Positions 1 through 64,000 of a stretch of 64,000 nt of DNA are shown one piece after another. A program made the translations under genes and the position numbers. Each line of letters opens with the position of its first letter. Positions within the stretch are counted from its first letter, which is position 1. Origin of the DNA: Geosiphon pyriformis uo1 (lineage: Eukaryota > Fungi > Glomeromycota); NCBI GenBank assembly GCA_016748015.1, contig JAAOMT010000400.1:624970-688969 (forward strand), written 5' to 3'. Below the pieces are notes generated by a model. That model saw nothing but the letters and a program-made list of their open reading frames with translations, made no database searches and had not been told where the DNA came from.

Positions 1-541
1 TTATTGTCACTTCATCAAAGACTTTTTTAAAATTGCTCAGCCACTTAACCATCTCCAAACCAAGAATGCAAAATATGAATAGACTGAAACTCAACAAAAA
101 GCTTTTGATACTTTAAGAAGAAAGCTCATTCAAGCTCCAGTATTAATATATTCAGATTATAGTAAACCATTTATTATTACTACCAATGCATCAAGTCAAG
201 CATTAGGAGCAGTATTATCTTAGAAAAGACCAGATGAAAGAGAACATCCAGTAGCATATGCCAGCTGAGATTTAACTCCAGCCAAAAAGAACTATAAAAC
301 ACCAGAATTAGAACATTTAGCAATCTATTGGACAGTTATGAAATGGAAAGAATACTTGAGCCAAAAGTTTGAGGTATACACAGATCACAAAGGATTAACA
401 TCACTCCAAAAACAAGAATTTGGAGACAGAAGACAGTCAAGATAGAAAATGGCTCTTTTGACATATACTTATACCATACATTATAAAAAAGAAAAAGACA
501 ACAGAAATGCCGACAGTTTGTCATGAATGAGACAAATTTAA
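1..541 (+). pseudogene. Element A ORF1 3' end: RT thumb/RNase H, degenerate
   Basis: Reads IITTNASSQALGAVL..HPVAYAS.DLTPAKKNY..NADSLS*MRQI* with transition-type stops; terminal TAA 539-541. Confidence 0.88.
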
Positions 542-1383
542 GAACATTTCAACCCAAAAATATAACAAAACCAAAACAATACTCACAAAAATATAACAAA
601 AGATGAATACACAAAAATATTAACAACTTCAACATTATATAGATACTTAACAGTTCAAGAAGAAATTATCCCAATTGGAACAAAAGAAAATCAAACAACA
701 ATCCAAATATTTTATTATTTACCAAAATATACTTTATTGGAAAAATAGAAAAGATGCAGATCAACCAACCAAAGTAATTACAGAACCAAAAAAGGAGACA
801 ATACTGTTCAACATACACTCAGATCCAACTACAGAACATTTTCATAAAGAAGATACCATGGAAAGAACCAGAAAAAGATACTATTAACCATCAATGTATT
901 CAGACATCATCCAATATATGCAAAATTGTGATGCTTGTCAAAAAAGAGAAGGAACAAGACCCAGCAAACCATTAAGACCAATCAAAGTGAGACAATCATT
1001 TGACCACATTGGAATCGATTTAGTTGGACCATTGACAATTACCAGCAGAGGCAACAGATATATTGCAATAGTCATAGACTATCTTACTAAATGGCCAGAA
1101 GCCAAAGCAATTCAAAGAGCGGATGCAGAATCCATTGCCAAATTCATCCATCAAGATCTGATTTGTTGACATAGATGTCCAAAAAAACTATTATCAAACT
1201 AAGGAACTCATTTTGTGAATAGAACATTAGCAGAACTAAGCCAAAGATTCGGAATTAAGAGACCACTATCATCACTATATCATCCACAAACCAATGGATT
1301 AGTTGAAAGATTTAATAGAACATTGTGTGAAGCAATAGTGAAACTCAGCCAAAAAAACCAGGATGAATGGGATTTGTTCATAC

Positions 1384-2038
1384 TGTTATAGTTGAAACTC
1401 ATAATTTTTATTAATTATCACATGTATTAGTCACTGATGTCATATAATTAGCCACTCTATTTTTAGATAGTGATCATTGACCTAATCATTGACCTGGTCA
1501 TTGACCTGATCATTAACCACTTTCAATAGCTATATAAGCAATGAGTCTCTTAGCTGTAGAAAATCATCTCTCAGACAAGAATCAAATAAATAAAAATAAC
1601 AACTTTCATCTTAATCACTCTTTTATCGCTAATTTCCCTTTCCCTATCTTCAAGTATCCGAACATCTTAGGATAAAAGATTACTTGTTGGCCTTTTCTTG
1701 ACATATATAATTGTAGCATTTGAAGATTATTTGAATAAACGTGACTGAAGAGCACAAGTTGATACCTGATATTGAATTCTAAGAGTGCTGATGTGAGGGA
1801 TAGAATTATACTAGCAGTTATCAATTGTTGACAGTATGGACTATCCCTCTACCTTCAGATTCCCTTGTTACCTTTTGAAAAGAATAGCGACTGAGATATT
1901 TTATGAGACTGATCTTGCACATTGAATCCATACTCATTCAATTTGCTCATTGAAGTTGAATCCCCTTTAATTATTTCCATCACCCTACAATCCTGTTCTC
2001 CCTTGCTATCTGTTAGCTTGTTACTCCAACCCATAACA
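1384..2038 (+). repeat. Element B 5' LTR (655 bp)
   Basis: TGTTA...TAACA; colinear with 8362-9004 apart from one extra 12-bp unit; TATATAA at 1531. Confidence 0.95.
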
Positions 2039-2044
2039 TAAAAG

Positions 2045-2061
2045 TGGTGCTCTTTGTAAGG
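2045..2061 (+). promoter_or_regulatory. Element B primer-binding site (probably elongator tRNA-Met)
   Basis: TGGTGCTCTTTGTAAGG, 6 nt after the LTR; resembles the complement of eukaryotic tRNA-Met(e) 3' ends (TGGTGCYC...AGG). Confidence 0.7.
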
Positions 2062-2090
2062 TTGTCAAAATTTACTTATTCCCTTATTGT

Positions 2091-5000
2091 ATGGGTGATT
2101 ACTTATATTTGCCACAGCAATCAGAAGAACACTTTATAGCACACAACAGAAACAACCTAGATTTCATTGAACTTAATCCTCTGCCCTCCTGCTTGATCTG
2201 CTTCCCTCTTGAAGAACAATCCAATAGACAATTCCAAGACTTTTGGAACTGGCTCCTGAATGAACATTCAGCTGAAACCTATACAGCTTATACAACCTAT
2301 TACTTTGACCAAGCTTATTTTGAAAACAACTTTGAAGAAAGAAACAACAGTATCAATCAGCTCTTATATTCTGCAACCTTTGAACAACAGCCCCCTGATT
2401 TTGAATATCTGAATTATCAAATCCACATTTGGATTGCTGCCCATTAAGCAACTGAAACTCCCTTTGAAACAGAAGAAGAAAGCTACTAAACTGCCTCTGT
2501 TTTTGACTATTTATTAAGCGAATCAGACTCGTCTACACAAACAGTTACCCCTAAACCAATGACTAATGACCTCATGCAAGCAAACATTTTGGCCGTCCTC
2601 CAAGGTATACAAACTGCTTTAGGAAAAAGAAACAATACCCCACTACCACTATTTAGAGATAATGCACAAGATCTAATTGAATGATTGGATGATTTTGAGA
2701 GAGCTGCCACAGCCAACCAGTATGATGAAGAATACAAGTTCCAAATTGTTGGTGGCTACCTCCAAGGCTCTCCTGCTACCTGGTTCTTACAAGAAACAGA
2801 TGCCAATGCTCAACACAGAATAATCAGATGGACACCAATCAATGCTAGAGAAGAAAATACTTCTTTTACTACCCGATTTGAGGCCAAGTTCAGAACCCCA
2901 ATATTAATATCCAAATGGCACATGGAATTAGAAAGAAGAACCCAAGGCCCTGGAGAAGTAGTGACTGAATATGCCAAAGCTATTAGAAAGCTAATCAAAT
3001 ATGTAGACTCTGGGAGAAATTGGACAGAAGAACAGAAAATTCACTCCTTCACAAAAGGATTGAGAACTGATCTATCATATGCTCTTTGGTCCCTTCTGGC
3101 CCTAAAAGACAACTCTACAATGGACATGGCCATTAAACTTGCCCAACGAATTGAAGACAACCAAAGAATACATTTGGAATCTACATTTCCAGTTTTTGCT
3201 CCTGCTTCTGTCATGGCTTCTGCCTCTCAAATGGCTGCTGCTTTTTTTGCTGCCCAAACTCAAGATCCAAATGAACAATTAATTAATAAACTCACAGCCA
3301 ATTTTGCCCGGTTATTAGAACCTTTGGCACAAGCAGTCAGAGATAACCAGCAACCACCAAGACCTAGATACGAACCTCGTTTTAATTAGCCCCAGCAACC
3401 TCCCTATCAAAGACAACAAAATCATGGCCCACTTGTATGCTATCACTGTGGATTAACTGGACACTTTTCAAGAGATTGCAACAATCCTCCACTGCCTCCA
3501 CCAGTTCCCAGAAACAATAATGCCCAGAACAACAGACCCAACAACAACAATGTTCCCAACCAAAGACCCAATCATGCCAACATCAATTTCTTTGGAGAGG
3601 ATCCCCTAGTTGAAGCCACTGTTTATTAGTCTTTAAACTGGTAGGCGCATCTCCAAAAGATGAGAGTGCAAGCCAATCAGAAGAAAACCCCTTTTACACT
3701 TTTAACTTAACTAATGACAACCATAACATGGATGAATTAGCAATCAACCCCTCTAAATCCACAAGAAAGAAGAAGAAAGCCAAAGTTGATTTCGTTCTGG
3801 ACCCCAATAAAGCTTCTACATCAACTGCTAACAACAATAAGTCCCCAAAAGCCAAAATTTTCAAGAACTCTCCAAAGTTGGAACCTCCAGAAATAGTACA
3901 AAAATCCGGCCCCTATTCTGTTGTCAAAGACCTCATGGAAACCCCAGTACATATAATCTTTGGCCAATTGATGACCCATCCACAATTCAGAAAAGATTTT
4001 TGCAAATCTCTGATTCCAAAGAAAAAGACATCCAAAACTAACAAACGCCCTCGCCAAGCTGGACTTGCTGACAATAGCAATATCACTTCTCTAATTTGCA
4101 AAGCCCAAGTGGTTGGCTACTTCATTGATTTGATCCTAGACAGTGGATCATCTGTTAGTGTTATTGCTAAACACTTTCTTGAAGCAATTGGCAGAAAAAT
4201 TGATGAACCATCCACATGACCAATGATCAATGTGCATGGTGATAAAAAGAAAGGATTTGGCATAGTCAAAGCTATTCCTGTCCGCATCAATGGCATCAGC
4301 ATTGAAACTGATATGGAAGTATCTGAAGTGAAAGAATACACCATTATTGTTGGCAATGAATGGCTCAAGAAAGCAAAAGCTTTGCTTGATTATGAACTCT
4401 GTAAACTAACCATCAGATGTGGTGAGAAATCCATTGTGGTTAAGTGTCGTCATTGGACAACTCCCCCAGTATCCAAGCAGAGCCCAGAAAAAAATGAATT
4501 AGACAAATCAGATGATGAAGAAAGTGAGGAAAAAGAAGAACAAGAAGAAACTGCTAAACTCACTTATACCATCTTTATCAGCAATGACAAACCATTGGAT
4601 AATGTCAAGGCAGATAAAGAAGGAATCATTGTCAATGGCAAGCTGATCTGCTGGCCTTATTATGACATGCTCAGAAGAACCTTTGACAGAAAGCCAGGCA
4701 AGAAAGCCAAATACAGTTATTGGTGGCATGGTTCTTGTGCCTAGTGCTGATACGACAAACCATTGTATTCTCCTAGTGATAAATGCATGTCCTGCCTGAT
4801 CTATTACAAAGATTGGGAACCAATCAGCTTGATATCCTGTGAGGAAATAAAAGAAGTCCAAAAGTCTTTTGAAAACAAACCACCTGAAATCCAATTACTG
4901 GTTGTAGAACAAAGAGAACTCTCTCCAAAAGAAAGAAAAATAGACATTGAAAACCTGCTGGCTAGAAACAGTCCAGTTATCTCAAAAGAAGGTAAACCTC

Positions 5001-6315
5001 CTGAACATACATATGTGATACAACACACCATCATCACCAGAGAAACTTGCCCCATCCATTTGAAGCCCTATTAATCCAACTGGTGCAATGATGAGTTTAT
5101 CAAAAAGGAAATAACCCGAATGAAAAACCTTAGATTCATACAGGAAACTAAGAGTGAATGGGCATTCCCGGTTGTAGTGGTATCCAAGAAAAGAGAAACC
5201 CTATGCTTTTGTGTTAACTATTGCCAATTAAATGTCATTACTAAAAGAGACATGTACCCACTTCCCAAGATTAATACAAGGCTAGACCAATTTCATGGTG
5301 CCACTTTCTTTTCAACCATTGACTTAACTGCTGAATTCTGGCAAGTAGAGATGGATCCAGAAAGCAGAAAGAAAACTGCCTTCATCACCAAGTATGGCAC
5401 CTACAAATTCACAGTCATGCTTTTTGGTTTCACAAATGCTCTTCCCACCTTTCAATGCTTAATGGACAAAGTATTTGAATCAGTAAAAGAAAACTTTGTT
5501 CTAGTTTACTTGGACGACATAATGGCATACTCAAAAACCTGTGATGAATACTTTGAACATTTGCAAAAGGTTTTTGACCTCCTTAGAAATGCTGGCCTTA
5601 AGATCAATCCAATCAAATTATTCTTTGGACGTTAATCCACCCAGTTTCTTGGCCATCTTATTACAAAAGATGGAATTTTTTCTGATCCAGCCAAAATTGA
5701 AAAAGTTCAAACCATTAGACAACCAATGAATATTTATGAACTACGCTCTTTTCTTGGTTTGGCCTCTTATTATTGCAAGTTTGTCAAGAGTTTCTTCAAA
5801 ATTGCCACTCCTCTCAATTAGCTACTTAGAAAAAACATCAATTATCACTGGGGCACTCATCAACAAAAAGCATTTAAAATTCTGAAGAAAAACTGGTTAC
5901 AGAACCCATCCTTATGCAATCTAATCTGGATCGATCTTTTATCCTCCATACTGATACATCTGGTTATGAACTTGGTGCTATTCTTTCCCAGAAAGACAAA
6001 AATGGCAGGGAACATGCCGTAGCATATGCCAGTAGAACTCTCACACCAGCAGAAAGGAACTACTCAGTCATTAAACAAGAATGCTTAGCAGTAGTTTGGG
6101 CTACCAGCTACTGGGACAAATATCTTAAGGGTGTGAAATTTTTGGTGGTAACAAATCACCAAGCTTTGGTTTGGTTACACAACAAAAGAAACCTGGAACA
6201 TAAATGGATAACTTGCTGGATACTCCACTTGGATGAATTCGACTATGACATTCAATACTGCAAAAAAGCTAATCATCAAAACGCTGACGCTCTTTTCAGA
6301 CTTATCATCCAGTGA
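2091..6315 (+). pseudogene. Element B ORF1 Gag-protease-RT-RNase H, degenerate, no dUTPase
   Basis: Capsid-like RTQGPGEVVTEY..FTKGL; CYHCGLTGHFSRDC knuckle (~3438); LILDSGS; VYLDD; LHTDTS..EQECLA-like RNase H; ends TGA TAG TAA at 6313-6321. Confidence 0.92.
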
Positions 6316-6380
6316 TAGTAAAACCCTCCCAAACCAAACCAACTTAATTATTTGTAACTCCCCCACAAACAAACACAATA

Positions 6381-7694
6381 ATGGACTTGGACAACTACTC
6401 TGCCTTAATAGAATTTTTGGGTAAAGGACAATACCCGCCGGATTATACTCGACAGCAAAGAGAACATTTGCACAAACAATTAAATTTCTATTTGATTTGC
6501 CAGAACCAGTTATATAAAAGAAATAGAAAAGATCCTGACTGCCCCCAGAGAGTCATTAGATTTGAAGAAAGAGAAATTGTAATCTACATTATGCACACTG
6601 ATTTATTAGCTGGACACTTTGGAAAAACAAAAACAATTCAGAAAACTTTAGCTTACTATTATTGGCCTACTTTGGGAAAAGACATTGCTGAATACATTAA
6701 AACCTGTAATACTTGCCAAAAAAAAGGAAAACCTAATCGCAAAGAAGATATTCATCTGATCTCTGTTGGTCAACCATTTGACAGAATTGGTATAGATGTT
6801 GTTGGACCTTTAACAGTAACTCCTAATGGCAACAGATACATTATCACAGCTACCGACTATCTTACAAAGTAAGTAGAAGCAAGAGCCACCTCAGATCAAA
6901 CAGCAGTCTCAATTGCCAATTTCATTTATAAAGATATTATCTGTCACCATGGCTGCCCCAAAGAACTTTTATCTAATAAAGAAAGAGCTTTTCTCAGTAC
7001 ACTGGTTAAAGAACTTTGCAGAAAAATGGGAATACGTCATAAACTCTCTTCTTTTTATTACCCCCAAACAAATGGCCTAGTGAAATGTTTCAATAGAACA
7101 CTATATAAAACCCTAGCCAAAACCAGTGAAGAAACCAACCTATGAGACAAAGTATTGCTTTCAGCTTTGTTTGTCTACAGAACTGTGAATCATGACATAA
7201 CAAGTTATGAACCCTTTTATCTGCTTTATGAACGAATGACAATTCTACCAATAGAAACGAATATAGAAACAATACCTTTTGAAAAAATAATAATAGGAGA
7301 TTACAAAAACATTTTGCAAAGAAGACTTGGTACCATTCTTGACTCATTGGTAGAAGCACAGATAATTGCCTTTGAAAAGATAAAACAGTTCCAAGAAAAG
7401 CTCAAAAAGAAAAAAACCTATAAAACACTTTCCTTAAGTATTGGTAACTTAGTTTTGGAATACTATTCAGACAGAGACAATGTCTATGGTGATAAATTCT
7501 CCAGCTGCTGGAAAGGACCCTTTATAGTCAACAAAGTTTTGAACAATGGTTCTTATATCTTACAAGATCAATATGGAACAATCTTTAATGATCACCCTGT
7601 TTATGGCACACGACTCAAGAAATATCACAAACGACCTGATTGGTTACCTGTTGTGGTAATACCAACCCAAATGATCAACAAAATTCAGATATAA
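6381..7694 (+). pseudogene. Element B integrase, separate ORF
   Basis: ATG 6381 MDLDNY; H..GHFG..CNTC; GIDVVGP; DYLTK; WKGPF (GPY/F) C-terminus; different frame from ORF1. Confidence 0.92.
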
Positions 7695-7735
7695 ATAAAT
7701 GCACTATTCCCAAAACAGAGGTATCTTCAATCAAC

Positions 7736-8302
7736 ATGAACAATTATTTTCTAGATCAAAATATTCAAAACGCTTTCTACACTCTCCATGAGTACTGGAT
7801 CAAAAATTATCCAAATGCTACTCTAACCATTGGAAAACAAACCACCATAACTGATAACAGTAGAACACATACTGTTATTAGACCAAAAAAAACCACTACC
7901 AGAAGAGAAAAAATTGGTAGCAAAATGGATAAGTATTTGCTGAAAAGCATAACAGCAGCAATACTTACATCTTTCATGACAATTGGAAAAATGATTAAAG
8001 AAATCTTGCCCATAGACAAAAACTTGTCATATAGAAGGCAATTAGAACTCTATGATTGTCTTGGTGAAATCATAGAAGAAATGAAGCTCATAAAGAAAAC
8101 AACTTTAGAGATACAAGTGGAAATTTTGGGCATTATACGTTTAGATGTCCCAAGAGTTTTGACCATTGCAAGAAAAGCCAAAACTTTTATACAAAGATTT
8201 GGTCTTTTGGATACAAAGCTTATTTTGCCTCAAGTACTATATACTCTATCCACAAAAGACTTCAACAAACTAATTAGTTTTGAGTTAGACAAAACCCTTT
8301 AA
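7736..8302 (+). CDS. Element B ORF3, unknown ~188-aa protein in env position (frame still open)
   Basis: Open frame within track ORF 7640-8302; ATG in CAACATG context; no signal peptide or TM segment visible. Confidence 0.7.
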   Translation: MNNYFLDQNIQNAFYTLHEYWIKNYPNATLTIGKQTTITDNSRTHTVIRPKKTTTRREKIGSKMDKYLLKSITAAILTSFMTIGKMIKEILPIDKNLSYRRQLELYDCLGEIIEEMKLIKKTTLEIQVEILGIIRLDVPRVLTIARKAKTFIQRFGLLDTKLILPQVLYTLSTKDFNKLISFELDKTL

Positions 8303-8361
8303 TTAGAATACCCTATAAATAGCTTGATTTCACTGGAGCTTAATCTCTTTGAAGAGGATGA

Positions 8362-9004
8362 TATTACAGTTGAAACCCATAATTTTTATTAGTTATCACA
8401 TGTATTAGTTACTGATGTCATATAATTAGCCACTCTATTTTTAGATAGTGATTATTGACCTAGTCGTTAATCTGGTCATTAACCACTTTTAATAGCTATA
8501 TAAGCAATGAGTCTCTTAGCTGTAGAAAATCATCTCTCAGACAAGAATTAAATAAATAAAAATAACAACTTTCATCTCAAACACTTTCTTATCACTAATT
8601 TTCCTTTTCCTACCTTCAAGTATTCGAACATCTTAAGATAAAAGATTACTTGTTGGTCTTTTCTTGACATATATAATTGTAGCATTTGAAGATTATTTGA
8701 ATAAACATGACTGAAGAGCACAAGTTAATACCTGATATTGAATTCTAAGAGTGCCAATGTGAGACATAGAATTATACCAGCAGTTATCAATTGTTGACAG
8801 TACGGACTATTTCTCTACCTTCAGATTCTCTTATTACCTTTTGAAAAGAATAGCGACTGAGATATTTTATGAGACTGATCTCGCACATTGAATCCATATT
8901 CATTCAATTCGCTCATTAAAGTTGAATCCCCTTTGATTATTTCCATCACTCTACAATCCTGTTCTCTCTTGCTATCTGTTAGCTTGTTACTCCAACCTGT
9001 AACA
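8362..9004 (+). repeat. Element B 3' LTR (643 bp)
   Basis: Follows PPT GAAGAGGATGA (8351-8361); matches 1384-2038; ends TGTAACA. Confidence 0.95.
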
Positions 9005-9664
9005 ATATCATCAGTATTATTTGCTTATTGGACAATGAAGTAAGACACCACACAAACAACATCATTTGAATTGATATATGGTAAAACAGCAACATTACCA
9101 GTTGAGATAGAAGTTAACACATATCCAACTGAACCAATAACAGAAGAAAATTTCCAAGAAACATTGTTAAAAAGAACATATGACTTAATGGAAACATTGG
9201 AAAACAAATGAAAAAGAGCAGCTGATAAAATACAAAAGTCACAAGAGAAACAGAAAAAAAGACATGATAATCAACTACCAGACAAACCAGTTGAATTCAA
9301 AATTGGAGACAAAGTATTCTTACATTGTACCAAAGCAGAAAAACAATAGAGTGGAAAATTTGACCCCAAATGAGATAGACCATTTCACATAAAAAAAATT
9401 CTAAGGAATAGAGCTTACAAATTAAGACTAGATAACAAAATTTTAACCAAAGCAGCACATGAAAATTGACTGAAACCATACCACAACATCACACCACTAT
9501 TCACCAGTAATATTCCACAATTAAGAGTACAAAAGATACTAGTCCAACCAGAGGAAATTCCATGAGATCTGAAACCAATCATCATCATTGACAACAACAC
9601 GTTAAATTAATCCATAAAAAGAATATATAAAGACATGGTAGACACGACAAGAAATATTAGAAAA

Positions 9665-10288
9665 ATGGAAATTACAGACAACATCCATTTACTAGCACAA
9701 CAACTCTTTCAATTGATTCAACACCAAAAGATGAAAATTACAATTAATCAACAAACCATTCAATATCAAGACACTAGAAAAATATCACCACATAGAACAC
9801 AGAAGAAAACAGAAAATACTGTTGACAAAATCATTGTGAAAGTAAAATTAGCAATAAAAAAGTTGACAAAAAAGTCACTATATTAAGAGTTGACTAAAAA
9901 AACTTGGAATTGGTGGATACAACAATTTTCAAGAAACTATTGTTATTTTTACTTGGGACAACACGTGAATATCCAGAATCTATATATGGATAAAACAAAG
10001 CAATTATTCAACATCAGAATACTACAACAATTAAAACATTTTGTGGGAAAGAACAACTTATCCACACAGACCCAAGTCATATACCAAATACACACAGCAT
10101 TTCAGGATCGACCAGAAATCTTACTCAACAAAGCAATGGACACAGTTACCAATAATCAATTAAAAAAGATCATTAATGCTCAATTTGAAGAATTACAGAC
10201 TCAAATAACACAAGTAATTCTTGAAAATGAAATTCAGGAAATACTTCAAGAAGGAGAATTAACAGAGTTAGATTTTGATGGGGCTTAA
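9665..10288 (+). pseudogene. Element A ORF3, unknown protein (one internal TAA)
   Basis: Track ORFs 9635-9886 and 9890-10288 share a frame; YCYFYLGQHVNIQNLY motif shared with E and F ORF3. Confidence 0.8.
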
Positions 10289-10307
10289 GATTAAAAGGAG
10301 AGAATAA

Positions 10308-11084
10308 TATTACTTATAGAAATATAGAGAATATATATTAGCATAGTTATTAACCAATTAGAAGTAGACATAGTAAAATATGGAATTCCAGGATTCCTCT
10401 TAGGAATTGCAGGATTCCTGTTGTGAAGAATTGAAGAATTAAGGAATCTCAATTATATATATATAGCAGTAGGATTAGAAGCTAAAAAGACAGACCTCTC
10501 AGTTTAAATTTCATCTAGACAACCTTCCAAACCACAAATAAATAACTGTTTGTTATCTCAAACCCGCTGTTACTATCAATACTTCATGTTGATAATAATT
10601 AATCTTTAACCATACTGGAACAATAGCTTTTGATTATGGCTATTAATGGAATACTAATTTGCAAATCGCCTTGGCTTATTTCTTTTCTTTCTTTATTTTC
10701 TTTTCTTTTTTTTATTTCTTGCTTTGATTTTATTGTTGTTTACTAACTCTATTGAGGATTAATGTGTGGGATACTGATATCAGGATAAACGTGACTGGTA
10801 AAAAACCCAGAAATAAGGGTAGAACACTCAATTGAGGATAGCTTACCAGAAAAAATACTGGCCATCAAGCTGAGAAAGAAATTGACAAAACTGCGGTTTC
10901 GGGAAGCTATGAATAAAACTATTACCATTAAATCTCTGTTTATTATACAAAGAACTCAACCAAACCCTTTGAATATAAATCTGTCAGACACAAATCTTCA
11001 GATCACTATCAATTGCAACTAAATTTGAGCACCAAGTTATGAGTTTGTTATCTAATCCAACACCAGAAATAGTCACCTGTAACA
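10308..11084 (+). repeat. Element A 3' LTR (~777 bp)
   Basis: After PPT; TATTAC (decayed TGTTAC)...TGTAACA; 3' half alignable to the F LTR. Confidence 0.88.
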
Positions 11085-12580
11085 ATATTTAATTTACTAT
11101 TTAATTATTTTTTAAGATTAAAAAACTTTATTAAAAGTTTTATTTAATAATCAAAATTAATTTATATTAGTATTAATCTTCTTAATTATTTAGCCAAAAG
11201 CCAAAGTGAATATTCAGAATCTTAATCAATAAAGAAAACATTTTTGAAATAATAAAAAAAAAAGAAAAAAAAATTACAGACAATAAAAAATAATAATAAA
11301 GAAATAATTATTATTTATATTGCAAAAATTCCTAATTTTTTTGAAAAAAATACTAAAACCAGTTTTCAAAAATAACTTAATTAAGTAATTAAAGCAGAAA
11401 ATACAAATAAATAAGAATAAAATAAAATATTACAAGTCTTTAAAACTGTTTTTTTTAAGTAATTTACAAACAAAAACACTTTAATTATTTTTTAAAACTA
11501 TTTTTAAAATATTAAGCAAGAATTATCTAAATTTGTTATGACTTATATTAAGAAGTTTAACAAACTTTCCCAAAAAATTTGCCAATTAAAAACAAATATT
11601 TATTACTTTAATACTCAAGTTTTAGATTAATTTATTGTTAGTTTAAAGAATAAATTAATCAAAAAAGTTTGCTTATATGTTTTAACAAACTTAGCTATTG
11701 CTATTTAACATGCTAAAAAATTATAAAAGAAACAAATTAAATCAAATTTATTAATTTAATCATTGAAAAAACCAGTTTAATAAATAATAAAAAAAATTAA
11801 CCAATTTACTAAGAAATTTAAAATCTATTTTGTTAATTAATAAAAATATTAACTATTACAAAAACAAAATCAAAAAAATTTATTATCATCTAACAACTAA
11901 TTTCAAACTTTTAATTGCTATTATTATAGAATTTTAGAACATTAAAAATACAATTATAGAAAAATACCAAAAAATTAACAAAAACAAAATAACTAATATT
12001 ATTTTTTTCAATAATAATAATTATATAATCTACTATCTATTTATTATTTACTAAAATTCAAGCTTATTTATTATTAGTCTGCTTTATAATAACTATAATA
12101 GTATTATCGACTATTTTTAATTAATTATTAATATAAAAATTGTCTTAATCCAACTAATTTATATTATAAAACTATTTTTAGTTTAACAATAATAAAATTG
12201 GTTTTAATAATTAATTAATATTTTATAACAATAATTAACAACTATTCAAATACTTTTATACTTAATTTAACTATCTTATAATGTTTAAAAACCAGAATTT
12301 TTATCATACTGTATTTTTAAAAAATAAAATTACAGCACAACAACAAAACTTTTTTTCTAACAATATTACAATTTTACTAGCAAAAATAGCCAAAAATACA
12401 AATATTTTAGACATTTTTTCATTTAAATTTAAAGTAAATAAATTATTTTTTTTACTTAACAATATTTTTACATTAAAACAAAAAACAATCACAACTATAT
12501 ATACAGAAGTTAAAGTTAAAGAAAAACTAATTTGATTAATTTTAGATAATAAATTTGTTAAAAGTATTATTATCTACTAA
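11085..12580 (+). pseudogene. Hyper-mutated relic of a C-family Gypsy gag-protease region
   Basis: ORF 12281-12535 (NILDIFSFKFKVNK..KTITTIYTEVKVKEKLI) is the G>A/C>T-decayed form of C NLSDIFPFEFEANE..KTIMAIYTEAEVEGKTI; 11300-11410 matches C capsid DNA. Confidence 0.75.
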
Positions 12581-12905
12581 TAATAATCTTTAATATAAAT
12601 TTAAATAACTGGTTATATATAAGCAAATCATAAATTGTTTTTTTTATTTTTTATATTTAATAAGTAAAGTTCAAATACTATTTAGTACAATATATCAAAC
12701 TAAGCAATTTAAACTAAGTATAAATTATGTATTTTTTATATGTAACTAGTTACTTAAAACAATATTATATATTTATATACACAAAAACCATATTTTTAAT
12801 ACCTAAAAAAACAAATACAATTTGTGTATATTAAAATTAATTTCAAAACTTTAATAATTTCAAGCAGCTTAATTATATCATTAGACAATATAAACAAAAA
12901 ACCAT

Positions 12906-13740
12906 TATTATAATTCAAAAATTTAGCAAAAAAATCATAAAATAATATAAATTATTTAATCATAATATAACACAGTAATAATCTTAAAAAAATAATGATT
13001 AATATAATAATAAGTATTATTTTACAATAATGATAAGTATTAGCTTGCAATAATAACAAATATTAACTGATAATAGCAGCAAATATCAGATTAAGATATT
13101 AAAAAAAGAGTATTATAATGTGTTTTTTTGTAAAACTACAAATATATATATATATAGTAACTTTAATATTAAAAAAAATAACAATATTATCTAACAAGTT
13201 CATCTAATAATTTCTACTTTAATTATTTTCTAAGCTTTTATTTTTAAAATAAATATTTACAAAAATTTTTAATCAAAAAAAAATGAAAAAAATATTAAAA
13301 ATTAAATTATTATAACTTTAAGTATTAAAAAACTTACTTGTATTATTTACCAAATAAAACTATCATTTATTAGTTAAATCTTTTGAAAAAATAATTTTTG
13401 ATTAAAATTATTTATATTATTACTAATTAATAAAAAACTTTATTATGAAAATTAAGAAAAGTGCTAAAAATTATTAATATTCTATATTTCTAAATTAAAA
13501 AAATGCATTAGACAATTACAAAAATAGTAGATAGATTTTAGTTTAGTCTCTAAAAAAAGTACATAAATATATACAACAATTAGAAATTGAAAAATAATTT
13601 ATATTACAACATTAAAAAAAAAGTCTTTAATATAAACAGTAATATTATTATACAAATAAAATTAAGGAACTTATAAAAGACTGATTGCAATTAAAATAAG
13701 ATATTAAAATTTAATATATCAAAAAAACCATCTTATAATA
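12906..13740 (+). repeat. Hyper-mutated solo LTR, E family
   Basis: Colinear with the reverse complement of 49688-50565 through transitions; flanked by CCAT / TTAT. Confidence 0.8.
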
Positions 13741-14153
13741 TTATTAACAGTCACAAATACTATCTTATTATATAAAATCAAACTATTTTTTTTCTATAAA
13801 AGCATAATGTTTAGAATAAATAAACCAAATATTCAACCTATATGCCAATCTCAAATCATACACAAAATTTATAATTTTACTGCTAGCAATTTTAACATCT
13901 TTAAAAATAAACAAAAATTTATAAAGCTAGTTTTTAAAAATAAAACTTTTATATAAAACAATATATATAATAATATTAAAAAACATAAAAAAAACAGTTA
14001 AAATACACATAATAACAACCAAAGCTTTTTGTCTCTCATCAATCCTCTGGCCATTATGAGAGTGAAAAAAAATATGGAAGAAATCTTTTTATCTTATTCC
14101 TTCTTTCTTTGTTCATTTAAGTCATTTTTTCCAACACATTTATTTTTGTCATA

Positions 14154-16071
14154 ATGGAATCAGTGAGCATGTCTGCTGGTGGTTCTGGTTCATTATCAAT
14201 TGGATTGGGGTCCCACTCTGGTAATAAAGATACCAAAAAAAAGACATGAGTCAATAATGTATACTCTTGTGGTCCTTCTTTCAAGAAGCCAAACAAATCT
14301 GGGGCTTCCAGTGCCATTGTGGATTCATTGACTGGGCCTTTGTCTGCTGAAATATTACAAGCTACTGGTATTAGACACGACAGATCTTAGGGCAGTGAGA
14401 TAGAAAGCGAAGAAAGCAGTGTGAGTGAAGTGTCAGATGTGGAGAACTTGAAGGGCACAGTTATTAAAGAAATGAGCTATATTGACTCCAATGCTTCTGA
14501 AATAAATGACATAATGGATAATGCAACTCTTAAGAAAACACAGACGAAAACTTATGTCTTAGAACAACTGCCAAAGGTACCCTCCTTTGTGGATGTAAGT
14601 AAAGATAATAATGAGTTGGTGCTCCCAGTGCCTAAATTTGTTGGACCCAATTAGCTATTATCTGTCGAGTCACGTGTCCTGAAAAAATGAAGTTTCGAGC
14701 CAGTAAAATTGTTTACATTAGATGTTGAACTATCTGCTATACCTGGAAAAACTAATGGTAATAAGCTTATTATGATTAAAAAGATTTTTTATCGAATAAA
14801 TGGTTTTGGGGGGGCTTCTACTCCCTCAAAATTCCCAGAAATCATTAGATCTTCATTTACTTCTGAGAAAAGTTTGAAAAAAGCAAGAGATTTGGCTGTC
14901 AGTGAGAAAATCTTAGTTAATAATAATGTTAAGCAGGTAAACAAGTGTTCAAATCAGAAAATTATTGTTAAGGAGATTCCTGTTGATCTTCCCAAATCAG
15001 CAGTAGAATTTGTTTACCAAATTTAGCAAAATTGTGTCGATTAAAATGCAACTGATTGGTTTATGGCAAAAAGCTTTGATAGAGTTTAAGTTTTCTGAAA
15101 TAGCTAATTTGGTCGCAGCTGAATGGTCTATTCTCATGGAAAAGAACTCCATTCATGTGGCAAAGGCAGTTAATAACAAACAAACATGAGTATTAAGAAA
15201 CCAACATCAAGCATTGCTATATACACTACCTGTTGGCACTACTGCTTATGATCTTTCTGGCTTATTGGCATCCTATGATAAGAAAATTTGTTTTATCGGT
15301 CATAATTTGGCAATGTATGTTCATGATAAGTGTGCTGTAATTTGTTTTGGTAATGAGACATCCAAATTGGCAGCCATTGGTTTTCTGCCTGTTTTCAAGA
15401 GTGTGAATTTGTATTGGGCTGGTCTCTTTTTGGCTTGTTGCGTTAAATGTAAACAATATGATCATGTTTCTGATTTCTGTTTATTGGGAGGTCTCTCTGG
15501 CATTTGTGGGAAATAGGTGGTAACTCCTCAGGATCAGGTTTGTTTGGCCAATATATATAAGAAGAAACAGGCTCCCATCACTCATCCAGTTTCTTTTGGT
15601 GGTCTCTTCTGGGCAAAGGTTGTTGGTGGGTTTTCTTTCTCTCTTCTCTCTGTTCGAAAGGTTTTGGCTAATGTTGGCTTTTTTTCAGAGATGAAGCCAT
15701 CTCTACCAGTTGTGAATGGAATCAATAATAGGTTTGCTGCTCTTGAGTGTAGTCTCGCCAGCCTTGCAGAACAGGTGGACAAGCTGGCTAAGAGGTTGGA
15801 TGTACTTGGGCCAATGGTTTCTCAGCCTAGCCCTGAATGTCAGCCATTGGTGATCTCTTCATTACAGGATTAAGGGGTGGATGTAGTAATAAGTGAGAGT
15901 TTGGGTGCATCTGCTGGTGGTGTGGCTGTTGTGGAAGTGGTGTCATTTGATATGTCTTCAGTATTAAAGCTGAAAGACAGCATGAAGTGTTTGATAGAAA
16001 TGGTTTTGGGGCTTTCAGCCAAAGTGGATAGTCTTAGTACAGATTTGGTATCACAACCTCCTTTCCAATGA
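14154..16071 (+). pseudogene. LINE ORF1 (RRM-like region, CCHC knuckle, coiled coil), degenerate
   Basis: ATG 14154; IIVKEIPVDLP; CVKCKQYDHVSDFC; RFAALECSLASLAEQVDKLAKRL. Confidence 0.8.
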
Positions 16072-16948
16072 GTGATCTAGTTTGAAAAGTTGCCACCTGT
16101 AATGTTAGGGGAATGAACAATCCTACAAAACAGAATAATATCATGTGTTGGCATAAGGATATAAACAATTTGGTTTCGATTTTAACAGAGACAAAGCTAA
16201 AAGGAAAGATCTGCCCTTGGATTGCTAACAAATTCAGTGGTGTCCGAGTGTTTATCTTAGATTTGAACTCTGGGTACTTGGGTTTGGGTGTTGCTATAGT
16301 TATGAATAATTCTTTGACAAAACATGTGTATAAGGTCTCTAAGGTATCTGGTCATTTTATTTCTATCAAGTTGTTCTTTAGGAATAGATTTTCTGTTTCG
16401 ATTCTAGGGCTCTATGCTGGTGCTTCTTCTGCAATTCGTTTCTTTCAGGCTGATGTTATTAATTTTCTTATTGCCAAAGCTACAAATAAGTCCACTTTTG
16501 TTATTTTTGGTAGTAACTTCAATAAAAATGGCTCTTACAAGTGTGCAAGCTTTAAAAAGTGTTTTAGTCTAGGTCTAGTTAATTCATTGACTAAAAGCTC
16601 AGTGACCAAAATGCCTACATGGGAGAATTCCAGAGGTATTGTTAAGATAATTGACTACATTTTTGTTTCTTTAAATTTGGTTAACACAATTTTGTGCTGT
16701 AATATTCTAGGTGTTGATGAGCACTTTGACATAGATCATTATGCTGTCTCTGTGTCCATGGGTTTGGGAGAACTTTTGAATATGCAGTTGAACTCTTTTC
16801 ACAAACAGGCTAACAGAGATTGCTGAAAGTTTGATGTTAAAAATGCTAATGAGGTTACATGGAATGAGTTCAAGGATGCTATGGCAGCTAATGTTGCTAT
16901 GTTCTCTGATGGGTTTGCTATATCTAAGAGGTATTTGGATCTGGATGC

Positions 16949-17922
16949 TGTTACCGGAGGTTTTTGGTCTCTTTTCTTGAATGTTGTTAATGTTTGTTTG
17001 TTGTGAATTCACGTTTTCTAGAAGTAGTTAAACCTCTAATAACTGAATTTATCTTCAAATTATCTCCTATAATTTGAACTGCTGGGCTTATAAGTGGAAT
17101 GGCCAATTCTGTGCCAGTTACTTTATGTAGTTACATTGTAGTAAATGTCAACTCTTTCCTAGAAATTGCTCGTCTGGAAGCTTACTAAAATGTATAGTTA
17201 CTTTGCTGTGAAAGTCAACTCTTCTACAGGAATCTTGTCTGTAGACTACCCTAATAATTGTAATAAGAAAAGAAAAAAAAAATAAAAGAAATGTAAAAGA
17301 AATAGAATTTTTGTCAAGAGAAACGTTTTCTATCCAGGCCTGGAGTTACTAACAGTTTACTGAAATTGGTAGCTAATCAATTTCGAAATATTAGTTGGGG
17401 ATTTTCCAAGTACAATAATTAAAGAATTTGGTTTTTTTTGAATTATTTGATATTTATTTCTTTTTGTGTGTATAAGAACAGTTTTAAGAAATAAATCTAA
17501 AGTAAGATACATTTTCTCGAAGAGAGAAGCTTTTCTTTTATACAACTTATTGTAACACTATTCTATGAACTTGAACTTTGCTATTTTCTACAATTTCGCT
17601 GAACTAAAGATATATTTCAGCAAACTACAAGTTATTTCTGCGAACTATTAAATATTTCAGTGAACTATCAATTATTTCAGCAAATTTTTACAAATTTCAG
17701 CAAACTTTTGAATATTACATAGTTCAGGGTATTACATGATTGATCATCACAATTAGGTTACATTTGTGTTGTGTACAATTTGGGTTATTAATTAAATGAT
17801 AATTTTGGACATTTTTGCTAATGTAATAAGTGATAATTTGAAATGATAATATATGCTAATTAATGATAAAAATTATAAGATAATTTCATGCTAAATAATA
17901 TCTCTAATTTTGTCTGGTAACA
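16949..17922 (-). repeat. Element C 3' LTR (974 bp)
   Basis: TGTTAC...GTAACA; matches 25834-26814; preceded on the minus strand by PPT GAGGAGGAGG. Confidence 0.95.
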
Positions 17923-18610
17923 TAACCTCCTCCTCAAGACTAAGCTCCATCAAAGTCCAAGTACTGTTTGTCATTTCCAAATAATAATCCAAAATTATTG
18001 AAGAAATTTGGTCTGAAAATTGTTAAAATTTCAGTTTTGTGAGCTTTCCAATGTATTGAATCTTCAAAGGTTGAAAAATTGGGTTTTGTAGTACGTTTTC
18101 ACAGGTGTGGAATAGGTTATAAAGTCTAAGAGCAGCTCTGAGCCTGTAGCGACTGTTTGTTAATCCAGCTGTTGTCTTAAATTCATTGTGGAGTTGTTTC
18201 TGAATAGCTTCTTTTGTAAAGTTTGCTGTTGTAAGTTCCAGTTTCCATTTGTAGAGTGTTTTTTCAATGTAAAAATATCTATAGATTGGAGGATATTCAG
18301 TGTTTTCCTCATTGAGACACAGTTAAAGTCTTTGTTGAATTGTAGCATTTGGTGGAATACTAATCAGAGTGAGCATTAGGTTTTCTCTTAAAGCAAGCTT
18401 TAAAAGTTCTGGCAGGTGAATTCCAGTATAACTTCTTGTGTTCTTCTTATACAGATGATATTTTCGTGAATTTGAGGCTAAATTTGTAACTACTTCTGTT
18501 TGGGTATAATTAATGTGGTTTCCAGTAACAGTAATGGATAATTTGGGTATTGTTTTTAAAGCTAACATTAGTTTTTGGGATAATTGTTGAATGTTTTGAG
18601 GAATAGTCAT
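17891..18610 (-). pseudogene. Element C ORF3, unknown protein (two internal TAA)
   Basis: MTIPQNIQQLSQKL..YPPIYRYFYIEKTL..AALRLYNLF..IQYIGKLT; aligns by eye with ORF3 of A, E and F. Confidence 0.72.
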
Positions 18611-18731
18611 TATAAGCAATTTAAAATAAAAGAAAATTATTTTTGGTGTATGGGTTTTTATGTTATTTTTGTTTTGTTTTTGTGAGATTGTTTCTAAATT
18701 ATAAGAAGATAACTATAATAATAAATTTAAA

Positions 18732-20117
18732 TTAAGTGTTTAAGTTGGGAGGCTGTTCAATGACAACTATTAGTTCTAAATTTCAGGGAATGTCTTTGGG
18801 ATTGATTAAAAGGGAATGTGTACCAATTTGTGGAATTAATGGTTCAGGATTGTTTCTGAAATTATAGTGTTTCAAATGATCTCTATGTGCAACTTTTGCT
18901 AGAATTTTGTCATCAAGTCTTAGCTTATATGATCCGTTGTCTAAAACTTCATGGATAAAGAATAGTCCATCCTATTTATTCTCAAATTTTCCACTCCATT
19001 GTTTTTCAGCTTTAGTTCTGTGTAAGAGAACTTTGTTTCCAATTTTAAATTCATTGGTGACTGGAGGCAATTTGTCATCATGCCATTCTTTTTGTTGAGC
19101 TTGGGAGTGTTCAATATGGGTGGCTGCTATTCGTCGTTTTCCTTCCAATGTGCTAAGTAGAGTGTAGGCTCTTTGTTGAAGCGTTTCTTGGAAATTGTTT
19201 TCATCAATTGGTTGTGTTGGGTATGTTTCCACTATGAAACTAATTGGTAATGTTGCTGTCCTTCCGTAAGTTAAATCAAATAGTGTGTGTTTCATGGTAT
19301 CTTGTTTTAGTGTCCTATATGCTAGTAATACTGATAGAATAAAGAGATTCCATTCTTGTTCAAAATTGGTTGAAACTTTGGCTAATGATTCACACAATGT
19401 TCTGTTAAACCGTTCTACAAGTCTATTTGTTTGTGGATGGTAGGGTGAAAATAATGGTCTCTTGACATTAAATCGTCCACAAATTTTCTGGATTAAATTG
19501 TTCATAAAATGTGTTCTTTGATCAGATAAAAGTTCTATTGGGCATCTATGTCTACAAATAATGTCTTTATAGATAAAGTTTGCTACTGATTTTGCATCTG
19601 CCCATTAAATGGCTCTGACTTCAGGCCATTTGGTAAGATAGTCTATGGCTACTGCAATATAGCGGTTTCCTTGGTTTGTGATAGGTAGTGGTCTGACTAA
19701 ATCGATACCAACTCTGTCAAAAGGCTGTCCAACTTTGATTGGGTTTAAAGATTCTGTAAGACAAGTTCCTTCTCTTCTTTGACAACTATCACAAGATTCG
19801 ATATATTCGTGAATGTCTTTTTTCATTTAAGGCCAAAAGTAGTATTCTAGTGTTCTTTGGGTGGTGCTGTCTTTTCCGAAGTGGGCTGATGAAGAATCTG
19901 AATGCATGTTATATAATATAGTCTCTTTTTTCTGTTCTTGTATTAATCTGAGTGGTATGTCTGGGTTTTTGAAATTTTGATAATAAATAATGTTGTTGTG
20001 TAGAAAATATTGTTTGACTTGTTGTTGTAGTCAATGTCTTTTATCTGAAGACCAATCTGTTGGGATTGTTAATGTTTCCAAATATTGTTTGAGATTGTTG
20101 TAGTTTTCCAAATTCAT
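18732..20117 (-). pseudogene. Element C integrase, separate ORF
   Basis: ATG at 20117 (MNLENY); 462 codons in one frame; CDSC, GIDLV, DYLTKW, YHPQTN. Confidence 0.92.
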
Positions 20118-20169
20118 TGTTTGTTGGTTCTTTTGGTTGGTTAAGTTGATTGTTGGTTTTTGTGTTTTT

Positions 20170-23100
20170 CTAATCTTGTCTCATTCTGGAGAGACAGTCA
20201 ACATTGGTGTGGAGTTTTCCTGGTTTGTGATGTACTATGTATCAATAGTTTGCTAGAAATCCTGTCCATCAGGTTTGTTTTGCATTCAGCTAAGTATTTT
20301 TGTTCTAAAGCCATTTGAGTCCAATATTATCAGTGATAATATCGAATTCTTTAGACCTAAGATAAAGGTTGAAGTGGTGTAGGGCCCAAATTATGGCTGC
20401 TGTTTCTAGTTCTGTGGCAGGGTAGTTTTTTTCAGCTGGTTTTAATGTTCTGCTAGCATAAGCAATTACTCGCTTATTTCTATTGTCATCTAGTTGTGAT
20501 AAGATGGCACCAAAGACAGTATACGAAGCATCTGTAGCTAGTTGAAATTGGTTGTTGAAATCTGGGTAGGCAAGAATTGGAGCTGTTGTCAGTTTTTCCT
20601 TGAGAATTTCAAAAGCTTTTTGGTGTTCGGTAGTCCATTTGTATTCAACATTTTTGGTGATGAGCTGGTTGAGGGGTTTTGCAATTTCCAAGAATCCTTT
20701 AATAAATTTCCGATAGTTGGATGCTAATCCTATGAATCCTCTTAGTTCTGTAGTGTTTCGAGAAGTTTTAAAGTTTTTAACAATGCTGATTTTTTCAGGA
20801 TCTGGTTTGATTCCATCTTTACTAATAATATGACCAAGAAAGACCAGGCTTGTTTTTCCAAAGTAGCATTTTTTGATATTGAGTTTTAGTCCTGCTTTTC
20901 GTAATCATTGAAAAACTTCTTGCAGGTGTTTTAAGTGTAATTCGAACAATGGAGAATAAACATCAGTATCGTCAAGATAAATGACTACTGACTTTCAAAG
21001 AAGTCCTTGGTACACAACATCCATTAATCTCTGAAACATTGCTGGTGCATTGCATAATCCAAAAGGCATTACATTGAACTCATAATTTCCGCCTTGGGTG
21101 GTAAATGCTGTTTTGGAGCGATCTTTGGGATTCATAACAACTTGCCAGTAACTGTTTTCTAAATCTAGTGTTGAAAAGTATTTGGATTTTCTAAGAGCAT
21201 CTAACATGTCATCAATCCGGAGAAAGGGGTAGGCATCTCCAATTGTAACACTGTTGAGTTGTTGATAGTCAACACAAAATCGGATCTTTCCATTTTTCTT
21301 TTTAACTAGCACTACAGGTAAAGCCCAAGGACTCATAGAGAATTGGATGAGCCCATTGTTAAGCATTTGTTGTACTTCTTCTCGGATGAATTGGTGGCTT
21401 CCTGGAGCAACTCGATATGCTTGTTGTCTTCTTGGTTTGGCATCTCCTGTATAAATTTGGTGTTGGACCAAATCAGTTCTTCCTAAGTCATTGTTGTTTT
21501 CAGCAAAGATATCGGCAAATTCTGCAATTAGCTTTTTGAGCTGGGTTTGTTGTTGTGGTTCAAGTTGTCCCATGTTAATTCGAGATAGTTTTTCCATGAC
21601 AACATAATAGTTTTCGGAGCTGGGGTTTGGGTTGATTTTTGGTAATAAATGTTCAATAATTTCAGAGAAATTGGGAACTGTTTGCGGTAATTTTTGTTGA
21701 AATATATTACTGTGAATAACTCCAATTTCTAAACTATTTAATAAAATTATGGGGTAATTATTGGGGTTGTAAAAAGTAACTTAGACTTTCTTTATTCCTT
21801 CTGGAATATAAATGTTTGGAATCGAAATATTATGTTCCAAGCAGACTTGTTCATTGAACTCAAAAATTTGCTGTGTGGTTGTTGGCTTTGGGCAGGTGTA
21901 AATTTCCAGATGTTCTCCAAAGGGTGAGATGGTAATTGGTTGTAGAAGTCTGAAAATCTGGTGAGATTTGTTCTATGTGTTAAAAGCTATATTAACTGGA
22001 ACTGTGAATCATCCAGTTGAACCAAAATCTTGGGTTCCTCTATCACTTTTTCCTAATTGTTCTCTTTAATTAACTAGTTGCAAACCCGAAATGTTGATTA
22101 AGGGTAGGTAAATAGCTTGGACAATTTTTTTAGCATGTTTGATCTTGAATGGTTTATCAGTTTCATTTTGAAGCATCACTGTAATGTCTCCAATATATCC
22201 AGCATCGATTATTCCTCCTCTGACATTGATTTTTTTGCTTGCCAGAAAAGACCAGGAGGTGATTTGAACCATTGCTTCTAGCAGGATTTTGAGTGCAATT
22301 TTGAGGTTGATTTTTGTGAGAAATTTGGGTTTGAGAACAAGAGTATTCTTGCCTGGATATTTTAGGTCATATCCAGCATCAATTTCATGTGCTTTTTCGG
22401 GTTTTATTCTGTGTCCGTTGTTGTTAAAGTATTTAAGTTGTAAGGCAGGCTGATTTTTGATAAGGTAGATAGGTGTTGTTTCAATTTTTTCCATTGCTTC
22501 AGGTTCTCTAAATTCAATTTCGTTCTCATTATTTTCGCTGGACAAGGGGATACTAAGAGCGTAGCATTCAGGACACCACTGTTCATTGCAAGGCATAATG
22601 CATTCTTCACATAGCCTAATGTTCATTTGCTCTAATTATTGAATTTGAGCTTCTTGGGTTGGATAAGTGTGACTTGCAATTTGGTGGTAGACTTCTACTT
22701 TGTCTTCATAATTAAATCCAGCTAATTCTATGGTGTATTCAATGTATTCTGCTTCCTTCATTTGACGAACATCTTCTTTGGTAGCTCCATTAATTAATGC
22801 TATTGCTAGGTCGAAAATCATCTCAGCATCATAAGAGTAGTAATAAAGTTTGTTGAGAGCACTGTTGTATGCTGCATTAAAGGGTGTTCCTTTTTTTACT
22901 TTTTCTGAAATTGATAAAGCATATTGGCAGGTCTGATCACAAACTCCTCCTCTCATGGCTACATCAATCCAATTGCATTTTTCTGGTAGCATATCTCCAC
23001 AAGTCAAACAAGGGGTGTTGTCCCATTTTCCGCTCCTTTTTATTAGATGGCCCCATCGTTCTCTGTGGCAAGCCTTGCAGTAATAACAAGTATGATTTTC

Positions 23101-25788
23101 ATATTCTTCTTCAGGTGAAATGCAAACTTCCATTGACAATAGTTTCTTGTGGCAGTCCTTACATTTAAGGAGAATATAGGAGCATTGTTTTCTTGGTTCG
23201 GGTTTTGAGTAAGGGATATTCCATCCAAAAGTTTCGGGTTCAGAGTGTGGGGTAAAATGTTCTTGTTCTGTTTCATTGGCCCAGTTGGACATTGATCCAA
23301 GAGCCATGAATGTTTCAATGAGAAGTTTTTCCTCTTCCAGTTCAAATTCAAAAGCTGGGGCTTTTTCAGAGTGTTTGTTGAATGTATCACAAGTGACAGG
23401 TACTCGGGCATGTTGTCCTTGGTAGGAGATTGTTAACTCTTGTGTTTCCCAATTCAGATTAGCATTGGCTTTTTGAAGCCAATCATTTCCGACAAGAGCT
23501 TGGTACTGGGGTGCGTCCATTATAAGAACTTTGACTGGAATGGTAATTCCATTAAGAGTAAATGGAAAATTGTCAATTTCTCCTACTGGGGTCTTTTTCA
23601 TGCCATCAGCAGTGACAATTACTGTTTAAGCTGATCAGTCAACATTTCTCTTCAACTGTTGCATTAACTGGTAAGTGATAATACTTCCAGCGGATCCACT
23701 GTTTAGGATCAAGTGAATTGTCTTTCCTTCGACTTCTGCTTCAGTGTATATAGCCATGATTGTTTTTTGTTCATTGGCAGCTGCATTGCTAAGCAGGAAT
23801 GGTGACTCATTTGCTTCAAACTCAAAAGGGAATATATCTGAAAGGTTAGCATTTTCAGTAATTCTGGCTGGTGGAATTGTAGTAAGAGTATAGAAAAGGT
23901 TTTGTTGTTGTGCTGCAGCTCTACCTTCCGAGGGTGCAGTATGATAAAAATCCTATTCTTCTGGCATTGTTAAATAACTGGGTTGAGTGTGGTAGTGGTT
24001 GGGTCTTGATTGAGTGGAATTTCAGAAAACCAATTGGTTGTTCAAACTGATTCTATTGTTGTTTACTTGGTATCGGTTTTGTGGTGTAAATTGATTTTGT
24101 GTAATCAGTCTTCGAGCAGGTACTTAATAATATTGTGTGGGTGGTTGTTGGTATTGCTGTTGGATTGGCTGTGAGGCGGGCTGATAATAGTTATTTTGGT
24201 ATTGGGGTCTTAGTAGATAGTAAGCTGGTGGTGGTGGTTGATAATAAGATTGCTGTGATGGAGGGTAACATTGATTACTCCTATTTTGTTGGTCTCGTTG
24301 TAGCTTTCTGCAATCTCTTTTCCAGTGGCCAAAAATTCTACAGTAATGGCAATTCTGAGACTAGTTATTGGAAAGTGGTGCAAAGTTATTTTGATTTTGT
24401 CTTTGGGGTGGTTGATATCTTTGGGGTTGCTGTTGTTGTTGATTGGTGAAATAGTTTTCAACTTTCTTTGTGAGTTGGTTAATTTTTTTTTTAACTGTTG
24501 AGCTGGTTTCTCCAATTGCCAAATTTACAAATTTTGTGCGATTGGCCTCTTCCATGGCCATTTCGTATCTTTTCACATGCTGTATGGCAGAGTTTAAATC
24601 TTTTGGCACATGTGAGCAAATCTTTTTAATTAGTTTATCTTTTAAACCAGCGATAAATTAATCCAAGATTTGAGCATTAGAATAATAATTGTTTGTTTCA
24701 AGTTGGCGAATTCATCTGAGAAGTTTGTTGAATTTCCCAATATAAATCATAATAGATTCGGAGGGTTCTTGTTTGATATTTTGAAAACAATTGTGAAGGG
24801 TGATGGAGGTATTATTGTCAGTGAACTGTTCAAAGAAGACTGCTTTGAAAGCATTCCAATCATTGAATGGGGCGGCCAAGTTTTCAAACCATTCTTCTAC
24901 TGTTCCTTTGAGAAAGTAGGGAATTGTTCTTAACATTCTGGCAGCATTCCATCCATTTGTATCTCCAGCTTTAGTAACTTGGTCAAGCCATTCTTGGTGA
25001 CTGGTCTCAATGTCTTCTCCATTAAATTCAGGGATTTTTGTGATATATGTTGTCATTTCGTCTTCTTCATTTTCACTGTTTATTGATTCTTCTTCAGATA
25101 TTTCAGGTTCATTTTCTTTGTTCGCTGCTGTTTCAGAGTGTTCACTTTGATTTTTAGCTAGAAAGTCAAGAAGATTGGAACTAGTTTGAAGGGGTTCTTG
25201 TTGTCTGATGAGACTTCTGAGTGATGTAAAATCTTCTGGTTTTGCAAATTGATTCAAGGATGAATTAGGTGTTTGTGCTTGTACAAGTAAAGCTGGAAAA
25301 GGTGTGATAGTAAGTGGAAGTTTTGAACTGGTTCTTTGTTCAGGTGTTTGTAAATGTTTGGCAGTTGTTTTTGGTAGTGTTGGAGTATTTAGGGTGGTTT
25401 TTGAGTATTGTTTCAATTTGTTTTTGCCTTTGTTGCTTGTTTCTGTTTCCAATTCAAAATCAATAGAGTATTGAGACTGCACTGGATATGTTTCTTCACA
25501 GTATTTGATAATGTTAAAATTAAGTTCATGAAAGTAAGTAGCAAGTGTTTCACTGTTAAGGTCTTTAGTTTCCAACTGTGAATAGTGTGCTAAATTATTG
25601 TAAAGGTTGCTTCTAACTTCTGAGATATTGTAATTTCCAAAAAGATAATTGTTGATGCAGTTTTCAATGTATTGGTATACTGATTTTTTGACAACTTCAA
25701 TTCCGTCTGAAATGTTGAATCTTTGCTTGCAGTGAGTGTAAATTGATTGGTAATACTCTTGAGTTGTTGTGTCTGGTGTGGTCACCAC
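20170..25788 (-). pseudogene. Element C ORF1 Gag-PR-Cys-rich-dUTPase-RT-RNase H, degenerate
   Basis: KIPEFNG..EWL capsid; LILNSGS; IYLDD; LATDAS; ends DCLSRMRQD* (TAG 20172-20170). Confidence 0.92.
22010..22440 (-). pseudogene. Trimeric dUTPase domain in element C
   Basis: DAGYDL, SFLASK (motif II-like), GGIIDAGYIGDI, KIVQAI, Gly-rich motif V remnant. Confidence 0.9.
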
Positions 25789-25813
25789 TTTGAAGTTGTT
25801 TTTGCTGTGTTGT

Positions 25814-25831
25814 TTCCGTGGGAGAGCACCA
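25814..25831 (-). promoter_or_regulatory. Element C primer-binding site
   Basis: TGGTGCTCTCCCACGG, 2 nt inside the 5' LTR end; tRNA identity not resolved. Confidence 0.7.
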
Positions 25832-25833
25832 AA

Positions 25834-26814
25834 TGTTACTGGGGGTTTTTGGTCTTTTTTCTTGAATGTTGTTAATATTTGTTTGTTGTGAATTCACGTT
25901 TTTTAGAAGTAGTTAAACCTCTAATAACTGAATTTATCTTCAAATTATCTCCTATAATTTGAACTGCTGGGCTTATAAGTGGAATGGCCAATTCTGTGCC
26001 AGTTACTTTATGTAATTACATTGTAGTAAACATCAATTCTTTCTCAGGAATTGCTTGTCTGGAAGCTCACTAAAATGTATAGTTACTTTGCTATGAAAGT
26101 CAACTCTTCTACAGGAATCTTGTCTGTAGGCTACCCTAATGATTGTAATAAGAAAAGAAAAAAATAATAAAAGAAATATAAAAGAAATAGAATTTTTGTC
26201 AAGAGAAACGTTTTCTATCCAGGCCTGAAGTCACTAACAGTTTACTGAAATTGGTAGCTAATCAATTTCGAAATGTTAGTTGGGTTTTGGGGATTTTCCA
26301 AGTACAATAATTAAAGAATTTGGTTTTTTTTGAATTATTTGATATTTATTTTTTTTTGTGTGTATAGAAACGGTTTTAAGAGATAAATCTAAAGTAAGAT
26401 ACATTTTCTCGAAGAGAGAAGCTCTTCTTTTATACAACTTGTTGTAACACTATTCTATGAACTTGAACTTTGCTATTTTCTACAATTTCACTGAACTAAA
26501 GATACATTTTGGTGAACTACAAGTTATTTCTGCGAACTATTAGATATTTTAGTAAACTATCAATTATTTTAGTGAATTTTTACAAATTTCGGCGAACTTT
26601 TGAATGTTACATAGTTCAGGGTATTGCATAATTGATTATCGCAATTAGATTACATTTGTGTTATATACAATTTGGGTTATTAATTAAATGATAATTTCGG
26701 ATATTTTTGCTAATGTAATAAGTAATAATTTGAAACAATAATATATGCTAATTAATGATAGGAATTATAAGATAATTTTATGCTAAATAATATCTCTAAT
26801 TTCATCTGATAACA
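25834..26814 (-). repeat. Element C 5' LTR (981 bp)
   Basis: Direct repeat of 16949-17922. Confidence 0.95.
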
Positions 26815-29800
26815 ACGCAATGTGGAACACTGTTTGCAAGATGGTGTCTCTCTTAGCTAATAGTATTTTCAAAAAAAAATGGTTCAAGGGCTATAACAGA
26901 GTGTTTACCAAAGAGTCATTTAGGTTTTACAATCTGAAAATCTTGGTTTCAAAGTTGGCAAAGGCTTTTCATGGGGTAGCATCTAACAGGTTTTTCTCTC
27001 TTTTGAAACATTGGAACTCTTTGGATGCTAACAAGGCATTGGTTATTCAGGTTTTTGTTGACTCTGGTGCAAATTCTGGTTGTATACGTTCTGCTCTCTT
27101 TGGTGTGAGGAAATCTTATTATACATCCAAACTGGCTGAATCTTTGTGTGCTAAGGAGTCAGGCATCAGATCTGCCATTAAAAGATGGATGGAAAGTTTT
27201 GCAGTTGACAAAGGTCACACAATCCATAGTGTTTTGGAACATTCTTTCTGGAAAGTGGTGTTGGATCACCTGGTTTTTGATGGTAATTTGATTGTGGATC
27301 CAGTTGATGTTAAGAATAATATTAACAAGATAATGGAGAGTTGAATAAGAAAAAAAGTAGTGCCGTATAACATTTCTGATTCATGGCAACGTCAATATCT
27401 GCCATTGGAATATGTTGACAATGAAGCTTTTTCTAGAGTAATGGATACTGTCAGCTATGAAAATTTGGTGCACATGGTTAAAAATCTGCCAGAAGGCAAA
27501 GCAGCTGGTTTGTTTGGTATTACAAATGAGCTTTGGAAACATTGTAATAATTCTGTGCTTGGTATGCTGTTGGATCTCTTAAATCTCTGTTTGGTTCATA
27601 AATCTGTTCCCCAATGCTGGAAGAAAGCTTGGGTGTCTATGATTCCTAAGCCTTATGAGTAGGAGAGTGTTCTGACCAATACTAGACCTATTGCTTTAAT
27701 TGAGACTGCTCAGAAGATTTTCTTTAAGTTACTCTTTGTTAGGATTTTGTTAACATGCAGTGTGTTTGATGTTCTTCATGGTAACAATTTCTCTGTGCTC
27801 AAGGGCACTATTACTCAGTCCCCTATTTTTGCTATTGGTTCAGTTGTTGAGGATGCTTTAGAAAAAAATCATGAGCTGTGACTTGTTTTACAGGATATGC
27901 GGAAGGCCTACAACTCTGTGGATTGGCACCACTTGTGGAATAGTTTGGTTTGAGTTAAGATGTGTAACTATTTTATCAGATTCTTTGGGAGTATTCACAA
28001 TGATTGTGTTAATCGTGTTATGACTAATTTTGACCTAACTAATGAATACTGGGTGCATGATAGTCTTGACCAGAGTAAGGTGTTCTTTTTCTTGCTGTGG
28101 AGGATTTTCTATGATCCCTTTTTATGTGAGGTCAAAAGGCAAAAGAGTTTGTGTGGATACTGTATTGATTCCAGGTTTGTTGCTAAGATTGGCAGATTAA
28201 AAAACCAGAATGGTTTGACTTTGTTTTTGGTGGCTGGTGTCTTTGTTGATGACACAATATGGGTGGGAAGTAGCCAAGCTGCTACTCAGTACATTCTGGA
28301 CATTGCTAGTAATTTTTTCAGTATAAATAACATCTCCATTAATAACAAAAAGACTGTGGTCATTTCTATTAACAGAAAAATAGGTGAGGCATTACTATTG
28401 ATAAGTGGTTCACCAATTTCAATTGCTCGTAAAAGGGAATCTCATAGATATCTTAGGATTTATTTGTTATCTGAGGGTTTGTTCAAGCCCAGTTTGGCAA
28501 AGGCCCATTCGGATGTTAGATTTTTTATTAATTTGGTTTTGAGGAAAGCTATTTTGGACAAGCAGTTTCTTTATCTGGTGTCGGCCATATTACAGCCCAT
28601 TGTCAATTATAGATCTCAGTTTAGTTTTTTTTTTAAAAATGTGTGTATTAAATAGAACATGTTGATTAGGAAAGGTTTGAGACTTAAAGCTGGACTCCTG
28701 AGAAATTTTCCCAATAAGGCTCTTCATCATCCATCTTTGTATAGTCTGAAGTCTTTCGAACAGTTGCAGGCCAAATGCAAAGTGGCTTCTGTGCTGAGTT
28801 TCTCTAATGCTAGTGGACTTTTGGGTCGCTTGTTTGTTCACAGGTCTCTTGACCTGCAAGTTCTAAGTTGGTCACCTATTCATCTTTTGTGTCGTCCGAT
28901 CAGATTACATATCAGTCCTGTCAACAATTTTTTGGCTGGTGTTGTTAAAGTTTTTTTGGATTGCAATATGTCTCTTGGGAATTTTTCTCATACAGCATTC
29001 CATTTTTCTGGTGGGACACCAATGTCCTTAGTTTTGGGTAATCATTTGTTTTATGAGGTTTTGTGCTTACTCAAAAAATCCAGAGTTGCTTTTGTCGAAC
29101 AGCTGTATACAAAAAAATTTGGTTTTTGACTGGAAAAGCTTCCGTCATTAGAAGAGACTTGACTCACATGGTCCAGTCCTTCGTTGGTTCAATTTGGCAT
29201 GTGAATTTCTGGTTTACTCTTTTTATGTTGGTTTACTTGTTATGGAACTTAAGTTGCAGGATGTTGGTGGTTTGGATAATGTTTCTTGTCTGAAACAAAG
29301 TCTTGTTACTTTCAATTTATGTATTATTGAAGTCTACACTGATGGTTCTTTGAAAAATTTTGGTATGCAGAAAATAGGGTGTGGTGCAGCTGCTTACTTC
29401 CCAGATGTAGATCAAGGTATTGGCATCAGGGTTGGTGGGTTGGTTTCTTCCACTTTAGCTGAATTGCAAGCAATTGCTTTGGCATTAGAGTGTATTCCTT
29501 TTTGCAGTTCTGTTATAATTTATTTGGACAGTCAAACTGTCTTAGATGCTTGTGCTACTGAGTCAGTTTTGGTCTTTTCAGACTTCCAAAACTGTTGCTG
29601 GTTGGAGTGGCATGGTATTTTTAATCTGATTAAAAGAAAAGGGCTTGGTGTTTCTTGGCATAAGGTTAAAGAACATTTGGGTGTTGTGGGTAATGAGCAT
29701 GCTAATAAGTTGGCCAATTCTGCTACAAGCTCAAATTTGGTGCTTCCTGTTTTGGTTAAGAAGATGTTTATTAAGATTGGTAGGATGGCAGTGTCTGGTA

Positions 29801-32239
29801 ATGTTTGGCATTTTACTAGAGATATTTTTAGATCAGTAAATTGTGTTTGTTAAGAGACTGGACCTGATTCTGCTGTTATTGGCAATGACATGATTGGCGA
29901 TGTGAATTGGGTTCATATTGCTTCAGTCTAACATCCCAATTTGCACATGACAGCTGAATTCACCAGCAGGTCTATGGCTGGTCTGCACTCATATTTTTTG
30001 AAGACATTGCATCACTGTTTGTCAGTTGCTGTGCGAAAGCGCTTGTATAACAAAAGTTATCCAAGTGTTCTATGTCTTCATTGTGGAGAGATGGAGAGCT
30101 CTGACTACTCTTTTATATGTGCATTTGATTTGGAGATCTATAAGAATCTGCTTACTTCATATTTGGCCAAATAACATTCCATGTCTGGTGTGAATTTCCA
30201 TTTGTCTCAGATCTTACAGATGCTTTCTTTGAGCATTTCTGATGATGTGCTATACATCACTTTAGGCAAAAGCTTCTTGTTCAAAAATTGGTATCTGGAA
30301 GCTGTATCTGTTTTGGATGATACTAAGTTAATGAGTAAATTTATTATTGACTTTGTTCAGGATTTTGGTGCTGCTTACCGTGCTGACATATGGTTGGTTA
30401 GGGCCAAATATAGGGCTTTTTTAGAAAAATGTGGCTTAATTCCTCATGATAATTCTGCTTTTCCTGTTATCTGGGGTCTGTCGTCTTTGCTTTTGGCTGA
30501 GGTGGTTAGGTTACTTGGTATTGCTGAGGTGTTTGGTGTTTGTTTTGGTTTTTGTAACTGGTGCTGTTTTTTTTCTGATTTTGATAAAATAGTGTTTATT
30601 ATGATAGATTTGTAGTGTTGCTCTGATCAGTCCAAGTGGCTGGTCATGTGTAGAAAATGCATAATTTGTGCCTAGTTTAGATCACTTAGTTTAATGTATT
30701 GTGCTAGGTAATATTTGGGTCTCATTCTTTAAATATTAATAAAAAATAAAAAAATAACAACTTGTATAAATTAGATATAATTTTTTAAATAATTATATAT
30801 AACTCAAATAGATTTTTATATGTCTTGGTATTTATTTTACATGAAAAAAAATGATCTAAAAATTCAATTTTACTATAATAAAAACACAATATACAATAAT
30901 AATATTTATTATACAAATACTTATAAACAGTTATAGATAGCTGGTAATATAGTTTTTATAAAATAGAAATATGTATCAGTTGTGATTTATAAAACCAGTT
31001 ATTATATAATAATTAAAATATTAAACCAATAATGACCAGATTTAATTAATATTCTTAATTAAATTAAAACTTTAATATTTAACTTAATCTTTTAATAAGC
31101 ACAGTATACTGTTTAAAAGATTTTATAAACAAAATATTTCGTGTTTTTTGACACAACCAAATTATTAATTTTAATAAATCTTTTTTAAATATGAATTAAA
31201 AATATTGTATTTGAAAAAAAATAATATTAACCAAAATATTAGTTTTATTATTATTTAGAATACCAAAATGTTTTTTGATTTTGTATTAAATAATATGCAA
31301 ATTTTTTTCTTAATAACATTGAAAATATGCTATTATTTAATTTAGCAATAATTATAAAAGTCTAATAAAGCCAAAATTAATTCCAAAAACATGTATTTAA
31401 AGCTATTTAATTGTTAAAAAATATATTTTAAAGCCAATACAATAGTTTGTAGTTTAGTCATCATAAAAAAAACCAAACCAAATATTTTAATATTTATATC
31501 CAAATTCGAATTCTCAAAAAAACATTAATATAAATAGACAAACAAGTTATATTAATACTAAGTAGCTAATTATAAATTAAATCAAACTTATTTAAATTTA
31601 ATATAACTAAAGACTAAAAACTAATAACCAAAAGTAAACTAGTATTGTAAAAAGCCAAAATTAATCAAAAATTTAATTATCAAAATAAATTATCTAAAGA
31701 TTAGATCTTAAAAATCCAATTTTTTTTAATATTTAAAGATTTTTTAGTTAAAAATATTACTATTTTTGCTATGTAGCTGTTCAATAAAAATAATACCAAA
31801 TTATTTAAATAAATAAAACATTTTAAAAAAAAAAAATTATTTAAAATTATTAATATTAAAGTTCTATTTATAAATTAAAATATAAAATACAGAGAGTTTA
31901 CCAAAAACAAATTATAATTATAAAAAATTGTTTAGTAAACTAATTTTGAAATAAACAAAAAAGCATAAAAAATAAAAATAAAACTAACTTAAAACTTAAA
32001 AATCCAAAAACTTATAATTAAACAACTAGTTTAGAATATTACTAGTATTAAAAAAATTCAATACAAAAACCAATTTGCATTTAGCTTATATCTACTCAAA
32101 AAATTTCAAGTCATATAAAAAATAATAATAGATTATATTGTTTAAAAAATTCAAAAACAGACCAAATTTTAATTTTAAACTCTTTTGAACTAAAATGTTT
32201 TACTTATTATACATATTAACTAAAACAAAGCTAAACTAA

Positions 32240-33079
32240 TATTATAATTTAAAAATTTAACAAAAAAATTATAATATAATACAATAATAATTTTAGAAAA
32301 ATAATAATTAATATAATAGTAAGTATTAACTTGTAATAATAATAAGTACTAGTTTGCAATAATAATAAATACCAACTGGTAATAACAACAAATACTAAGT
32401 TAAAATAGCAAAAAGAAAGTAATACAATATGTTTTCTTATAGAACTATAAATATGTATATATACAATAATTTTAATATTAAAAAAAAACAGCAATTTATT
32501 TTACAGTTAAATTTTATTAAATTCCAATTTTTTCTTTTAATTATCTTTTAGTCTTTATCTTTAAAATAAATATTTAAAGAAATTTTTAATCAAAAAAAAT
32601 AAAATAAAAATAAAAATTAAATTATTATAATTTAATATGTTAAAAAACTTATTGATATTATTTATTAAATAAAATTATTATTTATTAGCTAAATTTCTTA
32701 AAAAAATAATCTTTAATTAAAATTATTTATGTTATTACTAATTAATAAAAACTTTATTGTAAAAATTAAAAAAAACATTAAAAATTATTAACTTTTTATG
32801 TTTTTAAATTAGAAAAACACTTTAAATAATTACAAAAATAGTTTTAAAAAAAATCTTATTACTATAAGTAAATTTTTGAATTAGTTTTTGAGAAAAAGTA
32901 CATAAATATATACATAATAATTAAAAATTAAGAAATAACATATATTATAACATTAAAAAAAAGCTTTTGGTATAGTATTAATATTATTATACAAATAAAA
33001 TTAAGAAATTTATAAGATATTAATTACAATTAAAACGAAATATCAATATTTAATATATTAAAAAAACTATTTTATAATA
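32240..33079 (+). repeat. Hyper-mutated solo LTR, E family
   Basis: Colinear with 12906-13740 and the E LTR; flanks CTAA / TTAG (both derivable from CTAG). Confidence 0.75.
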
Positions 33080-33186
33080 TTAGGTTCTATAATTAATAAT
33101 AGGATGTAAAATTAATAAAACCAAATAAAAAAACTGTTTATTAAAAATAATTTTTCTTAAAACTTTGTTTATAAAAAATTTAACAT

Positions 33187-34145
33187 TATTATTAGAAGTT
33201 TTTTTACTTTTTTTTGAATATTATTAATACTATTTTGTTGTTAATTCTGTTGTTAATAAAAACTAATAAACTTTTAATAAGTTAATTTTTTTTAAAAAAT
33301 ATTTTCTATATTTTGAATTATATATATTGTTAAACTTATAATAGAATAGCCAATTTTATAGTTACTTTGTAGTAAAAGTTAATTCTTTTACAGGAAATTT
33401 TAACTGTAAATTTTTCAAAATAGTATAATTACTTTGCTATAAAAATCAACTCTTTTACAGAAAATTTCAATTATAGACTGCTTAATAATATAAAAAAAAA
33501 TAAAATAAAAGAAAATAAACTAAAAAAAAAGTAGAAAATATCAAAAAAGTTATTTTAAATCCAAATTTAGAAGTTATCAACAATTATTAAAATTGGTAAT
33601 TAATTAATTTTAAAGTATTAGTAAAAAATAGTAGTTTTTAAAACAATAATAATTAAAAAATTCATGTTTTTTAAAATGAGTTTTATTTAAATTAATTTGT
33701 AAAAAAGATTATTTTAAGAAAAAATATCTAATAAAAAATATATTTTCTTAAAGAAAAAAGCTTTTTTTTTATACAATTTGTTATAGTATTATTTTATGAT
33801 TTAACACTTTTTTTTTCTAATTTTTCTGCAAATTAATAATATATCTTGTTAAACTACAAATTATTTCTATAAACTATAAATTATTTTAGTGAACTGTTAA
33901 ATATTTTATCAAATTATTAAATATTTTAGTGAATTTTAACTGTTATATAATTTGGTATATTACATGATCTAATTATTACAATTTGATTACATTTGTGTTT
34001 TGTACAAATCAGATTATTAATTAATAATTTAAATAATTTAATAAAATAATAAATAATAAATTAAAACAATAATATATGCTAATTAATAATAAGAATTATA
34101 AAAATAATTCATACTAAATAATATCTCAAATTTTGGTTAATAATA
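33187..34145 (-). repeat. Hyper-mutated solo LTR, C family
   Basis: Colinear with 16949-17922, including the 20-bp array remnant; flanks ACAT / ATAT. Confidence 0.8.
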
Positions 34146-34749
34146 ATATTTAAATAAGCTTTGGCCAAGCTAAGCTTTAACAAATTATTTATTAACAAAA
34201 AAATACTTAAGTATTTATAAAATTTCTCTTTTTTAGTAATTAAAATAAGCAAATTACTGATTATTAAAAAAAATATTAATTTTACAGTTAATAAAAATGA
34301 TTATTGTTTTATTATTGTTGATTAAAATATTATTGATTTAAAAAAATTTATTTGTAATATCCAATATATATTGAGTTATAGCTAGACTATTATTTATTCA
34401 AATTATATTATTAATAAAGATATCAATAGTAAAAAAAATCAGACTTGCTTGGTTTTTAATCTATTTTGTTTTAGCTACAAACTTGGAATCAATTTTATAT
34501 TTATATATATGTTTCTGTTTTTTGATTTTACACAAAAAAAATACACTAAAGAAAAAAAAACACCTTATTTTAATCTAGTTTATTATAAATATAGTAGCTA
34601 TTTATTAAGCCAAAATCAATTATAATTTAATTGATCTGATTATTGTAAATATTACTAAAAAATCTAACAAATTTGCTACATATTTTAATTTAAACCAAAC
34701 TGGTTTTTAAGTGTTTTTAACTTACTAAATTATATGTTTTGTACATATC

Positions 34750-37500
34750 TTATAAAATTAACCAAAATTTATGATTTTTTTTCAAAATATTTTTTATTAT
34801 TAAGTCAACTACAAAGATTAAAAATTGTATTATTATACTCTTTAATATTGAAAAATTGTTTTTATAAAAAAAATTAAACTTATTACAAACCAAAAAAATT
34901 TTGTTAAACAAGATCTTAGAAAAAATTTTTAAGTTATTTTGATTAAAACAATAGGTTTAATGTTAATTAAAACTTTTTTTTAATTATATGATTTAATAAT
35001 TCTTGACACTCAAGTCTTTTTTTACAACCAAAAAATTAATTTACTAATTAAACTGATATTTAAAAAATTTAACAATATGTTCCAAACTAATTTATTACAA
35101 TATTTTTAAAGTTTATTTAATATCTTAAATAATTTAAAAGCTTTTTTATTCAGCAAATCTATTATAACTTTTAGTATTTTATCAAAGCCAATTATATTTA
35201 TAATTTCAAAAAAAACATTATCAGCCACATAGATTAAAAACAAGTATTATTAATACTATATATTAGAAATATTTTTTAATATCTTATATTTAACTATATT
35301 AAGACTAATATTTGACTTTAAAAAATTCCAAATGCAAAAAGTATTTACTTTATCAAATAAAAGCTAATAAGCCAATAAAATATTAATTTTATAATTAAGA
35401 TTTAAATACAAAGCTTAAACAATTTTAGATACCAAAATCTTTAATTTGTAAAAATTAAATAAAGTTTTGATAAAAACATTATTATAATTTTTGTTTTAAG
35501 ATTTAGAAAAAATTTTATTGGCTAAAAAACAAATAATTTTTTAAATAACATACTATATAGAATTTATATTAAAAAATTTCTTTAAATTATTAAAATTTAC
35601 ATTAAATATAGTAGTATATACCAATATAACTTCTTTAAATCTTGATTATTTGGTTATATTAACTTTTTTAACATTACTAAAGTTTTTTTAAGTAAGAGTT
35701 TAAAAAAATAAACTACTAATCAAAAAATTAATCAAACTAAGATCCAAATATTTTTTAAAACTAATATTATATTTAATATTATTTTTATTAAAATTATTTC
35801 TCAAAACAACAAAAATATTATTATTAATTGTTTTAATAATAAAAAAATTAATTTTTGGTGTCTGATTCAATTATTTTTCTAAAGATATACTAGTATATAA
35901 ATTCAATATAAAAATTGATTGTTAATTTTTAAACAATAAAAAAATTATTAAAAATCTATTAAAAATTTTCAATATTTTTAAAACATGTTTAACCAAATAT
36001 TTATTTACAATTAATATAATACTAATACTTAAATATTTTAAATTTAAACTAGAAGTAAACATTTGTATACTAATAAACTTATTTGCAATTTAAGACTTAA
36101 CACTAAAATAAATTTTAGTTTTAATAATAATTAAAATATTATTTTTTGATTTTTTATGTATTTTAAGATATTTATATAAAAAACCAAAATAGAAACCAAA
36201 GAACTATTATTAAAAGTATTAAACAAAACTTTTGTTAAAAAATTATTAACAAGTAATATAAACAGAAAATTTTTTAAAATATTACTTATTACAAAAGCCT
36301 AAAAAACATTATTAAAAGATATTAAATAAAATATAAAGACATGTTTCTTCATATAAATATTAGCAAAACTTTTTTTGTTAAACTTAAAAATTTTATTTTT
36401 TACAATTCTGACCAAATAATTTTAAACTAAGTTTACAGATATTAAAAATATAATTACATTTTTTATATTTAGTGTAATTTAAAAATAATAAATCAGTTTA
36501 AATTAAGTCTATGTCTTTAAAAACAGAAGTTAAATAAATAGCAGTGTTTTTTATTAAAAGAAAGTTAAAACATATAATAATACAGTATATTTATATATAT
36601 ATAATAAAATTATAGATGATAATATCTATTAGCAAAGTATACAAAAATATATAATAATAGTTTTTTAAATTCTATAACTATTTATTAATGTTGACTTTAA
36701 TTATATAAACAGGGTCTTTATCCAACAAAATTAATTATTTAAAAAAAATCAGATTAGTAATTTTAAAACTTTTAAATTTAACCAATGTCTTTTATTAAAA
36801 ACCAATAAGCTATAATTTGATTAAAATAATTTTACTAAATTTAAATAGTATTAATTTTAGTGCTAATTTAAACAGATCTATTAGAATTTTTTTAATAATA
36901 ATTTCTTAATTAAATCTGATGTTGATTTTTTTTAAATTGGTATTAACCAAAATTATTTTATTTACAATTAGTTTTTTAGTCATGATTAAGCTAAATTTAA
37001 AAGTAAAAATAAACTAAATAATATTTTGGTATTTTAAGAAAATAAAAACACTCTTAAAATTATTAATTTTATAAAAAAATTTTCTAATATATTTAAATTT
37101 TTTGTTTAGAGTTTTGTCAGATATTACAGCAATATTAATATTTAAAGCAAATGATTTTATTTGGTTAAAGCTTTTTTTTGGCATATATATTAGATTGTAA
37201 AATAAGATTAAAAAATATAAAAAACAAAAAATTAAAAACTTTTTTATTGTTTAAATTATTGAATATTAATTTTTTAGAAGATTTTTTCAAATTGTAAAAA
37301 TAAGTATAGATGTTTCTTATTTATATATTTGTTATTATTAAATTTAACAATAAATTTCTTTAATTGTTAATTAAAATTTTTTAGAATATAGACATATGTG
37401 TTTTGGTTTTTTATACCAAAACGATTCTTTATTCTAGTCTTGTCAAAATTTACAAAGTTAGCTATATTATTGATTAGCTTTATTATTATAAATAAATTAG
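34750..37500 (-). pseudogene. Hyper-mutated LINE relic (ORF1 and start of ORF2); ends approximate
   Basis: Minus strand reads *IANKFISIQMFTSS (~36045-36093; compare WIANKFSGVRVF), ILLDKDPV (~36710-36733) and ILIDL (~36872-36887; compare EIPVDL). Confidence 0.6.
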
Positions 37501-38046
37501 TGTTAAAAAAAATAATTAACAATATGAATAAAAAAAATAAAAAAAATTCACTTTAATTTTAATAGTTTTATTATAAACAAAGAATTAATAAAACAAAAAT
37601 TTTTTTAAACTTATTATATAAATTGTATTTAGTTTAAAATATTTTAATTTTATAATAATAAAATTATATTTAATATAAATCTAAATTAATTAATTTTTAA
37701 AAAATCAGATTTAATAAAATTTTTGATTATAAACATTAATATAAATATAAAAATTTAAATTATTTGATTTTTAATTTATAAAATTATTTTTATTAATTTT
37801 AATAAAGTATTTTTAAAAACAGTTTTTTATTATTATGTTTTAATAAAATATGGTTTTTTATTATTATTTTTAATTAAAAAAGCTATTATAAATAAAAATT
37901 GTGTAAGTTTAAAATGTAATTAATTATTTAAACTTATATTAAAACAATATTATACTAATTAAGCATTAAAAACTATTTTAAAAACTTATTTTACAAATTA
38001 TTTAAATTAAATTCTTGTTATAAAAAACCAATTTACAAATTTATTT

Positions 38047-39358
38047 ATTTATTTAACAAGTGAGGTCTAAACACTACCTAGTATAATACATTATACAAGT
38101 GATCTAAACTAGGCGTGAATCATGCTCTTTCTACATGTGACCAGCCACTCAGACTAGTCAGGACAACATTAGGCACCTATATGCACCGAGACCAAGTTAC
38201 CTATACCTGAAAAGAATAAACTAGATCTACGAAACCCAAAACCAATACCAATTGTATCAGCGATATCCAATAATCTAACCACATTGGACGAGAGTACTGA
38301 AGGAAGACCAGAAACCAAGACAAGAATAGAACTATTATATAGGATCAAGCCACCCTTCTCCATAACAGCTCTGTGTTTCGCACGAACCAGCCAAATATCA
38401 TTATGGAATGCAAGACAAAAATCACGCACAAATGCCACGATATTCTGAGTCACCATTTTAAAGTCCTTGAAAACAGAAAAAGATTCACGATACCACTCAT
38501 TGAAAACAAAGCCCTTACATATAGCCACACCAACAACAGCATTGGAAGTGCAAGCAGAAAGCGACTGCAAAACACATGAAGTCAAATGAGATAAACCTGA
38601 GTGCGTTTCCCAAACAGATGCATGAGCATTCATCAACCAGGCACAATCACCAGCATCAAATGGGCACGAAAACACATGATCTGAAATTTCAACATCACCA
38701 CAGAACAAACACATCACACTGGGGTACCCCTTATCATAAAGACGCTTTTGCACAGCAACAGAAAGATGATAATGCAATGCCTTCATAAAATATGTTCGAT
38801 AACCAGCAGTACATGCACTAGTGAAACCAGCGGCCAAATGAGAGTCTGGATGCCACACTGAACATGACCTGACCCAATCAACATCAGCATGTAAGCTGTC
38901 CACCAATACCTGAGAACCAGAACCAACCTCTCAATGTGCACGGTAAATAGAGCAGAAAACATCACGAACAAAATGCCTAGAATTACCAGAAACCACAGTA
39001 CTGCCAGCCTTGAGAAAATGTTTATCGATCCTGTGAGGAAGATGCACACCAGAAGATGCAGCAGCCCTAGCCAAAGTGTCAGCACACTTATTGCCCAAGA
39101 CTTCAGAGTGACCTCTAACTTTAATCCAATCAACATCCAAATTTTTGTGATGAATGATATTAGAAATATGGCAGCATTCGATCCAACACCGATTCCTGAA
39201 ATCTGGACACCCCAACATTAACTCTGACCTGCATGCATCCAAAGTGGTCTGGCTGTCCGAAAACAGATTAACCGAACGAGAAGAAGGGACACACTCAAGA
39301 GCCAAAGCAATGGCCTGCAGCTTCATCATGATAGAAAAAACCAAACCAGAAACTTCCA
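38047..39358 (-). mobile_element. 5'-truncated LINE (RNase H, C-terminus, 3' UTR, (TAAA)n tail)
   Basis: Track ORFs 38931-39359 and 38169-38906 are homologous to 29194-30615; 3' UTR matches 30616-30730; weak TSD candidate AAATTTATTT. Confidence 0.9.
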
Positions 39359-39891
39359 AAATTTATTTTATAGTTTTATTAATATTAAATTTATTAATAA
39401 AGTTTTATAACCTTTATAATTTAATAATTTTGTTAAATATATTTAAACTATTATTTTTAAAATTTATATTTTATTTTTATTAATATTATTTAAATTATTA
39501 TTATTTTTATAATTAAATTTTTAATATAATTATTTTTAATGTTTTACTTAAATATTTATTCATATTTTAACAATTAAAATATTTTTAATCAATAAATTAG
39601 TTTTATAATAATTTTTATGAATTAATAAACTTAATTTTACAATTAAAAACCAAAAATTTAAACTTTTATATTTATAATAACACTAATTATATTGGTAAAA
39701 TTGCAGACTATTATTTTGGTTTTGGAGTGTATATCTGTTTCTGGTGCTATTATTTTGTTTACAGACAGTTATATATTACTGAATATGTATAAGTTCAATG
39801 TAAATGTATCTGGTTCTGATTTTTGCCATAAGTGTTGAATTGAAAAAGAGCATATTTGTCAAACTATTTCAAAAAAAAATCTGTTAGTCAT

Positions 39892-40568
39892 TCTTACTCA
39901 TAAAAGAAAAAAAACAGATATAGAAAATAGCAGACCAATAGGAGAATAGTATTTAGCACATGAGCACATTGTTTAGCAATGTGGAGCAATATCAGAAATC
40001 ATAGCACATTGCTCAGCAATGTAGAGCAATGTCAGAAAACATGGCATATTGCTCAACAATGTAGAACAATATTAGAAAATTAGAGCACATTGCTCAAAAA
40101 ATCATAGCATATCATTCAGGAATGTGAGCAATCTCATAGAATATCAATCATGTATATATAGCAGTAGCATTAAAAGTAGAAAAAAGAAGAATCTTTTAGT
40201 TAAAAATCTCTCATTCACAAATATTGAATAAATAAATTATTTACCATCCAAATCCACTCTTCACTATCAACACTCCATGTTGATAGCAATTGATACTTAA
40301 CTACACTAGAACAATAGCTCTTGATCATAACTATTGACAAATACTAACTTGCACATTGCCTTGGCTTATTTCTTTATGTTATTTCTTTTATTTTCTTGTT
40401 TTAATTATTGTTATTACTAATTCTATTGAGGATTAACACGCGGAGTATTGACATCAGAATATAGCACTGATAAAAGATCCAAAAATAAGGGTAGGACACT
40501 TAATTGAGGTTAGCTTACTAGGAAAAACACCGGCCATCATGCTGAGAAAAAAATTGACAAAACTGTGG
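39892..40568 (+). repeat. Element F 5' LTR, left part
   Basis: Matches 59032 to ~59699. Confidence 0.93.
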
Positions 40569-41435
40569 TGTTATGGAATGGTTTTCTTGTTATATTTAAT
40601 TGCTGATATCCCGTTTTAATTGCAATCAGTCTTTTGTGAGTTCCTCAATTCTATTTGTGTAATAATGTCACTGTTACACTGAAGGCTTTCTTTTTACTGT
40701 TGCAATATAAGTTATTCTTCAATTCTTGATTGTTGTGTGTGTTTATGTACTCCTTTTCAAAGGCTGAACTGAAATCTACCCACTGTTTGGGGTCTTCTCT
40801 GAGGCTATCTTTGCAATTGTCTAATGTGTTTCTCTAATCTAGAAACACAGAATGTTAATGGTCTTTAGTGCTTTTTTAATTCTTACAATAAAGCTTTTAT
40901 CAATTAGTAACAACATGAATAATCTTGATCAAAGATTATTCTTCCAAGGGATTCAGTTGATGAATGATAGTTTTATTCAATAAATAATACAAATAAGTTT
41001 CTTAATACTTTGGGTTGTGATAGTTCAGTTTTAAATATTTTTTTTCATTTCTTTTTGATTTTAAAGGTTTCTTGGGATATTTAATTTGAAAGTATAATTT
41101 AAAGTGGAGTTTGTTGGATAAAATTGGATCTATTACTTGATAAGTTATGATTTTTATTACTTGATTGATTATTTTCTAATATTAAAACTACTGTATATAT
41201 ACATGTTTGTAGTTCTATGAGAAAACACATTGTAATACTTTTTTTTGATATTTCAATCTGGTATTTGCTGCTATCACCAGTTGGTGTTGGCTGCTATTGT
41301 GAACTGGTGCTTGCCACTATTGCAAGATGGTGTTTGCTACTATGTTAATCATTACCTTTCTAAGATTATTACTGTGCTATATTATGTGTATTATTTTTAT
41401 GATTCTTTTTTTTGCTAAATTCTTAAACTGTAACA
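40569..41435 (-). repeat. Element E 3' LTR (867 bp)
   Basis: TGTTA...TAACA; matches 49688-50565. Confidence 0.96.
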
Positions 41436-41448
41436 TTATCCCCTCCTT

Positions 41449-42117
41449 TCAAGATTGAGCTCTGTCGAAATTGAAGTTAATTTCTTCATTAAATTCTAAG
41501 TTACTATAGTGGTTCAATACTGTGTTATTAATTTGTTGTTGTAATTCTTGAAATTACGAGTTGGTAAGTCGTCCAATACTGTTGGTTGTTATTATATTCA
41601 TGGTTGGGTCCAACAATAATTTGTGACAGTTTTCAAACGCTTTGAAAATTCTGTAAACTGTTTTTGAATGGAATGTAGTGTTGGTTTTTCCAATAAAAGG
41701 TTCTAATAGTTGGATAGTTGTTTTGTCAAACACTCTAGTTGAGTCTTTTGAGTATAATGTTTGTATGTTCAAGTGCTTTCCTAGTTGATAATAACAGTAA
41801 TTAATTGGAAATTTTGTTTTCAAGTTGCTAAATGTGTCTGGTGTTAATTCACTTATTTCTATTTCTTCTATTATTAATGTATTGCCCAATGCTATCTCTA
41901 ATTTTTCAATAACTTTGCTAATAAATTTGTTATTATATTTGGCAATATTATATGGTTCGAAATTATGTTCTTTTCTTGTTTTTGGATTTTCTATTGTTCT
42001 TTTTATGTATGTTATTTTGGAGCTATTAACTGTGATTTTTAGATCGGATTTTAATTGTTGTAAGCTTTCAACTAATTGTTGAATTATATTGTTGATGTTT
42101 TCTGGAATAAGTATCAT
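41449..42117 (-). pseudogene. Element E ORF3, unknown ~222-aa protein (one internal TAA)
   Basis: MILIPENINNIIQQL..FPINYCYYQLGKHLNIQTLY..TVYRIFKAF..NSIGRLT..NFDRAQS*. Confidence 0.82.
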
Positions 42118-42201
42118 TGTTTTAATTTTGACTGCTATTTTGGAATCTTTTGCATGCATTTTTATGGTTGTTAAATCATTTTTGCTGTGATCTAAGATTA
42201 A

Positions 42202-43581
42202 TTATCTTTTCGAATAATGTTCAATTAAAACTATTAGTTCTAAATCTCATGGAATTTGTTCTGGTAGAATTAAAGATAATTGTGTTCCAATTCTGGGTGT
42301 TTTTGTTGTTATTACTGGTTTACTGTAATAGAATTTCAGCCAGTTACCATGTGCTGCTTTTCTTAATATTTTATCATCTAGTCTTAGCTTGTATGCTCTA
42401 TTTCCAAGTATTTTGTGAATATAAAATGGTCCATTCCACTTGTGATCAAATTTTCCACTCCACTGTTTTTTCATTTTTGTATGATGCAACAATACTTTAT
42501 CTCCAATTTTGTAGCTAATTATATTATCTGGTAACTGGTTATTATGTCTCACTTTTTGTTGTTCTTGTGATTGTTCAATATTTTGTGCTGCTTTTTTTCT
42601 TTTGTTTTCTAAAGTTCCCATTAATTTGTATGTTCTTCTAAGTAGTGTTTCTTGGAATGTTGCTTCCGTGATAGTGTCACTTGGATAAGTTGGGATAGTA
42701 AGTTCAACTGGTAATGTGGCTTTTCTTCCATAAACTAGTTCAAATAGTGTGAATTGTATAGTATCTTGTTTTACTGTTCTATATGCTAGTAGTACTGCTG
42801 GTATAAACAAATCTCATTCTTTTTCATGTTCGTTACTAATTTTCGCCAGTGATTCGCATAATGTGTAATTAAATCTTTCAACTAATCCATTTGTTTGAGG
42901 GTGGTATGGTGATGACAGTGATCGCTTGATTCTAAATTTTTGGTTAAGTTCTTTTAAGGTGCTGTTTACGAAGTGTGTGCCTTGATCTGATAGCAATTTT
43001 TGTGGACATCCATGTCGGCAAATTAAGTCTTCATGTATGAATTGAGCTATGGAAATAGCATCAGCTGTTTTAATAGCTCTAGCTTCTGGCTATTTGGTGA
43101 GATAGTCCATGGCTACTGCAATATAATGGTTGTTTCTTGTTGTTATTAGTAAGGGTCCAACTAAATTAATTCTGATTCTGTCAAATGGCTGTTCAATTTT
43201 TATTGGTCTTAATAATTCCGTTGTTTTTGCTCCTCCTCTTTGTTGGCATGGGTCACAATTTTTTATGTATTGGATTATGTCTGAACTCATTTTTGGCCAA
43301 TAGTAACGGCTAGTTGCACATTGGATGGTTGCTGTTTTTCCAAAGTGGCCTGAATGAATATCTGAATGCATGTTAAATAAGATAGTTTTTTTTTCATCTG
43401 TGGTTATAATTCTTAATAGATTATCTGGATTTTGTCAATTCTGGTAATAAAGTATGTGATTTTGGATGAAATAGTGTTTTGCTAATTTTTGGAGCTTAAT
43501 TAGCTCTTTTACTGGCATTTCTTCATCTATTTGTAGTGTTTCCAAGTATTGGCTGAGGTTTTTGTAAAGGTGGTTGTTTAT
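42202..43581 (-). pseudogene. Element E integrase, separate ORF (start decayed to ATA)
   Basis: 460 codons in one frame; HSD..GHFG..CDPC, DYLTK, SDQGTHF, YHPQTNGLVERFN, WNGPF. Confidence 0.92.
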
Positions 43582-44468
43582 TGTTGTTGTGGCGGGTGGG
43601 TTGGTAATTTTTATGTGTGTTTTATTCTTGACAAACAGTCAGCATTAGCATTTTTGGTACCTTCTTTGTATTTGATAATATAATCATATGGTGCTAACAT
43701 TTGTGACCATCTGGCATATTTTCTTTTTAGCGCTTTCTTGTTATTTAACCAGACCAGATCTCTATGATCTGTCGTAATCTCAAAGGGTTGGTACTGTAAA
43801 TATGTGTCAAAGTGAACACAACTCCAGACTACTGCTAAGTATTCAAGTTCATGTGCTGTGTAGTTTTGTTCTGCCATACTGAGACTTCTGCTGGCATAAG
43901 CGATTACACATTCTTTTCCATTATCATCTTTTTGTAACAGAATGGCTCCAAGTCCAGTTCCAGAGGCATCTGTGACCAAAATGAATTTCTTGTTGAAATT
44001 TGAATAGATCATTATTGGTGATTTAATAAGCTTTTGTCTAAGGTACTCAAAAGCTTTTTGTTGTGTTTCAGTCTATTCAAACTTCACATTTTTAGATAGT
44101 AGGTAATTAAGGGGTTTGGCGATGTTTGAAAAGTTTTCTACAAAGTGGCAGTAGTAAGATGCAAGTCCTAAAAAGCTTCTAACTTCTGAAATGTTTCGAG
44201 GTACTGGAAAATTTTTCACTTTGTCTATTTTTGATGGATCTGGTTTTATTCCATCTTTTCCAACTATGTGTCCTAAAAATGCTAGCTCATTTTTTCCAAA
44301 GAAACATTTTTCTAGATTTAGTTTAAGTCCAGCGTGTCTCAATCTCTCAAAAACTTGTTGTAAATATTGGAAATGATCCGTGAATTTTGACGAGAAAACA
44401 TTTGTATCATCCAAGTAGACAACAATGGATTGCCACAGGATTCCAGAGTAAATTACGTCCATTAGTTT

Positions 44469-44488
44469 NNNNNNNNNNNNNNNNNNNN
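44469..44488. other. Assembly gap (20 N) flanked by a 270-bp overlap duplication
   Basis: 44199-44468 is repeated at 44489-44758 with two C/T differences. Confidence 0.9.
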
Positions 44489-45734
44489 AGGTACTGGAAA
44501 ATTTTTCACTTTGTCTATTTTTGATGGATCTGGTTTTATTCCATCTTTTCCAACTATGTGTCCTAAAAATGCTAGCTCATTTTTTCCAAAGAAACATTTT
44601 TCTAGATTTAGTTTAAGTTCAGTGTGTCTCAATCTCTCAAAAACTTGTTGTAAATATTGGAAATGATCCGTGAATTTTGACGAGAAAACATTTGTATCAT
44701 CCAAGTAGACAACAATGGATTGCCACAGGATTCCAGAGTAAATTACGTCCATTAGTTTTTGGAATGTCGCGGGAGTGTTTGTTAATCCAAATGGCATTAC
44801 ATTGAACTCATAATTGCCATTTTGTGTTGTGAATGCTGTTTTATGCTTGTCCTTTGGGTTCATTTCCACTTGCCAATACCCACTGGTCAAGTCCAGTGTA
44901 GAAAACCATTTTGCTCCTCCAAAAACATCGAAGATTTCGTCAATTAACAGTATTGAGTATGAGTCTTTGGTTGTTTTGCTGTTTAGTTTGCGATAGTTAA
45001 CGCAAAATCTAATTTTTCCGTTCTTTTTTCTTACTAAAACAACTGGTGAGAACCATGGGCTCATTAATGGTTGTATTATTCCTTTTTTCAACATGCTTTG
45101 AACTTCTTCTCTGATAAAATTATGCTCTATTGGTGGAACACAGTAAGTGCGTTGTTTTTCAGGTCTGGCATCTTCAGTGGGGATTTGGTGTTGAACCAAA
45201 TTGGTTCTTCCAAATTTGCCATTTCTTGAAAATATATCAAAGTATTTTAAAATTAATGCTTTTAATTGTTGCTGTTGGTCAGGATCCATTGTTTCAATGT
45301 TTAATTTGGCCAATTCTTCTGGCATAAATTGATAGCATTCTAACAGTTGTTGCCAATTTATTGAAGTGAATTTACAGTAGAGAGCAATTTCTGGGAAATT
45401 TAGAATTTTTTGTGGTGTTAACGCGTTTTCTAGCTCCATTCCGAGGTATCCAATGATGGTATCTTCCAGAATGTAGATGGGTTCTTCTGTGGTATTTGCG
45501 ATAGAAATTTTTATCTATTGAGCTTTATCAGCTGGAATAAAAAGGTTAGTAAGTCCTATGAGAAACTGTTGGCAAGTTTCTGGGTAGGGCTCAAATATTA
45601 GGTCTTTTTCTTTAATTGTTCTTTTTATTCTTATTTCTGATTTTCCATATGGTAGGAGTGTGATGAACCGCTCATTTTTAATTACTTTGCCTTTTTCCTC
45701 TATTGTTTCAGCGAAATTCACTTCAATTCCTTTT

Positions 45735-46160
45735 CTTGTCAATCCAAAACCAAAAGTTCTTCTCGTTGTTTGTGACAATTTCTTACGATTTTCTACTGGC
45801 ATGAATTTCCCAATTTTTACCAATGGTAGGAAAATTGCTTGTGCAATTTTTTCCTTAGATTCAATGGTATAAGGCTTTTCTGAATTGTTCTGTAGCAAAA
45901 CCATCAAATTTCCAGTGTATTCGGAGTCAATTACTCCTTCTTGAATGCTTATTTCTTTTTTTGCAAGGCTTGATTGCGATGCCATTTGAACCATTATTCC
46001 TGGTGGAATTTCAACCACTATTTTTAGGTCAATTTTGGTAATGCTCCTGGGTGGTAACGTTGTGGATTGGTCTTCTGGATAATGTAGATTGAATCCAGCG
46101 TCGGTTGGATGGGGTCTTTCGGGTATTATTCCTAAGTGCCCGTTGTCGAAGTATCGGATG
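45735..46160 (-). pseudogene. Trimeric dUTPase domain in element E
   Basis: DAGFNL, ASQSSLAKK, GVIDSEYTGNL, EKIAQAI, RRTFGFGLT. Confidence 0.92.
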
Positions 46161-49100
46161 TCGGTCACCTGTTCTAAGTTGGTATAGGCTACAAATTTTT
46201 CTGACTCGGGACCATCAGGTGAGTCTTGTTGATTTATTGATTGATTTTGAGACTGCTGATTCTCAATTTCCATTTTTCTTTCTAAGTCCCTTTCATCTTG
46301 ACACTCTTCACAGCACTGATTTTGGCATGGGATGAGACAGTTTTCACAGAGGTAAGTGTTGATTTGGGCAAAATATTGTTCTTGCTCTTGTCGAGTGGAC
46401 ATAGTTGTTGGTAGTAGTCCTGGAATTTGTCCACTGGGTCGAACATGTTGTAGCTGGCAACTTCGTCGGCTACTTCGGCTGACTCTTTCCAACATCATAT
46501 TTCTTTGGCAGTTCCTCCTCTTACTTTGGCTTGTGCAGTGTTGTACAGCTTGTTCTCGTCATGTGGGTAGTGCTGTAATCTTTTTAACGCTCTGTTGAAC
46601 GCTGCTTCGAATGGCATTCCTCCTCTTACCCAGTCACAGATGAGAATCATGTATTGGCAAGTTGCGTTACATGTTCCTCCTCTGCCTGGTATGTTGTTTC
46701 AGTCACACTCTCTTGGTAATGGTTCTCCACAAGCAAGACATAGTTCCTCATCCCATTTTCCATGTCTTTTTGGGTAACCATATTTTTCTTTGTTACAATG
46801 GCAATAGTAGTAGGTGAAGTTTCTTGGGTCTTTGTCTGGTGTGCTGCATGCAGTCATAGACGAGAGTTTCTTCTTGCAAACCGAGCATTCTAGCTTTGGT
46901 CTGCGTTGCTGATGGTTTCTTTGTGAACTTACCTGGTTCCATTCGGATCTTTCTTTGCTGGTCCACGTTGGTACGGCTGGTAGTCCTGTTTTTTGGTCAT
47001 CAGCCCAAGAGAGCTGATAGGTTTCGATGGCTGGTAGTGCTGGATTTTTCTCAAATTCAAAGGTAGATCTTTGGTTGGTGCTGGGTTTTTGGAAGTGGCC
47101 ACAGGTGGCTGGAATTTTGGCCTGGTGGCCATTATAATTGATTAGAAGCTCTTGGGTGGTCCAGTCTAGGGTGGCGTTGGCTTTTGTTAGCCAGTCATTC
47201 CCTACTAACACTTGATATTGTGTAGTGTCTATTACTAATACTTTTGTAGGTATTACTATGCCGTTAATTTCGAAAGGAAATGAGTTGATTTCGTCATAAG
47301 GCAGCTTTGTACTTTCATCGGCTGTTATGATTTGGGATGTCGTGGCACAATTAACTTTGAAATCCAGTTGGTTTACTAGTTGAAGCATTACGATGCTTCC
47401 AGCGGATCTACTGTCTAAGATAAGTTTGATTGGGGTATTGTTTACAATGGCTTCCATATACATAGCAGTGATTGGGCGTTTTTCATCCAATACTGCTCTA
47501 CTGAACATAGCCTCGTTTTCCTCTAATTTAAAAGGAAAAATAGCTGTGAGGCTGCTATCTTCAGTGGCAACTGCTGGTGGTATTGTCTGGCTCAATTTGG
47601 AGGAATTCTTGGTTTTGTTTATGTTTCTACTATTATTGTTTCCAATAATCAGGTTTTCCAGTATATTAAGGTAAGTTTGTTGATAATTTTGGTAGTTTGG
47701 ATTGGTTTGCTAATTGGTTCCGGCGCGGTTTGGATTCCTCTAGACCAACATGTTCTGGTTCCACATGGGCTGATTTCGGGCCTCAGGATGCCAATTCGGG
47801 TTGGCTATGATGGGCTGTTGTTGATAAGCTCCTTGATTTTGATACGTGGTGGGATATTGGCATAGTATTGGCATGTACTGGTTTCTGGGCATTTGGAGTG
47901 ATGCATAGTAATTATTTTCACGTGCTTTCTGCATCATTCGCATTCGACATTGACTAATCAAATGTCCTATGCATTTGCAAAAATGGCAGGCGTGCATTTC
48001 TGTTCTGAATTCCTGGCATGACGAGTGATTATTTCGACTGTTGCTGACTTTCTGGCTGCGTCTTTGGGTGGTTGGTATGTATTTTTTCTCGGATCCGGGA
48101 TGAGGTAACTTTCTATTTTCTTAGAGAGTTCCTCTCCTAATCGTGTTACTCTTTTCTCTAATTTTTCTGTCTTATTTTCCTCCATTACCATGTTAACCAT
48201 TTGACTATGATTAGCTTCTTTCTCAGCCAATTCAAGGGCTCTGGTGAGCATAACGGCTTCTGGTAAGAAATTAGGGTGGGCAGGGCGTACTCTTCCTAAA
48301 ATGCTGCTTTTTAATTCTCTAATAAACTGATTTAAAACCTGAGGATCAGTGTAGTATCCTTGTTCAATCGCTTCAATCTGACGGCGAATTCGATTGAATT
48401 GAGCAAGGTATTGGGTGACAGTTTCACCAGTATTTTGCTTAATAGTATTGAATTCGTTTTGTAGTTAAATTATGGCGTTTGGGTCGCTAAAATACTCCAG
48501 AAGTGCATTTTTAAATTTGGTGAAGCTTATGGGTTTTGTTTCCAGGCTTTGATACCACGAGTCGGCTGTGCCTTTTAGGAAAAAAGGTAATGTTTGAATT
48601 GCTCTTTGGTTGTTCCAGTTATTTGCCTGGATGGCTTTTTGTGCTTCTCTAAGCCATGTGTGCATGTCCGTTTCTTCTTCCTCTTCTGAGAAATCTGTTA
48701 GTCTTGCAATGTATGGTGTGGTCATTTCATTGCCGTTTTTTGCTGGTGGGTTTATTGGTCTAAGAGGAGGTGGGATAATATTTCCTTGAGCATTCCTAAA
48801 GATGGCTTCCCTTATATCCAGTTTTTCCTCTTGATCACAAGTTTCTTGGTTTCTGGACTGGCTGCTTGTTCTAGTGACTGGTCTTGTGATTGTTTTTTCG
48901 CTGGTCTCTTTTTCGGATTCCAATTCAAACTCCTCTTCATGGTTTTCAAACCCCATTCTAAATTTTGGCTAAAAAAAAGGGTTTTGGAATAGTGATGAAT
49001 ATCTTCCTGTAATTGGTATGTCTCCCCAGTTACGTTGTTTAATTTTATCAGTATAACTAGGAGTTCTTGGCGTTTGTAGAGTTAATGTTGATGATGATGC

Positions 49101-49668
49101 AGCTCTTAATGGAATTTGTATCTTATTTTCTGGTGAAAAATGGTATGATTTATCTTCTGGTGAATAAATACGTTGTTTTTTTATTGATTGAGTGACAGTT
49201 TTCTTTGGCGTTTGAGCTGGTGTTCCTAGTTTTTGCTGATTACTTTCCTGATTAGTTTCTAAATTTTTTTTGGTTTTGTTGGCGCGTTCCCTAGTGTTTC
49301 CTGTGGATATTGGAAAATTTTTGTTGGCGTATTGCTCAATTTCTCAATGGATTTTGACAATAGTTGCAGCTATTACTGCTACTTTTTTTGTAGTGTATTG
49401 TGATAATTCTCTATACAATCCAAGTTTTGCATTGTGTGGTTCTTCTTCCTTTCCTATATGATAATTTATTCTGGCGTTAATATAATAAGTGAGGGCAGAT
49501 TCTGCTGGACAACACCCTTCTGGTAATCCAAGATTACTTTGATTTTGTGTATAAATAGCATGGCAAAATTTAAGAACAGTAAGATTAGGGGTTTTTGTCA
49601 CCACTTTTGTCTCTTCCTTTTTAGCAATGAATTATTGCTAATTATTATTTCCTTTTTTGATTTTCTTT

Positions 49669-49685
49669 CCTCATAGGGTTCACCA
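49669..49685 (-). promoter_or_regulatory. Element E primer-binding site
   Basis: TGGTGAACCCTATGAGG, 2 nt after the LTR. Confidence 0.7.
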
Positions 49686-49687
49686 AA

Positions 49688-50565
49688 TGTTACGGGATGG
49701 TTTTCTTGTTATATTTAATTGCTGATATCCCATTTTAATTGCAATCAGTCTTTCGTGAGTTCCTCAATTCTATTTGTGTAATAATGTCACTGTTACACTG
49801 AAGGCTTTCTTTTTACTGTTGTGATGTAAGTTATTCTTCAATTCTTGATTGTTGTGTGTGTTTATGTACTCTTTCTCAGAGGCTGAACTGAAATCTACCC
49901 ACTGTTTGGGGTCTTCTCTGAGGCTATCCTTGCAATTGCCTGATGTGTTTCTCTAATCTAGAAACACAGAATGTTAATGGTCTTTAGCGCTTTTCTAATT
50001 CTTACAATAAAGCTTTTATCAATTAGTAACAACATGAATAATCTTGATCAAGGATTATTCTTCCAAGAGATTCAGTTGATGAATGATAGTTTTATTTAAT
50101 AAATAATACAAGTAAGTTTCTTAATACTTTGGGTTGTGATAGTTCAGTTTTAAATATTTTTTTCATTTCTTTTTGATTTTAAAGGTTTCTTGGGATATTT
50201 AATTTGAAAGTATGATTTAAACTGGAGTTTGTTAAATAAAATTGGATCTATTACTTGATAAGTTATGATTTTTATTACTTGATTGATTATTTTCTAATAT
50301 TAAAACTACTGTATATATACATGTTTGTAGTTCTATGAAAAAACACATTGTAATACTTTCTTTTTGATATTTCAACCTGGTATTTGTTGCTATCACCAGT
50401 TGGTATTGGCTGCTATTGTGAACTGGTGCTTGCCACTATCACAAGATGGTGTTTGCTACTATATTAATTATTACCTTTCTAAGATTATTACTGTGCTATA
50501 TTATGATTAAATAGTTTGTATTATTTTTATGATTCTTTTTTTTGCTAAATTCTTAAACCATAACA
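49688..50565 (-). repeat. Element E 5' LTR (878 bp)
   Basis: Direct repeat of 40569-41435 with an 11-bp indel. Confidence 0.96.
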
Positions 50566-50569
50566 GTGG

Positions 50570-50742
50570 TTTCAGGAAGCTATGGATAAAACTGTTACCA
50601 CTGAATCTCTGTTCATTATACAAAAAACTCAACCAAAATTTTCAGATAAACACACCTTCAGATTGCCATTATTAACAACAGCTTTGAACACCAAGTTACG
50701 AGTTTGTTATTTACTCCAACAACCAAGAAAACATCTGTAATA
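50570..50742 (+). repeat. Element F 5' LTR, right part
   Basis: Matches ~59700-59872. Confidence 0.93.
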
Positions 50743-50744
50743 TT

Positions 50745-50761
50745 TGGTGTTTCCTGTAAGG
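50745..50761 (+). promoter_or_regulatory. Element F primer-binding site (probably elongator tRNA-Met)
   Basis: TGGTGTTTCCTGTAAGG, 2 nt after the LTR; differs from the B PBS only by C/T changes. Confidence 0.7.
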
Positions 50762-50802
50762 TATAATCCTACAAAAAATTAGCACTAACAAATAAATCAA
50801 CA

Positions 50803-53800
50803 ATGACAGAATCAGAAAGTATAGGAACAAACCATTTAGAATTTGTGAAATTCTTATTTCAACACTATTGTCAACACTTGGGATTGAATTACAATCAGAT
50901 ATTAGCAGAATCAGCCTTCAATTTCTATGTCAATAAAAAAATTGTCTATTTGTTAAGAACACCAGTAAATATTGAATCAGCAAGAAAAACTTTTTACCAT
51001 AAATTAATCCAAAACACCAGCTTACCAACAAATTATAATTTCACATCCATTATTACTGAGATTAATAAAGAAATTGAACATCACATACAACAAAGATACC
51101 CAATTACTTATGCCAATAAAGGCAAAGGAAAATTACAAACACTGGCAGTAACACTTCAATGGATCTAACCACTTACTTGAAAGAAACACAGAATTGAATT
51201 ACCTACAAATCCATTATATCATTATACTCCTGGAAGTGCCATTAATATCACATCAACAGGCATGTTTACATTAAATGTGACATCAACATTTGGATAATTT
51301 CCATTCCAAAGTAAACAAAAGAAAAAAGATCTATTAAGACCATATGGTGCATACTTCAAGGAATTCAAATCAAGATCACCAACGCCATCAGGAGTTTGAT
51401 TACCACCACCTCAACCAAATTTTGGAATTACTGATCCATGGGAATCAACTGAATTGGAAAAAAAACAAGAAAAAGAAAAAGAAAAAGAATCTGAAGATCA
51501 AAAATTCACCTACCAGAATCCGATTATTGAGAACCTGAATATTGGGATCCTAAATTTTTAGACTCAGTAAGATCAAAATCTAGAAAATCCAGAAATCAAA
51601 ACTCCACCAAATCAGAACAACCAAAACTTTGACTTAATTAATCAACACAACTTATCTTCAAATATTATCATCAATCAGCCACCAATTGAACTGATTATTG
51701 AACCGATTTAATAACAGCAAATACCCTTTTAACAGCCATCACTACAGCAACTTATCTAGCAAGCGGTTTAGCAACTGCAACAACAGCTTCAACTACCAAT
51801 ACAATAACAGCAACCAATTGCGCCAATAGCTTTGGCACCAATTGCAAAACTTGAGAAGTTCACCGGCAAAGAGGATGATGCCCAGACATGGATCAATAAT
51901 GTTACCAAAGCCATTACTGCAAATAATTGAGATGACACAAGAACAATGCAAGTCATCCCATATTTCCTAAAGAATACTGCCAACTCATAGTATCATAGCT
52001 TGGCCCAGAAACCCCAAAATTATAATGCATTTAAAATAGAATTCCTAAGATATTTCAGTAATAATAGTAGCATCAACTATCTGGCAAGTAGTTTCACCAC
52101 CCTAAAGCAAGGGAACACAAAAGCAGTCACTCATACTAGAGATTTTAAAGCTGCTGAGTTAGAAGCCAATCATGCCCAAGCTGTGAATTTAGTAATGAAT
52201 GGATCATCTGACTTGGATTTTAAACTGAAACAATTCAGTAATTCCATTAATCAGAAATTAGAGAGATACTTAGCTAACAATTATTCAATTTATCAGTCTT
52301 CTCAATGATGTAATAATTAGGGAAACACAAATTGTTTCCAAAATCAGTAGCATCTATCATTATCAACAAATCAGCCATGGCAACAAGAAATGTAAATCTG
52401 CCACAACTGTGATAAACAAGGTCACATTAGAGCCAATTGCCATGCTTATAGTAACCCATGATTGGGAAATCAATATCAGAATCCTGATTGCTGGTTCCCA
52501 ATTCCGAATCATTACTTGAATCAAAATCAATATCAATCCGCTTATCTGCCAATAATGCCACCAATTTATCAAACACCAGTATATTAATTTCAAATATATC
52601 AACTGCAGCCATCCATAATATATCAACCACAACCACAAATAGTCTATCAATTACAACAATCAATTCAAATACCACCCCAAAACACATTTATGATAACATC
52701 CAGAAACCCCAGATCCAGAGTAATCCAAAACTAAAGATCGGCGATGGTGGTTCACCAACTAATCCTCAGTTTATCAAATCAACTATCAGAATCATGCCAG
52801 CAGAGTTTAGGAACTGGGTATAACCAAAACCCAAGTTCCCAGAACTACTTAAGTCTTCTGATTACCCCAGAAGATGCTATATCCAGCAAACAGGAAACCA
52901 ACCAGAAGCCACTTACCTGCAATATTCTACCAGCTGCCAGCACCGAAGACGAATCACTTGTTGCCATATTTCCATTTGAACTTGAGAAAATCACATCAGT
53001 TCCATTATTCAGTGGAGCCGCTCTGGATACCAAACCAATAACCATGATGTATACTAATGCCAAAGTCAATGGTTAGTATATTAAACTGATCCTGGATAGT
53101 GGATTAACTGGCAGTATTATCACCAAACAACTTATGGATCAATTAAGTCGCTGAGTTGATCAAGCTGCCAGCACAAGAATCATCACAGCCGATGGAGCAA
53201 CCAAAACTCCTATTGGCAAGATTGACAACTTCCCTTTTAAAGTCAACAGCATCATAGTTCTTATTAAAGTTTTGGTGATAAAAGCCACTCAATACCAAGC
53301 ACTAGTTGGTAATAACTGGTTTATGAAAACAAATGCCATACTGGATTGGACAATGCAAGAGCTCCAACTTAGCCAAAATGGTCAACATACACATGTACTA
53401 GCCACGTGTGGCCATTTCAAGACTATCAACACATCAGCACCACTCATCGAGTTTGAGGAGAAAAAAAAAAAACCTACTTGGGAAGCCTATCAAGTCTTGT
53501 GGGCTGACAATGACCACAATGAACTACTGCCAATACTCTCTTGGAATGACAATGACAATAAAAAAAGAAAACAAAGAGAAAAACATATCTGAGAAACCAT
53601 TATTGACACTTGGACCAACAATAGCCAAAGTGAGTTGCTACCAACAATAAGCTGAAAAGAAAAAGGGAAAGGGAAAGAAAAAAAAGAAAATGTACCTAAA
53701 GAAATCAAATCCACAGAAACACAACCAAAGGATGGACAAGCTCATACTCCATTCACCAGCTGCTATCACAGTCACCATTTATTCCACTTAAATACAAAGA

Positions 53801-56800
53801 CTGTGAAAAAAAACTTTCTTCCATGGGAGCATGGATCACGCCAGACAAAGACCACTGAACACGAACACATTATTACTGCAAACTGTGCTATCGCAAATGC
53901 TATGGATATTCAAAGTGCCAAGGCAAGTGGGACAATGAACCATGTCTCACTTGTGGCGAACAGCTACTCGACGAAAGGATGTGGAACAACATTCTTGGTT
54001 AAGAAGGAACATGCGACACTTTATACCAGTACATGATTCTCATTAATGACTAGGTGAGTCATGGCATGCTCATAATAACAGTTTGGCAAAGAATGATTAA
54101 CTGATTGGATGGCTACCCACACAACGAGAATGAGATCTGGCGAATGGCAAATGCCAAAGTTCAAGAAGCCATGCCCAGTGAAATTCTGGAAGTTAAAAAC
54201 AACCCACCTGAACAGATTAACATCATTCTTGTTCCAAATCTAGACATCTTTTTCAACATAAAAACCAACTCAGAAGACTTCCATGAGCATTACCAAAACT
54301 TGGCACCCACCAGAAAAGAACAAGAAAAGTGTTTAGCACAGCTAAACACTCAATTATGTGACCATTGTTTAATTTCATGTGACTTTCAATATTGTAATAA
54401 ATGTGACCTCATTTACAACCCACTGATCTGCATGATCTACATGATCCCAGAAGAAGAAGAACCAATCAGCAGCTGCACATAGGAATCAGAATCAATTTTC
54501 AATTTCAACTCAAACCCCAACAATGATAACGACAAAAATAATGGTTCTAGCTCCATTCAAAATAGCAATAACAATAACAATGATTCCAACTCAGATTCAA
54601 ACTTCGATTCAAACTACAAACAATATATCGCACTCTCTGACCTCACCAAGGAGCAGAAACTAAAATGGTTCAGCAACAATAATGAAAGTATTATGCCAGA
54701 ACATGTGCATAATACTGATGCAGGGTTTGATTTAAGATATCCTGGAAAAGATGTCATTAAATTGAAACCACATTCACATACTTACATTGATCTGAAAATA
54801 GCACCAGAAATTTTAGCAACCACAATGGTTTAACTAGCATCTAGGAATAGTCTAGCAAAAAGAGGAATTAACATCAAAGAAGGAATAATTGACACAAGAT
54901 ATATAGAAAATATCATTGTTATACTACAAAATAATTTAGAAAAGGCCTATGTAATAGAGCCAAATGAAAAAATAGCACAGGCAATATTCCTGCCTCTGGT
55001 CAAAATAGCTCAGTTAGTATCAGTAAGAAATAGAAAAAAATTAAGAATAACAGCAAGAGGGATACAAGGGATTTGAATCAACAGGTAGAGTAGATATACC
55101 AGTTAATATGGTGAAAGAAGAGATTATTGACAAGAAAAAAATTATCTCCACCAGTCAACCAATTTCTATTCCACCATATAACCAGTATATGGTAGTCATA
55201 GAAAGAAAAGTAAAGGATCAGAACCAGATTTTTGAGGCAGAAGCAGTACATTGTAAATTAGAAAAAATTGGACTCATTAATCTTCACATACCAGCCAAGA
55301 ACTACAGCCACATTAAAATTCCCATTTACAACAATACTGGAAAAGTTATAGAGATACCAGAAAAAACTATCATAGGACATTTAATTACTAAAATAGAGGA
55401 CCAACCACCAAACTCTATTCCAGACTTTCCACAGCTTTGTGAATATGTTGACATTACATCACAAACAATATATAAACAAAATAAATGTTATTTGCTCCAA
55501 CCAGAACAATTGAAACAAATAGACATGGAGAATCTAGACCCACTCCAATGCATGCAGCTGAAGATATTGCTTAACAAGTTTAATGACATCTTCACCAGTG
55601 AGAATGAATTCAACAGAACTGACATCATCCAACACCAGATCAAAACTGGAGATGCTATGCCAATAAAACAATAAATATACAGAGTACCATCTGCCAGCTA
55701 TGAGATCATTTGTCAAGAAATTAACTGGATGCTTGACAATAGGTTAATTCAGCCATCAATGAGCCCATAGTTATCACCAGTAGTACTTGTTCAGAAAAAG
55801 AATGGGAAAATCCGCTTTTGCATGGACTACAGAAAGCTTAATGGAGTCATGCATGGAGACAGCTATCCAACTTCATGAATTCAGAAATTATTTGATGCTT
55901 TTGGGGGAAACAAATAGTTCTCAACATTGGATTTAGATAGTGATTACTGGCAAGTAGCCATGGATCTAGTGGACAAAGAAAAAACCACATTTACAATACG
56001 GGAGGGAAATTTTGAATTTGAAATAATATTATTCAGCTTAACAAATGCTCCAATCACATTGCAGCAGCTAATAGAAATAGTATATACTGGCTTATTGTGG
56101 AAATCAGTAGTTGTTTATTTAGATGATACCAATATGTTCTCCAAAACATTTGATAATCATTTGCATCATCTATAACAAGTGTTTGAAAGGCTATGACAAG
56201 CAGAGCTAAAGTTAAATGCCAATAAGTGCTTTTTTGGCAAGACAAAATTAAAATTTTTAGGGCACATAGTAAGCAAAGATAGCATCAAAATGGATCCAGA
56301 AAAGATAAAGATAGTCAAAAACTTTCCAGTACCAACCAATGTGGCAGAGTTAAAATCATTCTTGAGATTTGCAGACTATTATCAATGCTTCATCAAAAAC
56401 TTTTTCAAGATAGCCCAACCACTCAATTATTTCCAAACCAAGAATGTGAAATACAAATGGACAGAAGCACAACAAGAAGCTTTTGATATTCTAAAAAGAA
56501 AGCTTATACAAGCTCCAGTACTAATCTATTCAGATCACAATAAACCATTCATCATTACCACTGATGTATTAGGCCAAGCATTGGGAGCAATACTATTACA
56601 AAAAGGACTGGATGGAAGAGAACATCCAGTCACATATGCCAGCCGAGATTTAACTCCAGCTAAAAGAAATTATGAAACACCAGAATTAGAACAATTAGCA
56701 ATTTATTGGGCAGTCATAAAATAGAGTGAATATTTGAGTCAGAAGTTTGATGTATACACAAACCATAAGGAATTAACAGCACTTCATAAACAGAAATTTG

Positions 56801-56919
56801 GAGATGGAAGACAATCAAAATAGAAAATAGTACTATTATCATATACTTATACTATACATTATAAAAAGGGAAAAGACAATGGAAATGCTGACAGTTTGTC
56901 ACAAATAAAACAAATCTAA
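50803..56919 (+). pseudogene. Element F ORF1 Gag-PC-rich-dUTPase-RT-RNase H polyprotein (Gag, protease, Cys-rich, dUTPase, RT, RNase H), degenerate
   Basis: CHNCDKQGHIRANC; LILDSG; YYCKLC..GKWDNEPCLTCG; VYLDD; ITTDV; ends NADSLSQIKQI* (56917-56919). Confidence 0.9.
54660..55090 (+). pseudogene. Trimeric dUTPase domain in element F (stop-interrupted, absent from the ORF track)
   Basis: TDAGFDL, ASRNSLAKRGI, GIIDTRY, EKIAQAI. Confidence 0.88.
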
Positions 56920-56948
56920 AACATCTCAACACAAAAATATAACAAAAG

Positions 56949-58323
56949 ATGAACATACAAAAATATCAACAACTATAACATTAAATAAATACTCAACAGT
57001 TCAAGGAGAAATTATCTCAAAATGAGCGAAATAATATCAAACAACAATCAAAACATTTTATTAATTATAAAAATATACTTTACCAGAAAAACAGAAGAAA
57101 TCCAGATCAATCAATAAGAGTTATTACAAAACCAGAGAAGGAGACAATATTATTCAACATGCATTCAGATTTAACAACAGAACATTTTCATAAAGAAGCA
57201 ACCATAGAAAGAACCAGAAAAAGATACTATTGGCCATCAATATATCCAGATATTATTCAATATGTTCAGAATTGTGATGCTTGTCAAAGAAGAGGTAGAA
57301 CAAAACTCAGTGAACCATTAAGACCAATCAAAGTGGAACAACTATTCAACCATATTAGAATTAACTTAGTTGGACTATTAACAATTACCAGCAGAGGCAA
57401 CAGATACATTGCAGTAGCCATGGCTATCTTACAAAATGGCCAGAAGCAAAAGCCATTCAAAGAGCAGATGCAGAATCCGTTGCCAAATTCGTTCATTAAG
57501 ATTTGATTTGTCAACATGGATGTCTAAAAAAACTACTATCAGATTAAGAAACTCACTTTGTGAACAGAACATTAGTGGAATTAAGTCACTGATTTAGAAT
57601 TAAAAGACCAGTATCATCACCATACCATCCATAAATGAATGGTTTAGTTAAAAGATTTAATAAAACACTGTGTAAAGCAATTGCCAAAATCAGTCAAAAA
57701 ATCAAGAAGAATAGGATTTGTTTATACCATCAGTATTATTTGCTTATTGGACAATGAAGCAAGATACTACACAAGCAACATCATTTAAATTGGTATATGG
57801 TAGAACAGCAACATTACCAGTTGAGATAGAAGTCAATACATATCCAACTAAACCAATAACAGAAGATAATTTCCAAGAAATCTTGTTGAAAAGAACATAT
57901 GACTTAATGGAAACACTAGAAAACAGATGACAAAAAGCAGTTAATAACATCCAAAAGTCACAAGAAAAACAAAAAAAAAGACATGATAATCAACTACTAG
58001 ACAAACCAGTTAAATTCAAGATTGGAAACAAAGTACTTTTACATCATACCAAAGTGAAAAAACAATGGAGTAGAAAATTTGACCCCAAATGGGACAGACC
58101 ATTTCACATAGAAGAAATTTTTGGAAATGGAGCTTATAAATTAAGATAAAACAACAAAATCTTAGCCAAAGCAGCACATGGTGATCGACTAAAACCATAT
58201 TACCAAATAGCATCATCATCTACCAATAACATTCCACAATTAGAAGTACAACAAATACTAGTCCAACCAGATGAGATTCCATGAAATCTGGAACCAATTA
58301 TAATCATTGGACCAAACACATAA
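56949..58323 (+). pseudogene. Element F integrase, separate ORF
   Basis: ATG 56949 MNIQKY; HSD..HFH..CDAC; close homologue of the A integrase. Confidence 0.9.
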
Positions 58324-58382
58324 AATCAAACAATAAAAGAGTATATAAAGACACAGTATACATGACAAAAGCAACCAAGAAA

Positions 58383-59012
58383 ATGGAAATACCAGATTAT
58401 ATTCACATCATAGCTCAACAATTATTCCAGGCCTTAAATCAACAATCTTTAAACTTGAAAATTATCATTAACAACCAAACAATTTACTATCAAAACACCA
58501 AAAAAAAGACAAAAAATACACCATATTAACAGTTATCAAAGAATAATAAAAACAGATTAGATAATATAGTAGAAAAAGTAAAGAACACTTTTGGGAAAAT
58601 ACCTATTAGAGCACCAATAAAAGAACTTACAAAAGAGAATTGGAAGCAATGAACAGAACAACTTCTAATATCATACTGTTACTACCAATTAGGTCGAAAG
58701 TTGAATATTCAGGAGTTGTATATCAACAAATCCAAGAGGATATTTAACCAAAATATAATACAGCAAATTGAAGAATTTATTGGAAAAAAAACAAACTCAA
58801 CACTATATGTAAGAACAATTTATTAACTACACAACATATTTTAAAACTATCCAAAAATATTGTTATATTCTAACATAGAAACCATACTCATTAACCAATG
58901 AGGAAGAATGAACAATGTACAAGTAGAAAACATGAAGAACAGAGTCGAACAAACAATACTTGAAAAAGAAGTCTTAGAATTAATTCAAAATGAAGATTTT
59001 GACAGAGCTTAA
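58383..59012 (+). pseudogene. Element F ORF3, unknown ~209-aa protein, several stops
   Basis: MEIPDYIHIIAQQLF..SYCYYQLGRKLNIQELY..EDFDRA*; one frame. Confidence 0.8.
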
Positions 59013-59031
59013 TATTAAAAGAAGAAGATAA

Positions 59032-59872
59032 TGTTACCTATAAAAGAAAAAAAACAGATATAGAAAATAGCAAACCAATAGGAAAATAGTATTTAGCATG
59101 TGAGCACATTGCTCAGCAATGTGGAGCAATGTCAGAAATTATGGCACATTGCTCAGCAATATGGAGCAATGTCAGAAAACACTGCATATTGCTCAGCAAT
59201 GTGAAGCAATATTAGAAAATTAGAGCACATTGCTCAAGAAATCATAGCACATTACTCAAGAATGTGAGCAATCTCATATCATGTATATATAGCAGTAGCA
59301 TTAGAAGTAAAAAAAAGAAGAATCTTTTAGTTAGAAATCTCCCATTCACAAATATTGAATAAATAAATTATTTACCATCCAAATCCACTCTTCACTATCA
59401 ACACTCCATGTTGATAGCAATTGATACTTAATCACACTAGAACAATAGCTCTTGATTATAACTATTGACAGATACTAACTTGCATATTGCCTTGGCTCAT
59501 TTCTTTATGTTATTTCTTTTATTTTCTTGTTTTAATTATTGTTATTACTAATTCTATTGAGGATTAACATGCAGAGTACTGACATCAAGATATAGCACTA
59601 GTAAAAGACCCAGAAATAAGGATAGAACACTCAATTGAGGTTAGCTTACCAGGAGAAACACCAGCCATCACACTAAGAAAAAAATTAACAAAACTGCGGT
59701 TTTGGGAAGCTATGGATAAAACTGTTACCACTGAATCTCTGTCCATTATACAAAGGACTCAACCAAAACCTTTAGATAAACACACTTTCAGATTGCCATC
59801 ATTGACAACAGCTTTGAACACCAAGTTACATGTTTGTTATTTATTTCAACAACCAAGAAAACATCTGTAACA
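59032..59872 (+). repeat. Element F 3' LTR (841 bp)
   Basis: After PPT AAAAGAAGAAGA; TGTTAC...GTAACA. Confidence 0.95.
59105..59240. repeat. 40-bp tandem array of the palindrome CACATTGCT-C-AGCAATGTG in the F LTR (also 39965-40100)
   Basis: Units start at 59105, 59145, 59185 and 59226 (half). Confidence 0.9.
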
Positions 59873-62780
59873 TTATATAAAGAAAAGTTAAAGGACATTT
59901 GAATATTATTAGAAATGAACAAACAGATTTTTTTGCTAATATAGTGGTTTTTTCTAAGTCTGTATTGTCCTTAAGTGTGTCATGTTGCTTCTTTAGTGTT
60001 GAAAACAGGTCTGTTTCTGGAAATACACATCATTTTATTAGAAATTTATTCGATGTTGTCAATTTTGTTAGTTGAGAATCTAAGTGTGTTGTTAGCATTA
60101 TGAATATAAGTGTTGTTAGTGATATTGATATAACCAAGTTCTTCAGTGTTTGGCATTCTAATGACAAGATCTATTTTAGTTACACCAGTTTATTTTCAGC
60201 TTCTTTGCAGTCTTATCTAATAAAGACTTTGTACTATTATCTGCCAATTACTATGAAAAAGAAATTGTATAATACTAAGTATTTTAGCATGGCATACATT
60301 AAGTGTGAAATAGTTGAGGATTTTGATCACTTGTTTTTATGTGCACATAATGACAACACCAGAAAAAATTTATTATCAAACACTAGTGTGAAATAGTATA
60401 AGCTAATTGGTAATTCTACCATAAAAAATATAGTTGTTTAATTTTTGTATAAGGCTGAATTGTCTGGTGATTTGTACATGATATTGGCCAAAAGGTTTGT
60501 CTTGAAAAACTGGATTGCTAATGTTATTTACTGTTTTGGCTCTGTATCTAATAGTGGTTTGGTTATCAAGTTAGTTTGTAATATTGCCAAAAGTTATAGG
60601 TCTAGTGTTTGGTTGTTTGTTGTCAAATTGAGATTTTTTTATGAAAAACAGAATTTTTTACTATGTGATGGATCTGTTGTACTATTGGTTACTGGTTTGT
60701 TATCTTTTTGGTCTGTTAAGGTTATTTACAGCTTTAGTATCAAATTAGATATTCATATGTGCTTTGGTTTGTGTCTTTGTCTATTTGATTTGGGCTTTGG
60801 TTTCTTGAATAGTATTTTTTTAATGAATCTTTTAGATGTATAGTGCTGTTTTGACTGGCCCGAATGACTAGTTATGTATAGAAAAAGCATGAGCCATATT
60901 TAATTTAAAATCTTATTTGATTTTATGTATTTAAATAATGATTAGACTGCACTCATAAAATCTTTAATAAAAAAAAAAATAATACTAAAATTCAAATGTT
61001 TTTTTTATTGTATATAACTTTTGATTAAAATACCAATTTTAAAAATTATGCAGCTAAAAAAATCATTAATTTGGTTTAAAATATATTATAAAAAGCAAAA
61101 ATATTTTTTTAATTACCAAAAATTTTGTTTTTTATTAACAAAACTAATTATAAACAAAAATACTTTTAATGGTCTTAAAAAACTTAAAAAATATTAAAAA
61201 ATATTGTTATAAATCAGCAAATTTTAACTTAATACCAAAACCATTATTAAAACATTAAAAATATTCTAAAAAACTATAATAGCAGAAACAAAAATAAATT
61301 TAAAATTACAAAAAATTTTACAGTCTTAAAAACAATAAAAAATTAACAAACTTAATTTAAACAATAAAATTCAAAAAAACTTAAAATATAAATTTTATAA
61401 AAAAAAGATTAATATTGTTTTTAATAATTATTTATAAATTAAAATATAATTTTAATAGTTTTATTAAGTATTAAAATAAAAACTACTTATTTAAAAAAAA
61501 GTTAATAATTAACAATAATTTTTTATATATTATTAAAATTAACAGTATTTTTTTTTAAAAAAAAGTGGTTTAGTTTTTATTAAATTAAATTAATTTTTAA
61601 GTTTAAGTAATATAATAATTTAATTGGTTAAAATTACATGTAAAAACATAGTTTGGTTTGTTTTTAAAATTAATATAGTTATAATAAAATTAGTAAAACA
61701 TTAAAAAAACAGATTTTAAATTATTTTTAAGTATTTTAAAAAGATTAATAACAATATTTTTAGAAAAAAAAAATTGTTTTTATTTAAGCAGTAATAAAAC
61801 TGTTAAAAAAAGTTATTTTTTCTTATTTTTTGTTTTAATTGTAATTATAAATGCAAAAAAAAAATAATAATTTACTTATAAATTATTTTAAAATACAATT
61901 GTATAAATTTTATAAATAATAAAAATAGTTAAAAATGTCATAAATATTTTAAATTTATCATTAAATATTTTGCAAATAATAATGACTTTTACAACATATT
62001 AAGATATAAAAAATATATAGTTTTGTTTACTTTAAAAAAAAATATTATAAAAGTAGATTGTAAAAGAAGTACAAACAATAAAGCAATTTTAAAAATTGGT
62101 TGTATATTTTAACTTTTAAAAATTTTAATTAAAATCTGATATCCAAAATTGAAAATTTCACTTGACTTAAATAGATCTTTTTTTCATTGAGTTATTTGAA
62201 CTGTTAAATTACATTGTTCACATTTAACATGAAAAATCCCTTATTATTTATGTCTTACTTCAATCATTATGTAGTTGCCAAACAGTCAGAGTTCCCAGTT
62301 TCACGTCTCCAATAATAGGTATTTCTAAATGACGAAATTTGCTAATTCCTTGTTTGTGTTATTTAGATTTTTTTAATTGTTTATTTTCGAATTTCAAATA
62401 AATAACACCCAAAATCTAATCCAGCTGAAAACAATATACTTGATATAATTACTTTGGATATATATTCAAGACTTATTTTGACAATATGATATAGATTTTC
62501 ACAAAAGTGATTTCGCACAGCTACATATAGTCTGAGCAGAAATTTTTACAACCGTTGCAAAAAGAAAATCAAAATCCCTAGAATAATGACATTCGGTATT
62601 ATTCAAATCATAATCCCCTGCATGAAATTGCATTACTGATAATCAAAATTGTCCTAAACTAGTGACAAAGTTGGCTATGGCAGAATATTTCCCACATCGA
62701 GATAGGCTTATAAATAAGTCAGAAATTGGAAGATTAATTTCACAGTTCAACTCCTTAGTTCTTTCTACCATCAAGCTACA

Positions 62781-64000
62781 ATGGCAGATGTAGCTCAACC
62801 CCCTCTCCACCCACTTGATCATAACCATGAACATGACCATGACCACGACCACGACCACAACCACGATCACGACCATGACCATGATCACGACCATGACCAT
62901 GGACATGATCACTCGCATCATGAGCATGGGGTAGTTGGCCACCCCCATTACCACGATCATGACCATCAACATGAAAATGACCGCGGGCGTGAAGAAGTCT
63001 ATGCTCAAGCTTTCGAAAGGCCTGCAAAATCAAGTTATGATTTGCTTGAAACCCGTAACAGAAGGAAAGACACTGAGGATCCTGAAGTTCTTGAGGTTTT
63101 GTATTCTGTTTCTTTGCTTTTCAAGAAAAGTACATTGCTCAACAACTTTAAATTAAACAGTATTTCAAAGCCAAGGCATTATTTGCAAAGGGGTATGAAC
63201 TAGCATCGAAAATACCCGATGAGACAGATGATGAAACTTTGCGGAAATACGAAAAAGACATCTTTGAATCAACAAAATATCTCGTTGAAGCATTTTTAAT
63301 TGATGAAAAAGCGACCGAGATGTCACAGAGGATCATGTCTCTTGCACAACAATACGAGAAACTTCTTAAATTGCAATACGGTGGGGATGAAACTGAAACA
63401 ACTCGGGACTTTGGCAAGGCTTCGACGTTCGAAGAACTGGAAGAAGAAATCAAAGGCGAACAAGAGGAACGGCGAAAAGCTCTCGCCAAGAAAGGGGAGG
63501 AACCTGATACATTGGAGCCTGAATTCACCAGAGAGTAAGCATTTTTTAATTCCCTTTTCATACATAGTTTTTAATTTTGCGGGACCATTCTTAACCTAAA
63601 ATCTGCATTAAAGATCTCTTATATTAGTAATTTGGTTATTGTTTAATGGTAAACAATTCCAATTCTGCATCCAGACTCTTTCTATTGCACTCAATCAGCT
63701 CGAAGCTTCTCTTCACCCGCGACTTTTACATCTTCGAGCATCCTGCTATCTTGCCAATGGGGACTACAAACTTTGTCTTAAAGACCTTGAGAGGCTGGTG
63801 TCTATAAACCCGAATTTCGTCGATGCGTACAGTATTCAAGGTTCCATACATATGCAACAAGACCATCGTGAAGAAGCCATCCTTGCTTTTAAAGCTTACA
63901 TCGAAAGGGCGAATAAAGATTCGATTTCTTACGCGCATGCACTCTATGCATTATCTGTCCTAACAATTCAGAACGCTACCGCCACTGCGACATCCAGTAG
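62781..64000 (+). CDS. Host gene, 3'-partial: His/Asp-repeat N-terminus plus TPR-like repeats; exons 62781-63095, 63161-63534, 63614->64000
   Basis: Introns GTTTTG..ACAG (63096-63160, phase 0) and GTAAGC..TTAAC..AAG (63535-63613, phase 2) join three open frames; exon 3 reads [54 protein letters not shown]; CpG retained. Confidence 0.85.
62817..62980 (+). repeat. Coding hexamer repeat (CAYGAY)n encoding (HD)n
   Basis: [37 protein letters not shown]. Confidence 0.9.

Follow-up and report, generated by a model that had tools for sequence, protein, structure and literature searches.

In LTR retrotransposons and retroviruses, integrase is held to be packaged because it is part of Pol. The usual description of the Metaviridae has integrase translated within the Pol polyprotein (PMC3248453), and foamy viruses are described as packaging integrase only within the Pol precursor, while also offering a precedent for RNA-bridged packaging (PMC3705302). 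Stop-start reinitiation after long ORFs is reported for the fungal viruses CHV1 and HvV190S and for SART1, where it depends on a structure located after the ORF1 stop (PMC10275272). A group of Gypsy elements with a YPYY motif, related to Athila/Tat, includes Gypsy-1-I_RO of Rhizopus and DGLT-A1 (Bao et al. 2010, PMC2836005), and the same paper, on Ginger, calls the step from LTR element to DNA transposon unclear. LTR elements, all lineages together, account for 41% of the Geosiphon genome (PMC11952901).

Organization of the elements

The window (the whole 64,000-nucleotide stretch of Geosiphon pyriformis DNA analysed here) contains the elements A, B, C, E and F, in all five of which Gag-Pol ends at RNase H (RH) and integrase is encoded by an ORF of its own (Table 1). 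Gag, PR, dUTPase, RT, RH and H2C2+rve domains were identified by Pfam among the scanned ORFs of B, C and E; for A and F, six-frame translations were used. The analyst picked the ORF3 start codons from alignments.

Table 1. Features of the five elements in the window.
Feature	Position	Strand	Remarks
Element A	1-1383 + 9005-11084	+	split by B, nested in A integrase
Element B	1384-9004	+	nested in A integrase
Element C	16949-26814	-	nested in a LINE
Element E	40569-50565	-	nested in F 5' LTR
Element F	39892-59872	+	hosts E in its 5' LTR
A: ORF1 3' end (RNase H)	1..541	+	terminal TAA 539-541
A: stand-alone integrase ORF, 5' part	603..1383	+	ATG 603; interrupted by B
A: integrase ORF, 3' part	9005..9610	+	
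A: ORF3	9635..10288	+	first ATG 9635; conserved Met probably 9662, 38 nt after TATATAAA
A: 3' LTR	10308..11084	+	PPT directly upstream
B: 5' LTR	1384..2038	+	followed by TGG-type PBS; TSD ATAC/ATAT
B: decayed ORF1 from Gag domain on	2685..6315	+	stop TGA 6313-6315; actual start lies farther 5'; Gag, zinc knuckle, PR, short Cys-rich insert, RT, RH; no dUTPase
B: stand-alone integrase ORF	6381..7694	+	
B: ORF3	7736..8302	+	TATA box at -46; divergent
B: 3' LTR	8362..9004	+	
C: 5' LTR	25834..26814	-	TSD GCGT/GCAT
C: decayed ORF1	20170..25750	-	stop TAG 20172-20170; 5' end approximate; Gag, PR, Cys-rich insert (about 23300-22560), dUTPase, RT, RH
C: stand-alone integrase ORF	18732..20117	-	ATG 20117
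C: ORF3	17940..18610	-	3' end frameshifted, approximate
C: 3' LTR	16949..17922	-	
E: 5' LTR	49688..50565	-	TSD CCAC/CCAC
E: decayed ORF1	43611..49343	-	stop TAA 43613-43611; scaffold gap 44469-44488 inside; Gag, PR, Cys-rich insert, dUTPase, RT, RH
E: stand-alone integrase ORF	42205..43581	-	start codon reads ATA
E: ORF3	41449..42159	-	conserved Met probably 42114; weak match to ORF3 family profile
E: 3' LTR	40569..41435	-	
F: 5' LTR	39892..50742 (39892-40568 + 50566-50742)	+	split by E; TSD TCAT/TTAT
F: heavily decayed ORF1	50790..56919	+	stop TAA 56917-56919; 5' end approximate
F: stand-alone integrase ORF	56949..58323	+	internally frameshifted
F: ORF3	58362..59012	+	conserved Met probably 58383, 41 nt after TATATAAA
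F: 3' LTR	59032..59872	+	

The original prediction described five families sharing a three-cistron plan and 4-bp TSDs, with LTRs unalignable except between A and F. The stand-alone integrase was upheld in 5/5 elements: the RH stop lies four codons past the xDxLxR motif and 29-65 nt (61, 65, 52, 29 and 29 nt) upstream of an integrase ORF that is never in frame, and ATG is absent from all five spacers. In A, the R codon of the motif reads as an additional, internal stop. The LTR and TSD statements were equally accurate, with A and F 74% identical over 635 nt, only a 43-nt match otherwise (C/A and C/F), and 4-bp TSDs in all four elements with both ends. Other parts of the plan apply to some families only. 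The long Cys-rich insert is common to C, E and F, the insert of B being shorter and unalignable; the dUTPase, predicted as optional, occurs in C and E (Pfam) and F (by eye) but not in B; the TATA-like sequence before ORF3 is canonical in A, B and F only; and the ORF3 of B has no significant match to the others. Frameshifts and stops interrupt ORF1 in all window copies, and a single ORF from Gag to RH was seen only in intact relatives (L016, L025).

The possibility that the stops are decay products of a once-fused RH-integrase, created by C-to-T hypermutation and indels, draws on the heavy transition load of the window copies: LTR pairs differ almost exclusively by transitions (136, versus 4 transversions), those of B, C and E being 92-95% identical. 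However, the same stop position and out-of-frame start recur in five families whose integrases are 36-71% identical, and intact soil-metagenome loci have the same plan, with uninterrupted ORF1s of 1,479 and 1,621 aa followed by intact integrase ORFs. These loci refute decay as the source of the layout, and we regard it as almost certainly wrong. A search for integrase relatives returned 1196 matches of 245-781 aa; among the best 120 of the 1196, 117 start with Met, most in one register, and nearly all are 390-453 aa long. Named members of the lineage are Glomeromycota, intact copies occurring in Rhizophagus irregularis families such as those of GET57239.1 and GBC53574.1, and scans of viral contigs found no member of it. 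In one relative, RT-RH-IN-ORF3 form a single ORF. The split layout, with integrase as a separate gene, is confirmed as a conserved lineage trait, and the prediction that the lineage must express and package its integrase by another route is supported. No description of the three-cistron or separate-integrase layout was found in the literature searched, a search whose reach did not extend to Repbase and GyDB entries.

Expression of the separate integrase

Junctions between RH and integrase were compared in 25 metagenome loci and the five window copies; these counts, like the TATA and ATG counts below, take no account of relatedness among the loci. Dropped beforehand were the near-duplicates L013 and L024, L011 and L018 (no Met in register) and L069 (outside the clade), and further left out were L074 (mis-parsed), loci without an RH end and 11 fused loci, in all of which integrase is at most 38% identical to the query. 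The distance from stop to ATG is -14 to -1 nt in 8/30 junctions, including TAATG and ATGA overlaps, 24-93 nt in 19/30 and above 100 nt in three (163, 365 and 727 nt). These three gaps are long for reinitiation, and one contains seven ATGs. All three phases are used (13/9/8), a spread incompatible with a single fixed frameshift or with readthrough at the junction. Spacers hold 4 ATGs versus 11.8 expected (P about 0.009), and a purine occupies -3 of the integrase ATG in 33/40 loci.

The stop-start overlaps, short gaps and AUG-poor spacers favour termination-reinitiation, and we hold with moderate confidence that these are decayed Ty3/Gypsy-type elements of Glomeromycota whose integrase is separate, made by reinitiation and packaged by binding RNA or particle proteins. 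An LTR-driven full-length RNA would be the message for both ORF1 and integrase; ribosomes would end translation at the stop of RNase H and begin again at the integrase AUG, so that a little free integrase is made close to the RNA that encodes it. This integrase would be co-assembled in cis with that RNA, in the way that RNA packaging sequences achieve for foamy virus Pol. By analogy, free integrase is likely to enter the particle by binding genomic RNA or particle proteins and not by being cut from Pol.

It is possible, though we think it rather doubtful, that integrase is instead translated from a separate subgenomic RNA, produced either by an internal promoter (mostly without TATA) within RH or the spacer or by processing of the full-length RNA at a structured element, the overlaps reflecting only genome compaction. 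ORF3 is apparently made in this way, and the ORF3 of L014 combines a TATA at -45 with an 8-nt overlap, which means that an overlap by itself is no proof of coupling. AUG-poor, A/C-rich spacers and the purine at -3 would also suit ordinary 5' leaders, and the hairpin described below could stop exonucleases. A canonical TATA upstream of integrase occurs in 6/40 loci versus 1.8 expected (P 0.006), an excess by which some subfamilies may use an internal promoter for integrase. However, the other 34 loci have none, though ORF3 has one in the same elements, and in 6/8 overlap-type junctions further ATGs lie within 60 nt upstream, in RH coding sequence, where they would trap ribosomes that scan along a subgenomic RNA but leave those that have just terminated unaffected.

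A minor spliced RNA joining RH to integrase in frame, so that a Gag-Pol-IN polyprotein is made and packaged as usual, seems very improbable. Four NCBI gene models (P0269, P0270, P0271 and P0276; Cetraspora, Rhizophagus) do join RT-RH to integrase, but the four joins differ, three lose the end of RNase H and all lose the conserved integrase Met, as predictor artefacts would. AG directly precedes the integrase ATG in only 4/40 loci, which disfavours a shared splice acceptor, and a Met conserved in register would be needless.

In one integrase subclade, a 37-nt covarying hairpin lies just upstream of the integrase AUG, at 3-16 nt in most carrying loci. Its alignment of 13 sequences has 99.3% of cells paired and two-sided changes in 6/11 pairs. 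Such placement would suit IRES-like internal initiation on the full-length RNA with the hairpin as entry or regulatory element, but strong motif scores are confined to this subclade (14/81 sources, none in the window) and overlap-type junctions have no spacer at all, making this reading quite improbable. A stable hairpin 3-8 nt upstream of the AUG could impede scanning, and the hairpin would be just as compatible with a role as IRES, nuclease block or operator. It had no Rfam match in the eight loci scanned, five of them with the motif, and its pattern was not found in viral and prokaryote collections; on inspection it bears no evident likeness to hammerhead, HDV-like or twister ribozyme cores. 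Elsewhere, an in-frame TGA-CTA lies between PR and RT in five loci; among 46 long ORFs that end in TGA, no others have CTA after the stop. TGA-CTA is a type II readthrough motif (PMC3159437), and by its sequence this is another predicted recoding signal in the lineage, a readthrough-type site.

ORF3 and the Cys-rich insert

ORF3 represents an unannotated, all-helical family of 558 clusters with a median pI of 8.8 and conserved Arg/Tyr, and in P0273 it is fused to the C-terminus of integrase. A TATA box lies upstream in 15/22 cases versus 1.9 expected, so that ORF3 is probably a separately transcribed accessory gene. Expressed from its own short TATA-driven RNA, it would act as a basic, helical, probably nucleic-acid-binding accessory factor that works with or after integrase and is not its expression device. 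As a general answer, the idea that the route for integrase expression or packaging comes from ORF3 or the Cys-rich domain was not supported. ORF3 is missing in 8/10 loci examined of a split-integrase subclade, where PPT and LTR follow 31-43 nt (seven loci) or 207 nt (one) past the integrase stop, and the C/E/F insert matched none of 87 fetched loci. Absent from other split elements, neither is generally needed for a separate integrase. The long insert also had no Pfam family and only sub-0.9 Atlas scores.

No Pfam family is common to ORF3 members and no usable Atlas match was obtained. Structural comparison gave a best Z of 4.5 in a set of 48,161 chains, and Foldseek returned nothing at E 0.001 from PDB or BFVD, although lack of a match does not prove a new fold. 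Two weak leads are a resemblance of the C-terminal half to ribosomal protein uS13 (E 0.27) and a match of one member to DUF1016_N (E 0.11).

Classification

Ty3/Gypsy hallmarks are present, comprising direct LTRs with TG...CA ends, TSD, PBS, PPT, and Gag, PR, RT, RH and IN of Ty3/Gypsy type in the order PR-RT-RH-IN (Pfam Ty3_capsid, Retrotrans_gag, RVT_1, RT_RNaseH, Integrase_H2C2, rve). Integrase is not translated as part of Pol, a stop and an out-of-frame or separate Met being found in the 30 junctions, and the elements are therefore classed as a variant of Ty3/Gypsy type and not as canonical representatives of any named clade. In a quick RT tree, built from database proteins and not from GyDB/Repbase references for named clades, the split elements do not form a clean clade, five fused proteins falling inside the group (SH-aLRT 93).

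Several named groups were considered and rejected. Gypsy elements with integrase before RT, which we take to be Gmr1-like, have IN-RT-RH proteins on a branch of their own, apart from the window lineage. Chromoviruses do not fit, as no chromo family was found on the B, C and E integrases or in precomputed domains of the best 120 of 1196 relatives. Tat elements have an additional archaeal-type RNase H that is missing here, with no RNase_H (PF00075) match in the intact ORF1 of L016, L025 and L037; a plant protein with an extra RNase H does occur among the nearer fused relatives. An env-bearing, errantivirus-like Gypsy was rejected on ORF3, for which Pfam scans found no env family and a 19-residue hydropathy of 1.8, taken as the transmembrane test, was reached by 1/125 relatives and 0/5 window ORF3s. 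The elements do agree with the YPYY-motif group related to Athila/Tat: judged by eye against the description in PMC2836005, the alignment shows a YPYY-type motif ahead of the zinc finger and GPY/F beyond the core.

Implications

A diverse and successful fungal lineage with free integrase breaks the Pol-packaging rule, and provides a natural system for studying the entry of integrase into particles and the control of its quantity. The lineage adds likely stop-restart translation, a putative readthrough signal and an unclassified RNA structure to fungal retroelements, along with the large ORF3 protein family that has no structural match. In mycorrhizal genomes, gene predictors splice across the RH-integrase junctions or label ORF3 and integrase as host genes.

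Comparison with known systems

The YPYY-motif Gypsy group related to Athila/Tat shares TG...CA LTRs, PBS, PPT, a Gag with zinc knuckle and the PR-RT-RH-IN order, as well as an integrase with a YPYY-type N-terminal motif of about 40 aa, H2C2, DDE core and GPY/F and no chromodomain. Unlike that group, the present elements encode integrase in an ORF that starts with its own Met, have a conserved third ORF that belongs to no known family and, in subclades, carry putative recoding signals. The dUTPase-bearing Gypsy elements (Tmt1, Postia, Phanerochaete and bdelloid families) likewise have dUTPase between PR and RT, and those of rotifers have an extra non-env ORF3; however, integrase is described there as lying within pol, and their ORF3s as env-like, GDSL or DEDDy (PMC2864245, PMC5408684), none of which Pfam found in ORF3 here.

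No description of termination-reinitiation for an LTR-element integrase was found in the literature searched. SART1, CHV1 and HvV190S share an overlapping or near stop-start after a long ORF (TAATG, ATGA) and RNA structure near the junction (PMC10275272), whereas the gaps here are mostly 24-93 nt. In foamy viruses an enzyme is also made apart from Gag and packaged through RNA and Gag contacts, but there the whole Pol including integrase is described as coming from a spliced RNA, with free integrase not packaged (PMC3705302), whereas here integrase alone is detached and no shared splice acceptor was seen.

Ginger1 has a stand-alone Gypsy-type integrase with YPYY, H2C2, DDE and GPY/F and a 4-bp TSD (PMC2836005), and the split integrases begin at the same Met column as P0321, a fish integrase-Ulp1 protein built like Ginger1. 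A sister relationship to Ginger1 was neither established nor rejected (p-AU 0.67). The window elements differ in having direct LTRs and RT, no terminal inverted repeats and no Ulp1/OTU domain, and TSDs of ATAC, GCGT, CCAC and TCAT where Ginger1 is described as specific for CCGG/CCGT, and on both counts Ginger1 membership was rejected. The split lineage offers a concrete route for the step from LTR element to DNA transposon. It may be, although we consider it unlikely, that the clade is a living LTR-to-Ginger1 intermediate, combining an integrase with a Ginger1-type start residue, polycistronic RNA with recoding and a new structured RNA, Pol-free packaging, and an ORF3 of undescribed fold serving as a chromodomain-like targeting module.

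Architecture of the window elements

Five LTR elements, partly nested, were delimited in the window by self-alignment and translation (table), together with LINE remnants, solo LTRs and the start of a host gene. Pfam detected Gag, PR, RT, RH and integrase domains in the scanned stretches of B, C and E, and a dUTPase in those of C and E; a Cys-rich insert, assigned to no family, is common to C, E and F only. RH ends four codons past its last conserved motif in all five elements, and the integrase begins 29-65 nt past this end, out of frame and with no intervening ATG. Pairwise identity among the five integrases is 36-71%, and the common stop is therefore not one inherited accident. The LTR pairs differ by 136 transitions versus 4 transversions, and the 4-bp target site duplications (TSDs) described in the original prediction are present in all four elements having both ends, one being perfect and three carrying one transition.

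Coordinates of features in the window (bare positions) and in metagenome loci carrying relatives (L numbers)
Feature	Position	Strand	Remark
Element A	1-1383 and 9005-11084		By self-alignment and translation
Element B	1384-9004		Within integrase of A
Element C	16949-26814	minus	Within a LINE
Element E	40569-50565	minus	Within 5' LTR of F
Element F	39892-59872		By self-alignment and translation
Decayed LINE, RT and RNase H	14000-16948 and 26815-30800	plus	Split by element C
Second 3' LINE fragment	38000-39500	minus	From a related LINE
Older solo LTRs	12899-13743, 32267-33077, 33195-34135		Two E-related, one C-related; 70-79% identity; in very AT-rich DNA
270-bp duplication (99% identical)	44199-44758		Either side of a 20-N gap in RT of E; scaffolding overlap artefact
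Host gene start	62700-64000	plus	His-Asp repeat tract, TPR repeats
37-nt hairpin	L016:5193-5229, L025:4464-4500		Between ORF1 stop and integrase ATG
37-nt hairpin, other carriers	L020, L027, L028, L048, L056, L009, L014, L015, L029, L041, L058
TGA-CTA	L003:870-875, L021:902-907, L022:3290-3295, L037:3358-3363, L044:1585-1590		Between PR and RT
ORF1 tails	L016:4320-5166, L020:2400-3274, L025:3480-4441, L037:4930-6705		Past RNase H
Gag/Pol overlap	L005:3132-3147		-1 frame
Fused-integrase Gypsy element, then two deoxynucleoside-kinase ORFs	L071:9155-10974		Pfam dNK, E 6e-41 and 1e-20
Two unannotated ORFs after split integrase	L031:2942-5367		198 and 612 aa; second Cys-rich; unrelated to ORF3

Split integrases in relatives

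The C integrase retrieved 1196 proteins of 245-781 aa; nearly all of the best 120 are 390-453 aa long, 117 of these 120 are Met-initiated, and their N-terminus is mostly M-D-L-x-x-Y. A protein from Geosiphon pyriformis itself, in whose genome LTR sequence makes up 41% according to PMC11952901, matches part of the C integrase at 85% identity, and members of the relatives' clusters are named from Rhizophagus, Entrophospora, Paraglomus, Cetraspora and Glomus. Because this search is blind to fusions, metagenome loci were fetched and longer proteins searched. Within the top 80 metagenome loci, the ones that closely resemble the query have an uninterrupted ORF1 ending after RH, followed by a separate integrase ORF and often by a third ORF (1,621, 426 and about 143 aa in L016); the PPT, LTR start and PBS are recognisable in many fetched loci. 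An integrase fused to RH occurs in 11 loci, always at no more than 38% identity to the query. Five Glomeromycota gene models from NCBI stand closest among 120 listed longer proteins. Four of the five contain RT; in these four the joins to integrase differ and skip the integrase Met, and we read them as predicted introns. One true fusion is database protein P0273, with RT, RH, IN and ORF3 in a single ORF and the Met kept at both junctions. The predicted three-cistron layout is thus borne out by the RH stop and out-of-frame integrase start in five of five window elements and by intact ORFs in relatives, and it is near certain that the split-integrase architecture is real.

Integrase trees bring the split elements together in a single group (84/95, careful tree; SH-aLRT 85 for 51 rows), apart from L069, a split locus lying outside it on a long branch. 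P0273 is nested among split elements at 100/99 and a tree excluding it is rejected (p-AU 0.035); it would therefore most simply represent re-fusion of a once-split integrase. The RT tree, a quick tree weaker than the integrase trees, unites 20 split rows and five fused proteins on one branch (SH-aLRT 93).

Expression of the integrase

Across 30 junctions (25 loci and the five window copies) the spacing between stop and integrase ATG is -14 to -1 in eight, 24-93 nt in 19 and more than 100 nt in three. These varied gaps occupy all three phases, which excludes a shared frameshift or readthrough at the RH-integrase junction. Spacers of up to 170 nt contain four ATGs versus 11.8 expected, six of the eight overlap junctions have extra ATGs just upstream, in RH coding sequence, and at 40 integrase starts a purine occupies -3 in 33 and AG immediately precedes the ATG in four. 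Junction geometry fits the termination-reinitiation known from CHV1, HvV190S and SART1 (PMC10275272), and on these sequence grounds we lean slightly towards this mechanism for translating the integrase. Counting against it are the three long spacers and a modest TATA excess before integrase (6/40 versus 1.8 expected), the latter favouring production from a subgenomic RNA, which we consider rather improbable. Reinitiation, the preferred reading, would make integrase on its own genomic RNA, where by analogy with foamy viruses it would co-assemble in cis; foamy virus Pol, made without Gag, depends on packaging sequences in the RNA, on contacts with Gag and on the C-terminus of integrase, and foamy viruses do not package free integrase (PMC3705302).

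In one subclade, whose ORF1 has a long tail past RH, a covarying 37-nt hairpin with a conserved A-rich loop of 11 nt lies 21-28 nt past the ORF1 stop (five loci measured); the integrase ATG usually follows it by 3-8 nt. A model built from seven copies scores strongly in 14 of 81 sources, the seven included, and nowhere in the window; an Rfam scan of eight loci gave no match to the hairpin. In 13 aligned copies 99.3% of cells are paired, versus 20-50% in slid controls, the structure being derived from the same sequences, which favours the pairing figure; two-sided changes affect six of 11 pairs. Tails past RNase H are 270-590 aa, acidic and Cys/His-rich, and match no Pfam family. In five loci PR and RT are separated by an in-frame stop, TGA-CTA every time, and CTA follows the terminal TGA in only five of 46 TGA-ended long ORFs, which are these same loci. 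UGA-CUA is the type II readthrough motif (PMC3159437), and the site is likely one of programmed readthrough, judging by its sequence, at an unusual position. Hairpin and TGA-CTA together suggest a lineage tuning its protein ratios at translation. In L005, a TTTAAAC heptamer adjoining the Gag stop is a likely frameshift site, and an extra 284-aa coiled-coil-like ORF lies between integrase and ORF3.

ORF3

ORF3s from the loci can be aligned as one family, and a profile search found 558 clusters at 50% identity. The protein tends to be basic (median pI 8.8), conserves Arg and Tyr residues and showed no transmembrane segment; its predicted structure is all-helical (mean pLDDT 97), and neither PDB nor BFVD gave a clear match. 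The A, C, E and F ORF3s align with that of L002, and a joint profile, L002 included, matches the family (probability 77%, E 2e-5); the match of B ORF3 falls below significance. A TATA box lies 16-97 nt (mostly 35-62) upstream of ORF3 in 15 of 22 cases versus 1.9 expected. ORF3 had been proposed as a possible supplier of the route by which a separate integrase is expressed and packaged, a general role that does not hold. Ten loci of the readthrough-type subclade and neighbouring ones were examined; in eight of them the LTR directly follows integrase and ORF3 is missing, and integrase is still an ORF of its own at every junction that can be seen (L003, L021, L022). This makes ORF3 an accessory gene. 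In P0273 it is fused to the C-terminus of integrase, a hint that it may act with integrase. Two longer proteins with one or two ORF3-family domains and no retroelement domains (P0405, P0508) are possibly domesticated copies or gene-model artefacts.

Comparison with known systems

No description of the split-integrase layout was found in the literature searched, a scope exclusive of Repbase, GyDB, subscription papers and supplements; it is unmentioned in the available parts of PMC3248453, PMC2864245, PMC6431247, PMC13468544, PMC10508981, PMC5408684, PMC11952901 and bioRxiv 2021.03.30.436303. The elements match Ty3/Gypsy in domains and domain order; a chromodomain, an additional RNase H and env are all absent. 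The split-element integrase opens with a motif of the YPYY type, which Bao et al. describe in Ginger1 transposases and in Gypsy groups related to Athila/Tat (PMC2836005), and P0321, a protein built like Ginger1 from integrase and Ulp1, begins at the same Met column. Joining two Ginger1-like proteins to the split group gave the highest likelihood of the trees tried (p-AU 0.67), alternative placements likewise not being rejected and long branches being involved. As a hypothesis from these sequences, the Ginger1-like proteins and the split group may be joined.
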